Source: Candidatus Scalindua sp. (GTDB lineage: Bacteria > Planctomycetota > Brocadiia > Brocadiales > Scalinduaceae). Taken from it: DNA of 32,000 bases. The notes under the pieces were generated by a model. It ran no database searches. It was not told the origin of the DNA and saw nothing but the letters and a program-made list of their open reading frames with translations. Within the stretch, counting starts at the first letter, position 1. Each line of letters starts with the position of its first letter. Both the position numbers and the translations under genes were made by a program. This document shows positions 1 through 32,000 of the stretch, one piece after another. The stretch spans positions 3,120,001 to 3,152,000 of the forward strand of contig JALDRA010000001.1 in NCBI GenBank assembly GCA_031316235.1, in the 5' to 3' direction.

Positions 1-72
1 CGTACAAATGTACTTGAGGATTACGTAATTATTACAGCAACGCGGTAGATGGGTAATTCTCGTTCAACCACT
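1..72 (+). repeat. Intergenic repeat family 2, copy 1 (left part cut by window edge)
   Basis: Aligns by eye with 15371-15446 and 28734-28805. Shared blocks are CGTA..ATGT..TGAG, ATTA, AGCA.(A/G)GC.G, GGGTA.TT.T.GTTCAACC. The last bases overlap the stop codon (71-73) of the 71-544 gene. Confidence 0.6.
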
Positions 73-544
73 AATTACCTGAAATTTGCCCCGTATAGCT
101 GATTATTCTCAGATTTTTTGAGTTTCCCTGCCTGTTTTTAATAGTAATCGTATCTGTACCAAAGGCCGAAAAGTCTGCAGAACCATTCGGATCAAAGTTA
201 ACGGTGCTGGTTCCCGTAGTCCATGTCCCTGAACCCGTATCAAATTCTATACTATCTGGAAGGAACTCTTCTCTTCCTAATTCACTGTTATTTTCATCTT
301 TGATTAACAGCCTGGAGTATGTTGAGTCGAAAACAAGCAGTCGTGTTTTTCTGGAATTAATAGCCATTGTTCTGGCAGCCAGGGCTCTTGCTTGAACGAT
401 GCGTGCACCTTTACTCAAACTTTGCCCTTTCAGGAAAGGTGTTATTGCTGGCACGGTTATCACACCTACCAAAACAATGATTGCAATTACGACAAGCATT
501 TCTACGAGTGTGAAACCGTATCTGGTATCTGTGAGTGATTTCAA
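71..544 (-). CDS. Minor pseudopilin, GspH/FimT-like, with prepilin-type N-terminal cleavage/methylation motif
   Basis: N-terminus MKSLTDTRYG|FTLVEMLVVIAIIVLVG is the class III signal (G|F..E plus hydrophobic helix). The rest resembles GspH/FimT (ARIVQARALAARTMAI... TITIKN...RIISYTGQIS). TTG start. Confidence 0.8.
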   Translation of the reverse strand: MKSLTDTRYGFTLVEMLVVIAIIVLVGVITVPAITPFLKGQSLSKGARIVQARALAARTMAINSRKTRLLVFDSTYSRLLIKDENNSELGREEFLPDSIEFDTGSGTWTTGTSTVNFDPNGSADFSAFGTDTITIKNRQGNSKNLRIISYTGQISGN

Positions 545-563
545 AATAATCTCGTTTGCATTG

Positions 564-586
564 AAAACGTAAAGGTACGTTTTTTT
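564..586. other. Hairpin AAAACGTA-AAGG-TACGTTTT followed by a T-run, in the spacer between two pseudopilin genes
   Basis: Perfect 8-bp inverted repeat read directly. The A/T runs on both sides make it terminator-like on either strand. It could attenuate read-through from the major to the minor pseudopilin gene. Confidence 0.3.
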
Positions 587-600
587 ATGAGAAGATATGA

Positions 601-714
601 TATACTAAAAACGATTTGGTTTTCGGTTTTACTGGAAACCAGATCTTGGTGAAGGTATACTCGCTCAATTTTATCTCGGATTCTATCCGAAATCCAGTAT
701 GAGATGAGTATAAT
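601..714 (+). repeat. Intergenic repeat family 1, copy A (short form, 114 nt)
   Basis: TATACTAAAAACGATTTGGTTTTCGGTTTTAC...GGTATACTCGCTCAATTTTATCTCGGATTCTATCCGAAATCCAGTATGAGATGAGTATAAT. Differs at about 6 positions from the reverse complement of 18802-18915. Confidence 0.9.
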
Positions 715-880
715 CTTAAAAACAAGGTAAAAATAGCACTTTATCCGGTTGAAATCAAGAGGAAACTGAAAGTTACGGAAGGTTTATGAAATGAGCGAAA
801 GAGACTCTCCGTCTCTCTCTCTGTTTTCGTATAAGAAATCCTGCATCCCGAATCTATGCCGAGTTCCCGGATATTTAAGC

Positions 881-1327
881 CTATCGATTCCAGTTGTTTA
901 TGTCGTCAATATCACTTCCGGAAGTTGTCGATATACCGTCCGGGCCTGGAGAATACAGGTCGTATGAACCGGTATTCTGATTTCCAGGAGAAACATATAC
1001 GAGAGGGTTACCCCAATAATCAACAATCGTATCACCGCTTACTGTATCATCATGTAATTCGATATACTGTCTTAAGGCGGTACCGGATGGTTGCAGCAGA
1101 GACTTGAGATTTGCTATATCCCCGGAAGGATAGGATCTGTTATCACTGTAATAGTGTTCAATCGCCATTTCCAGGCGATCGATCATTGTTCTGGTGGCCT
1201 TTATCTGGGTGTTTTTACTCAAACGGGGAACCACCGTCAAAACGGATGCGGTAATTACGAGGATTATGCTGATAACTACCAGAAGTTCTGTCAGGGTAAA
1301 TCCATTTTTACCAGTTTGTAATGTCAT
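881..1327 (-). CDS. gspG: Major pseudopilin, GspG/PulG-like
   Basis: MTLQTGKNG|FTLTELLVVISIILV prepilin motif. The C-terminal part matches the T2SS-G signature (YP..., DYWGNPLVYVSPGNQNTGSYDLYSPGPDGI...DDINNW). The ATG at 1327 is preferred over the GTG at 1336. Overlaps the upstream gene by 20 nt. Confidence 0.85.
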   Translation of the reverse strand: MTLQTGKNGFTLTELLVVISIILVITASVLTVVPRLSKNTQIKATRTMIDRLEMAIEHYYSDNRSYPSGDIANLKSLLQPSGTALRQYIELHDDTVSGDTIVDYWGNPLVYVSPGNQNTGSYDLYSPGPDGISTTSGSDIDDINNWNR

Positions 1328-1979
1328 CACTTGCACTGTTTCCTGAATCGTCTACCTTGTCAGGCCCGAATGAATATATATCAAACGAGGCGATATTGTG
1401 AGAAGGAGAGCTGCTTACGTATGAGTAATCACTGCCAAAAGGATCTTTATACTGGAAGACCTCTCTCGTTCCGTTGACTCCTTCTATACTGAGCGTTGCG
1501 GTATCTGAGGCAAAATCAGCACCCGATCCTTCAATCTGCGATCTCTTGAATTCTATATAGGGGCCGAATATCTCATTAAAACTCGTTGAATTGAACTTAA
1601 ACCTGCTGCCGAGAAAAAAGACAAGACATTTTGTGTCTGTATTGAGATCATCATCGCGAGGTATCTCTATACTGGCGAGAGAGATCATTGTATCTGCTGT
1701 TGTGTAGCTGTCGGGTGGAAAGAAACCAAAGTCACTCTCAAATTGCCTGAGTGCAAGCCCCAGCTGGCTTATCTGAGCAGCGGTAACGCCACTCTTTGCG
1801 TTGGTCTGGATAGAACTTACAACAGGTACGGTAATTCCAACAAGAACCATGATGATTACGAGAACAACTAACATCTCTACGAGCGTAAACCCGGTTGAAG
1901 AGTTCTTTTTTAACAGGGGGGAGGGAGGTACGGCAGGTTGTTCAGAACCCTGCGAGTCCATTAGTATCTCACTCGGCAT
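1308..1979 (-). CDS. Second GspG-like pseudopilin with an internal insertion
   Basis: Prepilin motif STG|FTLVEMLVVLVIIMVLVG lies at residue ~96 of the maximal ORF (open to 2177). The GspG-like C-terminus is FDIYSFGPDKVDDSGNSASDDITNW. The first ~66 codons of the maximal ORF are low-complexity read-through (MSMRNSMSMRGNS) of a CATACT-rich spacer, so M67 (1979) or M73 (1961) is the likelier start. Confidence 0.75.
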   Translation of the reverse strand: MPSEILMDSQGSEQPAVPPSPLLKKNSSTGFTLVEMLVVLVIIMVLVGITVPVVSSIQTNAKSGVTAAQISQLGLALRQFESDFGFFPPDSYTTADTMISLASIEIPRDDDLNTDTKCLVFFLGSRFKFNSTSFNEIFGPYIEFKRSQIEGSGADFASDTATLSIEGVNGTREVFQYKDPFGSDYSYVSSSPSHNIASFDIYSFGPDKVDDSGNSASDDITNW

Positions 1980-2263
1980 CCTGTCACTAAAGTGTATCGA
2001 ATACCTACGGAAATTTCCGGCAGAATTTTTTTCTGATGGTACAAAGTCCGTTAAACCCGCCAGAGATCCTGTTCTAAAATCTGATTTCATCACCTTTTTT
2101 TTATAAATTGCTGTAATGACGGAGAGAATTTTACTATGCGAGTTTCCCCGCATACTCATACTATTTCTCATACTCAATTTTCGACAACTCTTATCACCAT
2201 GGAACGTTCAACTCGGTTCACCCGCCATTTACTGCTTGACGGTCTTTATTCCCTTCAAAACGT

Positions 2264-3508
2264 TTAAAACGAACCCATACTGCTCATGAGTTTTATAAGA
2301 GGCATGAACAGGGCCAGGACTATCGTACCGATCGCACAGCCTATAAATGTGACCATAAGTGGTTCGAGCAGGCTTATCATAGCTGTTACTGCTGCATCAA
2401 TTTCTTTATCATAATTGTCGGCAGCCCTGGCAAGCATCATATCTAACTTGCCAGATTGTTCGCCTATTTCTATCATACTGACAAGTGTGGGCTTGCATAT
2501 CTTTGTATCCCGCAATGTCTTTGCGATTTTTTCTCCTTCACGGACTTTATTATGCATATATTCTATTGCATTTCTGAGTGCGGTATTTGCCGTAACATCT
2601 TTAACATTATTTAAAGACTGTAAAATAGGGACACCACTTGATGTCAGGGTTGAAAGAGTTCTGACAAATTTGGAAATAACAGACTTGCTTATGATAGAAC
2701 CGATAACAGGCAGTTTGAGTGTTATCCTGTCCTTTATCAGCCTGCATCTTTTCATTTTCATGATGAGCTTATATAAGACAAACAAAGCGACAGGAAATCC
2801 AAAGATTACATACCATCGGCTGATCATAAAGTCGCTCAAGCTGATAATCATCACGGTAATCCATGGAAGAGAGATGTCAAGCTCATCAAACATCTTTGAA
2901 AAACTGGGGATTATGAAAATCATAATCCCTGATATTATTGCACAGGCAACGAAAACAACAGCCAGTGGATAGGTTATCGAGCTTATTATTTTCAGCTTGA
3001 GTGCCCGGATTTTTTCCCGATAATTTGCCAGCCTGTCAAGAATTATATCAAGTGCACCCCCGATCTCTCCGGCTTTTATCGTATTTACATACAGCTTGTC
3101 GAATGCTTTCGGGTGTTTCTGCATTGCACCTGACAGATTATTGCCTTCCTGGATATCTCTTATCATGTGAGTGAGTATGGTTTTTAATAATCCTTTTTTC
3201 AGCTCAGATTCAATAATAATCAAACTTTCCACAATTGATATTCCCGCTTCCTGAAGTGTTGATAACTCTCGTGTAAAGGAATCTATTTCTTTTGGATTTA
3301 TCCTGCTTAATAAGAATGCTGTTGGGGGTTTTTTCTTTTCTTTGTTTCTGGTTCTGTTCTTGCGAAGGCCTCTGGTTTCTTTTATACTGGTGAGAAAAAA
3401 CCCCCTCTCACCAACCTTTCTGATGGCCTCTTCGTTTGAGAGTGCTTCAATCCAATCTTTAACCAGGATGCCTTTTTTGTCTATCGCTTTAAATTTGAAA
3501 GTTGGCAT
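2264..3508 (-). CDS. gspF: Type II secretion / type IV pilus platform protein GspF/PilC
   Basis: 414 aa with two T2SS-F repeats, each followed by TM helices (e.g. ...AGEIGGALDIILDRLANY... and ...IGEQSGKLDMMLARAADNY...). This is the typical size and topology. Confidence 0.9.
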   Translation of the reverse strand: MPTFKFKAIDKKGILVKDWIEALSNEEAIRKVGERGFFLTSIKETRGLRKNRTRNKEKKKPPTAFLLSRINPKEIDSFTRELSTLQEAGISIVESLIIIESELKKGLLKTILTHMIRDIQEGNNLSGAMQKHPKAFDKLYVNTIKAGEIGGALDIILDRLANYREKIRALKLKIISSITYPLAVVFVACAIISGIMIFIIPSFSKMFDELDISLPWITVMIISLSDFMISRWYVIFGFPVALFVLYKLIMKMKRCRLIKDRITLKLPVIGSIISKSVISKFVRTLSTLTSSGVPILQSLNNVKDVTANTALRNAIEYMHNKVREGEKIAKTLRDTKICKPTLVSMIEIGEQSGKLDMMLARAADNYDKEIDAAVTAMISLLEPLMVTFIGCAIGTIVLALFMPLIKLMSSMGSF

Positions 3509-3585
3509 TTTGTTGTTCGATAGAAGAAATTTTCAGTTACCAGCAGTGTCAGGAAATGGAGAGAAAACCTTATTGATCGTCTGAA

Positions 3586-3718
3586 CGAAAACCCCGCGGT
3601 TGAAGCAGGAGTGCCCGGATTCCAGGGGTGTAGATTTCGTAAACGTAACCTGCAGAGATACTTGAGGTTTCTGGAATTTTACCGCAAGGCAGCCGATTGA
3701 GGTTTGCGTTCAACCGCT
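3586..3718 (+). repeat. Intergenic repeat family 2, copy 2 (between ATPase and gspF)
   Basis: CGAAAACCCCGCGG...GATTTCGTAAACGTAAC...TACTTGAGG...CCGCAAGGCAG...GCGTTCAACCGCT is homologous by eye to 15309-15446, 28674-28805 and 1-72. The ends GCGGTTGAA (3596-3604) and TTCAACCGC (3709-3717) are a perfect 9-bp inverted repeat. Confidence 0.7.
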
Positions 3719-3725
3719 AGGTAAT

Positions 3726-5438
3726 TTAAGCTACTTCCCTCATAACCTCTTTTATTGTAGTTTGACCATTATAGATTGCATTGAGTCCGCTCTCCAGCAA
3801 AGTTTTCATACCGCTCCTTCTCGCAATTTTCCTTATTGTTTCTGTGGATGATTGTTGAATGATGTGGGAACATATCTCATCGTTAATCGTCATTATTTCA
3901 AGGATAGACAATCTGCCCTTGTAACCTGTATTGTTGCATTTACCGCAACCTTTTTCCCGATAGAACTGCTTTTTCCCTAATACCGATTCAGGGATATGAA
4001 GCTTCTTGATAATATTCCTGTCCGGCATATACTCTTCCCTGCATTCAGGGCAGAGCTTTCTCACCAGCCTCTGATTTATGACGGCCGTAAGTGAAGCGGT
4101 TATTAAATACGGTTTAACGCCCATATTGATTAATCTTGTTATCGTCGATGGTGCATCATTTGTATGTAAGGTACTTAAAACGAGATGGCCGGTAAGTGAA
4201 GCATGCATTGCAACTTCAACTGTTTCTAGATCTCTGATCTCACCCATCAGGATAATGTCCGGGTCTTGTCTCAAAATTGCTCTCAGGCTGTTGGCAAATG
4301 TAACGCCGATTTCTGAATGGATCTGTACCTGCGTGATACCATCAATGTCATATTCTACCGGATCTTCAGTCGTAATAATTTTTATTCCGGAACAGCGTAC
4401 AAAATTAAGAGCGGCATATAATGTTGTCGTTTTACCCGAGCCTGTGGGTCCTGTAACCAGGATAATACCGTATGTTTTCTTCATCAACTGTTTAATTGTG
4501 TTGAGATCCTGGTAATTTAATCCTAACTGTGTAAGATCAAGTGAAACTGAATTCTTGTCCAGTATCCGCAGGACAATACTTTCTCCATGTTTGGTAGGTA
4601 ATGTGGAGATGCGAATGTCAACATGGTGACCTCTTATTGTTACATGTGCATGGCCATCCTGAGGTACTCTCTTTTCCGCTATGTCCATGTTTCCCATCAC
4701 CTTGAGTCTTGAAACAATGCCGTTTGCAAAGTGTGGGGGGACAGGTATCTCATCAAGCAGCATACCGTCAACTCTGAAACGGACATGGAACTCATTTTCA
4801 AAGGTTTCAAAATGGATGTCGCTTGCCTTATCTGAGATTGCCTGCAAAAGTATTAAATTGACGAAACTTTTAACTGGTGCATTATCGACCAGGTCTTCAA
4901 GATCTCCAATCTCTTGAGATTCTTTGGTTTTACTCATTTTCTTTTCAGGAGTATAGTGCTCAAATGTATCCATGAGTTCTTCGATGGATTCATGTTCTCC
5001 CGGATAGTATCTATCCAGGCAGTTTGAAATCAACTCCTGCTCAGCCAGGACAGCCTTGAGATTATACTTGAGTAAGAATCTCAGGTCATCCATCTGTTCC
5101 ATATTGAGAGGTTCTTCCTGTGCTAACGAAAGGGTATACCCATCGTAAGCTATGGGAAGGACTCGATAAAGCTGCGCAATTGAAGGTGGAATCTTTTCAA
5201 TGATATCCGGTTTCAGTTCAACTCTTCTGAGGTCAACAACCTCCATGTCAAGATAATCACTTAAGGCTTCCAATATTAACTGGTGTGAGGTTACGCCGGA
5301 CTCTACTAATGTTTTCCCCAGTGACTTACCGTTAAGTTGCTGCATTTCGAGTGCTTTTTCTATCTGGATTTCATTTACCAGTCTCTTTTCCAGCAGGATC
5401 TGTCCAAATAATTTTTTTCGCACTTCCTTTATGCTCAT
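3726..5438 (-). CDS. gspE: GspE/PilB-family secretion ATPase, paralog 2 (MshEN-like N-domain with degenerate c-di-GMP motif)
   Basis: Walker A GPTGSGKTTTLYA, Asp box, Walker B ILMGEIRD, His box LVLSTLHTNDA, tetra-Cys CPEC...CGKC. The N-terminal T2SSE_N/MshEN-type fold is LFGQILLEKRLVNEIQIEKALEMQ-QLNGK-SLGKTLVESGVTSHQLILEALSDY. Confidence 0.92.
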   Translation of the reverse strand: MSIKEVRKKLFGQILLEKRLVNEIQIEKALEMQQLNGKSLGKTLVESGVTSHQLILEALSDYLDMEVVDLRRVELKPDIIEKIPPSIAQLYRVLPIAYDGYTLSLAQEEPLNMEQMDDLRFLLKYNLKAVLAEQELISNCLDRYYPGEHESIEELMDTFEHYTPEKKMSKTKESQEIGDLEDLVDNAPVKSFVNLILLQAISDKASDIHFETFENEFHVRFRVDGMLLDEIPVPPHFANGIVSRLKVMGNMDIAEKRVPQDGHAHVTIRGHHVDIRISTLPTKHGESIVLRILDKNSVSLDLTQLGLNYQDLNTIKQLMKKTYGIILVTGPTGSGKTTTLYAALNFVRCSGIKIITTEDPVEYDIDGITQVQIHSEIGVTFANSLRAILRQDPDIILMGEIRDLETVEVAMHASLTGHLVLSTLHTNDAPSTITRLINMGVKPYLITASLTAVINQRLVRKLCPECREEYMPDRNIIKKLHIPESVLGKKQFYREKGCGKCNNTGYKGRLSILEIMTINDEICSHIIQQSSTETIRKIARRSGMKTLLESGLNAIYNGQTTIKEVMREVA

Positions 5439-5447
5439 GCCTGTTCC

Positions 5448-7142
5448 TTAATCGTTTGATACTCTCTTGATCTCTTCCAGGGTTGTAATTCCGGCACGGA
5501 CCAGTCTCAATCCATCTTCCTTTAATGTTGTCATTCCTTCAGAATGAGCGATCTTTCGTAATTCGTTTGTCGGCACTTTTCTGTGAATAGCCTCCCTTAA
5601 TTCGGGAGTCAAAGACAGAAACTCAAATATCCCTACCCTTCCAAAATAACCGGTGTTGTTACAATAGTTGCATCCCTGCCCGTGAAAAGATAGTGAACCG
5701 TCAAAATCCTCTGTGGTAAACCCGAGATCATTTAAGCTCTCTTTTTCCATGTTCTGTGGGACTTTACATGAGGGGCATATGACTCTCACGAGGCGTTGAG
5801 CCAGTATTGCGTTAATGGATGCTGATAAGAGAAAGGGTTTTATTCCCATTTCAGTCAGCCGTGTTATCGCTGAAGGGGCATCATTTGTATGGAGTGTGCT
5901 TAATACAAGGTGTCCTGTTAATGATGTTGAAACGGCTATTTCTGCTGTCTCAATATCACGTATTTCACCAACAACTATCACGTTTGGGTCTTGACGGAGC
6001 ATGGAACGCAGGATTTTAGAAAAAGTCAGTCCTACCTTTTCTTTAACTTCACACTGATTAATTCCTCTCAGATCATATTCTATAGGATCTTCCACGGTAA
6101 TTATTTTATATTGTTTCGGATTGATTTCATTTATGGCCGCATAGAGCGTGGTCGTTTTTCCGCTACCGGTAGGACCGGTGATCAAAATGATACCGTTCGG
6201 CCTGCTTAATAACTCTTTTACATGGCGGTGATTATGTTCTGAAAGACCGACATTATTCAGTTGAATGAGTGAAGATGATTTATCCAATAACCTCATTGTA
6301 ATACTTTCGCCGCATGTGGAAGGTATGGTACTGACCCTGATATCAGTCTGCTTTCCTTCAACATTTACTGAGATTCTCCCATCCTGGGGTTTTCTTGTTT
6401 CGGTTATGTCCATATTTGAGAGTATCTTTATCCTGCAGACCAACGCCTCATGTACGTTTTTCGTAATAGTATGCATATCATGACATACACCATCAATCCG
6501 GAATCGTATATTAATATTAGTCGACAACGGTTCAATATGTATGTCGCTGGTTCTCGTCTTGACAGCCTCTTTAAAAATATGCATGACAAGTCTCACAATG
6601 GGTGATTCCGAATCATCCAGCCCCTCAGCACCGAAGTGGCTATTCTGGGAGGCCTTGAGCGCTAACCCCTTGAGATCATTGCAGATATCTCCTAGCATGA
6701 GTTCCGTATTCTTTTCATAGTATTTCTTTATGGCGTTCTCAATATTATCGCTCGTTGCCAGAACACACTCTATGTCATAATCAAGGATAAAACGCAGGTT
6801 TTCCTGGGTGTTAATATCAAGCGGGTCGCTTGTTGCCACAATAAGAAGCCCATTTTGTCTTGCAATAGGTATGATATTATATTGTTTTACGATATCTTTT
6901 TTAATAATGTTTATAACGTCATCGGGAATAGCGATAGCCAGAGGATCAACAACTTTATAATCAAACTGTTCCGCAAGACAATTGGTAATATGTTCAGCGT
7001 TAGCAAAGCCCATCTTTATTATCACATCACCCAATCTGGCAGACAGCATCTTCTGTTGCTCCAATGCCTTATCCAGCTGTTCCTGGGTAATAAATCCCTT
7101 TTCTTTCAGTATTTGTCCGATTGCTTTTCGTGTGGTCTTCAT
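5448..7142 (-). CDS. gspE: GspE/PilB/MshE-family secretion ATPase, paralog 1 (well-conserved MshEN c-di-GMP-binding motif; motif 2 fully canonical)
   Basis: Walker A GPTGSGKTTTLYA, VVGEIRD, LVLSTLHTNDA, CPSC...CNYC. The N-terminus is AIGQILKEKGFITQEQLDKALEQQ-KMLSA-RLGDVIIKMGFANAEHITNCLAEQ, i.e. two 24-residue RLGxx(L/I)(L/I)xxG(L/F)(L/I)xxxxLxxxLxxQ-type motifs separated by 5 residues. Confidence 0.92.
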   Translation of the reverse strand: MKTTRKAIGQILKEKGFITQEQLDKALEQQKMLSARLGDVIIKMGFANAEHITNCLAEQFDYKVVDPLAIAIPDDVINIIKKDIVKQYNIIPIARQNGLLIVATSDPLDINTQENLRFILDYDIECVLATSDNIENAIKKYYEKNTELMLGDICNDLKGLALKASQNSHFGAEGLDDSESPIVRLVMHIFKEAVKTRTSDIHIEPLSTNINIRFRIDGVCHDMHTITKNVHEALVCRIKILSNMDITETRKPQDGRISVNVEGKQTDIRVSTIPSTCGESITMRLLDKSSSLIQLNNVGLSEHNHRHVKELLSRPNGIILITGPTGSGKTTTLYAAINEINPKQYKIITVEDPIEYDLRGINQCEVKEKVGLTFSKILRSMLRQDPNVIVVGEIRDIETAEIAVSTSLTGHLVLSTLHTNDAPSAITRLTEMGIKPFLLSASINAILAQRLVRVICPSCKVPQNMEKESLNDLGFTTEDFDGSLSFHGQGCNYCNNTGYFGRVGIFEFLSLTPELREAIHRKVPTNELRKIAHSEGMTTLKEDGLRLVRAGITTLEEIKRVSND

Positions 7143-7208
7143 TTCGATACAAGTATACCCCTGGCTGCAGGATTAATCTGAAGGACATATTTGATGATTG
7201 TGCGTTGG

Positions 7209-7323
7209 TATACTAAAACCGATTTGGTTTTCGGTTTTACCGGCAACCAAATCCTGGTTGCAGTTATACTCGCTCAATTTTATCTCGGATTTTATCCGAA
7301 AACCATTGTAAGATGAGTATAAT
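7209..7323 (+). repeat. Intergenic repeat family 1, copy B (short form)
   Basis: TATACTAAAACCGATTTGGTTTTCGGTTTTACCGGCAACCAAATCCTGGTTGCAGTTATACTCGCTCAATTTTATCTCGGATTTTATCCGAAAACCATTGTAAGATGAGTATAAT. Lies 66 nt upstream of the first ATPase gene (opposite strand). Confidence 0.9.
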
Positions 7324-7571
7324 ACAGAATTAACCTCTCTTTCCACCTCTCTCAATGGTACAGGAGACGTTCCTTTATTATTCTGGAGAAGAGAAGAGTC
7401 GTTATGAGTTCAAAAGATTTCAACGAATGGATCCGCCTGCAATCCCTGTTTTGTGTTCCCGGGTGAATATTTTTCTCTCCAGAAGTACTATCGGCTGATC
7501 TGCAGGTTTTTTATACATATAATTTTTCTTGGTGACATGAATGGGAACGGCAAAAGATAACCAAAATATTC

Positions 7572-7712
7572 AATTACCCTCATATCATGATGGTTTTTCG
7601 GAAAAAATCCGGGGAAAAACGGAGAGAGTAAAGTCCTCGGCGCCTGGTTTGTCCGGGGATACCTGCAATCAGGCGGTTAGAAAAATCTAAAAGCAAATCG
7701 GTTTTAGTATAC
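7572..7712 (-). repeat. Intergenic repeat family 1, copy G (long form, inverted relative to copy B)
   Basis: The reverse complement reads GTATACTAAAACCGATTTGCTTTT...GGTATCCCCGGACAAACCAGGCGCCGAGGACTTTACTCTCTCCGTTTTTCCCCGGATTTTTTCCGAAAAACC...GAGGGTAATT. Its outer 19 nt are identical to the outer 19 nt of copy B. Confidence 0.85.
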
Positions 7713-7991
7713 TTGATTTCCCGGTCTCGGGAGGAGATGAGTCTATACCGGTGCAGGATAAAAGGTTCAAGGGTAAGGTCTCAGAAAAAACAGCCCGGTA
7801 TTCACTCCTGTCCCCGCCGGAAATATTGTCTCCCGCCCGGAAGAATCAGTTCGGCAGCCACCATCCGCCGGCCGCTCGGCCCGATCTGATCTTCCAGACC
7901 TGGTAAAAGCAATTTGCAGGGAATAGAGAAGCGGGAATCTAGAGTTTTGTCCATTTCTCTGTTTCGAGGTAATTCGAATGACAATCGGGAA

Positions 7992-8909
7992 TTAATGAAC
8001 GATAACCCTGTTTTTCCCCTGGGTTTTTGCCTGGTAAAGCACGGTATCTGCAGCCGTAATCAGAAATTCAGGGGAGCTGTTTTCCTGCGGGGTGTCAGGG
8101 GTAAACCCTGCCAGCCCGAAACTTGCCGTAACCTGTATCTCTTTCTCCTCAATTCTCATGGTTTTTTGAGCAATATTTTCGCAGATCCTTTTTGCTAAAA
8201 AGGAGGCACCCTCGATTCCTATTTCCGGAAGGACAAGTAAAAACTCTTCGCCTCCGTAACGGACAAGCCAGTCCAGGCCTTGCCTGATAGTGTCGTTTAT
8301 CGTTTGAGCAAAAAGTATTAATACCTGATCTCCGGTTACGTGCCCGTGCGTATCGTTAATTTTCTTGAAATTATCTATGTCACACATGATAATCGACAGC
8401 GAATGTCTGTATCTCCTCGCTCTTTTGATCTCATTGTTTAGATGTGCATTCATATAGGTACGGTTGAAGCATCCGGTAAGAGCATCGGTTATCGATAATC
8501 TCAGATTCTTTTTATCGTGTTCCCGTTCCAGCAGAGACTGTTTATTATATTCAATTCCATCATTAATTGCCGCAATGAGGGTTTTTGGATCGCAGGGTTT
8601 GGTCAGAAACCGAAAGATGTTTCCCTGGTTTACTGCATCTATGGCTTTCTGGAGTTCGGCCTTGCCGGTAAGGATTATGCATGCACAGTCAGGATTTATC
8701 TCCTTGACAGAGGAGAGGAACTGGAGCCCGTTCATGACCGGCATCTGGAGGTCGGAAACAACAACAGAAAAAACCCCGTCGTTGGCAACTTTTGTCAACC
8801 CCTGTTCACTTCCAAGGGCGGTATCGATGCTGAATAATTTTTTCAGCATACGTTTGTATGACATTAATATGTTTGGCTCGTCATCCACAAAAAGAACTTT
8901 ATCATTCAT
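7992..8909 (-). CDS. Response-regulator diguanylate cyclase (REC-GGDEF, PleD/WspR-like)
   Basis: REC: VLFVDDEPN...VVVSDLQMPVMNG...ILTGK...FLTKP. GGDEF: active-site RYGGEEF, preceded by RQGLD (not a canonical RxxD I-site). AAAGGGAG precedes two ATGs (8915, 8909) and spacing favours 8909. The maximal ORF runs to 9002. Confidence 0.9.
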   Translation of the reverse strand: MNDKVLFVDDEPNILMSYKRMLKKLFSIDTALGSEQGLTKVANDGVFSVVVSDLQMPVMNGLQFLSSVKEINPDCACIILTGKAELQKAIDAVNQGNIFRFLTKPCDPKTLIAAINDGIEYNKQSLLEREHDKKNLRLSITDALTGCFNRTYMNAHLNNEIKRARRYRHSLSIIMCDIDNFKKINDTHGHVTGDQVLILFAQTINDTIRQGLDWLVRYGGEEFLLVLPEIGIEGASFLAKRICENIAQKTMRIEEKEIQVTASFGLAGFTPDTPQENSSPEFLITAADTVLYQAKTQGKNRVIVH

Positions 8910-9142
8910 CGGCATCTCCCTTTTTTTATAACGTATGCTGTTCCCCAATTTTGAAAAAAATATCTCTCTCGTGTTAAAATTATGCCTTTCGATTGCAGCC
9001 ACTTATTCACGGTTACCATCCCTTCCCGATAATGAACCTGTGGAGGACGGAAACACACATCAGTGAGGCAGCAAATATTTTGTTCCTGCTTCAGGATACC
9101 TACCCTTTAAAATGATACTGACCGGACTGCTGTAAGCAGAAA

Positions 9143-9781
9143 TCAATCTCCCGGAGCCGATAAGCTTTCTTCTGCTTTTAAAAGAAAGCCGGAAAGAATT
9201 GCCTTCGTGTCAATATCCATATGAATAAATTCTATGCCCAGACCTATATCTTCAGTGTTTGTGCTTATGTTTTTCTGTATTGATGGTATGGTCAGTTCGT
9301 TCTTCATGCCGGGCAACTTGAAGAGTATGGTGAATTCGCCTACCGTCTCTATTGAGGTAATGCAGTGTGCAATCTTTGAAAGATCTGCAATAAAATGGCA
9401 TCCTTTTTTGCTAATATCGGTAATGCTCCCCTCTATTAAATTGCCTGAAATTTTTACCTGAGCAGGCAGATGGCAGCTGATTCTCTTGTTGCTTCGCAGG
9501 CCAAAGTTCTCAAATCTGGTCGGATAATCAATAAAGATCAGGTGTGCCGGATTGGTAATAAAGCCGAGTATGCGGGAACTGAAGCCAAAGATAGTGCCTT
9601 TATGGCGGTATTTAACACTAATCCCGTTTCCTCTGTATAATATGTTTGCCGTAAGTCCCAGCTCATACAAAGGTGGCATCTTGAGAATCACATATTCTCC
9701 TTCCTCCATTCCGACGAGTTCGGTTGTCAGCTGTGCTTCAACGCCATTTACCTGGATTCCCATTAAGGTACCTATATTCAT
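9143..9781 (-). CDS. PilZ-domain c-di-GMP receptor (YcgR-like N-domain + PilZ)
   Basis: Canonical PilZ motifs RSNKR (RxxxR) and DISKKG (D/NxSxxG) about 25 residues apart, with a ~100-aa N-terminal beta-barrel-like domain. Confidence 0.8.
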   Translation of the reverse strand: MNIGTLMGIQVNGVEAQLTTELVGMEEGEYVILKMPPLYELGLTANILYRGNGISVKYRHKGTIFGFSSRILGFITNPAHLIFIDYPTRFENFGLRSNKRISCHLPAQVKISGNLIEGSITDISKKGCHFIADLSKIAHCITSIETVGEFTILFKLPGMKNELTIPSIQKNISTNTEDIGLGIEFIHMDIDTKAILSGFLLKAEESLSAPGD

Positions 9782-10168
9782 AATTTATGTCTGCTCCTTT
9801 TTCAAATCCTTCATGCAGCTGTTAGAATCCATTATTCAGAATCCAGAATAGAAGTTGAGCATGGTTCATGTATGAGTTGGCTCAAGTAGCTTACTTATCT
9901 CTTCAAGTTGTACATACTACCTTTCCTCCCGAACGTAGCAGTTCCAGCCCCCGTCCGAACAGATTCATCCGGGCGGTGCGGGCGGGTAGTATTTTGCTTT
10001 AACGCAGAGGCGCGGAGGACGCAGAGCTTATGCCGCAAAGCTTATATCAAGCTGCGACTGAAAGGAAATTTACTCTAATTTGCTGACTACCCGGCAAATC
10101 GCATCGCATAATAAATAATGTTTTCAATTCATAATTCTGAAATCCAAAATCTCAATTCTTCATATTAT

Positions 10169-12094
10169 TTACATCCCATTTGCTGCTAAAACCTTATTTA
10201 GGTCATTTGTTTTCAGTGAAGGTGTACCGGCAATGACCTGGCCTAAAATATCCAGTGACAATGGAGAATTAAGAACAAGGATATCCTTATACTCTCTGGA
10301 TGTCATGAGTGTAGCATTGTTTATCATAGTATCAAGAACTTCATCTGATAATGGACTATTGTTTTGCATGGTCCACTCAAAGGACATCATTATTGTACCT
10401 TCATTTATTGCTGCAATAAGTACATTGTCAGACAATGGGTTATTACTCGCTAAGTTTAAGATATTTTCATTGTCACCGGAAGACAATGAAGGATTTCGGT
10501 TTATCATTGCGATCAGTACGGCATCTGATAGCGGCGATTCGCTAACAAGATAATTTGCAACATCAGATGAACTATTTGCCGGGTTATTGATGAAGTCTAT
10601 TAGTGCCTGATCATTAGAGTCAGGGGTAGCAGAACTACAGTCATCATCAATTCCATTGCCGGGTATCTCGGCTATACTGGGGTTGACAGCTGGATTGGCA
10701 TCATCACAGTCACCCTGGTTCCCGGTAAATCCGTCACCGTCATTGTCTATATCGAGAAGACTGTCTGGGGTTGCAGAGCTGCAGTCATCATCGATTCCGT
10801 TACCGGGTATCTCGGCTATACTGGGGTTGACGGCTGGATTGGCATCATCACAGTCACCCTGGTTCCCGGTAAATCCGTCACCGTCATTGTCTATATCGAG
10901 AAGACTGTCTGGGGTTGCAGAGCTGCAGTCATCATCGATTCCGTTGCCGGGTATCTCGGCTATACTGGGGTTGACGGCTGGATTGGCATCATCGCAGTCA
11001 CCCTGGATCTCGGTAAATCCATCACCGTCATCATCTGTATTGAGAAGGCTGTCTGGAGTGGCCGGGTTACAGTCATCATCTTTCCCGTTATCAGGTATCT
11101 CTGCCATAGCGGGGTTGACGGCCGGGTTGCCGTCATCGCAGTCACCCTGGTTTCCCGTAAACCCGTCACCATCATTGTCTTCACCCTCATCAGGATCCTC
11201 TATGGTGGCAGTCGTTCTGCCGTCAATGGACAACTCCAGCGCTGCGCCGTTATTTCTGTCCAGGACATCAACCGTTCCCGTTATCAGGGTGACGGTAGTG
11301 GCCCTGTTTGCATTAACCGTCCCGACCGTAAACCGGGTGCCCCGTACCCCGATAATGGCACTCGGTGTTACCACCTCGAATTTAGAGCCTGCCGTAACCT
11401 GGATATCGATTGTCCCCTCGTCTTCAACCCGTATGATGCTGTAGAGTGTCCCGTCTGCCAGCCGAACCGACTGGACGAGGTATGTCCCGTATCCCGACTG
11501 GGAGTCGGTGATGGTCACCCTGCTTCCGTCTGAGAAGACCATTTCATCATTTATGCTGCCTATGGTTCTCTCGGCAGAGGTACCGTCGGGCGGTATCTCC
11601 TGGCCGTTAACGAGTACGGTATCGATATTGGTGATATTGGTTGCACCTGCACCGAAGAGATTTGTGGCTTTTTTCGCCTCCCTGTGGTGGGGACATCCGA
11701 TGATGAGTTTGTCAACATCGTAGGGGTCCTTTCGTGCCACATAATAGGGGTCATAGCTTGCAAAGCTGGCGGTGCTGACCGGGTTGTCGTCTTCGGGGCA
11801 GAAAAAGGTCTTTTTTTCCGGCACATAGCGGGCAAGTTCGGCAGAGAGGGGGAGGGTATCATTGGAGTCATCCGGGTAGCCGTCCTTCGGGAATTTTCCG
11901 TGTTCGTTATAGTAGATCTGCATACCCAGGGAAATCTGTCTCAGGTTGCTCATGCATGCAGTCTGGTGAAATGCAGTGCGTTCCTTGAGGATGGCAACCG
12001 TTGCAATGCCGGCCACTATCGCTACGATGGTCATCGTGATCATGATTTCGATGAGCGAGAACCCTTTTTTAGCGCCGGAGAATATGTTTTTCAT
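10169..12094 (-). CDS. Giant chimeric pseudopilin: prepilin/DUF1559-like N-terminus + FecR-like domain + 4 Asp/Cys-rich repeats + C-terminal PLSDxVL repeats
   Basis: MKNIFSGAKKG|FSLIEIMITMTIVAIVAG prepilin motif. CMSNLRQISLGMQIYYNEHGKFP and FFCPEDD resemble planctomycete DUF1559 pseudopilins. VVTPSAIIGVRGTRFTVGT is FecR-like. There are 4 copies of D(N/D)DGDGFTxxQGDCDDxNPAVNPxxAEIPxNGxDDDCxxATPDS and 4 copies of (S/N)xPLSDxVLxxxIN. Confidence 0.85.
   Translation of the reverse strand: MKNIFSGAKKGFSLIEIMITMTIVAIVAGIATVAILKERTAFHQTACMSNLRQISLGMQIYYNEHGKFPKDGYPDDSNDTLPLSAELARYVPEKKTFFCPEDDNPVSTASFASYDPYYVARKDPYDVDKLIIGCPHHREAKKATNLFGAGATNITNIDTVLVNGQEIPPDGTSAERTIGSINDEMVFSDGSRVTITDSQSGYGTYLVQSVRLADGTLYSIIRVEDEGTIDIQVTAGSKFEVVTPSAIIGVRGTRFTVGTVNANRATTVTLITGTVDVLDRNNGAALELSIDGRTTATIEDPDEGEDNDGDGFTGNQGDCDDGNPAVNPAMAEIPDNGKDDDCNPATPDSLLNTDDDGDGFTEIQGDCDDANPAVNPSIAEIPGNGIDDDCSSATPDSLLDIDNDGDGFTGNQGDCDDANPAVNPSIAEIPGNGIDDDCSSATPDSLLDIDNDGDGFTGNQGDCDDANPAVNPSIAEIPGNGIDDDCSSATPDSNDQALIDFINNPANSSSDVANYLVSESPLSDAVLIAMINRNPSLSSGDNENILNLASNNPLSDNVLIAAINEGTIMMSFEWTMQNNSPLSDEVLDTMINNATLMTSREYKDILVLNSPLSLDILGQVIAGTPSLKTNDLNKVLAANGM
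10616..11179 (-). repeat. Tandem 144-bp coding repeat (4 copies) inside the giant pseudopilin gene
   Basis: The CCGGGTATCTCGG anchor recurs at 10659, 10803 and 10947 (and a diverged CAGGTATCTC at ~11092), a period of exactly 144 bp. Copies 10659-10802 and 10803-10946 differ at only 2 positions by my reading. Confidence 0.95.
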
Positions 12095-12696
12095 TATGAT
12101 AACTCACGTTACTATCCCTTGTTTTGAGAAGTACGATTTGAGATTTATTTTGATGTTTTTAATGAAGCAGTAAATAAAGAAATCAACTCATCTGCTTCTT
12201 TAATCAGATCAATTCATATCTTTTTAATACCAGAATCGTAAATAATAATTTTCAGATCTTTGATCATGAAGTAGAGAAATAAAAAAGCAAGAATCGTGCC
12301 TTTTAGAAATAAAACCCGCTACCAGTGGTCGTATTCCAGATCTCCGGGGTAACATATCGATGGGAGGCCGCCATATAAAGAGGACCGGTTACAGCTAACT
12401 CTTTACTGAATAAGGACGCTCTCGCCGGATCATCCACTACCCTGCAGAATTTTTGTAAACCTCCCATTATCGGTGTAAAAGGGGGAGCAATTACGTTTTT
12501 TATCAAAAAGCATTTATTTGCCCGGATTTGTATAATATTTCAACGATTATCTTGACCGCTACAGGGAGTATTAAATGGTTAATTCTGCTTGAGGGGAAGA
12601 ACAAACGGAAAATAACCCAGAAGACCCTATTTTTTTGCAGGTTCAGCCGATAATGCTACGTATACTCATCTTGTGCCGCACTTCCCGCTTGAAGAG

Positions 12697-13323
12697 ATGA
12701 ATAGAAAAAAAAGTAAAGGAAAAAGTATTATCAATCAGACAACCCAGTTATTAACGGCTTTATTCTTCTTCCTTGGAGTAGCAGTTACTCCCGTCCATGC
12801 AGAAAACCTGATAGATGAGGGTTTTGAGTCAGGGTGGGGTGGATGGAGTGCTGATTGCGGAGTCTGGGAGATAGGTCTGCCCAGATCAGGGCCCGGATAC
12901 AGCCACGATGGTTCTCTGTGTGCCGGTACGGCCCTCGATGGAAACTATCCTAATAATACAGACAGCCGATTAATCAGTCCGGCAATCACTCTTCCATCTG
13001 TTGCGGATCACGAAGAAATCTATCTCGAATTCTGGCACTGGTTTTCTTATCTTAATAACCCGTTTTCTGATGATAAGGGGTATGTGCAGATAAAAGTCTA
13101 CTATAGTGAAACGGGGAAGTGGTCAGACTGGACAACTCTTGGGAGTACAATAAAGAATACCTCCTCAGTCTGGACATTGAGAAAAGAGGATCTTACGAGA
13201 TATTCCGGGAAAAAGATACAGATAGCCTTTTATCATAGAGTTGATGATGTGTATACATCAACCGGCTGGTATATTGACAATATTGAGATTTCCGGGCCGG
13301 GTGCCTCTTCCCCTGCTTTCTGA
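12697..13323 (+). CDS. Small secreted protein with MAM/'choice-of-anchor J'-like beta-sandwich domain
   Basis: Signal peptide MNRKKSKGKSIINQTTQLLTALFFFLGVAVTPVHA|ENL. The domain pattern EGFESGWGGWS...W..G.P..GP...DGNYPNNTDSRLISP.ITLP...LEFWHWF...GYVQIKV...W...IQIAFY...TGWYIDNIEISG is typical of that family. The ORF is open from the GTG at 12673 but the ATG at 12697 is preferred. Confidence 0.7.
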   Translation: MNRKKSKGKSIINQTTQLLTALFFFLGVAVTPVHAENLIDEGFESGWGGWSADCGVWEIGLPRSGPGYSHDGSLCAGTALDGNYPNNTDSRLISPAITLPSVADHEEIYLEFWHWFSYLNNPFSDDKGYVQIKVYYSETGKWSDWTTLGSTIKNTSSVWTLRKEDLTRYSGKKIQIAFYHRVDDVYTSTGWYIDNIEISGPGASSPAF

Positions 13324-13465
13324 TATGCGAAAACCGATCTGGTTTTATCTGTTTCTAAAAGCCAAAGCCTGGTTAAAGGTATCCCCGGACAAAAAGCGCC
13401 GAGGACTTTCCCCGGTTCGTTTTTTCTCGGATTGTATCCGAAATCCAGTATGAGATGAGTATAAA
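13324..13465 (+). repeat. Intergenic repeat family 1, copy C (long form)
   Basis: ATATGCGAAAACCGATCTGGTTTTATCTG...GGTATCCCCGGACAAAAAGCGCCGAGGACTTTCCCCGGTTCGTTTTTTCTCGGATTGTATCCGAAATCCAGTATGAGATGAGTATAAA. Starts on the base after the TGA stop of the 12697-13323 gene. Confidence 0.9.
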
Positions 13466-13523
13466 CACCGTATGGGATGGAGGGGAGGAACACGGGAGAT
13501 TTATCGAGTTTTCCGGGTAAATC

Positions 13524-15278
13524 TCAAATTGGACATACCCTGTTTCTCCCGCTGTTTTTGGCCTGATAGAGACCTTTATCGGCCCGTACAATAAATCTCT
13601 CACCTGTTTCATACCCATCATGGTATTCAGCAACACCAAAACTCGCCGTTACCCTATGGGGTGTTCTGTGATCTCCGAGATAAAATCGATACTGCTCAAT
13701 GGATTTGCGGATTTTATCTGCAATCTTGACGGCATTGTCACGGTTTGTGCCGGGCAGCATGAGAATGAATTCTTCACCTCCATAACGGCAGGCAACGTCG
13801 AGTGTCCGGCTTATAGTGCGTAATATCCTGGACACCGTACATAACACTTCGTCTCCCGCTGCGTGCCCGAAGCTGTCATTAATCTTTTTAAAGAAATCCA
13901 GGTCAAACATGATAACCGAAAGATCTTTATTTCTACGGAGTTTTACACTCTTGATCTCGGCATTGAGCATTAATTTGAAATGACCAATATTGTAGAGACC
14001 GGTCATATTGTCTTTCGTTGCCAGGTTCGTGAGTCTTCTTTTTTCAATCGTAACAATAATTTGATGATAAACCGTTAAGGCAAAAGAGCTGAAAAAAATG
14101 AGAATCAACGGATAAACAAGGCTGATGATTACATTACCATAGGCAAACAGGACTACGGAAGTAATTGTATAACTCAAGGCAAGCGCGATAATGAGAAGAA
14201 GAGTGTTAAAATATCCAAAACGCTGAGTAATGAGAAAAATCAGCCCGCTCAGGCACCAGATTATCAGGAGATTTTCAAAATCACCGGTGGTGCTCAGGAA
14301 TTCTCTTTGAAGGAGGGAATTGGTAACCGTTGCATTGATGCCCACTGAAGGATAGGCGGGTTCCAGAGGGATGGAACGGATATCATGGAGCCCTGTCGCC
14401 GTAACACCTACAATACAGAGTGAATCTTTAAACATCTCCATCGGTATCAGGGTTTTCCGGCCCTGCAACCATTGAGAATAGGCAACCATGACATCATTGT
14501 AGGATAGGTGAGAAAAAGTTTCCGTCCACCTGCCGGCCCAGTTAATGATCATATCACCCTCTTTTGTCAAAGGGATTTTCAGGGGCTTTTCGCCTGGTAG
14601 GGGAACCTGGAGAAAATTGCTGCCGGTTTTCATATCCTCTGGATCAATACCGTAGTAATCGAGTGCCAGCACCAGGCCAAGCTGGTAATAACTCCGGTTT
14701 TTGTACTGAACTCTGAGCTTGATTCTGCGAACTAGGCCATCGCTGTCTGGTTGAACGCTAATGTGCCCTTCCGTTTTAGCGGCATTCTCAAACAGGGGAA
14801 TGGGTTGGATAATATTATTCCCCCTTATTGCGTGTAAATCCTGAAAAGCAACAGGCAGGTACACGTTTCCCGCTTCTTTCATGCCTTGTGCAAACACGGT
14901 ATCTGATTCATCCGTAGAAGTTTCAGGAAAAAGGATATCGAAGGCAAGGGCCTTAACCCCCCAATCTGACATCGCTTTCGTTAATGCGGCATGTCTTTCA
15001 CGGTTCCAGGGCCACCTTCCCAGCTCTTTGATACTGTCTTCTGCAATTTCAATAATAATGATTTTTGGATGAACAGGAAGAGTTGTCCTGTATTTGAAGC
15101 GTTGATCCAGGCTCATATTCTCTACCGTATCAAATGTTCCGGCAAGATAAAAAAATGTTGAAATTGCAGCAACGAGGAGTACAACGAAAATCTTTGAAAC
15201 GAACAGGTTTTCCTCACGCATCAAGTAGCTCTTTACGTGTATAAAAAATCTTCCAATAGGCAGGAGGAATTTTGGCAT
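13524..15278 (-). CDS. CHASE2-sensor diguanylate cyclase (CHASE2-TM-GGDEF)
   Basis: N-terminal TM, then a periplasmic CHASE2-type region (ELGRWPWNRERHAALTKAM...ALAFDILF...HISVQPDSDGLVRRIKL), 3-4 TM helices, and GGDEF with RYGGEEF and an intact RTLD I-site 5 residues upstream. The alternative start M20 is at 15221. Confidence 0.88.
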   Translation of the reverse strand: MPKFLLPIGRFFIHVKSYLMREENLFVSKIFVVLLVAAISTFFYLAGTFDTVENMSLDQRFKYRTTLPVHPKIIIIEIAEDSIKELGRWPWNRERHAALTKAMSDWGVKALAFDILFPETSTDESDTVFAQGMKEAGNVYLPVAFQDLHAIRGNNIIQPIPLFENAAKTEGHISVQPDSDGLVRRIKLRVQYKNRSYYQLGLVLALDYYGIDPEDMKTGSNFLQVPLPGEKPLKIPLTKEGDMIINWAGRWTETFSHLSYNDVMVAYSQWLQGRKTLIPMEMFKDSLCIVGVTATGLHDIRSIPLEPAYPSVGINATVTNSLLQREFLSTTGDFENLLIIWCLSGLIFLITQRFGYFNTLLLIIALALSYTITSVVLFAYGNVIISLVYPLILIFFSSFALTVYHQIIVTIEKRRLTNLATKDNMTGLYNIGHFKLMLNAEIKSVKLRRNKDLSVIMFDLDFFKKINDSFGHAAGDEVLCTVSRILRTISRTLDVACRYGGEEFILMLPGTNRDNAVKIADKIRKSIEQYRFYLGDHRTPHRVTASFGVAEYHDGYETGERFIVRADKGLYQAKNSGRNRVCPI

Positions 15279-15308
15279 TCTTTAAATTTCCTTATCTAGT
15301 GCCTGATC

Positions 15309-15446
15309 GGAAACCCTGTGGTAGAACAAAAACTCCACGGATTCAAGGCGCGCTGATCTCGTAAACGGAACGTATCGATGTGCGTGAGTATTACGTCACT
15401 CTTACTGCAGCAGAGCAGAGGGGTAGTTTTTGTCTGGTCACCAGCC
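15309..15446 (+). repeat. Intergenic repeat family 2, copy 4
   Basis: GGAAACCCTGTGGTAGAACAAAAACTCC...GCTGATCTCGTAAACGGAACGTATCGATGTGCGTGAGTATTACGT...GCAGCAGAGCAGAGGGGTAGTTTTTGTCTGGTCACCAGCC is collinear by eye with 28674-28805, 3586-3718 and 1-72. Confidence 0.7.
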
Positions 15447-15554
15447 AGGTTAACCGTTTGATCACAAATTACTTCCCGGGTTCTTTGAATACTCACAATA
15501 AGATTGCATGTCTGACTGCCCGTTCTCATGCAACAGGATTGTTCCACATGATAG

Positions 15555-15722
15555 ATATACGAAAACCGATCTGGTTTTATCTGTCTCTAAAAACAAAAGC
15601 CTGGTTACTGGTATCCCCGGACAAAAAACACCGACGACTTTCCCCGGACCAGGTGCCGAGGACTTTACTCGCTCCGTTTTTTCCCGGATTGTATCCGAAA
15701 TTCAGTATAAGATGAGTAGAGT
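15555..15722 (+). repeat. Intergenic repeat family 1, copy D (long form with two internal cassettes, degenerate 3' end)
   Basis: ATATACGAAAACCGATCTGGTTTTATCTG...GGTAT[CCCCGGACAAAAAACACCGACGACTTT][CCCCGGACCAGGTGCCGAGGACTTT]ACTCGCTCCGTTTTTTCCCGGATTGTATCCGAAATTCAGTATAAGATGAGTAGAGT. Confidence 0.88.
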
Positions 15723-15813
15723 AGAGAGGTATCCATCTTGAAGAAATAACAAAGAGACGGGTTACCATCTGTCAGGTGTACTAGTGAACAGCAATAGGTA
15801 TGCCCATTTTGCA

Positions 15814-15927
15814 TATACTGCAACCAAATCTTGGCTGCTGGTATCCCCTGACAGAAAACTCCGAGGACTTTACCCGCTCAATTTTTTCCCGGATTGTATC
15901 CGAAATCCAGTATGAGATGAGTATAAT
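15814..15927 (+). repeat. Intergenic repeat family 1, copy E (lacks the 5' hairpin module, has one cassette)
   Basis: TATACTGCAACCAAATCTTGGCTGCTGGTAT[CCCCTGACAGAAAACTCCGAGGACTTT]ACCCGCTCAATTTTTTCCCGGATTGTATCCGAAATCCAGTATGAGATGAGTATAAT. Confidence 0.88.
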
Positions 15928-16205
15928 TGACTGCTTAACGGGATGGGGAGGGTGATTCACCATTGATGCAGTGAGTGAGCGGGACAATTTTTCACTCTCC
16001 TGTTTTTTTTTAATAATTTTCATGCATGAATTTGTATAATTTTACAACGATGGTGTTTAAATTTTCGGTAAGAGCGGTGATTGAGTTCCCGTCTTATCAG
16101 GTGACATACTGGTACGGAAGGAAATCTCCTGTCATGAGATGGGGAGCTCTCAATGGAAACTTACCCTGCTGGATGATCGTACGGTGAGCGCGCAGATTTT
16201 TGAAG

Positions 16206-16232
16206 AAAAATATCTCTCTTCTTCGAAGAGAT
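16206..16232 (-). terminator. Candidate intrinsic terminator downstream of the HD-GYP gene
   Basis: On the minus strand: TCTCTTC-GAA-GAAGAGA (7-bp stem, 16215-16221/16225-16231), then GATATTTTT. Lies 26 nt after the stop at 16258-16260. Confidence 0.45.
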
Positions 16233-16257
16233 GCAGGTATGATTTCCCGGGAAGAAC

Positions 16258-18726
16258 CTACACCTTTATGGGAATGGCTGTTTCTGATTTGTCATGCGGC
16301 TCTATTATACGGTTTTCAGGGCATTGATTAATAGAGGTGAGGAAAATTGCTGCAAGTTTCGGATCAAACTGGGTCCCTGCACCCCTTTCAATTTCCTGGC
16401 AGGCTATTTCCATCGAGAGTCCCTTTCTATAAACCCTGTCTGATGTCATTGCGTCATAGGCATCGGCAATTGAGATGATCCTTGCTATCAGATGGATATC
16501 ATCCCCCTTTAAACCATCAGGATACCCCTTGCCATCATACCGTTCATGGTGGTTGCGTACACCGGGCATCAGGACACTTAATCGGGACATCGGTTCCAGA
16601 ATTTTGCTCCCCTTCAGGGGGTGTGATTGTATTATTTCAAATTCTTTCGCTGATAGACGGCCCGGTTTATTTAAAATATCACCACTGATTCCAATTTTTC
16701 CAATATCATGAATAGTGGAAGAGAGCTCTATAAATTCCAGTTCTCCCGGTGTCAGACCCAGCTCCCTTCCAATCCCGACACTGTATCCGGCCACCCGCTT
16801 CGAATGTCCATGGGTATAGGAGTCTCTTGCATCAAGGGCTGTCGAAATTGATTTGATATAATCAAGGAAGATGGAGTGAATACTGTTATTGAGCTGATGA
16901 TTTTCGATTGCGATGGCAATCTGATGAGTGAATGAAGAGAGTACTCTCAGTTCTTCAGAGGTAAATTTTGACAAGGGTGAAAATGCTGAAGTTGGCTTGT
17001 TGCAGAGGAAAAGGGTCCCTATGATCTGTCTTCTCAAAAATATTGGGACACAGAATACACTCCGTATAGCTGTCTGTAGCAGTGACAAATCGGGATGAAT
17101 AGAGAGATCATCAATCCAGACAGGCTTTTCATCGGAGAGAATCCAGGTATTTACCACGTCTGCTATTCTGTCTAATTCTTCTCTGGTTCCATGAAGAGCT
17201 GTTGCGGTAGAGTGTTTAAAACATTGTGTATCTCCATCCAGGGTATAGAGTGCGACCATTTCACAGCGGGTTGTTTTTTTTATAGGATCTAAAAAACCTG
17301 ATGGCAGTGTTGATGAAACGGTGAGCGCAGAAGTGATCCTGACATCTTCCTGAAAGCGTTGTAAAGAATACTCATCAGGTTCATGGGTAGATGTCGTGAT
17401 CTCTCCGACCTCAAGAAGCATGTTTAATTCAAGTTCTCTCATGGCCGATTCTTTGTTGGCAACACTGAGATTGACAGCCAGACAGGCACCGGTATTCATC
17501 AAAAGCATTGTTACGAACGGCATCATTTCAATCATTAAATTTGCTTTTTGAAATAAGAACAGACTGGTAAATGCAACAATTCCTGAGAGTAAAAACAGGA
17601 ACAAAAGACCGCCTGCAAGGAGAGAATAGGTACTGCCCCGTATGCGTATCCTGAAAATGAGTATGCTCAGGAGTATTGATACACCCACGATGATGGATAT
17701 AATGGTGTAAGACTGAGGTACCCGGATGAAATTTTCCGTCAACAGGTTGTAAAGGATGTTTGCATGCAGGAATATTCCGAATTTACGTTCAAAGGGTGTA
17801 ACATGAATGTCCTGTTCCGCACCTGGTGAGGTAATACCAAAGAGAACAATTTTGTCTTTGAAGTGGTCGGCGGGGAGCCTGTTTTCATTTTGTAACGATA
17901 CGTCTGAAAATGAGTATAAGGTGATAGGTTTCTCTTTTCCTATCTTATCCAGCCATTGAACGCTGTTTTGCTGGTATAAATTAATGTATTTTTCAAAATC
18001 TATATAATTAATCGGCAAACAACTATTTTTGTCAAGGGGTATCGTTAATTCACCTATTCTGAAATGATTTCCATGATATGACTGGATTTCAGGTTCAATC
18101 CCCTTTGATTCGAGAAATGCGGAAAGGGCGAAAGGGAGAAAACGTTTCCTGCCGTCTGCACTCGATATTTGAAGGGGTATCCTTCTTGCAACTCCGTCAC
18201 TATCATAAAATACGTTTAAGTGGCCTGTTCTTTTTGTCGAGTCGGAGAGTAATTTTATATTTTCAATTATTTTTCCCTTGTAAATGCCATTTTCAGGCCT
18301 TGTTCTGAAAAGATTAACCGTTGGACTCCATATAGGGAAGATAGTCATATCAGCGTTAATGGCAGCTTCTGATAAAGCGGTATCGTTCTCTGGATTTTCA
18401 CTATCCTGGAGGTCGAAAAACATATCAAAGGCAATAACACTGGCGCCGCCTTTTTTTAAATAGTCTACCAATTCTGCATAACGGCTTCTTGGCCAGGGCA
18501 GATGGCCGAACAGTTGCATATCTTCATCCGTAATGCCAATTACTGCTATTTTTGGCACATCGAGTCTCTTTTTGACGCTATTATTTCTGAGACGCCAGTC
18601 GTACAAGATTTTTTCCGGCTTATCAAAGATTCCGGTAAAGGATAACAAGGATATGATTGCCGTGACCGTTAACCCCCACAGGAAACCATGGAAGTTTTGT
18701 TTTATAAAAGGCTTAACATTAAGCAT
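16258..18726 (-). CDS. CHASE2-sensor c-di-GMP phosphodiesterase (CHASE2-TM-GAF-HD-GYP)
   Basis: CHASE2 region (FGHLPWPRSRYAELVDYL...VIAFDMFF...HLNVFYDSDGVARRIPL), a block of TM helices, a GAF-like middle domain, and a C-terminal HD-GYP (HGHSKRV...HDIGKIG...HHERYDGKGYPDGL). Confidence 0.88.
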   Translation of the reverse strand: MLNVKPFIKQNFHGFLWGLTVTAIISLLSFTGIFDKPEKILYDWRLRNNSVKKRLDVPKIAVIGITDEDMQLFGHLPWPRSRYAELVDYLKKGGASVIAFDMFFDLQDSENPENDTALSEAAINADMTIFPIWSPTVNLFRTRPENGIYKGKIIENIKLLSDSTKRTGHLNVFYDSDGVARRIPLQISSADGRKRFLPFALSAFLESKGIEPEIQSYHGNHFRIGELTIPLDKNSCLPINYIDFEKYINLYQQNSVQWLDKIGKEKPITLYSFSDVSLQNENRLPADHFKDKIVLFGITSPGAEQDIHVTPFERKFGIFLHANILYNLLTENFIRVPQSYTIISIIVGVSILLSILIFRIRIRGSTYSLLAGGLLFLFLLSGIVAFTSLFLFQKANLMIEMMPFVTMLLMNTGACLAVNLSVANKESAMRELELNMLLEVGEITTSTHEPDEYSLQRFQEDVRITSALTVSSTLPSGFLDPIKKTTRCEMVALYTLDGDTQCFKHSTATALHGTREELDRIADVVNTWILSDEKPVWIDDLSIHPDLSLLQTAIRSVFCVPIFLRRQIIGTLFLCNKPTSAFSPLSKFTSEELRVLSSFTHQIAIAIENHQLNNSIHSIFLDYIKSISTALDARDSYTHGHSKRVAGYSVGIGRELGLTPGELEFIELSSTIHDIGKIGISGDILNKPGRLSAKEFEIIQSHPLKGSKILEPMSRLSVLMPGVRNHHERYDGKGYPDGLKGDDIHLIARIISIADAYDAMTSDRVYRKGLSMEIACQEIERGAGTQFDPKLAAIFLTSINQCPENRIIEPHDKSETAIPIKV

Positions 18727-18801
18727 GGCATTGCATCTGATTCATTATTTCAGTTCAAAAAATGATGCACAGAAAAACTCTGATGAGAGCAAATGGTAGT
18801 A

Positions 18802-18915
18802 ATTATACTCATCTCATACTGGATTTCGGATAAAATCCGAGTTAAAATTGAGCGAGTATACCTTCACCAAGATTTTGTTTCCGGTAAAACCGAAAACCAA
18901 ATCGGTTTTAGTATA
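18802..18915 (-). repeat. Intergenic repeat family 1, copy F (short form, inverted)
   Basis: The reverse complement is TATACTAAAACCGATTTGGTTTTCGGTTTTACCGGAAACAAAATCTTGGTGAAGGTATACTCGCTCAATTTTAACTCGGATTTTATCCGAAATCCAGTATGAGATGAGTATAAT, about 6 mismatches from copy A. The TATAAT end lies 76 nt upstream of the HD-GYP gene start. Confidence 0.9.
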
Positions 18916-19215
18916 TCCGGTTGATGAAGCCGTCATTTCGTGATGGATTCGTGGTATCATGTACTATTTATCGGGCAAAGGGAGTAATTATTTATTTTAG
19001 AAGGGAGTACTTTTTTACTATACGGCCATATAACCAGTTATCCTGTCGCAACTTTCGGGAAATATCGTGCCGGTCAGGGGACATATTCCCGGCTACTCAT
19101 TGAAAAAGAACTTACTCTACCCATTGCAGATTGATTTCCTTTTCATAACCCGATTGCAATGTATCATTTTTCTCAATGTATCGTCAGGAAGGATGCGCTC
19201 AACTCGTGATTCTTA

Positions 19216-19243
19216 TTGACATTCATCTTTAATATCCTATAAT
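19216..19243 (+). promoter_or_regulatory. Consensus sigma70-type promoter upstream of purA
   Basis: TTGACA (19216-19221), 16-nt spacer, TATAAT (19238-19243), both hexamers perfect. About 190 nt upstream of the purA start. Confidence 0.55.
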
Positions 19244-19420
19244 TGCAACTATTTGTTTATCAAAGGGTTCTGTGGAAAATTTCCCGGAAAACTGTTCATA
19301 AATCTCCTGCTGCTGTCCCTCTCAGGCGGGGTGTTGAAGATGGCTGAAGCAATGAAAAAGAGGAGATGGAGAACCTTTAACGCTGATTCAGAGAACTCTT
19401 ATTTTTTTTCTTATACTTAA

Positions 19421-20710
<1,290 letters not shown>

Positions 20711-20712
20711 CT

Positions 20713-21429
20713 ATGGCTAAAGGAATCAAATTACCGAATCATATCGCCATTATTATGGATGGTAATGGCCGGTGGGCCAGGAGAAAAGGATTTTTGAGAA
20801 TAAGGGGGCATGAGGAAGGTGTCAAGTCGGTCAGGGAGATAACTACAGAGTGTGCAGGAATGCATATTGAACAATTAACGCTCTATGCTTTTTCAAATGA
20901 GAACTGGAAACGTTCTAAAATAGAGGTGGATTTCCTGATGCAGATGCTGAAAAAGTATTTGATCGAGGAGCGAAAAACAATAGAAGAAAACAATATTATC
21001 TTGAAGACTATAGGAAGAATTGAAGCCCTGCCGGAAGATGTTCAGAAAGAGTTGTCAATAAGCATCGAAGAAAGTAGGGGGAATACGGGAATGATTTTAT
21101 GTCTTGCCCTTAACTATGGTGGGAGAACAGAAATAATTGATGCAGCGAAACGGTTGGTGGAAGATACCGAGAACGGGAAAATTACTCATCAGGCAGTAAA
21201 TGAGGTTTTGTTCAAGAGTTATCTGTATACATCAGAAATGTCAGATCCGGATCTGCTGATCCGGACGGGTGGTGAAATGCGGGTGAGTAATTTTTTGCTG
21301 TGGGAGATCTCATATGCGGAGCTCTGGTTTACCCCGGTCTACTGGCCTGAATTCAGAAAAAAACAACTGGAGGAGGCTTTAAAGGGATATATGAAGAGGG
21401 AGAGGAGGTTTGGGGGATTAATAACGTAA
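20713..21429 (+). CDS. uppS: Undecaprenyl (isoprenyl) diphosphate synthase
   Basis: HIAIIMDGNGRWA, FSNENWKR, LIRTGGEMRVSNFLLWEISYAEL. Starts 2 nt after the purA stop. Confidence 0.95.
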   Translation: MAKGIKLPNHIAIIMDGNGRWARRKGFLRIRGHEEGVKSVREITTECAGMHIEQLTLYAFSNENWKRSKIEVDFLMQMLKKYLIEERKTIEENNIILKTIGRIEALPEDVQKELSISIEESRGNTGMILCLALNYGGRTEIIDAAKRLVEDTENGKITHQAVNEVLFKSYLYTSEMSDPDLLIRTGGEMRVSNFLLWEISYAELWFTPVYWPEFRKKQLEEALKGYMKRERRFGGLIT

Positions 21430-21464
21430 AAGTACTGAAGACCCGAATTCTTCTTGGGACTGCC

Positions 21465-22256
21465 ATGCTTGTGCTCTTCTTTGGCATTTTGTTCTTAGAT
21501 TACATCTTTGATTCGGATATAGGACTCGGTGTTCTCAGTGTAATTATGGGCCTGGTTGGCTTATGGGAATTTTATGGCCTCGTAGAAAAAAAAGATTTTA
21601 CACCTTTCAAGTTGTCAGGTATTGTTTGTGGTGTTATCGTTTTTCTGGGGTTATGGTTATCTGTCTACCGCGAAGGTTTTGGCCAGGTTTTTTATGGCAT
21701 ATTTGTTTTCATTGTATTGTGGCTGTTTGGTAACCAGTTTTGCAAACAGGGCATTAACGATGCAATCAAAAATGTTTCAGTCACAATCTTTGGAATCATT
21801 TATACCTTCTATTTTCTCTCCTTCGTGATGCTGCTGCGTCATATGCAGAAAGGCTTTGGTATAATACTCCTGGTCTTGTTGATCACGAAAGGCGGGGATA
21901 TCGGCGGGTATTTCTTTGGCAGCTGGCTTGGGAAGCATAAGCTGACTCCCATCAGCCCGAAAAAAACAATTGAGGGTGCACTGTTTTGTTTGCTGAGTAG
22001 CGTGGCAATTGCAGTAGGTTTAAACAGTATACCGGGCATGAGGATTTTACCCATCTACCTGATTGTTCCATTTGGTTTGCTGTTGAGCGCGGTGGGTATT
22101 TTCGGTGATTTAATTGAATCGGCTATGAAAAGAGATATGGAGGTGAAAGATTCGAGCAGTGTTATTCCGGCTTTTGGCGGGATTCTTGATATAATTGATT
22201 CACTGCTTATCTCTATACCTGTTGCCTACTATTTTCTTGTGATGATAGGATATTGA
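21465..22256 (+). CDS. cdsA: Phosphatidate cytidylyltransferase
   Basis: Polytopic membrane protein with the C-terminal CTP-transferase signature SAMKRDMEVKDSSSVIPAFGGILDIIDS. In-frame upstream codons encode LKTRILLGTA, so a non-ATG start a few codons earlier is possible. Confidence 0.85.
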   Translation: MLVLFFGILFLDYIFDSDIGLGVLSVIMGLVGLWEFYGLVEKKDFTPFKLSGIVCGVIVFLGLWLSVYREGFGQVFYGIFVFIVLWLFGNQFCKQGINDAIKNVSVTIFGIIYTFYFLSFVMLLRHMQKGFGIILLVLLITKGGDIGGYFFGSWLGKHKLTPISPKKTIEGALFCLLSSVAIAVGLNSIPGMRILPIYLIVPFGLLLSAVGIFGDLIESAMKRDMEVKDSSSVIPAFGGILDIIDSLLISIPVAYYFLVMIGY

Positions 22257-22260
22257 TGCT

Positions 22261-23187
22261 GTGGGGGAAATCCAGTTAGAAAGTAATAACGAATCTGCAT
22301 TGTTGTTCGGAGTTCATGACAAAAACCTGAGGTTGTTAAGAAATAAATATAATGTTAACATTGTAGCCAGGGACGGGGTCTTGAAATTCGAAGGTGAAGA
22401 TAACCAGGTCAGGGAAATAACGGAGGTTGTCAGGGCTTTGATGGAGATAGTCCGGACATCAGGGAAGCTGGATGAACAAGATATACAGATTGTTATTGAT
22501 AGTAGAAATCAGGGCTCGGACTATGTGCAATCAGACCAGGCCATAGATGTATTCCTGCAAGGACACCCGGTAAGGCCCAAGACTGAAGGTCAGCAGAGTT
22601 ATGTAAATGCGATAAGGAAAAATGATCTGGTTTTCTGTATCGGCCCTGCAGGTACCGGGAAGACGTACCTGGCAGTAGCCCTGGCACTCTCCACGCTGAA
22701 GAGCGGATGTCTTAAGAAGATTGTTCTTGCGCGTCCTGCAGTTGAGGCAGGAGAGAAACTGGGTTTTCTGCCCGGAGATATTCAGGCGAAAGTGAACCCT
22801 TATCTGCGCCCTTTGTATGATGCATTGTCCGACATGGTTGAGTTCGGGCAGGTGAAAAAATACATCGAGAATGATCTGGTGGAGATACTTCCCCTTGCCT
22901 TTATGAGGGGGAGAACGTTAAATGACTCTTTTATCATCCTTGATGAGGCTCAAAATTGTACGGTAAAGCAAATGAAGACATTCCTGACACGTCTCGGGAA
23001 AAGGACGAAGGTAGTGGTTACCGGTGATATTACCCAGGTTGATCTGCCCTCAAGTGAGGTGTCAGGTCTCACTGATGTGCAGGAGAGATTGAAGGGTATT
23101 CCCGGTATTGGTTTTGTGTATCTTACCAAAAAAGATATTGTGCGTCATAGACTTGTTCAGTACATTGTTGATGCATATGAGACGTAG
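22261..23187 (+). CDS. phoH: PhoH-family ATPase (PhoH/YbeZ)
   Basis: Walker A GPAGTGKTYLAVA, Walker B FIILDEAQN, VVTGDITQVDLP. Classic position upstream of ybeY. Confidence 0.9.
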   Translation: MGEIQLESNNESALLFGVHDKNLRLLRNKYNVNIVARDGVLKFEGEDNQVREITEVVRALMEIVRTSGKLDEQDIQIVIDSRNQGSDYVQSDQAIDVFLQGHPVRPKTEGQQSYVNAIRKNDLVFCIGPAGTGKTYLAVALALSTLKSGCLKKIVLARPAVEAGEKLGFLPGDIQAKVNPYLRPLYDALSDMVEFGQVKKYIENDLVEILPLAFMRGRTLNDSFIILDEAQNCTVKQMKTFLTRLGKRTKVVVTGDITQVDLPSSEVSGLTDVQERLKGIPGIGFVYLTKKDIVRHRLVQYIVDAYET

Positions 23188-23215
23188 TAAATAGACCGTA
23201 AATTTATGATGGACG

Positions 23216-23674
23216 GTGTCTTCGAAAATGATTGTAGAGATAGCAGACTTGCAAAAACATTATGGGATCAAGAAGGAGAAGGTGAAAAGGGCCGTAAGGG
23301 ATTTCCTGAAGAGGGAAGGCAGGGATGCGAAACTGAGCATTGCTTTTGTTGATAATAAAGAGATAAAGAAAGTAAACCAGCGTTTTCTCTCTTCTGATGA
23401 AATAACAGATGTGATATCGTTTCCTTTGGGAGGGGAGAGCGGATTCGTAAATGGAGAAATAATTGTCTCGGTGGAGACTGCAGTAGAGGTGGCACAGAGC
23501 AGACAATCAAGTGTTGAAGGTGAAATAATCCTTTATGTTGTCCATGGCATATTGCATCTGTTGGGATTTGATGATAACAACAGGGCGAATTCCAGGATTA
23601 TGCGTGAAAAGGAAACGGAGGTTCTTTCCTTTTTAGGGTATCGTGTGGCTGAGATTGAAGATGGGTTTCTATAA
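23216..23674 (+). CDS. ybeY: rRNA maturation endoribonuclease YbeY
   Basis: Metal-binding motif HGILHLLGFDD, about 150 aa. The start may be the ATG at 23228. Confidence 0.9.
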   Translation: MSSKMIVEIADLQKHYGIKKEKVKRAVRDFLKREGRDAKLSIAFVDNKEIKKVNQRFLSSDEITDVISFPLGGESGFVNGEIIVSVETAVEVAQSRQSSVEGEIILYVVHGILHLLGFDDNNRANSRIMREKETEVLSFLGYRVAEIEDGFL

Positions 23675-24401
23675 TACACCAGCTATAACACTGAGAAAAA
23701 TTGATTATGGTGACTCCAGTCAGATAATAACATTTTTTACCCGTGAATATGGAAAAATCCAAACACTGGCAAAAGGATTAAAACTTCCGGTCAAGGGTAT
23801 CAGTGGCGGGATAGATCTCTTTACCCATAACCATATAGTATTTATCCAGCGGGGAAGATCGCAGCTTCATATCCTGGCAGAATGGGTGCTGGAGGAGAGT
23901 TTTTGTTCGTTGAGAGATAATTTGAGAAAATTCTACTCTGCCTTATATTTACTGGAGCTTGTGGGAGAGTTTACCGAGATAAACGACAAAAATGAGTCTC
24001 TGTTTGATCTCATGGTGAATACGCTGTATGTGGTTGCAAATGGTGAGGATCCGACTGTAAGTATTCTGGCATTTGAGGTACAGATGCTCTCGTTAATCGG
24101 GTATATGCCGGAAATGAATCATTGTGTTTCGTGTAAATCGGAAATCGACTTGACCAGGGCTGCGTTGTTTAATGCATCTGAAGGCGGCTTGATCTGTCAA
24201 TCCTGCGGGGGGTACCTGAAAGAACGGATAAAAATTATGGGTGGAACCATTGCCACCATTAACTGTCTGGCAGGTAAGAGAGTTGTGAGGCTGGAGCGTC
24301 TCAGGATTGAGCCGCTCATTCGAAATGAAATAAGACAGCTCCTGAGATACTATTTTTCTTCCTTACTGAATAAAGAACTGAAGATGTGGAAATATTTATG
24401 A
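23661..24401 (+). CDS. recO: DNA repair protein RecO
   Basis: N-terminal OB-fold pattern PAITLRKIDYGDSSQIITFFTREYGKI..LAKG, and a Zn motif CVSC...CQSC. The ATG at 23661 overlaps the ybeY end by 14 nt. The ORF is open from 23643. Confidence 0.85.
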   Translation: MGFYNTPAITLRKIDYGDSSQIITFFTREYGKIQTLAKGLKLPVKGISGGIDLFTHNHIVFIQRGRSQLHILAEWVLEESFCSLRDNLRKFYSALYLLELVGEFTEINDKNESLFDLMVNTLYVVANGEDPTVSILAFEVQMLSLIGYMPEMNHCVSCKSEIDLTRAALFNASEGGLICQSCGGYLKERIKIMGGTIATINCLAGKRVVRLERLRIEPLIRNEIRQLLRYYFSSLLNKELKMWKYL

Positions 24402-25324
24402 AAAAACTGTTACTCCTGTTTACCATTCTTTCTGTCACCGTGTTTTTCTGCGTAAAAATATCATGTGCGAAACTGATATGGAGCACCGAGACAGGCTGGG
24501 TTGATCCGGTAACGTTACCAAAAGAGACGGATAATCAACTCTTTCAGTACGCTATTGCCTTGATCGTAAACAAGGAGTACATAAGCGCTATCGGGGTGTT
24601 GAACAGTATCATCAAGAATAACCCCGGCTCAGAAATTGCAGAAGAAGCACAGATGAAAATGGGCAAGGCGTATTACCTGCTGGGTGACTATAAGGCAGCC
24701 TTCGATGTCTATGAGCAATTGCTGGAACAAGATCGGGGATCACGCAGATTAAAAGAGATAATAGGGAAGGAATTTCAGATTGGAATTGCTCAGATGGAAA
24801 GGGATGAAAGGGGTGCTATTAAAGTCTTTGAAAGAATAATAGAGTTGAATCCTCTTGGGTTTACCGCTGCTGATGCTCAGATTAAGATCGCCGATTGTTA
24901 TTATCAGATGAGTCAATTTGAAAATGCAATAGAAGCATTTCGTCTGGTTATGGAGAACTATCCGAATAGCGAATGGGTGCCTTATGCCCAGTTTAGAATT
25001 CCGTATTGCAAATTAAGTAATATTCGTATTCAAGAGAGAAATTATGAGCTGTTAGAGCAATCGAGAGAAGGTTTTGAAGAGTATATAGCCAATAATCCAC
25101 AAGGGTCACTGGTTGCTTCCGCACAGGAAATAATTGAGGAGATTGATATATCGAGGGCCGAGAGAGACTACAGGGCGGGTGAGTTCTATCTGCGTAAAAA
25201 GAGGCCGGATGCCAGCGCTATCTATTTTAAGTCGGTAGAAAAAGAGTTTCCTGACACAGAGTGGGCAGATCTGGCGAGAGAAAAGCTTGAATGGCTGAGG
25301 TCCATCGAGGCAATAGGTCAATAG
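24398..25324 (+). CDS. bamD: TPR-repeat outer-membrane assembly lipoprotein, BamD/YfiO-like
   Basis: Signal peptide MKKLLLLFTILSVTVFFC, then TPR-like helices with the BamD-like pattern (YAIALIVNKEY..A...L..II...P.S..A.EAQ..MG.AYY..GDY..A...Y). ATGA overlap with the recO stop. Confidence 0.6.
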   Translation: MKKLLLLFTILSVTVFFCVKISCAKLIWSTETGWVDPVTLPKETDNQLFQYAIALIVNKEYISAIGVLNSIIKNNPGSEIAEEAQMKMGKAYYLLGDYKAAFDVYEQLLEQDRGSRRLKEIIGKEFQIGIAQMERDERGAIKVFERIIELNPLGFTAADAQIKIADCYYQMSQFENAIEAFRLVMENYPNSEWVPYAQFRIPYCKLSNIRIQERNYELLEQSREGFEEYIANNPQGSLVASAQEIIEEIDISRAERDYRAGEFYLRKKRPDASAIYFKSVEKEFPDTEWADLAREKLEWLRSIEAIGQ

Positions 25325-25373
25325 TTTTCGTTCCTCCACTGAGTTTCTGTTAAAGCACTTGTTCGTTAGACAA

Positions 25374-25877
25374 ATGAAAAAGAAAATATTTCAACATTAC
25401 CTTGCAGCGTTACTCCTGGTTTCAGTGACGGTTTGTGGATGCGGCTATTCCATGAAATCGTTAATGATTCGTGATATTAATACCATATATATCCCGATAT
25501 TTGAGAATGAGACATTCAGGAGAGACCTCGAGTTTGGTCTCACAAAGGAGCTTAAGGATGCGGTTTTGTCCAGGACCGGGTTGAGGATAGTCAATAAAGA
25601 TAACGCTGACACAATTTTGTCCGGTATTATTAAGGAAATTCAGGAAATGTTCCTTACCCAAAATACTGATGATAATATCGTTGAAGACCAGATTACACTT
25701 ATTGTGGATTTCAAGCTCGTAGAGAGGAGTACAGGCAGGATCCTGGTACAGAGGCAGAGTGTAGCACAGCGGGCGGAATTTATTATAGGCAGAGGCGAGA
25801 CTATTCTCTCTGCTTACGAGGAAGTACTGGCAGATATGGCGGAAACAATAGTCAACCTTATCGAGGAGAAGTGGTAG
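25374..25877 (+). CDS. Small lipoprotein, LptE-like (LPS-assembly lipoprotein)
   Basis: Lipobox LLVSVTVCG|C, about 168 aa. Size and alternating beta pattern resemble LptE, and it sits next to the bamD-like gene. The assignment is tentative. Confidence 0.45.
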   Translation: MKKKIFQHYLAALLLVSVTVCGCGYSMKSLMIRDINTIYIPIFENETFRRDLEFGLTKELKDAVLSRTGLRIVNKDNADTILSGIIKEIQEMFLTQNTDDNIVEDQITLIVDFKLVERSTGRILVQRQSVAQRAEFIIGRGETILSAYEEVLADMAETIVNLIEEKW

Positions 25878-25883
25878 CGTATC

Positions 25884-26741
25884 TTGGCAGAAAAACATCG
25901 CAAAGGTTTTAGAGAGAGAGGCAATGAAACCCTGGTGATGGGAACTTTGAATGTTACTCCCGATTCTTTTTATGATGGAGGAAAGTATTACGGTCTGGAA
26001 AAAGCACTGGAGCGTGCAAAAGGCATGATAGAGGACGGGGTTGACATAATTGATGTCGGCGGTGTGTCAACAAGGCCTGGATCAGAGCCTGTCTCCGAGT
26101 CGGAAGAATTGAAGCGCGTTATTCCCGTTATTAAAGAGTTAAGCAGGGGAATCGATAAACCTATTTCAATTGATACCTACAAAGCCGGGGTAGCAGACAA
26201 AGCAATTGAGGCCGGTGCACAGATAGTTAACGATGTAAGCGGTTTAAGTGCCGATAGCGAAATGGCCAAAGTGGTTGCTGCGAAGGGAGTATCTATCATT
26301 ATAATGCATATCAAAGGAGATCCGCATAATTTTCCAGTGAGCCCCCGGTATGGTGATCTCATTGCGGAAATTAATCTGTTTTTCAAAAGAAAAATTGAAT
26401 ATGCTTTACAATCAGGAATTTCAGAAGACAACATAATACTGGATCCGGGGATTGGCTTCGGAAAAACGATGAAGCACAATCTCGAAATCCTCAGAAGGTT
26501 GAGCGATTTCCGCTGCCACAATCTGCCTGTTATGGTTGGTACTTCACGTAAGTCTTTTATTTGTAAAGTTATAAAACCTTCGGAAGAGGATAGCCATTAT
26601 CAGTATAATTCACAATTTGTCGGGACATTAGTGACACTTGTGATTGCTATGGCAAATGGAGCAGATATTTTACGGGTTCATGATGTGAAAGAAGCCGTGT
26701 ACGTCAAAAAGATGTATAATGCTATACAGAGTCCCGATTGA
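25884..26741 (+). CDS. folP: Dihydropteroate synthase
   Basis: MGTLNVTPDSFYDGG, DIIDVGGVSTRPG, ISIDTYK, NDVSG, ILDPGIGFGKT, GTSRKSF, LRVHDV. Confidence 0.93.
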   Translation: MAEKHRKGFRERGNETLVMGTLNVTPDSFYDGGKYYGLEKALERAKGMIEDGVDIIDVGGVSTRPGSEPVSESEELKRVIPVIKELSRGIDKPISIDTYKAGVADKAIEAGAQIVNDVSGLSADSEMAKVVAAKGVSIIIMHIKGDPHNFPVSPRYGDLIAEINLFFKRKIEYALQSGISEDNIILDPGIGFGKTMKHNLEILRRLSDFRCHNLPVMVGTSRKSFICKVIKPSEEDSHYQYNSQFVGTLVTLVIAMANGADILRVHDVKEAVYVKKMYNAIQSPD

Positions 26742-26832
26742 GCAGGCTTTTGTTGTGCCTTTAAGCTCAAGCTTGCTGGACATAGATGCGATTACGTGAA
26801 TTTACCAGTATGGTCTTGAAGGGATCGGTTTG

Positions 26833-27630
26833 ATGGGAGGATTTTTTGAAAACCTGTATGGCGGGGCGCTCATAAAGACATGTGTAGAGATTTTTATCAT
26901 ATTTATTCTACTCTATACCATACTCAGGATAATGCAGGGGACCCGTGGGACAGGCATACTGAGGGGTCTGGCGTTTATTTTGGTTATCATCGCGATAGTC
27001 ATCCTGTTTTTGATAAAGAAATTAGAGCTCTATACAGTTGACTGGCTTATTTCAGAGTTTTTACCAGTGTTTCTCATTCCGATCATTATCCTCTTTCAGT
27101 CGGAATTCAGACGTGCCCTTATCAAGCTGGGACAAAGCCGTCTCTTCAGGGTGTTTTTTCGCTCTGAGGTGTTAGTAGTTCAGGAGTTAGTGACTGCGAT
27201 AATAAATTTATCTAAAAACAAGATAGGAGCCCTGATCGCAATCGAGCGCGAGGATGGATTGGATCATTATATTGAAAGTGGTATACGGATTAATTCAGAT
27301 GTTTCCAGTGATCTCATCAGCACAATTTTCTGGCCAGGTACACCGCTTCACGATGGAGCTGTTATCATTCAGGATCAGAAAATTGCGGCTGCAGGTTGCC
27401 TCTTTCCTCTTACTGAAAGCGATTCCATAGCAAAAACCTTTGGAACACGTCACAGAGCCGGTATTGGTATTACTGAAGAGACCGATGCAATCTCGGTGAT
27501 TGTATCAGAAGAGACCGGTGGTATTTCGATTTCTGTCAGAGGCCAATTACAGAAAGACATAAATCGGGACGAATTAGAGAAAACTCTGGAAAAATTGGCA
27601 GCTGAGGGAGTTCTGAGTTCTCAGGGGTAG
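26833..27630 (+). CDS. cdaA: Membrane-bound diadenylate cyclase CdaA (DisA_N/DAC domain)
   Basis: Three N-terminal TM helices, then a DAC domain with GALIAIER, PLHDGAVII, GTRHRAGIGITEETDAISVIVSEETGGISI. Confidence 0.9.
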   Translation: MGGFFENLYGGALIKTCVEIFIIFILLYTILRIMQGTRGTGILRGLAFILVIIAIVILFLIKKLELYTVDWLISEFLPVFLIPIIILFQSEFRRALIKLGQSRLFRVFFRSEVLVVQELVTAIINLSKNKIGALIAIEREDGLDHYIESGIRINSDVSSDLISTIFWPGTPLHDGAVIIQDQKIAAAGCLFPLTESDSIAKTFGTRHRAGIGITEETDAISVIVSEETGGISISVRGQLQKDINRDELEKTLEKLAAEGVLSSQG

Positions 27631-27639
27631 AGCCACATT

Positions 27640-28641
27640 GTGAGAAAATTTCTGTTTGGTAATCTAAAAGTGAAGGGAATGGCCTTGATTATGGCCATTT
27701 CACTTTGGTTTTTTGCTGTTAATAAGCATACGGGAGACCTGAGTGAAAATATTCCGCTGATAATAACCCCCCCGGCTGGTTTGACGATACTGGATACGAG
27801 TTCATCTGTGATAAACGTCAGCTTGAGAGGGCCTCAAAATCTGATAGATCAGATACCTGTCATGATAAAAGAGGGCAAGATAAAGGCGAGATTTGATTTT
27901 TCAGAAGGAGAAGATATTGAGGGAGATAAATCTTCCAAAACCATTAGATTGACAGAGAAGAATTTCAACTTCCCGCAGGAAATTCGAATGGTTGCAATGG
28001 TTCCGAATGAGATTGATGTGGTATTGGGAAGGCTGGACAGTAAGTACCTTAAAGTGCAAATTCAAAAAAAGGGAGTCCCTGCCCCCGGATATAAAATAGC
28101 GACCGAATATTTCTATCCCCATAAAGTTCTGGTAACGGGACCTGCAAATGTTCTCAGAGAGTCAGAGATCATTAATACGGTCCCGATAGATATAAATGAG
28201 GTGACCAGCGAGCAGAACAGGACGTTCCCCTGGAATGTGGGCCTGGAACAAAGTCTCACGTATAATAAAGATGATAAATCCGTTTCACTCCCTATTCGTT
28301 GTGAAAGCAAGATAAAAGTGTGGTTTGTCATATCCGAACAGGATGACAAGAAGGTATTCAAGGGGGTTAAAATAAGAGTACTTCATCCAGATGACTATGG
28401 TTTTGTCGTAAAACTCAAGGAGGAGTATATTGACCTCACTCTTCAAGGTTCAAAGATGACGCTGGATAGTTTAGATATAAAGGATATTATAGCGTATGTT
28501 GACGTGGGTACGCTGATCCCGCCGGGACCGTACAAACAACCGGTTGTTTGTACGGTCCCGGCGGGACTCAAAATAGAGGGAAATCTACCCGAGATTCACG
28601 TTGATATCGTTTCGGGAAGAATAGATCAGAAAGAAGATTGA
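27640..28641 (+). CDS. cdaR: CdaA regulatory protein CdaR (YbbR-domain protein)
   Basis: N-terminal anchor NLKVKGMALIMAISLWFFAV, then repeated YbbR-like beta modules. Lies immediately downstream of cdaA as in the canonical cdaA-cdaR pair. GTG start. Confidence 0.75.
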   Translation: MRKFLFGNLKVKGMALIMAISLWFFAVNKHTGDLSENIPLIITPPAGLTILDTSSSVINVSLRGPQNLIDQIPVMIKEGKIKARFDFSEGEDIEGDKSSKTIRLTEKNFNFPQEIRMVAMVPNEIDVVLGRLDSKYLKVQIQKKGVPAPGYKIATEYFYPHKVLVTGPANVLRESEIINTVPIDINEVTSEQNRTFPWNVGLEQSLTYNKDDKSVSLPIRCESKIKVWFVISEQDDKKVFKGVKIRVLHPDDYGFVVKLKEEYIDLTLQGSKMTLDSLDIKDIIAYVDVGTLIPPGPYKQPVVCTVPAGLKIEGNLPEIHVDIVSGRIDQKED

Positions 28642-28646
28642 AAACG

Positions 28647-28669
28647 CGGCACATTGATACTATGTGCCG
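28647..28669 (+). terminator. Hairpin just after the cdaR stop (possible terminator, no U-tract)
   Basis: CGGCACAT-TGATACT-ATGTGCCG, an 8-bp perfect stem 6 nt after the stop. It is followed by GTAAGG rather than a T-run. Confidence 0.3.
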
Positions 28670-28673
28670 GTAA

Positions 28674-28805
28674 GGAAACCCTGTGGCTGCATGAAAACTG
28701 CTCAGATACGAGAAGCTGATTCTGCAGCCGGAACGTACCCATGTACCCGGGGGGGCAGGGATTATTTCAGCAAAGCAGTAGATGGGTAGTTTTCGTTCAA
28801 CCGCT
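28674..28805 (+). repeat. Intergenic repeat family 2, copy 3 (immediately upstream of pdxJ)
   Basis: GGAAACCCTGTGGCTGCATGAAAACTGC...GCTGATTCTGCAGCCGGAACGTACCCATGTACC...ATTATTTCAGCAAAGCAGTAGATGGGTAGTTTTCGTTCAACCGCT. Ends 5 nt before the pdxJ ATG. Confidence 0.75.
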
Positions 28806-28810
28806 TAACT

Positions 28811-29569
28811 ATGATTAAATTAGGTGTAAACGTTGACCATGTTGCTACAATAAGACAGGCGAGGATGACGTATGAACCCGATCCCGTTCTTGCGTCGGGC
28901 CTGGCAGACCTGGGGGGAGCTGATGTTATTACTGTTCACCTGAGAGAAGACCTGCGGCATATTCAGGTGAGAGACATTGAATTACTGCATAAGACGGTTT
29001 TTTCCAAGCTCAACCTGGAGATGGCTACCTCTGATGAGATAATCAGAATTGCGCTCAAGATTAAACCGGAACAGATAACACTGGTGCCTGAAAAGAGAGA
29101 GGAGATTACGACAGAAGGGGGGCTTTCTGTGACGACTCAAGCGAGAGACCTTTCTGAAGTTGTGAAAAAGTTTATCGATAACGGTATATACGTAAGTCTT
29201 TTTATTGATCCGGACAAAGATCAAATCGCCGCTTCCAGAGATGCAGGAGCGCAATCAGTTGAACTGCATACAGGGAAGTATGCCAATGCAAGAGATGATA
29301 AGAAGAGGGAAGAACTGCTTGAAGAATTGGTTGAAGGGGTACGAATTGCTCAGAGTCTGGGGCTGGGTGTGAATGCCGGACATGGCTTGACATACAAAAA
29401 CGTAGGACCGGTCGTTGAAAGATTGGATATTGAGGAACTTCACATCGGGCATAGTATTGTTTCACGGGCTATTTTTGTGGGTCTGAAAAAAGCGGTATGG
29501 GAAATGAAGGAACTTATTCATAAGCATTATCTGATAAAAGGGCTTTCTGAACAGAAAAGATCTTGTTGA
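28811..29569 (+). CDS. pdxJ: Pyridoxine 5'-phosphate synthase
   Basis: [80 protein letters not shown]. Confidence 0.95.
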
Positions 29570-29706
29570 TTTACCTTGTTCCTGATGAACGGTCAAATTG
29601 TTCAGACCGATACAAGAGGAATGCTCATATCAGAATTTCCGGGCAGGTTGAGCAGACCTGCAGAGGCATGCAATAAGAGTATTTTTAAGAGGAGGTGGGA
29701 GCTTTT

Positions 29707-30573
29707 ATGTTTACAGGATCAATCGTTGCTTTGGTAACGCCGTTTAATGATGGAATGGTGGATTATGAAAAACTTGCTGAGTTGGTAGAGTATCATATTG
29801 AAAATGGAACAAATGGGATATTGCCGTGCGGGACAACAGGAGAGTCCCCTACTTTGAGCTATGATGAGCATGAAAAGGTTATTTCAACGGTTGTGCAAAA
29901 GGCAAATGGGCGTATACCCGTTATAGCAGGGACAGGTTCTAATAATACGGACGAGGCATTAAAATTAACCGGATATGCAAAAAAGGAAGGTGCCGATGGG
30001 GCGCTTGTAATTACACCCTATTACAATAAACCAACCCAGGAGGGCCTTTACCGGCATTACAAAGCTATTGCGGACCAGGTTGATATACCCATAGTTATAT
30101 ACAACGTTCCTTCAAGAACAGGGGTATCGATATCTCCGGATACGGTTGCAAGACTCTGTGAAATGAAGAATATCGTTGCAATTAAGGAAGCAAGCGGAGA
30201 TATCGATCAGGCGAGTCAGATTATCGCACTGTGTGATATAACCGTCTTGTCAGGTGACGACTCCTTGACGCTACCAATAATATCTGTGGGTGGTAAGGGT
30301 GTAATCTCAGTAGTGGCAAATATCCTGCCACGGGAGGTTTCAGAAATGGTTGCAGAAAGCCTGAAAAGTATAGATAAGAGTGTACAGGAGATGCACAAAA
30401 AACTCTTTCCGATCTGCAGGGCAATGTTTATTGAAACAAATCCGATTTCCGTAAAAACGGCCATGAAACTACTCGGTAGATTAACTGGAGAGATGAGATT
30501 GCCGCTTTGTGAAATGAACAATGAAAATGAGGAAAAACTTCACAATGCCTTGCGGAGCTTTGGTCTTATTTGA
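29707..30573 (+). CDS. dapA: 4-hydroxy-tetrahydrodipicolinate synthase
   Basis: GSIVALVTPF, GTTGESPTLS, AGTGSN.T, TPYYNKPTQEG, IYNVPSRTG, catalytic Lys context VAIKEASGD. The ATG at 29707 is preceded by AGAGGAGG. The ORF is open from the GTG at 29695. Confidence 0.93.
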   Translation: MFTGSIVALVTPFNDGMVDYEKLAELVEYHIENGTNGILPCGTTGESPTLSYDEHEKVISTVVQKANGRIPVIAGTGSNNTDEALKLTGYAKKEGADGALVITPYYNKPTQEGLYRHYKAIADQVDIPIVIYNVPSRTGVSISPDTVARLCEMKNIVAIKEASGDIDQASQIIALCDITVLSGDDSLTLPIISVGGKGVISVVANILPREVSEMVAESLKSIDKSVQEMHKKLFPICRAMFIETNPISVKTAMKLLGRLTGEMRLPLCEMNNENEEKLHNALRSFGLI

Positions 30574-30594
30574 GTCTTGACAACTTATATGATA

Positions 30595-31155
30595 ATGGAT
30601 AAAAAGAAGATAATGAAGGCGGTAAAGTTGTTCCTGGAGGGGATAGGCGATGATCCCGGCCGTGAAGGACTTCTGGAGACACCAAGACGGGTTGCTGAAA
30701 TGTGCGAGGAGATTTTTTCGGGTATCGGAGTCGATTCAGGAGAGCAAATCAAGATTTTACATTCTGAAGATTACGATGAAATTGTTCTTTTAAAAGATAT
30801 TCCTTTCTTCTCTGTTTGTGAACACCATTTACTTCCTTTCGTGGGAAAGGCACACGTTGCCTACATACCGAATGGCAACCGTGTTACCGGTTTGAGCAAA
30901 CTTGCGCGGGTTGTCGATACAGAATCAAAGAAACTGCAGATGCAGGAACGCCTTACAACGGCAATAGCTAATTCGATCATGAAAGCTCTTAAACCAAAGG
31001 GAGCGATAGTGATTGTTGAAGCAGAGCATCTCTGCATGACCATGAGAGGGATAAAAAAACCGGGTACTATCACGCGGACGTCCGTTGTGAGAGGAATATT
31101 TCGAGAGAATCTGGCAACAAGGACAGAGGCTATGTCGTTAATTATGGGTAGATAA
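30595..31155 (+). CDS. folE: GTP cyclohydrolase I
   Basis: [64 protein letters not shown]. The ORF is open from the TTG at 30577 with ATGs at 30589 and 30595. Confidence 0.93.
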
Positions 31156-31187
31156 AAAACCAGGAATCACGTACGTTTGAAATCTTC

Positions 31188-32000
31188 ATGAAAATCAAGA
31201 ATATTTTCGTAATCCTGATATTGGCGTGTTTGATGATAGTTGCTGATAATGAGGCTGATGCGCTGGAAGGTTATGGAAAGGCGCTCAAAGAGATTGTGAA
31301 GGTGAGGCCTTCAGATGATGCGGAAACTGTGGATACCTCTTTGGAAGGGAAAACTCCTGTTGTCGAATTCTTTCCAGATGATGTGATGTTTATTCAAATG
31401 TCACTGAAAGATTGCATCTTTCATGCCTTTAAAAATAACTATGACATTGAAATCGCAAATTTTGACCCTCTCGTCAGAGAGAAAGAGATTAAGGTTGAAA
31501 AGTCAGTTTTTGATCCCGTTCTCAACATAACAGGACAGACCCGGGATTCTGAAACACCATCAAACAGCCTTTTGCAGCTTGGTCTTGACAGTTCCCTGTC
31601 GAGTTTTAATGTTAGTTCACAAACGCTCGATGCCAAAGTAGAGAAACTCTGGTCAACCGGCGCCACATTTACGCTGGGTCTTAATATGAATCAGGCACAT
31701 CTCGATCCCGCCCCATTCTCATTTTTTAATCCCTTTGTTGATTCGTACATAGAAGCCAAAATTAACCAGCCTCTTTTGAGAAATGCAGGTATTTTCTACA
31801 ATAGGAGTAAAATCTACATTGCGAGAAATAATAAAAAAATTTCCCTGTTGCAGCTCAAGCAGACAGCAATCAGGGTGATCAACGATGTTCAGAGGATCTA
31901 CTGGGAACTGGTGAAGGCTATCGAGGATCTCAGGGTACGAAACAAGTCGCTGGAGAGGGCGAAAGATTTATTGAGGAAAAATAAGATTCAGGCCCAGGTT
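31188..32000 (+). CDS. TolC-family outer-membrane efflux protein (5' part, runs off the window)
   Basis: My own translation from the ATG at 31188 is open to the window end (271 codons). It gives signal-like MKIKNIFVILILACLMIVA, then the OEP-family pattern SLKDCIFHAFKNNYDIEIANFDP..REKEI..EKSVFDPVLN... INQPLLRNAG... and a coiled-coil segment. It is not in the supplied ORF track because it has no stop in the window. Confidence 0.8.
   Translation, partial: MKIKNIFVILILACLMIVADNEADALEGYGKALKEIVKVRPSDDAETVDTSLEGKTPVVEFFPDDVMFIQMSLKDCIFHAFKNNYDIEIANFDPLVREKEIKVEKSVFDPVLNITGQTRDSETPSNSLLQLGLDSSLSSFNVSSQTLDAKVEKLWSTGATFTLGLNMNQAHLDPAPFSFFNPFVDSYIEAKINQPLLRNAGIFYNRSKIYIARNNKKISLLQLKQTAIRVINDVQRIYWELVKAIEDLRVRNKSLERAKDLLRKNKIQAQV

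Follow-up and report, generated by a model that had tools for sequence, protein, structure and literature searches.

The closest described counterpart of the repeat family examined here is RUP of Streptococcus pneumoniae, an element of ~107 bp present in ~108 intergenic copies, which has TA termini and a TA target, contains stops in all frames together with a stable stem-loop, and carries terminal inverted repeats (TIRs) resembling those of a resident insertion sequence (IS) of the IS630 family, IS630-Spn1, its proposed mobiliser in trans (PMC2229807; PMC3049150). In the BOX elements of streptococci (boxA-boxBn-boxC), a short central module is repeated to a variable extent between constant 5' and 3' modules, and length varies at orthologous sites (PMC3049150). 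The Correia or NEMIS elements of Neisseria measure 100-155 bp, have TATA(G) termini, show TA duplication and form a stable hairpin (PMC2229807, Table 1).

We have analyzed a comparable family in a window of 32,000 nucleotides from a Candidatus Scalindua genome, where a first-pass annotation had claimed seven copies of a structured repeat in an accessory island. The results of our analysis indicate that the family is very probably a non-autonomous MITE of IS630/Tc1-mariner type that is restricted to marine anammox bacteria of the Ca. Scalindua type and is moved via a resident IS630-family transposase. The repeat would then be ordinary selfish DNA and not an RNA or regulatory site of the pilus and c-di-GMP genes.

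Seven Copies in the Window

The claimed family is real: all seven copies were found, each of them intergenic, a covariance-model scan revealed no further copies in the window, and the 3' module is enriched over shuffled sequences, its 38-nt form occurring four times at <=3 mismatches versus 0.00 expected. The short form is represented by copy A (601..712, + strand; 112 nt, core only; 124 bits with the covariance model), which lies 57 nt upstream of the start of a GspH-like pseudopilin gene (71-544, - strand) and is flanked as ...gatatga/TATACT...GAGTATA/atctta; by copy B (7209..7321, + strand; 113 nt; 128.7 bits), 67 nt upstream of a GspE-like ATPase gene (5448-7142, - strand); and by copy G (18804..18915, - strand; 112 nt; 128.1 bits), 78 nt upstream of a CHASE2-GAF-HD-GYP gene (16258-18726, - strand). 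Copies A and G are 95% identical (complementary over 116 nt on opposite strands) and correspond to the near-identical pair recognized previously under the names A and F.

The remaining copies carry a central module of 27 nt. Copy C (7575..7711, - strand; 137 nt) has one such module and is degenerate, its 3' end reading GAGGGTA; it is also the copy, earlier placed at 7572-7712, in which a CGGA/TCCG stem had correctly been described as shortened. Copy D (13324..13463, + strand; 140 nt; HMM E=7e-45) has one module (~13383-13409), and its first base directly follows the TGA stop of the gene at 13324's left, 12673-13323. Two tandem modules (~15615-15641 and ~15642-15666) characterize copy E (15556..15720, + strand; 165 nt), in which two overlapping HMM hits are the signature of the duplicated module. 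Copy F (15814..15925, + strand; 112 nt, one module) is not 5'-truncated, since both termini are present; its loss is an internal deletion of 28 nt in the left arm of hairpin 1. Copies A, D, F and G have in common a diagnostic 3' variant that is peculiar to the window genome. Stops occur in every forward frame of most copies, in line with the reported lack of a consistent reading frame, and the copy lengths of 112, 113, 137, 140 and 165 nt are out of register with one another.

Anatomy and Boundaries of the Element

Each copy has the form TA/TAC...GTA/TA, with the outer ends TATACT...GAGTATA. The boundaries are sharp: conservation rises from ~30% to >90% exactly at TATACT and drops after GAGTATA, and the conservation profile of the copies shows no flank identity beyond the TA. 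The same profile, computed on 71 copies, corrects the 3' end previously given as TATAAT, for the element stops at ...GAGTATA and the final AT belongs to the flank; among 63 copies, only 9 continue with AT. The core of 113 nt is bounded by imperfect TIRs of ~26 bp, with TATACT-N10-TGGTTTTCGG on both ends, so that the inverted repeat of 6-8 bp described earlier holds for a perfect stretch of 6 bp but extends imperfectly much further inward.

The fold of the core comprises two hairpin domains that meet at an internal TATACT. In copy B these features map to the 5' TIR (7209-7234), the hairpin-1 palindrome (7221-7253, from the fold), the internal TATACT (~7266-7271), the outer stem of domain 2 (7268-7276 with 7309-7318, from the fold), the CGGAT/ATCCG hairpin (7285-7299) and the 3' TIR (7296-7321). 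In the CGGAT/ATCCG hairpin the loop base varies between C, T and G, in agreement with the first-pass annotation. Optional modules generate length classes of ~113, 140, 166, 195 and 222 nt: the 27-nt central module was counted 0-2 times per element, and GC-rich palindromes nested within the hairpin loops account for the further classes.

Genomic Distribution and Turnover

A strict pattern of the 3' module matched >116 stretches, all of them in Ca. Scalindua or Scalinduaceae-type genomes (MAGs), and an HMM search gave 204 hits; 139 distinct complete copies were recovered from 0.93 Mb, with at least 70 copies in the SCAELEC01 genome and at least 55 in RBC_AMX3. The copies are intergenic in 108 cases and fall within crude ORFs in 9, though the DNA is 74% coding. 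An IS110-family element uses the repeat as its target.

These data bear on the proposal that the copies are small RNAs or cis-regulatory, protein-binding sites that specifically serve the island's pilus (T2SS/T4P-like) and c-di-GMP genes. All seven window copies do lie among pilus/T2SS, GGDEF, PilZ and HD-GYP genes, and in 4/7 of them the 3' end forms TATAAT with the flank. However, the family is found throughout the genome beside unrelated housekeeping and metabolic genes: among randomly chosen flanking genes outside the window only 1/20 encodes a PilZ protein, and others sampled include ATP synthase B, G6PD, ArgJ, DprA, cytochromes and helicases. Orientation is unbiased with respect to co-directional neighbours (27 same, 33 opposite), and gene starts are faced 55 times by the 3' end and 61 times by the 5' end. 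Moreover, the AT completing the TATAAT is flanking sequence, no promoter was called at the junction in any copy, Rfam offers no match, and the orthologous islands of other Scalindua species either lack the copies or have them in other positions and orientations. The local excess is explained by the available space, with 4,560 nt of intergenic DNA in the 1-19.4 kb part versus only 503 nt in the 19.4-31.2 kb part (4.6 vs 0.5 kb); zero copies in the latter agrees with the ~0.8 predicted from the local density, and the covariance model run with filters off returned only noise in the 19-32 kb half (E>=0.68). Confinement to the island holds within the window only. We consider a dedicated pilus/c-di-GMP function hardly credible, and a system of this kind is refuted by the genome-wide distribution. 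The earlier suggestion of a MITE/REP-like element that colonised the island was right as to the MITE, but what has been colonised is whole Scalindua genomes.

At orthologous loci in four other Scalindua genomes copies have been gained, lost or oppositely oriented. In the L120 locus no repeat was detected in the gap corresponding to site B, copy C is represented at the orthologous place by a relic of ~20 nt from the 3' terminus only, and copy G has an orthologue with the same flanks and orientation, which additionally contains a central module and a GC-rich loop insert. In RBC_AMX3 the gap of copy D (L069, 2393-2560) has a copy on the opposite strand, and opposite-strand copy content is also seen in the E/F gap of L069.

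Fold, Covariation and Expression Signals

The predicted fold of the element is very stable (-41 kcal/mol), with z values of -7.4 and -5.6 for the two strands. Covariation and Rfam checks had been suggested in the first-pass annotation. The former found no covariation among copies of the short class, which align cleanly, and a weak excess in the alignment of 139 copies, where double changes affect 23 pairs versus 8.6 in shuffles and 8-12 when slid; this alignment is model-fitted, with few cells per pair, and its helix 1 is confounded by module insertions. The latter produced no match for the repeat even at E<=1. Neither a sigma-70-type promoter nor a terminator signal was found at the window copies, the promoter scan yielding only two weak 9/12 matches, in or beside copies A and B, which is background level.

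The fold data are relevant to the possibility that the MITE has been exapted, its hairpin domains now being selected for a host function, for example to signal the stabilization or processing of co-transcribed mRNAs or to bind a nucleoid or regulatory protein. A role in RNA stability or processing has reportedly been proposed for REP, ERIC and BOX. Besides the stable fold and the double changes above controls, this reading could draw on the position of several window copies 57-78 nt upstream of start codons, on the retention of copy G in two species, and on the fact that the full 113 nt, and not the TIRs alone, are ~94% conserved across species whose genes are ~84% identical. Such conservation would not be predicted by pure selfish-DNA drift and may be counted against our preferred reading, which would need recent bursts, horizontal spread or gene conversion to accommodate it. 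Yet recent amplification and horizontal spread would explain the conservation equally well, hairpins are expected anyway from the inverted-repeat build, the covariation appears only in the model-fitted alignment, a strand-specific RNA function predicts a bias that is absent from the orientation counts, and from one species to another copies readily disappear, decay or give way to others. We regard exaptation as possible but unlikely.

A Candidate Parent of the IS630 Family

The first-pass annotation had named two outcomes that would refute it, termini matching an IS end and a spread through the genome unlinked to these genes, and both were observed. The candidate parent is an IS of 1,122 bp with ends TATAC...GAGTATA and the same architecture as the MITE, TA/TAC...GTA/TA; it has short TIRs and a single gene, whose product, a DDE_3 transposase with HTH domains at its N terminus, belongs to the NCBIfam IS630 equivalog (211.9 bits vs a cutoff of 100). 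Five copies are present in CBDCUS, with identical 343-aa transposases, DNA differing at one position only and unrelated flanks; the IS is found also in AMX11 and SCAELEC01, and a homologue (P0137) lies on the window's own contig of 4.15 Mb.

The 3' end of the MITE, CCGAAAACCATTA(T/C)GAGATGAGTATA, matches the transposase-distal end of the IS, CCTAAAACCATTTCGTAATGAGTATA, at 21-22/26 positions in register, whereas background 26-mers with a terminal TATA usually agree at 9-10 positions and never at more than 18. For the MITE 5' end, agreement with this IS end amounts to 19/26 positions by manual in-register count (22 of the first 30 by program), and TGGTTTT.GG occupies positions 17-26 in both. The left end of the AMX11 IS starts with TATACTAA, as the MITE does, and ends of this type also occur in a relative with 67% amino-acid identity. 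The match between the IS left end and the MITE 5' end is only moderate, and it may therefore be another IS of this IS630 subgroup that actually moves the MITE. Free local alignment of MITE and IS recovers the terminal 26-mer only, with a score of 27 that is 2.6 sd above shuffles (shuffle maximum 31); the case for the putative parentage rests on the end-anchored register and not on overall similarity.

These ends are also pertinent to a classification as REP/BIME moved by a RAYT (Y1 transposase), or as a PATE of IS200/IS605 type moved as single-stranded DNA hairpins. REP and BIME sequences are abundant intergenic palindromic repeats that are targets of IS110-family elements, and the Scalindua repeat resembles them in its hairpins near both ends, intergenic location, high copy number and use by an IS110-family element. 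However, its length of 113-223 nt, its TIRs and the invariant TA at either end set it apart from a palindrome of 20-40 nt with a 5' GTAG-type head, its ends match an IS630 (DDE) element, IS200/IS605 elements have neither TIRs nor TA...TA flanks, and no Y1 transposase was seen beside the copies at the annotated loci. We thus find such an origin very improbable.

TA duplication is a trait of the IS630 family, and in L126 a MITE copy is interrupted by the IS, ...TATAC[TA]{TACTAATCG...AATGAGTA}[TA]AAACCG..., with TA on both sides; deleting the IS plus one TA restores a perfect MITE of 113 nt. This arrangement shows that the IS duplicates its TA target. For the MITE itself we infer the same behaviour from its universal TA...TA flanks, the conduct of the parent IS and two junctions of abutting elements that share a single TA, two other junctions with two TAs being neutral. 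The orthologous intergenic gaps, too rearranged at ~84% identity, yielded no clean empty site of the MITE.

Consistent with an IS630-type MITE, the DDE transposase of the resident 1.1-kb IS, or a closely related enzyme, for instance the homologue encoded in the window genome, would recognize the MITE termini in trans, these being putative copies of the transposase-distal IS end, and would excise the element and paste it into TA dinucleotides of AT-rich DNA, with duplication of the TA. Insertions would persist only in intergenic DNA, and for this reason copies would accumulate at loci with long gaps such as the pilus/c-di-GMP region. The element would have no dedicated host function, and any effects on neighbouring genes, through hairpins in co-transcribed mRNA or a chance -10-like TATAAT at the junction, would be incidental. 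From genome to genome the MITE consensus sequences share 92-100% identity, and two species with host genes ~84% identical have IS sequences that agree at 94.4%; these values may be counted in favour of recent activity or transfer.

Comparison with Known Systems

In Correia elements the junction with the flank can create -10-like hexamers, whereas no promoter signal was detected for the Scalindua element. Correia TIRs are near-perfect over ~24-26 bp and accompanied by an IHF site, while those of Scalindua are imperfect; Correia elements have no established parent IS, and the Scalindua family has a candidate one. Although the repeat is abundant, intergenic, palindromic and an IS110-family target like REP/BIME, it differs from these in size, TIRs, TA flanks and IS630-type ends. 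With IS630/Tc1/mariner elements it is linked by the 1.1-kb candidate parent, with its DDE_3 transposase, short TIRs and TA duplication, but the MITE encodes nothing and has only ~26 terminal nucleotides in common with the IS.

The similarity to BOX lies in the central module, present 0-2 times, and in the different modules of copy G in two species. Nevertheless, the ends of BOX hardly resemble IS TIRs and follow no clear TA rule, its boxB module is ~45 nt versus 27 nt with unrelated sequence, and the further length classes in Scalindua derive from nested GC-rich palindromes and not from module repeats. The element agrees with RUP on every point listed above (with TA as the probable target of the MITE). 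It differs in its unrelated sequence, its host phylum (Planctomycetota), its modular build with five length classes, the resemblance of both its ends to the transposase-distal IS end, and the direct evidence of TA duplication provided by an IS caught within a MITE copy. The Scalindua element is thus previously undescribed yet conventional as an IS630-type MITE, closest to pneumococcal RUP and with a modularity like that of BOX.

Structure and Ends of the Repeat

The seven related stretches that the first-pass annotation had picked out in the window, refined here to copies A (601–712, plus strand), B (7209–7321, plus), C (7575–7711, minus), D (13324–13463, plus), E (15556–15720, plus), F (15814–15925, plus) and G (18804–18915, minus), form one unmistakable family upon alignment, with five copies in plus and two in minus orientation. 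A repeat finder recovers all seven, the copies at 601 and 18802 being 95% complementary across 116 nt, and the 38-nt 3' module occurs four times in the window at three or fewer mismatches versus 0.00 expected. The variable loop base and the shortened stem of the copy at 7572 were also borne out, as was the absence of a common reading frame. A covariance model run with filters off over the whole window retrieved no further copy, and the half between 19 and 32 kb gave noise only (E≥0.68).

We classify the family as a miniature inverted-repeat transposable element (MITE) of the IS630/Tc1-mariner type, mechanistically conventional. Its core spans 113 nt, TATACTAAAACCGATTTGGTTTTCGGTTTTACCGGAAACCAAATCTTGGT(TGCAGT/GAAGG)TATACTCGCTCAATTTTATCTCGGATTTTATCCGAAAACCATTATGAGATGAGTATA, and its ends are precise: in 71 copies analyzed with their flanks, conservation rises from about 30% to over 90% exactly at TATACT and drops exactly after GAGTATA. 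The last two bases of the 3' 'TATAAT' end previously assigned to the repeat are therefore flanking DNA. The terminal inverted repeats (TIRs) are perfect over 6 bp and then imperfect, with the arrangement TATACT-N10-TGGTTTTCGG at both ends, and all copies have the form TA-TAC...GTA-TA. The flanks are AT-rich and carry neither a duplication past the terminal TA nor a fixed upstream motif beyond a preference for A at position -1 (41 of 63 copies with flanks). The genome of the window has its own 3' variant, AAATCCAGTA instead of AAAACCATTA, common to copies A, D, F and G; this window-specific form of the MITE reads …AAATCCAGTATGAGATGAGTA.

Either strand is predicted to fold into two adjacent domains (-41 and -37 kcal/mol, with z scores of -7.4 and -5.6, respectively), the first being a long palindrome, GATTTGGTTTTCGG / CCGGAAACCAAATC, and the second a stem, ACTCGCTCA / TGAGATGAGT, that encloses the CGGAT/ATCCG hairpin. 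Coding potential is absent, with stops in most frames and copy lengths out of register. These lengths range from 112 to 223 nt and cluster around 112–113, 136–143, 162–169, 191–196 and 219–223 nt. A 27-nt central module, CCCCGGACAAAAGGCGCCGAGGACTTT, is found zero, one or two times in 66, 71 and 2 copies, respectively, and discrete GC-rich palindromic inserts of +27, +30, +55 or +85 nt occupy the hairpin-1 loop, occasionally also the 3' hairpin.

Two families of such GC-rich palindromes, CCTGTCTGCGTGCATCGCACAGGCAGG and CCCGTCCGAACGGCTGACAGGCCGGGCGGG, are present within MITE hairpin loops and also free-standing. Inside copies, the 27-nt type is seen for example in loci L023, L044, L050, L069 and L083 of the other Scalindua-type genomes that we fetched (hereafter numbered with the prefix L), and the 30-nt type in L009, L020, L030 and L072; palindromes outside copies lie at L069 5481–5507, L086 1673–1700, L112 3401–3430 and L116 588–617. 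Because they are found outside the repeat too, these palindromes represent a separate small nested element and form a REP-like layer of tiny elements of their own.

Distribution and Genomic Context

A protein of the window has a 100% identical counterpart on a 4.15-Mb Ca. Scalindua contig. A scan for the 3' module in a single genome of each species gave at least 116 stretches, and among the matches listed the hosts are metagenome-assembled genomes of Candidatus Scalindua or Scalinduaceae (SCAELEC01, RBC_AMX3, CBDCUS..., OFTM1), together with one labelled only 'uncultured Planctomycetota'. A search of viral contigs gave 0 hits. In 0.93 Mb of fetched loci, a hidden Markov model produced 204 hits, and matching on both termini left 139 distinct complete copies from at least four genomes (SCAELEC01 contributes at least 70, RBC_AMX3 at least 55 and CBDCUS 7). 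Given this dispersal over Scalindua-type genomes, the family is genome-wide and not a property of the pilus/c-di-GMP island to which the copies had seemed confined. Their absence from the housekeeping half of the window is what local intergenic density predicts, since the right 11.7 kb holds just 503 nt of intergenic DNA versus 4,560 nt in the left 19.4 kb.

By a crude gene caller, under which 74% of the DNA is coding, 108 copies are intergenic versus 9 in open reading frames (ORFs). Copies are mostly solitary, and regular alternating arrays are absent. With respect to co-directional neighbors, 27 copies have the same and 33 the opposite orientation, and a gene start is faced by the 3' end 55 times and by the 5' end 61 times. 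Twenty randomly chosen neighboring genes encode proteins as diverse as ATP synthase B, G6PD, ArgJ, DprA, UDP-glucose dehydrogenase, cytochromes and a DEAD helicase, with a PilZ protein in one case of 20.

Relationship with an IS630-Type Insertion Sequence

In locus L117 of AMX11, a copy of the repeat lies directly 3' of the stop codon of an IS630-type transposase gene, and the spacer between the two, CCTAAAACCATTTCGTAATGAGTATA, resembles the repeat's own 3' end. A full-length transposase of this type (P0079, 343 aa, with N-terminal HTH domains) scores 211.9 bits against the NCBIfam IS630 equivalog, the cutoff of which is 100, and a homologue (P0137) is annotated on the contig of the window itself. 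Five copies of the insertion sequence (IS) in CBDCUS have identical transposases and unrelated surroundings, and therefore define a 1,122-bp element with ends TATACCGGTCGCG... and ...AATGAGTATA; the same IS is found in AMX11 and, at two contig ends, in SCAELEC01.

Judged by sequence similarity, the TIRs of the repeat resemble those of this apparently autonomous IS630-family element of the same genomes. When the transposase-distal end of the IS, TATACTCATTACGAAATGGTTTTAGG, is compared with the repeat inward and in register, it agrees with the 3' end at 21–22 of 26 positions and with the 5' end at 19 of 26 by our own in-register count (the tool counted 22 of the first 30 for this 5' end). Background 26-mers ending in TATA typically give 9–10 matches, with a maximum of 18; our own binomial estimate for 17–18 matches over the 22 non-TATA positions, at about 0.3 each, is p ~1e-5. 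The left end of the AMX11 IS starts with TATACTAA, as the repeat does, but the match to this IS end is weaker overall (16 of 25 positions after TATACTAA, own count). A relative with 67% amino acid identity belongs to a 1,160-bp IS, present in four copies, that has TATAC...GTATA ends too, and such ends are thus a trait of this IS630 subgroup.

Free local alignment of the repeat with the IS recovers the terminal 26-mer only, at 2.6 standard deviations above shuffles, and no relationship extends past these 26 nt. Since nothing else aligns, the repeat shares the TIRs alone with the IS, which rules out that the MITE derives from it by internal deletion. The transposase of the IS may mobilize the MITE in trans. 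Further termini of the form CCTAAAACCA(A/T)TTCGTGATGGGTATA, intermediate between those of the IS and of the MITE, were observed outside family-1 copies in L008 (minus), L027 (minus), L036 (at 6701, plus), L068 (minus), L079, L097, L102 and L105; they probably belong to sibling non-autonomous families of the same IS630 subgroup.

Target Duplication and Turnover between Species

Evidence on the terminal TA comes from locus L126, a whole AMX11 copy of the IS that sits inside a copy of the repeat (...ccgcaacTATAC[TA]{TACTAATCGCG...AATGAGTA}[TA]AAACCGATTTGG...). Without the IS and one TA, the sequence is again a perfect 113-nt repeat, which proves TA target duplication for the IS and delimits the element proper as TAC...GTA. 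Of the junctions between abutting elements, two have one TA in common, a situation that requires the TA to be target and not element; two others have two TAs, and are neutral. A clean empty site for the MITE was found neither by BLAST with joined flanks over all loci nor in alignments of sites B, C, D, E/F and G with L069, L117, L119 and L120, which display rearranged gaps or relics only. An apparent empty site for copy F in L069 was discarded upon inspection of the alignment, about 38 unrelated or relic nucleotides lying between the flanks. Reconstruction of a clean empty site is prevented by rearrangements that small repeats of several kinds have caused in these gaps.

Insertion polymorphism among related genomes is evident from orthologous loci of about 80–85% identity in RBC_AMX3 (L069), AMX11 (L117), CBDCUS (L119) and an ENA contig (L120). 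No repeat was detected in the L120 gap corresponding to copy B, of copy C L120 retains no more than a relic, some 20 nt from the 3' terminus, and the L069 gaps corresponding to copies D, E and F carry copies on the opposite strand. Copy G has an orthologue in L120 with the same flanks and orientation, and no repeat was detected at this site in AMX11 and CBDCUS. The L120 copy contains an additional 27-nt module and a GC-rich loop insert, both absent from the window copy, and modules therefore change in situ.

Between CBDCUS and AMX11, DNA identity is 94.4% for the IS (L121 vs. L126), as compared with about 83–84.5% for host genes (L119 vs. L117), a difference suggesting that Scalindua species have exchanged the IS horizontally. 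The consensus sequences of the repeat in individual genomes are 92–100% identical, and the identities of IS and repeat together point to recent amplification within lineages, probably accompanied by exchange of these elements between species.

Other Elements Nested in or Neighboring the Repeat

In two RBC_AMX3 loci, the repeat is split by an element of about 1.7 kb (L051 4511–6203 and L083 3246–4935), which was considered as the autonomous parent of the MITE and turned out to be an IS110 parasite of the repeat: two ORF fragments in L051 score 96 and 71 bits against the NCBIfam model 'IS110 family RNA-guided transposase'. The two copies are 99.5% identical, with transposase ORFs frameshifted or fragmented in each, and interrupt the 27-nt module at the same fixed position, …CCCCGGACAAA^AGGCGCCGAGG… (CCCCGGACAAA^AGGCGCC). 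This module of the MITE is therefore a specific target of a second mobile element; REPs are comparable targets for IS621 or ISPa11.

A second repeat family of the window, unrelated to the MITE, is about 144 nt long and has members of 65–75% identity at 1–72, 3577–3625, 15299–15442, 25303–25340 and 28664–28805 of the window. Its copy at 15299–15442 overlaps an 83-aa ORF without a Pfam hit, in a region missing from the orthologous L069 gap, and the corresponding gaps in L120, L119 and L117 contain small '23S_rRNA_IVP / bAvd' four-helix-bundle genes; the repeats of this second family may be relics of that multi-copy gene family. Just upstream of another copy of the second family, and near the 3' end of the ORF at 27640–28641, lies a perfect palindrome of 25+25 nt without spacer (28517–28566; TCCCGCCGGGACCGTACAAACAACC / GGTTGTTTGTACGGTCCCGGCGGGA). 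A very abundant repeat of about 120 nt, matched by dozens of other SCAELEC01 loci, occurs on both sides of the MITE copy at L061 1207–1321 (L061 ~1090–1440); several families of small repeats thus reach high copy number in Scalindua genomes.

Among neighboring segments, a non-coding stretch of 190 nt between copies B and C (window 7386–7575) is 79% conserved in L120, where no copy of the repeat was detected. Frameshifting indels rule out that its 20-aa ORF (7405–7467) encodes a conserved protein; the stretch may be the true promoter or leader region of the GspE operon, or else a small RNA. The minus-strand ORF at 10169–12094, encoding a pseudopilin-like protein of 641 aa, contains four tandem coding repeats of 144 nt (10475–11180); its orthologues are annotated with Cu-binding MopE-like (PF11617) repeats, the number of which varies by species. 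The AMX11 orthologue of the CHASE2-GAF-HD-GYP protein encoded at window 16258–18726 is split into a CHASE2 and an HD part (L117 4368–8844) by an IS66-family transposase gene.

Possible Roles beyond Mobility

An RNA or a regulatory site related to the pilus/c-di-GMP genes, as put forward in the first-pass annotation, is not supported, given the mixed neighbors, the lack of orientation bias and the negative Rfam and promoter scans. No Rfam family matches the window at the gathering threshold, and in L051 and L069 no hit coincides with a copy even at E≤1; Rfam riboswitch, sRNA and leader families were discarded for want of a covariance-model match. The possibility of an outward promoter, with the 3' 'TATAAT' as -10 box and the CGGAT/ATCCG palindrome as activator site near -40, was rejected because its AT belongs to the flank, no acceptable -35 box is present, the promoter scan leaves the junction TATAAT uncalled at every copy and copies show no preferred orientation. 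Terminator-like sites do not rise above background (19 vs. 17.9 expected), and a single one overlaps a copy, D. Promoter and terminator scans and orientation counts hence provide no evidence for a strand-specific role as RNA or promoter.

Among the 38 copies of the short class, which align cleanly (94% identity), pairing in the hairpins reaches 92.5% and covariation does not exceed that in shuffles; the CGGAT/ATCCG hairpin is uninformative in this respect because it is almost invariant. A model-fitted alignment of 139 copies, itself biased towards the structure, gives a modest signal, with 23 pairs showing double changes versus 8.6 in shuffled alignments and 8–12 with slid partners, these being mostly in hairpin 1, with few counts per pair and with helix 1 confounded by module insertions. 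We consider an exapted role of the element that is independent of orientation improbable. About as doubtful appears a broader scenario in which the element would be more than a passive MITE and a hub for other mobile DNA: the internal domains would be selected across species, the 27-nt module would serve as a specific IS110 landing site, presumably programmed by bridge RNA, the loops would be landing sites for REP-like palindromes, and modules would be swapped in situ by gene conversion. If true, this would be a system of mobile elements nested in three tiers, with a structured core of relevance to the host.

Significance

As a MITE, family 1 explains 891 of the 4,560 intergenic nt (about 20%) found in the left 19 kb of the window, and its copies in Scalindua should not be mistaken for riboswitches, sRNAs or operon-specific regulatory sites. 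The IS630/MITE pair, active or recently active and more alike between Scalindua species than host genes are, is a marker of genome plasticity and of possible horizontal exchange in anammox bacteria; it is potentially useful for strain typing, because occupancy and module number differ between species. Our findings leave the general picture of MITEs unchanged. The combination of a MITE, a candidate parent IS and an IS-in-MITE junction that proves TA duplication by the IS makes a clearer case than most MITEs of bacteria do, and the site-specific IS110 insertions offer a natural target for studying how IS110 elements choose theirs.

Comparison with Known Elements

In the searchable literature we found no description of Scalindua MITEs or of the family-1 repeat. 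Of the earlier 'MITE/REP-like' label, the first half is upheld by the TIRs, the precise ends and the IS630-like termini, and the second is not, since features of REP/BIME elements mobilized by RAYT are absent: the unit has at least 112 nt with TA-TAC...GTA-TA ends, and is not a 20–40-nt palindrome with a GTAG-like 5' tetranucleotide. No gene for a RAYT (Y1 transposase) is present among the annotated genes of the fetched loci. IS200/IS605-derived PATEs lack TIRs, have subterminal hairpins and insert 3' of a fixed tetra- or pentanucleotide without target duplication; they are ruled out by the TIRs of the repeat, by TA on both flanks and by the lack of a fixed upstream motif. Integron attC or VCR sites have the layout R''-L''...L'-R' with a GTTRRRY core and form arrays of one orientation beside an integrase; they are likewise excluded by the mixed orientations, the genome-wide dispersal and a consensus without this core.

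The closest analogue of the Scalindua repeat is the pneumococcal RUP, an element of 107 bp of which about 108 copies lie in intergenic DNA; it both ends in TA and targets TA, and its TIRs resemble those of IS630-Spn1 (PMC2229807; PMC3049150). The Scalindua repeat likewise shares only TIRs with its candidate parent IS. It further recalls BOX elements in its variable central module and length change in situ (PMC3049150), and Correia elements in its TATA... termini with probable TA duplication (PMC2229807).

Follow-up and report, generated by a model that had tools for sequence, protein, structure and literature searches.

A pseudopilus gene cluster of Candidatus Scalindua with adjoining c-di-GMP genes: possible local control of a type IV filament machine

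Gene content of the locus

The window, that is the whole stretch of 32,000 nucleotides analyzed here, comes from Candidatus Scalindua, an anammox member of the Planctomycetota, and thus from a PVC-type genome, as had been supposed from the sequence. At its left end, the minus strand encodes the parts of a pseudopilus. A GspH-like minor pseudopilin (positions 71-544, 157 aa) matches the Pfam families GspH and N_methyl, and a GspG-like major pseudopilin (881-1336, 151 aa) matches T2SSG and N_methyl, along with TIGR01710 at 64 bits. The next GspG-like pseudopilin (1308-2177, 289 aa as listed) has the same two Pfam domains; its GFTLVE motif appears only at residue 96 and its orthologues measure 214-261 aa, so that Met73, near 1961, is the more probable start codon. 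Then come a GspF/PilC platform protein (2264-3508, 414 aa), with two T2SSF domains and a TIGR02120 (GspF) score of 371 bits, under the cut-off of 424, and two GspE/PilB-family ATPases, ATPase 1 (3726-5438, 570 aa) and ATPase 2 (5448-7142, 564 aa). They share one architecture and 40% identity, and ATPase 1 lies 9 nt downstream of ATPase 2. Further on, a giant pseudopilin (10169-12094, 641 aa; Pfam and NCBIfam) combines N_methyl, FecR, and four MopE domains behind the prepilin leader G|FSLIE, and its metal-binding MopE repeats are encoded by 144-nt tandem units (repeats at 10475-11180). Relatives have one to five paralogues of this protein, of 544-952 aa.

Past the window, on contig L016, the cluster goes on with a 234-aa N_methyl protein, a GspJ-like protein, and an 803-aa GspK/LTD protein. 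The machine thus shares GspE, F, G, H, J, and K-like components with the classical type II secretion system (T2SS), and it gives sub-threshold matches to the pilin-like proteins A, C, and D of the PVC "Verru_Chthon cassette". In contrast to the classical T2SS, it has a tandem-duplicated ATPase and added giant pseudopilins. No secretin, prepilin peptidase, GspC/L/M, or PilMNO/alignment proteins were found in about 36 kb, and because the secretin and the alignment complex are among the missing parts, the DNA examined does not encode a complete T2SS or type IV pilus.

The five c-di-GMP genes listed in the original prediction are all intact minus-strand open reading frames at the coordinates given there, and their motifs are present in the translations, with the exception of the ATPase motif discussed below; the list had omitted the second tandem ATPase at 3726-5438. 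All Pfam matches of the genes from 5448 to 18726 exceed the curated cut-offs, except for a weak InhA-like_MAM match. The cluster is not a single operon, as had been proposed, because gaps of up to 979 nt with dispersed repeats separate its genes and one gene lies on the opposite strand. The gaps measure 979, 387, 233, 849, 217, and 336 nt, and several of them contain the repeat. Four GGDEF, HD-GYP, and PilZ genes are packed into 10.7 kb. As a rough and biased background, some 116 kb of Scalindua sequence from elsewhere (L009-L013 and L023, together with the right part of the window) yielded no further match of these kinds in tblastn. The physical coupling of the c-di-GMP genes to the pseudopilus cluster exceeds chance, and the synteny described below is a stronger support for it than this background.

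Phosphodiesterase, cyclases, and PilZ receptor

The phosphodiesterase gene (16258-18726, minus strand) encodes a protein of 822 aa with CHASE2, GAF, and HD/HD_5 domains, and the translation contains HDIGK and HHERYDGKGYP, as had been noted. Both motifs are present in 42 of its 45 homologues, the other three being shorter sequences of 464-645 aa. The full motif set is common to one-component phosphodiesterases of the PmGH (GAF-HD-GYP) and CHASE2-HD-GYP types. CHASE2-HD and GAF-HD-GYP combinations have been catalogued already (bioRxiv 10.1101/2021.11.05.467447), whereas the Scalindua protein joins CHASE2, GAF, and HD-GYP in one chain and is linked to pseudopilus genes. The same survey states that no HD-GYP protein with an extracytoplasmic sensor has been experimentally characterized.

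The solved structure closest to this protein is the cGAMP-specific V-cGAP3 of V. cholerae (5z7c, E=3.5e-47), and some HD-GYP domains are known to hydrolyze cGAMP (bioRxiv 10.1101/2021.11.05.467447), while the control of pili by RpfG works through catalysis-independent contacts (PMC3749722). The enzyme might hence act on 3'3'-cGAMP, or mainly through protein-protein contacts, in which case the conserved partner of the cluster would not be a c-di-GMP eraser. This seems very improbable to us, since there is no cGAMP synthase near the gene, GGDEF cyclases accompany it in both lineages, and the second-best solved match, PmGH (4mcw), is a c-di-GMP enzyme with the same motifs.

Two cyclases complement the phosphodiesterase, and GGEEF was read in both, as predicted. 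The CHASE2-GGDEF protein (13524-15278, minus strand, 584 aa) also has the predicted I-site, a canonical RxxD present as RTLD exactly five residues before GGEEF; its orthologue in L019, 80% identical and in the same position, has RSLD. Upstream of the gene, a pattern search gave a GG-N10-GC element, GGCATACCTATTGCT (15790-15805, minus strand), which is a candidate sigma54-type promoter-like sequence. In L019 the element is kept as GGCATACATATTGCT, 195 nt upstream of the orthologue, and in the window a repeat copy sits between the element and the ATG. The REC-GGDEF protein (7992-8909, minus strand, 305 aa; Response_reg and GGDEF) has RQGLD in place of the I-site, which is not RxxD. Its orthologues keep the acidic pocket DD, the phospho-acceptor context SDLQMP, the conserved Lys, and GGEEF, and their length of 305 aa supports a start codon at 8909 (ATG).

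Between the giant pseudopilin and the CHASE2-GGDEF gene, on the plus strand (12673-13323), lies the gene for a choice-of-anchor J/MAM-like protein, predicted to be secreted from the signal-like N-terminal sequence visible in the translation. It scores 53.5 bits on NCBIfam NF038128 (cut-off 30), has the weak InhA-like_MAM match, and recurs in L019 at 72% identity with unchanged position and orientation.

The predicted c-di-GMP receptor (9143-9781, minus strand, 212 aa) is a PilZN-PilZ protein of the YcgR/PlzD type, with Pfam PilZNR and PilZ matches. Its motifs RSNKR and DISKKG are canonical, as claimed: across 20 homologues, R100, D122, S124, and G127 never vary, and R96 is almost invariant. 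The two-domain architecture and the RxxxR and DxSxxG motifs are common to YcgR and PlzD (VCA0042), the latter being the nearest solved structure at very weak similarity (E about 7e-5); unlike the YcgR/PlzD genes, the Scalindua gene is inside a pseudopilus cluster and not beside flagellar motor genes. By its motifs, this protein is the sole reader in the cluster with the canonical c-di-GMP signature.

Conservation of the arrangement among relatives

The arrangement from purA to the pseudopilins is entire in the L019 genome, with 72-89% protein identity. Furthermore, the HD-GYP gene adjoins the tandem-ATPase pseudopilus cluster in all ten orthologous loci with downstream sequence (the window, L019, L020, L021, L022, L024, L025, L026, L027, and L029), one of them from a planctomycete at only 39% identity. 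The neighborhood is therefore conserved, and comparison of the loci shows that no other c-di-GMP partner is conserved as deeply as the HD-GYP protein. Its outer flank varies, with purA in the window and L019 and a sigma54 activator and cheR in L022, L024, and L025.

The other c-di-GMP genes have a narrower distribution. PilZ with REC-GGDEF, and CHASE2-GGDEF with the secreted protein, were found only in the subclade of the window, and on this distribution all three c-di-GMP genes are lineage-specific additions. The coupling thus has two layers, with a deep association of HD-GYP and the tandem-ATPase cluster and a shallow layer of subclade-specific genes. Four other Scalindua genomes retain the block of giant pseudopilin, PilZ, REC-GGDEF, ATPase 2, ATPase 1, and GspF, with pilZ between giant pseudopilin and REC-GGDEF in L003, L004, L005, and L006. 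Upstream of the block, transposases, a flagellar cluster, or the expansion of paralogues have altered the gene order.

In marine Scalindua, the position of PilZ is taken by a stand-alone protein of 123 aa with four MshEN-like motifs (mini-MshEN; 100 bits on NF053729), three of which lack the position-1 Arg. These lineages additionally carry a cheR/cheB/REC-REC-GGDEF set and a sigma54 activator. Because their candidate reader at this position and their cyclase both differ from those of the window, the comparison suggests that c-di-GMP control was retained while its components were replaced. No c-di-GMP genes adjoin a paralogous tandem-ATPase cluster of the genus, and therefore the association is specific to the cluster described here.

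The genes could also be mere neighbors, with cyclases and phosphodiesterase feeding a global c-di-GMP pool and the PilZN-PilZ protein serving as a YcgR-type flagellar brake. Its architecture and nearest solved relative, the YcgR-like PlzD, fit this explanation, and NCBI annotates it as "flagellar brake protein". Flagellar genes occur in Scalindua, and in the close relative Scalindua RBC_AMX3 the place of the CHASE2 pair, immediately beside the cluster, is occupied by flgH-flgI-flgN-flgK-flgL-fliW. In more distant Scalindua, the PilZ orthologue is unlinked to the cluster and lies beside unrelated genes, which, like the large repeat-filled gaps and the flagellar-brake architecture, speaks against a dedicated circuit. 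However, PilZ lies between the giant pseudopilin and REC-GGDEF/ATPase 2 in five genomes irrespective of the upstream content, another protein with c-di-GMP motifs occupies its position in marine lineages, and the invariable HD-GYP linkage, down to 39% identity, argues against chance adjacency. Simple neighborhood is accordingly an unlikely explanation.

ATPase N-domains and the proposed control circuit

ATPase 2 (T2SSE, 442 bits) has intact Walker A, Walker B, His box, and CxxC pairs, and both ATPases score below the GspE and PilB equivalog cut-offs. The N-domain of ATPase 2 had been described as an MshEN-type c-di-GMP-binding domain. The GSPII/MshEN fold is supported by PF05157 "MshEN" (65.8 bits), a match that spans residues 60-144 and not the c-di-GMP-binding residues 1-60, by NF053729 (c-di-GMP_motif, 59.1 bits over aa 8-59), and by similarity to MshE (5htl, E=2e-18). 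Binding is uncertain because Ala, Leu, or Ser replaces the required Arg. In ATPase 2, motif I (AIG..LK..) fails even the relaxed published motif, with Ala for Arg and Lys at a hydrophobic position, and only motif II (RLGDVII..G..Q) passes. ATPase 1 (NF053729, 45.5 bits) is more degenerate, with Leu and Ser at the two Arg positions, Gly10 changed to Arg, and Gln24 to Tyr. The Scalindua ATPases have in common with V. cholerae MshE, P. aeruginosa PA14_29490, and PilB the N-terminal GSPII domain with two 24-residue motifs and a 5-residue spacer (PMC5013675), and they differ at position 1 and at other positions. Their N-domains are relatives of the MshE sensor without its key arginines, and c-di-GMP binding may be weak or absent, possibly lost as in Thermus PilF GSPII-A (PMC12002112).

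It is a serious possibility, if somewhat short of an even chance, that c-di-GMP control is real but bypasses GSPII domains that are blind to the ligand and make only protein contacts, like Thermus PilF GSPII-A, leaving PilZ here and mini-MshEN in marine lineages as the sole readers. The Arg-position substitutions are kept in all orthologues, the tandem relaxed motif occurs in only one of 120 ATPase 2 homologues, and in PilF GSPII-A a Ser at the motif II Arg position abolished binding (PMC12002112). Conversely, both N-termini pass the curated threshold of the NCBIfam model c-di-GMP_motif, the two ATPase 2 motifs retain Leu2, Gly3, Gly10, Leu17, Leu21, Gln24, and the exact spacer, and mutation of MshE Arg9 reduced affinity no more than fivefold (PMC5013675). 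Mini-MshEN shares the loss of Arg and by the same logic would be equally blind.

The reading we favor, with a probability of roughly 55%, is that the cluster encodes a type IV filament machine specific to Scalindua, which c-di-GMP controls in a dedicated, local manner. The machine would comprise the two tandem GspE/PilB-type ATPases, GspF, the G/G'/H/I/J/K-like pseudopilins, and the FecR/MopE giant pseudopilins. Its ancient partner would be the membrane sensor CHASE2-GAF-HD-GYP, which would lower c-di-GMP; in the lineage of the window, the nucleotide would be raised by CHASE2-GGDEF, product-inhibited via the I-site, and by the phosphorylation-dependent REC-GGDEF. From these genes we infer ligand binding by PilZN-PilZ, encoded between giant pseudopilin and ATPases, as the main reader, and its contact with the ATPase/GspF motor as target. 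At high c-di-GMP, the adhesin-like pseudopilins would more readily be assembled and displayed at the surface, which would favor attachment or aggregation, and the HD-GYP enzyme would reverse this. The lost arginines of the ATPase and mini-MshEN motifs, the cGAMP-specific best match of the HD-GYP protein, and the missing secretin, peptidase, and alignment proteins are observations that tell against such a circuit.

Dedicated control is supported by the intact domains, catalytic motifs, and PilZ motifs and by the conserved linkage, and also by precedent, because c-di-GMP is a ligand of MshE and of PilB-type ATPases (PMC5013675) and because in Xanthomonas HD-GYP, GGDEF, and PilZ proteins act in complex on pilus ATPases (PMC3749722). 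In X. campestris, RpfG, GGDEF proteins, the PilZ protein XC_2249, and PilT/PilU govern pilus motility, which brings together at a single type IV filament motor the four classes of component also present in Scalindua. There the genes are dispersed, REC phosphorylation via DSF/RpfC provides the input, and retraction ATPases are the target (PMC3749722). The predicted Scalindua system has no PilT and instead two assembly-type GspE/PilB paralogues; its genes are adjacent, and its inputs would be CHASE2 membrane sensors, GAF, and REC.

Layout of the locus and its filament machine

Minus-strand genes run from 71 to 18726 of the window, and plus-strand housekeeping genes start at 19436 (purA, uppS, cdsA, phoH, ybeY, recO, a YfiO-like gene, lptE, folP, cdaA, a YbbR gene, pdxJ, dapA, and folE). 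Profile searches recovered, at the predicted coordinates, each domain named for the c-di-GMP genes and the ATPase, all of them on the minus strand: a secretion ATPase (T2SSE plus PF05157, 5448-7142, here ATPase2), a cyclase with REC and GGDEF domains (7992-8909), a PilZN-PilZ protein (9143-9781), a CHASE2-GGDEF cyclase (13524-15278), and a CHASE2-GAF-HD/HD_5 protein (16258-18726, here the HD-GYP protein). The motifs quoted for these proteins were also present, namely GGEEF in the two cyclases, RTLD, RSNKR, DISKKG, HDIGK, and HHERYDGKGYP. Two further genes lie among them, one for a giant pseudopilin with an N_methyl-FecR-4xMopE architecture (10169-12094, minus strand) and one for a signal-peptide protein with a choice-of-anchor J/MAM-like domain (12673-13323, plus strand). 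The genome is of the PVC type, as had been stated: the organism is an anammox planctomycete, and PilZ, the HD-GYP protein, and the ATPases match Candidatus Scalindua sp. proteins at 100% identity.

The view of the locus as one operon had to be abandoned, as its genes are neither all on one strand nor separated by short gaps. The MAM-like gene sits on the opposite strand between those for CHASE2-GGDEF and the giant pseudopilin, and the minus-strand gaps measure 979 nt (HD-GYP to CHASE2-GGDEF), 387 nt (giant pseudopilin to PilZ), 233 nt (PilZ to REC-GGDEF), 849 nt (REC-GGDEF to ATPase2), 217 nt (the second ATPase to GspF), and 336 nt (GspG to GspH). Tight coupling is confined to an overlapping pair of pseudopilin genes (G'/G) and to the two ATPases, the second of which (ATPase1, 3726-5438, minus strand) is of the GspE type, lies 9 nt downstream of ATPase2, and is 40% identical to it. 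This second ATPase was absent from the original prediction, as were GspF and three pseudopilins further downstream.

Both ATPases are of the PilB/GspE type, with an N-terminal GSPII domain and Zn-binding CxxC pairs, and their Walker A, Walker B, His box, and tetracysteine motifs are intact. They are accompanied in the window by GspF, two GspG-like pseudopilins, and one GspH-like pseudopilin; past its left end lie a 234-aa prepilin, a GspJ-like protein, and an 803-aa protein that combines a lamin-tail domain with a GspK-like C-terminus. The T2SS set GspE, GspF, GspG, H, I, J, and K is represented by Pfam or NCBIfam matches, all under the equivalog cut-offs. No GspD secretin, GspC, GspL, or GspM was found in the 32-kb window and 4.8 kb past its left end, nor PilMNOPQ, PilT, or a prepilin peptidase in about 36 kb, so that neither a complete T2SS (GspD/C/L/M) nor a complete type IVa pilus (PilM/N/O/P/Q plus PilT) is encoded in that DNA; a secretin does occur inside the cluster of one distant relative (locus L020). 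Since the PilB and GspE scores of the two ATPases are almost equal and both under the equivalog cut-offs, the machine is described here as a type IV filament (pseudopilus) system, with the subtype, T2SS or T4P, left unassigned. Several of its pilins also give sub-threshold matches to the PVC 'Verru_Chthon cassette'. The GspG-like ORF at 1308-2177 (minus strand) has its prepilin motif GFTLVE first at residue 96, and its true start is probably Met73 (near 1961), giving about 217 aa, like the orthologues of 214-219 aa.

The ATPase genes are always found in tandem, both in the window (3726-7142) and in a paralogous cluster of the same genus (L023, 10001-13423), whose ATPases measure 563 and 572 aa. 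The pilin set differs in that cluster, where the ATPases are joined by GspF and by GspH, PpdB, and PilX-like pilins. The constant tandem suggests that the two ATPases function together, possibly as a heteromer. No c-di-GMP genes adjoin the paralogous cluster.

The giant pseudopilins carry a FecR-like domain that weakly resembles leptospiral surface adhesins, and the MopE metal-binding repeats of the window's copy form four near-identical tandem 144-nt units, up to 95% identical (10475-11180). Copy number varies by genome, relatives having 1-5 paralogues of 544-952 aa, and these proteins look like displayed adhesins rather than structural pilins. In one genome, genes for 23S rRNA intervening-sequence proteins lie between the giant-pseudopilin paralogues.

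Candidate c-di-GMP readers, writers, and eraser

ATPase2 had been presented as an ATPase with an MshEN-type c-di-GMP-binding N-domain; its membership of the fold family stands, whereas the binding pattern across both motifs does not. The reference for this comparison was Wang et al. 2016 (PMC5013675), in which the MshEN unit comprises 53 residues (two 24-residue motifs and a 5-residue spacer), the strict motif is RLGxx(L/V/I)(L/V/I)xxG(L/V/I)(L/V/I)xxxxLxxxLxxQ, and the relaxed pattern starts with [RKPN]. Homology to the GSPII/T2SSE_N fold (MshE residues 1-145) is found in both proteins (PF05157; ATPase2, 65.8 bits; ATPase1, 69.2 bits), and MshE itself (5htl) is a clear homologue, matching at E=2e-18 over residues 4-142. 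The spacing of the two motifs is exact (aa 7-30 and 36-59 in ATPase2, aa 10-33 and 39-62 in ATPase1), and both proteins pass the NCBIfam model NF053729 (c-di-GMP_motif, cut-off 38) with 59.1 and 45.5 bits, respectively. Motif I of ATPase2, AIGQILKEKGFITQEQLDKALEQQ (AIGQILKEKGFI...Q), has Ala in place of Arg at position 1 and Lys at the hydrophobic position 7 and fails the strict and the relaxed pattern; motif II, RLGDVIIKMGFANAEHITNCLAEQ, passes the relaxed one. ATPase1 fails both motifs: its two Arg positions hold Leu and Ser, Gly10 is replaced by Arg, and Gln24 by Tyr. These deviations are kept in all orthologues, and a tandem relaxed match occurs in 1 of 120 homologues. Since the Pfam 'MshEN' match spans no more than residues 60-144, it was dismissed as evidence for the binding of c-di-GMP.

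The N-domains of the ATPases may thus be blind to c-di-GMP, and the experimental precedents on the loss of the arginine disagree: in Thermus PilF GSPII-A, a Ser in place of the motif II Arg abolished binding (PMC12002112), whereas mutation of Arg9 in MshE shifted the affinity by no more than fivefold (PMC5013675). Judged by these motifs, c-di-GMP may or may not be bound by ATPase2, and binding by ATPase1 is unlikely.

The PilZN-PilZ protein is a predicted c-di-GMP receptor, combining a PF07238 match with the RxxxR and (D/N)xSxxG motifs. It scores 35.9 bits for PilZ and 50 bits for PilZNR, and within its RSNKR and DISKKG motifs R100, D122, S124, and G127 are invariant in 20 homologues.

Both GGDEF proteins are predicted to be active diguanylate cyclases, as each has GG(D/E)EF and a DxD motif (DID and DLD, ahead of FKKIND); their GGDEF profile scores are 153.9 and 152.6 bits. 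The CHASE2-GGDEF protein carries an RxxD I-site, RTLD, exactly 5 residues ahead of GGEEF, which reads RSLD in the relative's locus L019. The REC-GGDEF protein has no RxxD: the window's sequence is RQGLD, and across the window and its orthologues the site reads RQGLD, RKGLD, or RKDLD, that is RxxxD. Neither this point nor the presence of all phospho-acceptor features in its receiver domain had been part of the original prediction.

The HD-GYP protein is a putative phosphodiesterase, with the HD and HHExh(D/N)GxGYP signatures in the form of HDIGK and HHERYDGKGYP, and its catalytic domain aligns over its full length to PmGH (4mcw) and V-cGAP3 (5z7c). Because the best solved match is a cGAMP-specific enzyme, the preferred substrate may be either c-di-GMP or cGAMP; the protein may also act through protein contacts. 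The CHASE2-HD-GYP and GAF-HD-GYP architectures have been catalogued, and no characterised HD-GYP protein has an extracytoplasmic sensor (bioRxiv 10.1101/2021.11.05.467447).

Gene order in relatives and the apparent exchange of modules

The block giant pseudopilin, PilZ, REC-GGDEF, ATPase2, ATPase1, GspF, G', G, and H is retained in each of four further Scalindua genomes (06c2e644, AMX11, SCAELEC01, and RBC_AMX3), whose proteins are 72-90% identical to those of the window. The 10-kb flanks of the PilZ orthologues gave the reading that the CHASE2 genes are not syntenic, which was rejected for 06c2e644 because the locus anchored on HD-GYP (L019, contig positions 1976051-1998519) overlaps the one anchored on PilZ (L003, 1996704-2017342). 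Together they read purA, CHASE2-GAF-HD-GYP, CHASE2-GGDEF, the MAM-like gene on the opposite strand, five FecR/MopE paralogues, PilZ, REC-GGDEF, and the ATPases. The gene order of 06c2e644 is that of the window, stretched by the expansion of giant-pseudopilin paralogues, and the synteny check on the predicted neighbourhood therefore found the whole arrangement again in a relative. The CHASE2 pair is not adjacent to the cluster in RBC_AMX3, since flgH-flgI-flgN-flgK-flgL-fliW (L006, 630-6832) directly abut the giant pseudopilin there; on the upstream side in AMX11, transposases mark the limit of the sequence followed.

More distant Scalindua have ATPase2 orthologues 58-62% identical to the window's. 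Four of their clusters (L021, L022, L024, and L025) open with a CHASE2-GAF-HD-GYP orthologue, followed by a pseudopilin, both ATPases, GspF, G, G, H, I, J, and K-like/LTD proteins; L026 is partial, and in L020 and L027 unknown genes are inserted after HD-GYP, followed in L020 by the secretin and then a giant pseudopilin. In another planctomycete with a 39%-identical HD-GYP homologue (L029), a giant-pseudopilin-like gene lies 39 nt after HD-GYP. Pseudopilus genes thus come after HD-GYP in all 10 orthologous loci that have downstream sequence, window included, and the outer flanks vary: some have purA, others a sigma54 activator plus cheR-cheB-REC-REC-GGDEF. The insert of L020 between HD-GYP and the giant pseudopilin (12700-21237) contains five ORFs that match no family, a 574-aa WxL-interacting-protein-like protein, the secretin (550 aa), and an alanine-zipper lipoprotein.

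No PilZ, 305-aa REC-GGDEF, or CHASE2-GGDEF gene was found in the distant Scalindua clusters, and the PilZ orthologue of the L022 assembly lies on a separate contig, beside SIR2 and a GDSL lipase. By this distribution, PilZ with REC-GGDEF, and CHASE2-GGDEF with the MAM-like gene, were gained in the window's subclade. The unlinked distant orthologues, together with the annotation of the protein and the flagellar genes that adjoin the cluster in one relative, also favour another explanation, in which PilZ could act as a flagellar brake of the YcgR type and its clustering would be incidental; that PilZ keeps its place within the cluster, and that HD-GYP is linked throughout the genus, speaks against it.

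The marine clusters have a different candidate reader gene in this position. Directly upstream of ATPase2, an ORF of 116-123 aa is present in L021 (6960-7331), L022 (9100-9456), L024 (about 14042-14410), and L025 (about 13877-14245). Its product, here called mini-MshEN, is built from four MshEN-like motifs of 24 residues, with spacers of 5 residues between them, and reaches 100 bits with NF053729 (cut-off 38); position 1 is Arg or Lys in the first motif only. In L022 the ORF carries an in-frame stop; the other three copies are intact. The ORF was not found in the window's clade, from which it is taken to be absent because tblastn matched only ATPase N-termini, and weakly. Between the mini-MshEN gene and ATPase2 an extremely basic ORF of 73-82 aa is conserved (L021 7447-7668, L022 9585-9833), with an RRxFLKKLL twin-arginine-like motif, a hydrophobic stretch, and no family match found.

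The writer differs as well. In marine Scalindua a divergent cheR-cheB-REC-REC-GGDEF set adjoins the sigma54 activator and the HD-GYP gene (L020 4830-8046, L022 163-3366, L024 5367-8547, and L025 5198-8405). The set looks like the tail of a Wsp-like chemosensory system; with it, a different cyclase stands beside the same cluster. Both lineages thus have, as read from their genes, a c-di-GMP-type reader and a REC-type cyclase beside the same motor, and the proteins are non-homologous; of the comparative evidence, this speaks most strongly for a functional coupling.

These observations can be drawn together in one tentative reading, to which a probability of about 0.3 is given: one filament machine would, across the genus Scalindua, have stayed under hard-wired local c-di-GMP control while its reader (PilZN-PilZ versus mini-MshEN) and its writer (REC-GGDEF and CHASE2-GGDEF versus the CheR/CheB-linked REC-REC-GGDEF) were swapped for non-homologous parts. 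If so, the arginine-less MshEN motifs of the ATPases and the mini-MshEN would represent a functional variant binding mode, and the machine, by displaying giant metal-binding adhesin pseudopilins, would determine whether anammox bacteria live aggregated or planktonic. With its readers apparently exchanged between lineages, the motor also offers a natural experiment on which c-di-GMP receptors can serve it.

Proposed control and local regulatory elements

The control of pili and secretion ATPases by c-di-GMP is well known in proteobacteria; to our knowledge, it has not been described for anammox Planctomycetes, and a literature search found no paper on c-di-GMP or pili in Scalindua. Anammox Planctomycetes have no pure culture, and their aggregation governs performance in wastewater reactors. 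Taken singly, the components are known, as is the concept of pili controlled by c-di-GMP. New are the hard-wired arrangement in these bacteria with its conserved CHASE2-GAF-HD-GYP partner, the tandem assembly ATPases with arginine-less MshEN motifs, and the apparent exchange of reader and writer modules between lineages.

From the observed domain architectures, intact catalytic and PilZ motifs, and gene linkage we infer the remaining steps of a possible control circuit. The CHASE2 sensors and the GAF domain would set the activities of the phosphodiesterase and the cyclase, a kinase would activate REC-GGDEF, and the CHASE2 cyclase would be product-inhibited via RxxD. The PilZN-PilZ protein would bind c-di-GMP and act on the tandem ATPases or GspF, and high c-di-GMP would lead to the assembly and display of adhesin pseudopilins, as for MSHA and PilB-driven pili elsewhere. 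The closest functional precedent is the RpfG::GGDEF::PilZ::PilT/U complex of Xanthomonas (PMC3749722). The locus offers testable candidates in the CHASE2-GAF-HD-GYP sensor, from a class without a characterised member, the canonical PilZ receptor, and the tandem ATPases.

The intergenic DNA contains a dispersed repeat of 115-160 nt, with seven copies in 19 kb. Copies on the plus strand lie at 599-714, 7209-7323, 13322-13464, 15554-15721, and 15824-15928 and those on the minus strand at 7596-7712 and 18801-18917; they occupy four of the six gaps listed here as well as positions downstream of CHASE2-GGDEF and upstream of HD-GYP. The ends of the repeat are conserved and hairpin-forming (GATATACTAAAACCGATTTGGTTTT... 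and ...CTCGGATTnTATCCGAAATCCAGTATGAGATGAGTATAAT), it has no Rfam match, and short-read contigs of the window's organism end at such repeats. Neither a c-di-GMP riboswitch nor any other Rfam family was detected at gathering thresholds or at E<=1. In consensus scans, terminator-like sites were not above chance and sigma70-like sites were uninformative.

The sigma54 consensus has an overall frequency at chance level. One sigma54-type GG-N10-GC candidate, upstream of CHASE2-GGDEF (15790-15805, minus strand), is conserved in L019 (13090-13104) and is the sole site of this type conserved in a relative. A one-mismatch site upstream of the giant pseudopilin (12286-12301) was discarded as not conserved. 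A similar GG-N10-GC element follows the HD-GYP gene in L020 (12558-12572), and in the marine clusters a gene for a sigma54 enhancer-binding protein lies just upstream of HD-GYP. Finally, the window encodes a c-di-AMP synthase pair, a CdaA-type DAC protein and a YbbR/CdaR-like protein (26830-28641, plus strand), located 8 kb from the c-di-GMP genes amid housekeeping genes.

Follow-up and report, generated by a model that had tools for sequence, protein, structure and literature searches.

The V. cholerae ATPase MshE (5HTL; PMC5013675) combines an MshEN_N four-helix bundle, an MshEN_C domain and a T2SSE ATPase domain with a tetra-Cys motif, and carries a bipartite c-di-GMP motif of 24 + 5 + 24 residues. 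A naturally occurring series of MshEN-like domains that deviate from this motif to graded extents is provided by GSPII-A, -B and -C of T. thermophilus PilF (PMC11731258, PMC12002112; 8PDK, 9G1W), which are fused in one polypeptide. In A. baylyi, one pilus machine is served by two phylogenetically distinct extension-type ATPases, PilB and TfpB, for which a joint complex or hetero-oligomer has been suggested though not demonstrated (PMC11656802). Mixed hexamers or cooperating pairs of pilus extension ATPases are treated as an open question in reviews, PilB/TfpB of Acinetobacter being the sole genetically studied case so far (PMC6711533, PMC11656802).

The stretch of DNA analyzed here (32,000 nucleotides, hereafter the window) originates from Candidatus Scalindua, the best relative being 91% identical. 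It encodes two paralogous ATPases which share with MshE the domain composition and the layout of the motif. Whereas MshE is alone in its system, the two Scalindua paralogs stand before one platform gene, and in contrast to PilF the motif variants reside on two separate ATPases. As in A. baylyi, two distinct extension-type ATPases are present, which may act on one machine, as suggested here by gene order; moreover, neither Scalindua paralog is a TfpB ortholog, and the pair is adjacent, conserved across the phylum and carries MshEN on both members. The interpretation that we favor, with some reserve, is an ancient A/B extension-motor pair on one platform, of which both copies probably sense c-di-GMP in this organism, perhaps at different affinities.

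Two Adjacent Assembly ATPases With Conserved Catalytic Motifs

5448..7142, (-) strand: A-type GspE/PilB-class assembly ATPase (paralog 1, 564 aa; ORF and translation; A clade)
3726..5438, (-) strand: B-type GspE/PilB-class assembly ATPase (paralog 2, 570 aa; ORF and translation; B clade)

The two genes are separated by 9 nt, and an AAGGA-type ribosome-binding site of the second overlaps the stop codon of the first. Over their full length, the encoded proteins share 41% identity. Both exceeded the gathering score of 24.9 for T2SSE (Pfam PF00437; 441.9 bits for paralog 1 and 460 bits for paralog 2) as well as the cut-off of 23.1 for MshEN (Pfam PF05157; 65.8 and 69.2 bits, respectively). The Walker A motif GPTGSGKT and the His box TGHLVLSTLH are common to both paralogs, the catalytic-Glu box reads (V/T)EDP(I/V)E, and the two proteins contain VIVVGEIRD and IILMGEIRD as Walker B/Asp box and CPSC...CNYC and CPEC...CGKC as tetra-Cys zinc motif. 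Walker A, Glu box, Asp box, His box and the four Cys showed no variation in any of the three ortholog alignments, which covered A-type and B-type sequences. The ORFs and motifs confirmed the earlier sequence-only reading, which had described two full-length ATPases of these lengths and this spacing with Walker A/B, His box and tetra-Cys motifs. Both ATPases are predicted to be catalytically competent.

The top full-length PDB sequence matches of the paralogs were PilF and PilB. The scores obtained with the type IVa PilB equivalog TIGR02538 (608.1 and 604.7 bits; NCBIfam cut-off 675.65) and the T2SS GspE equivalog TIGR02533 (587.3 and 599.7 bits; cut-off 630.25) were below the respective cut-offs, and those with TfpB NF053534 (481.5 bits for paralog 1 and 455.9 bits for paralog 2) also fell short of the cut-off of 850. 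Because all three equivalog cut-offs were missed, neither paralog is an exact ortholog of a named motor. The scores under the PilB and GspE cut-offs also distinguish the paralogs from PilB of the pilB-pilT-pilC operons of type IVa pili (Myxococcus and Geobacter PilB; 3JC8, 5TSG).

Comparison of the c-di-GMP Motifs

6966..7124, (-) strand: 53-residue MshEN_N motif of paralog 1 (residues 7-59), AIG...Q, 5-residue spacer, RLG...Q
5253..5411, (-) strand: 53-residue MshEN_N motif of paralog 2 (residues 10-62), LFG...Q, 5-residue spacer, SLG...Y

The N-terminal strings of both paralogs had been quoted exactly in the sequence-only reading, and nt 6966-7124 had been assigned correctly to residues 7-59 of paralog 1; from these strings it had concluded that one ATPase keeps the c-di-GMP motif and the other has lost it. 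The layout of two 24-residue motifs with a 5-residue spacer and the Gly at position 3 of each motif (G11 and G40) were found in both paralogs. Residues were mapped onto V. cholerae MshE (5HTL) and are given in MshE numbering. Paralog 1 keeps G11, Q32, R38, L39, G40, L58 and Q61, and is changed at R9 (A7), L10 (I8) and L54 (Ile). In paralog 2, G11, Q32, L39, G40, G47 and L58 are kept, whereas R9 is replaced by L10, L10 by F11, G18 by R19, R38 by S39, Q61 by Y62, and both L25 and L54 by Ile. The six cluster positions 10/25/29/39/54/58 are hydrophobic in both proteins (I/L/L/L/I/L in paralog 1 and F/I/L/L/I/L in paralog 2). Unlike MshE, neither protein starts both of its motifs with Arg (A/R in paralog 1 and L/S in paralog 2), and motif II of paralog 2 ends with Tyr.

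Measured against the key positions of the extended consensus, paralog 1 fits at 11 of 12, the exception being Ala7, and paralog 2 at 10 of 12, with Ser39 and Tyr62 deviating and Arg19 in place of the turn Gly. Among the first residues, Arg36 of paralog 1 and Leu10 of paralog 2 agree with (R/K/L), whereas Ala7 and Ser39 do not; the motif-end Gln is present twice in paralog 1 (Gln30 and Gln59) and once in paralog 2 (Gln33, followed by Tyr62 in motif II). The NCBIfam c-di-GMP-motif model NF053729 (cut-off 38) gave 59.1 bits for paralog 1 and 45.5 bits for paralog 2, so that both pass. The identification of a bipartite MshEN motif in paralog 1 was upheld by this score, although the missing Arg of paralog 1 itself (Ala7) had not been counted as a deviation. 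The supposed loss in paralog 2 stood only in part: Ser39 and Tyr62 do deviate, whereas both Gly, the hydrophobic cluster and one Gln are kept. Leu10, also counted as a loss, is none, because Thermus PilF GSPII-B, in which Lys and Leu replace both Arg, binds c-di-GMP at 6 nM, the consensus has been extended to (R/K/L)LG, and high affinity is predicted from a hydrophobic first residue (PMC11731258).

We regard it as unlikely, although deserving some weight, that c-di-GMP is sensed by paralog 1 (A) but not by paralog 2 (B), with both in a mixed hexamer or acting as alternative motors of which one is regulated and one constitutive. Besides the lower NF053729 score of paralog 2, such a division would be consistent with Ser39 and Tyr62, which occupy positions where proven binders carry R/K/L/P and Gln; Pro as first residue of motif II is tolerated by GSPII-C (PMC11731258). 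The non-binder GSPII-A has Ser at the position of Ser39, and Ser at the start and a non-Gln residue at the end of motif II were among the changes that had to be undone before it bound again (PMC12002112). In the PilF9-65 reconstruction series measurable binding was gone when Ser39 was put back; however, the background used also had Ala41 and was already a weak binder at 19 uM (PMC12002112), whereas paralog 2 keeps Gly at this position and, where GSPII-A has His33, the Gln at the end of motif I. The weight of Tyr62 is likewise limited by single terminal-Gln mutants of two model proteins, which bind still: Q61A of VcMshEN reduced binding 11.8-fold without abolishing it (Wang 2016 Suppl. Table 1, PMC5013675), and GSPII-B Q218E binds at 460 nM, the Gln double mutant alone being dead. 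The positions at which mutation of VcMshEN hurts binding most, namely G11 (binding undetectable in G11L), G40 (a 72-fold reduction in G40I) and the cluster of Leu residues (reductions of 10- to 38-fold) (Wang 2016 Suppl. Table 1, PMC5013675), are retained in paralog 2, as is Q32. Its motif-I Leu points to high affinity, and paralog 1 is itself off the consensus at its first residue.

The AlphaFold models of the N-domains have a pLDDT of 91.1 (paralog 1) and 88.5 (paralog 2), and MshE in its c-di-GMP-bound form (5HTL) was the best fold match for both, with TMq values of 0.80 and 0.79, respectively. In the paralog 2 model the helix alpha1 is extended N-terminally (residues 3-17), the first ten residues having a pLDDT of only 62, and the model is closer to GSPII-A than that of paralog 1 (TMq 0.76 versus 0.63). 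Both features argue for a blind paralog 2. Nevertheless, both MshEN N-domains of this Scalindua most likely bind c-di-GMP. The A site is predicted to be near-canonical. The B site may represent a lineage-specific variant in which motif I begins with Leu, the residue at the start of motif II varies and the last Gln is replaced by Tyr or His; the affinity of this variant is probably different, perhaps lower.

Conservation of the A/B Pair in Planctomycetota

A tree built without the motif region in ‘quick’ mode from Brocadiales and six other Planctomycetota loci separated the A-types (SH-aLRT 93) from the B-types (SH-aLRT 100) as two sister clades (SH-aLRT 97). Each clade holds Brocadiales members as well as members from the six other loci. 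The phylogeny, which the sequence-only reading had recommended, indicated that the duplication is ancient and conserved, with A and B clades spanning the Planctomycetota.

The motif is retained differently in the two lineages. B-types keep G11, Q32 and G40 in all 24 Brocadiales sequences, and G11 and G40 in 6/6 sequences beyond Brocadiales. L10, G12, Q33 and G41 (paralog 2 numbering) are invariant in the B-type alignment of 25 sequences; no more than six N-domain columns of this alignment show no variation, four of which contact the ligand. NF053729 matched at E<=1e-9 all 25 B-type sequences, 11/12 A-types of Scalinduaceae and only 1/13 other A-types; outside Scalinduaceae both motif Gly are lost from A-types. 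Judged by these sequences, B (paralog 2) is the constant motif holder across the phylum and A decays repeatedly, which is the reverse of the earlier assignment. Of the proposed contrast between a paralog with and one without the motif there remain the residue differences and the lower score of paralog 2, whereas both paralogs pass NF053729 and the B lineage keeps the motif phylum-wide. Since B-types keep these positions invariant while A-types freely lose them, selection on the B site can be argued, which speaks further against a blind paralog 2. However, it could be fold or protein contacts, rather than ligand binding, that constrain the Gly and Leu positions of B. The A/B series can serve to refine the MshEN motif, as motif II starts with Ser, Ala, Leu, Pro or Met and its last Gln is replaced by Tyr or His.

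2264..3508, (-) strand: platform protein of the GspF/PilC type, 414 aa (two T2SSF repeats, 203 bits), encoded by the only platform gene behind the pair
71..2177, (-) strand: pseudopilin genes, two GspG-like (1308-2177, 881-1336) and one GspH-like (71-544), with N_methyl, T2SSG and GspH domains

In 23 further loci A lies upstream and B downstream, within the three families of the order in which pairs were found, and the succession A, B, GspF is present in 24/24 Brocadiales pairs with the GspF gene 3' of the B-type gene. In three Brocadiaceae loci there is a 4-nt overlap between A and B, and in several Scalinduaceae 9-12 nt separate the two genes. The B-type profile matched 88/91 phylum genomes at E<=1e-190, and in at least 20 of the 88 B-positive genomes a match at A level was located 1.1-1.6 kb upstream of B on the same strand. 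The six other Planctomycetota loci are arranged as A, PilT-like, B, GspF. This non-anammox order (PilB-like, PilT, PilB-like, PilC) resembles the pilB-pilT-pilC operons but contains an additional extension-type ATPase (B) between pilT and pilC, whereas the Brocadiales operon is without pilT. The statement that no PilT-like ATPase is present is true within the window, but the genome has two adjacent PilT-size ATPases (C1:1660465-1662737). The ancestral operon may have been A, PilT, B, PilC and pilins; pilT would have left it in the anammox order, and therefore A and B became directly adjacent and probably translationally coupled.

The genome encodes six E-type ATPases and three platform genes, two of the platforms each lying behind an A/B pair, and the pair has been duplicated as a unit. 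Together with the A, B, GspF order in 24/24 pairs, this duplication strengthened the earlier suggestion that two ATPases work on one platform; adjacency and co-inheritance are no proof of a shared platform or a mixed hexamer. We propose that A and B constitute an ancient paralogous PilB/GspE-class pair, co-inherited in Planctomycetota beside a single PilC/GspF gene, and that both would drive the same platform, either within one mixed hexamer or in two hexamers that differ in role. By analogy with the proposal for A. baylyi PilB and TfpB, initiation and processive elongation may be divided between them. A phylum-wide, co-inherited and often translationally coupled pair, of which one member keeps the c-di-GMP site and the other repeatedly loses it, is a natural test system.

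A rather improbable extension of this model is an obligate mixed motor (e.g., A3B3) in which B would be the fixed sensor and A tunable, sensing in Scalindua and blind in Brocadiaceae, with a graded response. If the A and B sites of Scalindua differ in affinity, the response to c-di-GMP would indeed be graded rather than an on/off switch, and an obligate A/B hexamer would, if true, be the first natural hetero-hexameric PilB-class motor.

Past the window, the operon runs on with I/J-like genes and a K-like gene of 803 aa (read in L011), and giant pilins of an unusual kind (641 aa and 803 aa) are encoded in the operon region. We consider it very improbable that the two ATPases power separate processes without cooperation, for example the ordinary pseudopilus on the one hand and a particular substrate, for instance the giant modular pilins, on the other, or that one of them retracts. 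Both are full, intact motors, the giant pilins would offer such a substrate, and with pilT gone from the Brocadiales operon the second motor could have assumed another role. However, each pair is accompanied by one platform gene only, the pairing is older than the anammox order and is found alongside PilT in other Planctomycetota, and the two PilT-size genes remain in this genome.

c-di-GMP-Related Genes in the Vicinity

7992..9002, (-) strand: response-regulator diguanylate cyclase, REC-GGDEF, PleD-like (GGDEF 153.9 bits, Response_reg 72.5 bits; GGEEF active-site motif)
9143..9781, (-) strand: YcgR-like PilZNR-PilZ c-di-GMP receptor (PilZNR 50 bits, PilZ 35.9 bits; RxxxR as RSNKR, DxSxxG as DISKKG)
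13524..15278, (-) strand: CHASE2-GGDEF diguanylate cyclase (CHASE2 169 bits, GGDEF 152.6 bits; GGEEF motif)
16258..18726, (-) strand: CHASE2-GAF-HD-GYP c-di-GMP phosphodiesterase (CHASE2, GAF and HD_5 domains; HD, HHE and GYP motifs)

The PilZNR-PilZ gene, with RxxxR and DxSxxG intact, is located two genes upstream of the pair and raises another explanation, in which neither N-domain is a direct c-di-GMP binder and both serve as docking modules that receive the signal via this PilZ protein, as in the X. citri PilB-PilZ-FimX complex. Both N-domain models also matched the X. citri PilB(N)-PilZ complex (7LKM/7LKO; TMq 0.66-0.81). Furthermore, rebuilding the full consensus in the intact GSPII-A domain did not regain binding, indicating that binding needs more than the motif sequence, which alone is no predictor (PMC12002112). 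We nevertheless assign this explanation only a slight probability, as both domains pass NF053729, their nearest fold is the ligand-bound MshE, and the PilZ gene is so placed only in the closest relatives of the window whereas the motif is conserved far more widely. The PilB protein of X. citri, moreover, is not known to carry the motif Gly residues.

Within the favored model of a c-di-GMP-sensing A/B pair, the local c-di-GMP level would be set by the adjoining diguanylate cyclases and the HD-GYP phosphodiesterase. In anammox bacteria, which form aggregates and biofilms, the pair points to a motor through which c-di-GMP may control surface filaments. The REC-GGDEF gene occupies its position upstream of the pair only in the closest relatives L015 and L016.

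The Tandem ATPase Genes

Two adjacent reverse-strand genes encode ATPases of the GspE/PilB class:

5448-7142, reverse strand, A-type ATPase (paralog 1), open reading frame of 564 aa
3726-5438, reverse strand, B-type ATPase (paralog 2), open reading frame of 570 aa

The genes lie 9 nt apart, the stop codon of the upstream gene shares nucleotides with an AAGGA ribosome-binding site, and the products share 41% identity over their full length. Both proteins were recognized by the Pfam models T2SSE (442 bits for paralog 1, 460 bits for paralog 2) and MshEN, the N-terminal c-di-GMP domain (66 and 69 bits, respectively). Walker A (GPTGSGKT), the Glu box (V/T)EDP(I/V)E, the Asp box GEIRD, the His box TGHLVLSTLH and four cysteines are present in both. 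Neither protein reached the equivalog cut-offs of PilB, GspE or TfpB. The open reading frames, Pfam matches and motif check thus bore out the sequence-only reading of two GspE/PilB ATPases of 564 and 570 aa, 9 nt apart and with complete motifs, and the N-terminal strings and coordinates given there were exact. A pseudo-enzyme partner was ruled out, since all catalytic motifs are intact in both paralogs and conserved in the A and B clades.

Conservation and Age of the Pair

A family search covered 40 genomes of the anammox order Brocadiales, and 20 pair loci and 20 single-ATPase loci were compared. Adjacent same-strand E-type pairs were found in three families of the order. In all pairs the upstream member resembles paralog 1 (46-64%) and the downstream member paralog 2 (48-65%), with a cross-identity of about 40%. 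The intergenic gaps are short, with a 4-nt overlap in three Brocadiaceae pairs, and the gene for the platform protein GspF lies behind B in 24/24 pairs. A recent local duplication was ruled out, as the neighbours share 41% identity versus 46-65% with their counterparts in other families. The nearest named relatives are Candidatus Scalindua and Scalinduaceae MAGs (91%, 89%, and 65% identity); a word-based homolog search with the N-domain of paralog 2 returned only relatives at the Scalinduaceae level.

Maximum-likelihood trees ('quick' IQ-TREE runs, with the 53-residue motif region removed) placed the A and B clades as sisters, with SH-aLRT supports in the larger tree of 93 for A, 100 for B and 97 for the sister grouping. 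Six loci from other Planctomycetota families carry, in this order, A, a PilT-like gene (357-375 aa), B and GspF, and their A and B members group within the A and B clades. A profile built from 25 B-types matched 88/91 phylum-wide genomes at E<=1e-190. At least 20 of these genomes show, judged from coordinates and with gene-by-gene inspection of six loci, a lower-scoring match of A level 1.1-1.6 kb upstream of the B-type on the same strand, leaving space enough for a pilT gene. The clade membership of the loci from other families and the phylum-wide profile matches together indicate that the A/B duplication is ancient and spans Planctomycetota. In the anammox order, the pilT gene between A and B is lost.

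Three further arrangements were observed. A tandem pair in another planctomycete family (L109, G114:C19; 4221-5936(-) and 2487-4205(-)) was rejected as an A/B pair; it is an independent, lineage-specific tandem E-type duplication with fully degenerate MshEN motifs, its copies are each other's sisters in the tree, and a GspF gene follows them. In some Brocadiaceae a second kind of pair occurs, in which the gene for a 545-aa ATPase precedes that for a 420-aa ATPase without N-domain; the two proteins lie at the base of the A clade and of the B clade, respectively:

L103 (G032:C1:991300-997200), 2708-4345 and 1446-2708, reverse strand, second pair type; also in G012:C74 and G021:C60

One in-frame TAG is reported within the matched stretch of several B-type matches in other Planctomycetota (G108:C1:746565-748271, G092:C1:897577-899277, G103:C227:68-1771, and G046:C147:2030-3733), which could reflect overreach in the start region, sequencing errors or pseudogenes.

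The c-di-GMP Motif in Both Paralogs

The N-domains of both paralogs were aligned to V. cholerae MshE (5HTL), whose numbering is used for motif positions, and to Thermus PilF, which contains the MshEN-like domains GSPII-A, -B and -C. The sequence-only reading had described paralog 1 as matching the published motif, which holds for 11/12 key positions and agrees with a score of 59.1 bits against NF053729, the curated NCBIfam model of the c-di-GMP motif (cut-off 38 bits), the one misfit being Ala7, where MshE has Arg9. Paralog 2 had been read as having lost key residues. It does deviate by Ser39 for Arg38, Tyr62 for Gln61 and Arg19 for the glycine of the inter-helix turn, but it fits at 10/12 key positions, retains, like paralog 1, the two motif glycines and the six hydrophobic cluster positions, and passes NF053729 with 45.5 bits.

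In the V. cholerae MshEN domain, G11L made binding undetectable and G40I weakened it 72-fold, while the loss was 10- to 38-fold for Leu-to-Ala exchanges, 9-fold for Q32A and 12-fold for Q61A (Wang 2016 Suppl. Table 1, PMC5013675). GSPII-B, in which Lys and Leu replace both arginines, has an affinity of 6 nM; the study describing it extended the consensus to (R/K/L)LG and predicted very high affinity for a hydrophobic first residue (PMC11731258). Binding by GSPII-B persists at 460 nM in the Q218E variant (equivalent to position 61) and is abolished only in the double Gln mutant. GSPII-A, a natural non-binder, shares with paralog 2 both the serine at the Ser39 position and a motif end other than Gln (PMC12002112). 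In a truncated GSPII-A reconstruction series, putting this serine back removed measurable binding, in a background that also carried Ala41 and was already weak at 19 µM (PMC12002112). The intact GSPII-A domain did not regain binding when its consensus was fully restored (PMC12002112), so the motif alone does not predict binding. Both N-domains of this Scalindua probably bind c-di-GMP, and the affinity of B may differ because of Ser39 and Tyr62.

Structure Models of the N-Domains

Residues 1-150 of each paralog were modelled with AlphaFold2 from alignments of 28 sequences each, giving pLDDT values of 91.1 (paralog 1) and 88.5 (paralog 2). The best fold match of both models was c-di-GMP-bound MshE (TMq 0.80 and 0.79, respectively). 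The models confirm the predicted MshEN fold; ligand binding is beyond what they can show. Helix alpha1 was predicted to span residues 3-17 in paralog 2 versus 8-14 in paralog 1, the extension being of low confidence as pLDDT is only 62 over the first ten residues of the paralog 2 model. The paralog 2 model is also more similar to GSPII-A (TMq 0.76 versus 0.63 for paralog 1). An extended alpha1 is a feature of the non-binder GSPII-A, and GSPII-B, which does bind, also shows it in its apo state (PMC12002112). The modelled helix and the likeness to GSPII-A offer a weak hint in favour of the earlier view that paralog 2 is blind to c-di-GMP.

Retention of the Predicted Sensor Across Lineages

All Brocadiales B-types (24/24) have Leu at position 9, Phe or Leu at 10, G11, Q32, G40, hydrophobic residues at 54 and 58, and Tyr, His or Phe at 61; position 38 is occupied by Ser, Ala, Leu, Met, Pro, Ile or Gly. 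In B-types beyond Brocadiales the canonical Gln closes motif II. Only six N-domain columns are invariant in the alignment of 25 B sequences (L10, G12, L15, Q25, Q33, and G41 in paralog 2 numbering), four of which are ligand contacts. The A-types are near-canonical in Scalinduaceae only, and even there G40 is replaced by Asp in 2/12. Across the two remaining families of the order, G11 is absent from 11/12 and G40 from 12/12 A-types (mostly Glu), and both glycines are absent from 2/6 A-types of other Planctomycetota. At E<=1e-9, NF053729 matched 25/25 B-types, 11/12 Scalinduaceae A-types and 1/13 other A-types.

Since the A-types show that the fold tolerates glycine replacement, their invariance in B suggests that the ligand site is under selection. 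Phylum-wide, the predicted constant sensor is B, and A is the member that appears to be going blind, the reverse of the sequence-only assignment of sensing to A and blindness to B.

In Brocadiaceae A-types (L077-L086, e.g., L077:3435-5153(-)), Glu replaces both motif glycines, a parallel G-to-E change in motifs I and II, and acidic or neutral residues take the place of the positive patch preceding motif I. The pattern resembles a conserved c-di-GMP-blind state, possibly under selection, rather than random decay.

Genomic Context and Other Motors of the Genome

Upstream of the pair, on the same strand, lies a c-di-GMP gene set comprising a REC-GGDEF cyclase and a CHASE2-GGDEF cyclase (GGEEF present in both), a YcgR-like PilZ protein with RxxxR and DxSxxG, a 641-aa modular pilin and a CHASE2-GAF-HD-GYP phosphodiesterase. 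Only the two closest relatives also have the REC-GGDEF and PilZ genes beside the pair. The Rfam scan of window positions 1-19500 at gathering thresholds matched no family, and thus no c-di-GMP riboswitch was detected there. About 850 nt of non-coding DNA (7143-7991), likewise matched by no Rfam family, separate the REC-GGDEF gene from the A-type gene and presumably contain the operon promoter. A promoter and terminator scan of 2100-9200 stayed at chance level (24 promoter-like sites versus 17.4±5.1 expected; 9 terminator-like versus 6.6±3.0). The spacer between the B-type gene and gspF is unusually long (217 nt, 3509-3725) and includes a terminator-like hairpin at 3610-3592(-), GGGG followed by a T-run, from this same chance-level scan.

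The 4.26-Mb genome encodes six full-length E-type ATPases, three GspF/PilC platform proteins and two secretins. The earlier statement that no PilT-like ATPase is present is true of the window, but the genome carries two ATPases of PilT/PilU size side by side at C1:1660465-1662737 (L014, 5465-6568(+) and 6631-7737(+)). These are 367 and 368 aa long with a T2SSE domain only, flanked by two TldD/PmbA peptidase genes and far from any pilus operon. The layout of the window operon recurs at C1:1.585-1.596 Mb, where a second operon comprises A-type, B-type, GspF, GspH and additional pilin genes, so that two of the three platform genes each lie behind one A/B pair. Genes of this second operon in L010 (G000:C1:1585001-1604500) are:

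9002-10693, reverse strand, A-type ATPase
7271-8989, reverse strand, B-type ATPase
5934-7190, reverse strand, GspF

These genes are best read as encoding twin extension motors that serve one platform, inherited as a unit and with both members predicted to be catalytically intact. The two ATPases may assemble into one mixed hexamer or work as two hexamers in separate roles. The closest functional precedent for two extension motors is PilB/TfpB of A. baylyi (PMC11656802). Mixed hexamers have so far been put forward as a hypothesis only (PMC6711533, PMC11656802). A literature search, with most subscription journals outside its coverage, found no publication on this A/B pair in Planctomycetes or anammox bacteria.

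In the L010 A-type, Asp occupies the G40 position and Lys replaces Q32. From these residues, one of the two A copies of this genome looks sensing and the L010 copy impaired. MobB and Hdr/Mvh-like genes, and no c-di-GMP genes, lie upstream of the L010 operon. At G000:C1:4082578-4084230 (L012, 6578-8230(-)) lies the gene of a lone E-type ATPase of 550 aa whose MshEN motif is degenerate; its neighbours are EB_dh, Fer4_11 and nitrate-reductase-delta-like genes, and no pilus gene adjoins it.

Follow-up and report, generated by a model that had tools for sequence, protein, structure and literature searches.

The open reading frame at positions 10169..12094 (minus strand, ATG start, stop codon included) of the 32,000-nucleotide stretch of Candidatus Scalindua DNA analysed here (the window) is a complete CDS for a 641-aa modular pilin. 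Judged from its sequence, the protein is a type IV pilin or pseudopilin with a canonical class III signal peptide and alpha-1 helix, onto which a FecR-fold domain, four Cys/Asp repeats and a helical-repeat domain are appended. Its family is large and uncharacterised, with a domain layout that is already on record, and on present evidence the protein is no new type of system. On balance we favour a role as a low-abundance filament subunit that presents an acidic, variable tail to the outside of the cell, where it would serve in binding. The mature protein has a computed length of ~630 aa, a mass of 66.5 kDa and a pI of 4.05.

The N-terminal sequence reads MKNIFSGAKKG|FSLIEIMITMTIVAIVAG, with a predicted prepilin-peptidase cut after Gly11. 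The leader MKNIFSGAKKG (residues 1-11; 12062..12094, minus strand) has the features of a class III signal peptide: it is short and basic, ends in Gly, and is followed by Phe at +1, Glu at +5 and a hydrophobic stretch. Pfam N_methyl (E = 2e-7, 30.7 bits, cutoff 21.2) and TIGR02532 (E = 1.2e-7, 31.2 bits, cutoff 16.3) both match above cutoff, and G-1, F+1 and E+5 are kept in 104 of 104 family N-termini, in support of the prepilin leader and helix that an earlier note had proposed from the letters. The alpha-1 helix (residues 12-65, FSLIE..., Glu at mature position 5; 11900..12061, minus strand) appears in both AlphaFold2 models as a 52-residue N-terminal helix (residues 14-65). Among solved structures, the family profile matches the pilins Geobacter PilA (1.7e-10) and Myxococcus PilA (8.9e-7), and further PilE1 (5e-4) and the pseudopilin GspG (1.7e-3), which supports its identity as a pilin.

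The helix leads into a family-specific pilin 'head' (residues 66-155; 11630..11899, minus strand) whose invariant columns in the family alignment include C99, C134, D71-G72-Y73-P74 and H137; C47, located in the alpha-1 helix ahead of the head, is likewise invariant. Residues 66-155 have a pLDDT of ~35-60 in both models, only the beta-hairpin 117-133 being modelled, and a deeper second AlphaFold2 run on the core (105 sequences) gave a head that was no better. Foldseek searches with either model returned FecR-type matches only and no pilin fold for the head. Its low model confidence and the lack of a pilin-fold match count against a filament subunit.

The assignment of this region to a DUF1559/PulG-like segment, also made in the earlier note, is weak. 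The match to PF07596 (DUF1559) stays below threshold (19.9 bits, cutoff 23.3) and covers profile positions 10-45, that is 36 of 268 positions, corresponding to the alpha-1C helix only; in the family, 13 of 45 members match (best 1.4e-7). TIGR04294, which we take to be the H-X9-DG model, is absent among the NCBIfam matches at E <= 1. Membership in the DUF1559 / H-X9-DG prepilins is thus rejected. These planctomycete proteins come from the same phylum and have a prepilin N-terminus and a CxxNLRQI-type alpha-1C segment in common with the Scalindua protein, whose head is much shorter (~90 residues) and continues into FecR. Equally rejected is an identity as GspG: TIGR01710 scores 19.9 bits against a cutoff of 88.85 and touches the N-terminal helix only, and PF08334 (T2SSG domain) does not match the 641-aa protein.

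Residues 156-300 (11195..11629, minus strand) form a FecR-fold beta domain. PF04773 (confirmed as IPR006860) spans residues 184-275, including VVTPSAIIGVRGTRFTV (E = 1.6e-7, 32.1 bits, cutoff 24), and FecR is matched by 45 of 45 family members. The fold itself, predicted from the sequence, is the central beta-domain of the FecR/FoxR/PupR regulators, with Foldseek matches to 4M0N (1.9e-5, rmsd 3.0 A over 128 columns) and PupR 6OVK (2.7e-3), so that the FecR-like domain noticed at first reading is well founded. Matches of this region to titin in a sequence search against PDB sequences (E ~0.3) are spurious, and the fold search was used instead. Unlike the FecR regulators, which are held by a bitopic transmembrane segment, the Scalindua pilin is anchored by its prepilin helix and has no cytoplasmic sigma-binding N-domain. 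Pfam and NCBIfam detect no C-terminal STN-like subdomain of FecR in the 641-aa protein, and the 32-kb window contains no genes for an ECF sigma factor or a TonB-dependent transducer. Because just 11 residues precede the membrane helix and no partner genes are found in the window, the protein has taken over the domain without being a FecR regulator.

The same domain nevertheless suggests a different reading, namely a membrane-anchored periplasmic sensor or regulator that is not a filament subunit. The pilin-like helix would then serve as an inner-membrane anchor only, and the FecR-fold domain, a periplasmic interaction module as in FecR-type regulators, would contact the CHASE2 periplasmic domains of the neighbouring diguanylate cyclase and HD-GYP phosphodiesterase and thereby tune c-di-GMP and filament assembly. 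The FecR fold is a periplasmic signalling domain in anti-sigma regulators (PMC5498481), and every lineage inspected keeps a CHASE2-GAF-HD-GYP or CHASE2-GGDEF gene directly upstream of the pilin gene. Another anammox bacterium has a FecR domain joined to TatC, which is an inner-membrane machine (PMC2881027), and membrane pilin pools are known to feed back on signalling in other bacteria (PMC7196804). However, a sensor of this kind lacks a cytoplasmic output domain, since nothing but the leader stands ahead of the helix, and neither a sigma/anti-sigma N-terminal domain nor the STN-like domain was detected. The residues for processing and polymerisation (G-1, F+1, E+5) are kept throughout the 104 sequences, and the long, hypervariable, strongly acidic and Cys-containing tail resembles an exposed surface module. 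We therefore regard the sensor as unlikely, if still worth keeping in mind.

The FecR-fold domain contains an invariant Gly252-Thr253 (11336..11341, minus strand; 105 of 105 family sequences) that aligns with the self-cleavage site Gly181-Thr182 of E. coli FecR; the profile alignment (FEVVTPSAIVGVRGTKFTV versus FRVLTRQGQLTALGTEFTV) is short and weak (3 bits). Retention of Gly-Thr at the G181|T182 position is a feature that the family has in common with the FecR regulators. FecR and FoxR undergo self-cleavage here through an N-O acyl shift (PMC8144685, PMC9249621). By analogy, the pilin could carry a releasable cargo: the FecR-fold domain would cut itself non-enzymatically at Gly252-Thr253, and the stem (residues 12-252) would hold the fragment 253-641 non-covalently. 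At the cell surface this fragment could come off or be swapped, for instance as an exoprotein that the filament delivers and that captures cations/metals or forms matrix. The tails of the family would suit such a function: they are rich in metal-ligand residues, since a conserved His-rich block and a Cys/His module are present in the tails of most paralogues; the 641-aa protein, however, lacks the His-rich block. Gly-Thr also belongs to the conserved signature of the FecR domain and may be kept for folding alone. Cleavage hinges on local structure and is not predictable, as FecR mutants distant from the site lose it (PMC9249621), and self-cleavage is dispensable even for the function of FoxR (PMC9249621). 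Together with the weakness of the FecR alignment, these points make a self-cleaving pilin distinctly improbable.

Between the FecR-fold domain and the C-terminus, residues 306-497 (10604..11179, minus strand) consist of four 48-aa MopE-type Cys/Asp repeats (PF11617, the motif that we take to be IPR021655), beginning at residues 306, 354, 402 and 450. Pfam Cu-binding_MopE matches four stretches (E = 4e-26), and Tandem Repeats Finder reports a period of 144 nt (3.9 copies, 88% matches, score 830), in full agreement with the four Asp-rich two-Cys repeats described earlier. The segment 301-497 contains 53 Asp and Glu residues, a single Lys or Arg and 8 Cys. A likeness to metal-binding motifs had been suspected as well. 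The match to PF11617, a short and generic motif, does not imply copper binding as in MopE. According to the literature PF11617 lacks specificity, so that it gives no basis for assigning a metal or other ligand, and copper binding read from the name 'MopE' is rejected. With the copper-binding surface proteins MopE/CorA of methanotrophs (PDB 2VOV), only the short PF11617 motif of ~30 residues is in common: the family profile matches 2VOV residues 6-45 weakly (E = 0.21 over ~40 residues), and no similarity was found to the rest of MopE, including the region of the copper site, which is reported to comprise two histidines and a kynurenine (PMC3423442).

The C-terminal helical-repeat domain (residues 498-641; 10172..10603, minus strand) contains SPLSDxVL motifs at residues 521, 553, 581 and 611, the last copy being degenerate. 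AlphaFold2 places these repeats within five helix pairs (pLDDT 84-97), the first of which starts at residue 493; the four C-terminal repeats claimed from the letters thus fall inside predicted helix pairs. No Pfam family exists for the domain, and Foldseek finds no significant match among PDB structures. A word-indexed protein search with the domain returned 2 fragments only and was replaced by an exhaustive HMMER scan, in which the domain occurs in only 77 clusters among 1.84 billion representatives. In some of the 77 clusters the module recurs in T9SS-sorted proteins.

The combination of these domains in one protein is genuine. Several genomes of Candidatus Scalindua encode full-length homologues of identical architecture, and independent assemblies (P0004, P0001, P0006, P0002 and others) agree in the order of the domains from N- to C-terminus. 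The homologue P0004 has 640 aa (69% identity, 100% coverage); the positional orthologue P0001 has 731 aa and is 92% identical in the C-terminal domain, 83% in the core and 66% in the repeats. A chimeric ORF that arose from mis-joining at the repeat region had to be considered, as four 144-nt units with a local G+C of 0.54 (versus ~0.43) constitute a type of region at which an assembly can go wrong. The repeat copies are, however, distinguishable in the DNA: they differ by 7-39 nt per 144, and copies 3 and 4, with a longest exact run of 113 nt, differ at 19 nt but in only 4 aa. Along with the homologues of identical order and the highly conserved C-terminal domain of P0001, this leaves an artefact of assembly or annotation with hardly any probability and effectively refutes it; at most, the exact number of repeats (4 in this gene, 2-12 or more in others) may be wrong.

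Related Scalindua proteins are 68-87% identical. At NCBI, relatives are named prepilin-type or MopE-related proteins. Up to five tandem paralogues occur per locus, with sizes of 380-950 aa (the largest 949-952 aa); short paralogues of 380-390 aa are common in metagenomes and form large clusters. The conserved core of the family consists of the pilin stem and the FecR-fold domain (residues 1-300), and the tail varies between paralogues. It offers pilus biology a natural set of 'cargo' modules mounted on a single conserved pilin-FecR chassis.

The pilin gene heads a same-strand cluster of c-di-GMP genes and genes for filament assembly, all on the minus strand. Immediately downstream is a gene for a PilZNR-PilZ protein of the c-di-GMP receptor type (9143..9781), found in the same position in relatives, followed by a REC-GGDEF response regulator or diguanylate cyclase identified by domain search (7992..9002), two PilB/GspE-type ATPases with MshEN domain (5448..7142, NF053729 59.1 bits; 3726..5438, 45.5 bits; cutoff 38), a GspF/PilC platform protein (2264..3508), two GspG-like pseudopilins that both have a T2SSG domain (1308..2177; 881..1336, 151 aa) and a GspH-like minor pseudopilin (71..544). 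In the ORF 1308..2177 N_methyl is located at residues 92-116, and therefore translation probably begins inside this ORF. The pilin gene is preceded by genes for a CHASE2-GGDEF sensor diguanylate cyclase (13524..15278), which recurs in L001, L002 and L049, and a CHASE2-GAF-HD-GYP sensor phosphodiesterase (16258..18726), a conserved neighbour.

The earlier note had asked whether such proteins always neighbour gspE/F genes, and ATPase and platform genes are indeed linked to the pilin gene in the window and in four other Scalindua lineages, in which the order of the cluster including the assembly genes is kept. The gene order of the window recurs in SCAELEC01/AMX11, OFTM1 and a Scalindua contig from ENA; on a 2.9-Mb contig of Scalinduaceae (L049) the upstream flank is conserved, the stretch analysed ending short of the ATPase genes. 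In the relative L010 the cluster continues downstream with GspJ-like and GspK-like genes. Genes for a prepilin peptidase or a secretin were found neither in the window nor in the inspected cluster, which counts against a filament subunit; a prepilin peptidase has been reported in the anammox bacterium Kuenenia (kustc0984, PMC2881027).

The Scalindua ATPases have the tandem 24-residue c-di-GMP-binding MshEN motif in common with the MshE-controlled filaments of Vibrio cholerae (PMC5013675), and filament assembly is therefore probably c-di-GMP-gated. Unlike the MSHA/MshE system, the Scalindua cluster has two paralogous ATPases, its minor pilins are T2SS-like or like the 'Verru_Chthon cassette' of the PVC group, and no homologue of the MSHA pilin was found in it. 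No Rfam family, c-di-GMP riboswitches included, reaches its gathering score anywhere in the window. A candidate sigma-54 promoter (aGGCACgattcTTGCt at 12301-12286), the sole match with one mismatch, was rejected: the total number of matches equals chance expectation, and the upstream regions of 11 orthologous or paralogous genes contain no equivalent.

Modular pilins have been described as a class of more than 1,200 proteins with 264 architectures (Raynaud et al. 2021, PNAS, PMC8179133), and the combination of N_methyl, FecR (PF04773) and four copies of PF11617 places the 641-aa protein within their definition. Dataset S1 of that study lists IPR012902-IPR006860 (12 proteins) and IPR012902-IPR006860-IPR021655x3 (1 protein) and includes IPR021655 fused to PilY1 tip adhesins; the paper counts IPR006860 among modules with 'no clear function' (PMC8179133). 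The fusion, which had been called atypical, is unusually large, but is not unusual in kind. As in Streptococcus sanguinis PilB (pilin and vWA) and PilC (pilin and lectin), an N-terminal pilin module precedes domains that are foreign to the pilus; yet the Scalindua pilin belongs to a T2SS-like cluster of a diderm planctomycete, not to a monoderm T4P, and pilins of FecR or MopE type are, in contrast to PilB and PilC, known from sequence alone. It also differs from the catalogued proteins by its undescribed helical-repeat domain.

It has been proposed that the filament displays modular pilins, probably close to its tip, and the oversized subunits GspK (T2SS tip), CofB (ETEC) and ComZ (Thermus), which carry extra domains, are thought to be tip-located (PMC8179133). 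In the Scalindua family the extra domains are appended in series after the head rather than inserted, and vary combinatorially between paralogues. In the mechanism that we consider for the 641-aa protein, the leader would be removed by prepilin peptidase, and the neighbouring ATPase/platform machinery would pull the alpha-1 helix from the inner membrane into the filament when c-di-GMP is high. Because of its cargo of ~475 residues the protein would be a low-abundance, tip-proximal subunit. The FecR-fold domain may form a rigid stalk and the Cys/Asp repeats a spacer that disulfides lock and cations (probably Ca2+) stabilise, and the highly conserved helical-repeat domain may be the distal binding surface for attachment or aggregation, or possibly for cation capture. 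The acidic, Cys-containing repeats, the occurrence of the helical-repeat module in T9SS-sorted proteins, the catalogued fusion of IPR021655 to PilY1 tip adhesins and the strong conservation of the C-terminal domain in P0001 point to an extracellular tail. A tip or adhesin subunit or a metal-binding display module had likewise been proposed in the earlier note. The protein is not the cap at the extreme tip itself: Glu5 is conserved in the whole family, unlike in GspK, the extreme-tip pseudopilin, which lacks it.

Two observations count against a tip subunit, namely the 'pilA position' of the gene upstream of the ATPases and the frequency of the ~390-aa paralogues in metagenomes. Both would suit a major subunit of an unusually thick filament, with the GspG/H/J/K-like genes encoding its minor pilins: the gene precedes ATPase and platform genes as in the pilA-pilB-pilC order of type IVa loci, Glu5 is conserved, and the 380-390-aa paralogues make up large metagenomic clusters. 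To our knowledge, however, known major pilins are far smaller than mature proteins of 380-950 aa. The tails differ hugely between tandem paralogues, which is unusual for the subunit of a helical lattice, and the two GspG-like genes with T2SSG domain belong to the usual family of major pseudopilins. We hence consider a major subunit very unlikely and retain the low-abundance subunit with an exposed tail.

Much of the nitrogen lost from the sea is lost through Scalindua anammox bacteria, which grow as aggregates, and we know of no work on their surface filaments. As the pilin-FecR family is a conserved part of a c-di-GMP-controlled filament cluster, it is a good candidate for the adhesin or matrix binder responsible for aggregation. 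The family also lends itself to a clean test of whether the Gly-Thr self-cleavage of FecR works outside of sigma-factor signalling. A speculative combination, to which we give even less credence than to a major subunit, is a c-di-GMP-gated 'fishing line' of self-cleaving pilins, whose non-covalently docked, releasable tails would present or shed cation/metal-capturing modules; if true, an anammox bacterium hungry for metals would have a device on its pili for scavenging metal or seeding matrix. Across the family, the corresponding tail modules are the His-rich block, the MopE Cys/Asp repeats and the Cys/His module.

The gene at window 10169..12094 (minus strand) is a single intact open reading frame that starts with ATG and encodes 641 amino acids, and its product is very probably a genuine modular pilin. 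A prepilin leader, a FecR-like beta domain, four Asp-rich repeats of 48 residues with two cysteines each, and four C-terminal repeats had been read from the sequence by the earlier note, and all of these are recovered. Residues 9–31 match Pfam N_methyl (E = 2e-7), the prepilin motif also matches NCBIfam TIGR02532 (1.2e-7), and Pfam FecR is found at residues 184–275 (E = 1.6e-7, 32.1 bits against a cutoff of 24). The PF11617 'Cu-binding_MopE' motif, which we take to be the same as IPR021655, occurs in four stretches in the Pfam profile search (E = 4e-26). Tandem Repeats Finder reports a 144-nt period at window 10619–11180 (3.9 copies, score 830), and the four 48-residue protein units start at residues 306, 354, 402 and 450. 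An SPLSDxVL motif recurs near the C-terminus, at residues 521, 553, 581 and 611. The mature protein has a pI of 4.05 and a mass of 66.5 kDa; its MopE segment (residues 301–497) contains 8 Cys and 1 basic versus 53 acidic residues. The DUF1559/PulG-like segment claimed in addition comes down to a single weak call. PF07596 (DUF1559) scores 19.9 bits, under its cutoff of 23.3, the match spans only profile positions 10–45 of 268, that is, the C-terminal half of the pilin helix, and 13 of the 45 family members touch this profile; the GspG model TIGR01710 likewise stays under its cutoff (19.9 bits, cutoff 88.85). The H-X9-DG model gave no match to the window protein in Pfam and NCBIfam searches. Identity as a DUF1559 or GspG protein was rejected on these scores, and identity as a MopE homologue was also rejected.

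An assembly chimera is ruled out by full-length relatives of the same domain order and by repeats that can be told apart, and we assign an artefact a negligible probability. The protein search returned 3,127 relatives, among them P0004 (640 aa, 100% coverage, 69% identity), P0001 (731 aa) and P0006 (639 aa), which are full-length and share the domain order; in NCBI such full-length relatives carry the names of prepilin-type or MopE-related proteins and are assigned to Candidatus Scalindua. The DNA of the four repeats differs by 7–39 positions per 144 nt. Copies 3 and 4, whose longest shared exact run is 113 nt, differ at 19 nucleotides and at only 4 amino acids, so that many of the changes are synonymous; this pattern points to purifying selection on the peptide and speaks against assembly collapse. 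The exact sequence was not found by an exact-sequence lookup. Identity to proteins of Scalindua MAGs is 68–87%, which points to that lineage, and nothing on record reaches 90%.

In alignments of 45 and then 105 relatives, a core of about 300 residues is strongly conserved, and all 104 N-termini compared have Gly-1, Phe+1 and Glu+5. Solved pilins and pseudopilins are hit by the family profile over their N-terminal 60–70 residues (Geobacter PilA, 1.7e-10; Myxococcus PilA, 8.9e-7; PilE1, 5e-4; GspG, 1.7e-3). This identifies the N-terminus as a true class III signal peptide followed by the alpha-1 helix, and not as a plain signal anchor unrelated to pilins. AlphaFold2 predicts a helix (residues 14–65), a head that is poorly defined even with 105 sequences (residues 66–155, pLDDT 35–60), a confident all-beta domain (residues 156–300), four irregular repeat units of moderate confidence, and five helix pairs (residues 493–638, pLDDT 84–97). 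In Foldseek, the beta domain groups with periplasmic domains of anti-sigma regulators, namely BDI_1681 (4M0N; 1.9e-5, rmsd 3.0 Å over 128 columns) and PupR (6OVK; 2.7e-3), and the head and the helical domain have no significant structural match. The protein does not qualify as a FecR regulator: it lacks a cytoplasmic domain, and the window contains neither a sigma factor nor a transducer as its partner.

Within the FecR-fold domain, Gly252-Thr253 is present in 105 of 105 sequences. The FEVVTPSAIVGVRGTKFTV segment of the family profile aligns with FRVLTRQGQLTALGTEFTV of E. coli FecR, such that the Gly-Thr falls on Gly181-Thr182, and FecR/FoxR are reported to cleave themselves at that bond by a non-enzymatic N-O acyl shift (PMC8144685, PMC9249621). 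We put forward Gly252-Thr253 as a hypothetical self-cleavage site rather than as a finding. The supporting alignment covers little sequence and scores weakly, and the Gly-Thr belongs to the general FecR signature; we consider it improbable that the protein is self-cleaving, releasable cargo.

The tails that follow the core vary, and relatives combine several modules: a conserved His-rich block (HSHYHTHxxGxxHxHxHP..N.AHHG), MopE-type repeats (from zero to more than 12), a CHKPGT...HLGHGD..G.C module, and SPLSD helical repeats (zero to many). The His-rich block (9–15 His) directly follows the FecR domain in most family members (P0012, P0013, P0069-P0119), but neither the window protein nor its closest relatives have it; the CHKPGT module forms the C-terminal end of many short paralogues. 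Neither has a Pfam family, and both look like putative metal sites. Paralogues of 941–952 aa likewise begin with the prepilin motif. The positional orthologue is P0001, the copy directly upstream of PilZ. Identity to it is highest in the C-terminal helical domain (92%), followed by the core (83%) and the repeats (66%), which makes this distal domain the most constrained part of the protein. The helical domain is rare (77 clusters among 1.84 billion representatives) and is also found in large secreted or surface proteins that carry T9SS sorting tails or DUF6443.

Downstream of the pilin gene, on the same strand, lie genes for PilZNR-PilZ and REC-GGDEF proteins, two PilB/GspE-type ATPases, each with an MshEN domain, GspF, two GspG-like pilins and GspH. 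Both MshEN domains exceed the cutoff of 38 bits in NCBIfam's model for c-di-GMP binding, with scores of 59.1 and 45.5. Compared with the published MshEN motif of 24 residues (PMC5013675), the first ATPase carries the motif twice in tandem, and the spacer has the correct length of 5 residues. In the second of these copies, RLGDVIIKMGFANAEHITNCLAEQ, the residues R1, L2, G3, I6, I7, G10, F11, L21 and Q24 are retained; position 12 is Ala and position 17 is Ile. The c-di-GMP module around the filament genes is dense (window 3726–7142, 7992–9781 and 13524–18726), and two MshE-type ATPases in a single cluster are a notable duplication. Upstream of the pilin gene are CHASE2-GGDEF and CHASE2-GAF-HD-GYP genes; a non-polymerised, periplasmic inner-membrane sensor coupled to these CHASE2 proteins is an unlikely alternative to a filament subunit. 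Scalindua SCAELEC01/AMX11, OFTM1 and an ENA Scalindua contig share one gene order with the window: c-di-GMP sensors, pilin-FecR gene(s), ATPases, platform, pseudopilins. A Scalinduaceae 2.9-Mb contig (L049), whose locus is covered only up to before the ATPase genes, matches them in its upstream flank and carries four or more tandem paralogues at the syntenic site (596, 952, 544 and 892 aa). On the question whether orthologues always neighbour gspE/F, the family members examined sit at this one locus in all lineages inspected, and gspE/F follow wherever the covered locus extends far enough.

Copy number and tail composition vary at the pilin-FecR site between lineages. Arrays of at least 3–4 tandem pilin-FecR-MopE paralogues of 544–952 aa (L049, 10001–20647; L001, another relative's locus, 10001–21675) are interspersed with PF05635 (23S rRNA IVS / four-helix-bundle) genes or IS66/DDE transposases, hence the locus in relatives is a hot spot for expansion and rearrangement. 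In a close relative (locus L010) the cluster goes on with a GspJ-like protein that also resembles 'Verru_Chthon cassette' protein C, and no secretin is found before the cluster end. Its last gene (L010 12363–14792), whose equivalent region lies beyond the end of the window, encodes an 809-aa GspK-like protein that has a lamin-tail domain, resembles GspK in its C-terminal part and is also similar to 'Verru_Chthon cassette protein A'; it is a candidate for a second oversized pilus-tip protein. The first GspG-like gene (window 1308–2177, minus) is a 289-aa ORF, with relatives called at 207–261 aa; as its prepilin motif lies only at residues 92–116, the true start is probably internal. The divergent neighbour of the pilin gene (window 12673–13323, plus) encodes a 216-aa 'choice-of-anchor J' / InhA-like MAM domain protein, which may be a conserved partner, since a 199-aa counterpart occupies the equivalent place in L049.

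The pilin N-terminus, the FecR fold, the variable acidic Cys-containing tail and the conserved linkage to a c-di-GMP-type filament machine are the basis of the functional reading towards which we lean: a filament-polymerised, low-abundance, tip-proximal subunit with a stalk, a spacer and a ligand-binding end. The leader would be removed after Gly11 and the helix polymerised by the neighbouring ATPase and platform. Its bulky cargo would keep the protein scarce and close to the tip; that it is the major subunit of a thick filament is highly improbable. The pilin would not form the extreme cap, because Glu5 is conserved, whereas it is absent from GspK-type caps. In such a subunit the FecR-fold domain would be a rigid stalk, the MopE repeats a disulfide-locked, cation-stabilised spacer, and the helical-repeat domain the ligand-binding end.

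Among described categories, the 'modular pilin' of Raynaud et al. 2021 (PMC8179133) comes closest. It comprises 264 architectures and more than 1,200 proteins, and IPR006860 (FecR/PF04773; PMC5498481) is one of its 15 commonest added modules 'with no clear function'. Dataset S1 of that work (PMC8179133) lists IPR012902-IPR006860 (12 proteins) and IPR012902-IPR006860-IPR021655x3 (1 protein), as well as IPR021655 fused to PilY1. The earlier note thus described a real gene correctly and overstated the fusion as unusual: the architecture was catalogued and annotated beforehand, and what is added here is a member less than 90% identical to any record. No characterisation of a pilin-FecR fusion or of Scalindua pili was found in the literature searched. 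The interest is moderate and lies in the size and combinatorial tails of the family, in its conserved position within a probably c-di-GMP-gated filament locus, in a bacterium that is ecologically important and hard to study, and in the invariant Gly-Thr. The anammox bacterium Kuenenia stuttgartiensis has a TatC with a non-cytoplasmic C-terminal FecR domain (PMC2881027), so the grafting of FecR modules onto envelope machinery may recur among anammox bacteria.

A sigma-54-like -24/-12 element, aGGCACgattcTTGCt (window 12286–12301, minus), some 190 nt upstream from the start codon of the pilin gene, is the sole match with one mismatch in the window. As a promoter it was rejected: the total match count equals chance expectation, and the element is not conserved upstream of 11 related genes. 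A sigma-54 activator gene is found near the pilin locus in some relatives. Dispersed repeats of about 100–120 nt in both orientations occupy unusually long gaps between genes (window 599–714, 7208–7323, 7596–7712, 13322–13464, 15554–15721, 15824–15928 and 18801–18917); they match no Rfam family at gathering score and look MITE/REP-like, 599–714 being 95% complementary to 18802–18917. GC skew is nearly nil in the minus-strand filament cluster and strongly positive (0.12–0.29) at window 20000–32000, over a plus-strand housekeeping block (uppS, cdsA, phoH, ybeY, recO, TPR/YfiO, lptE, folP).
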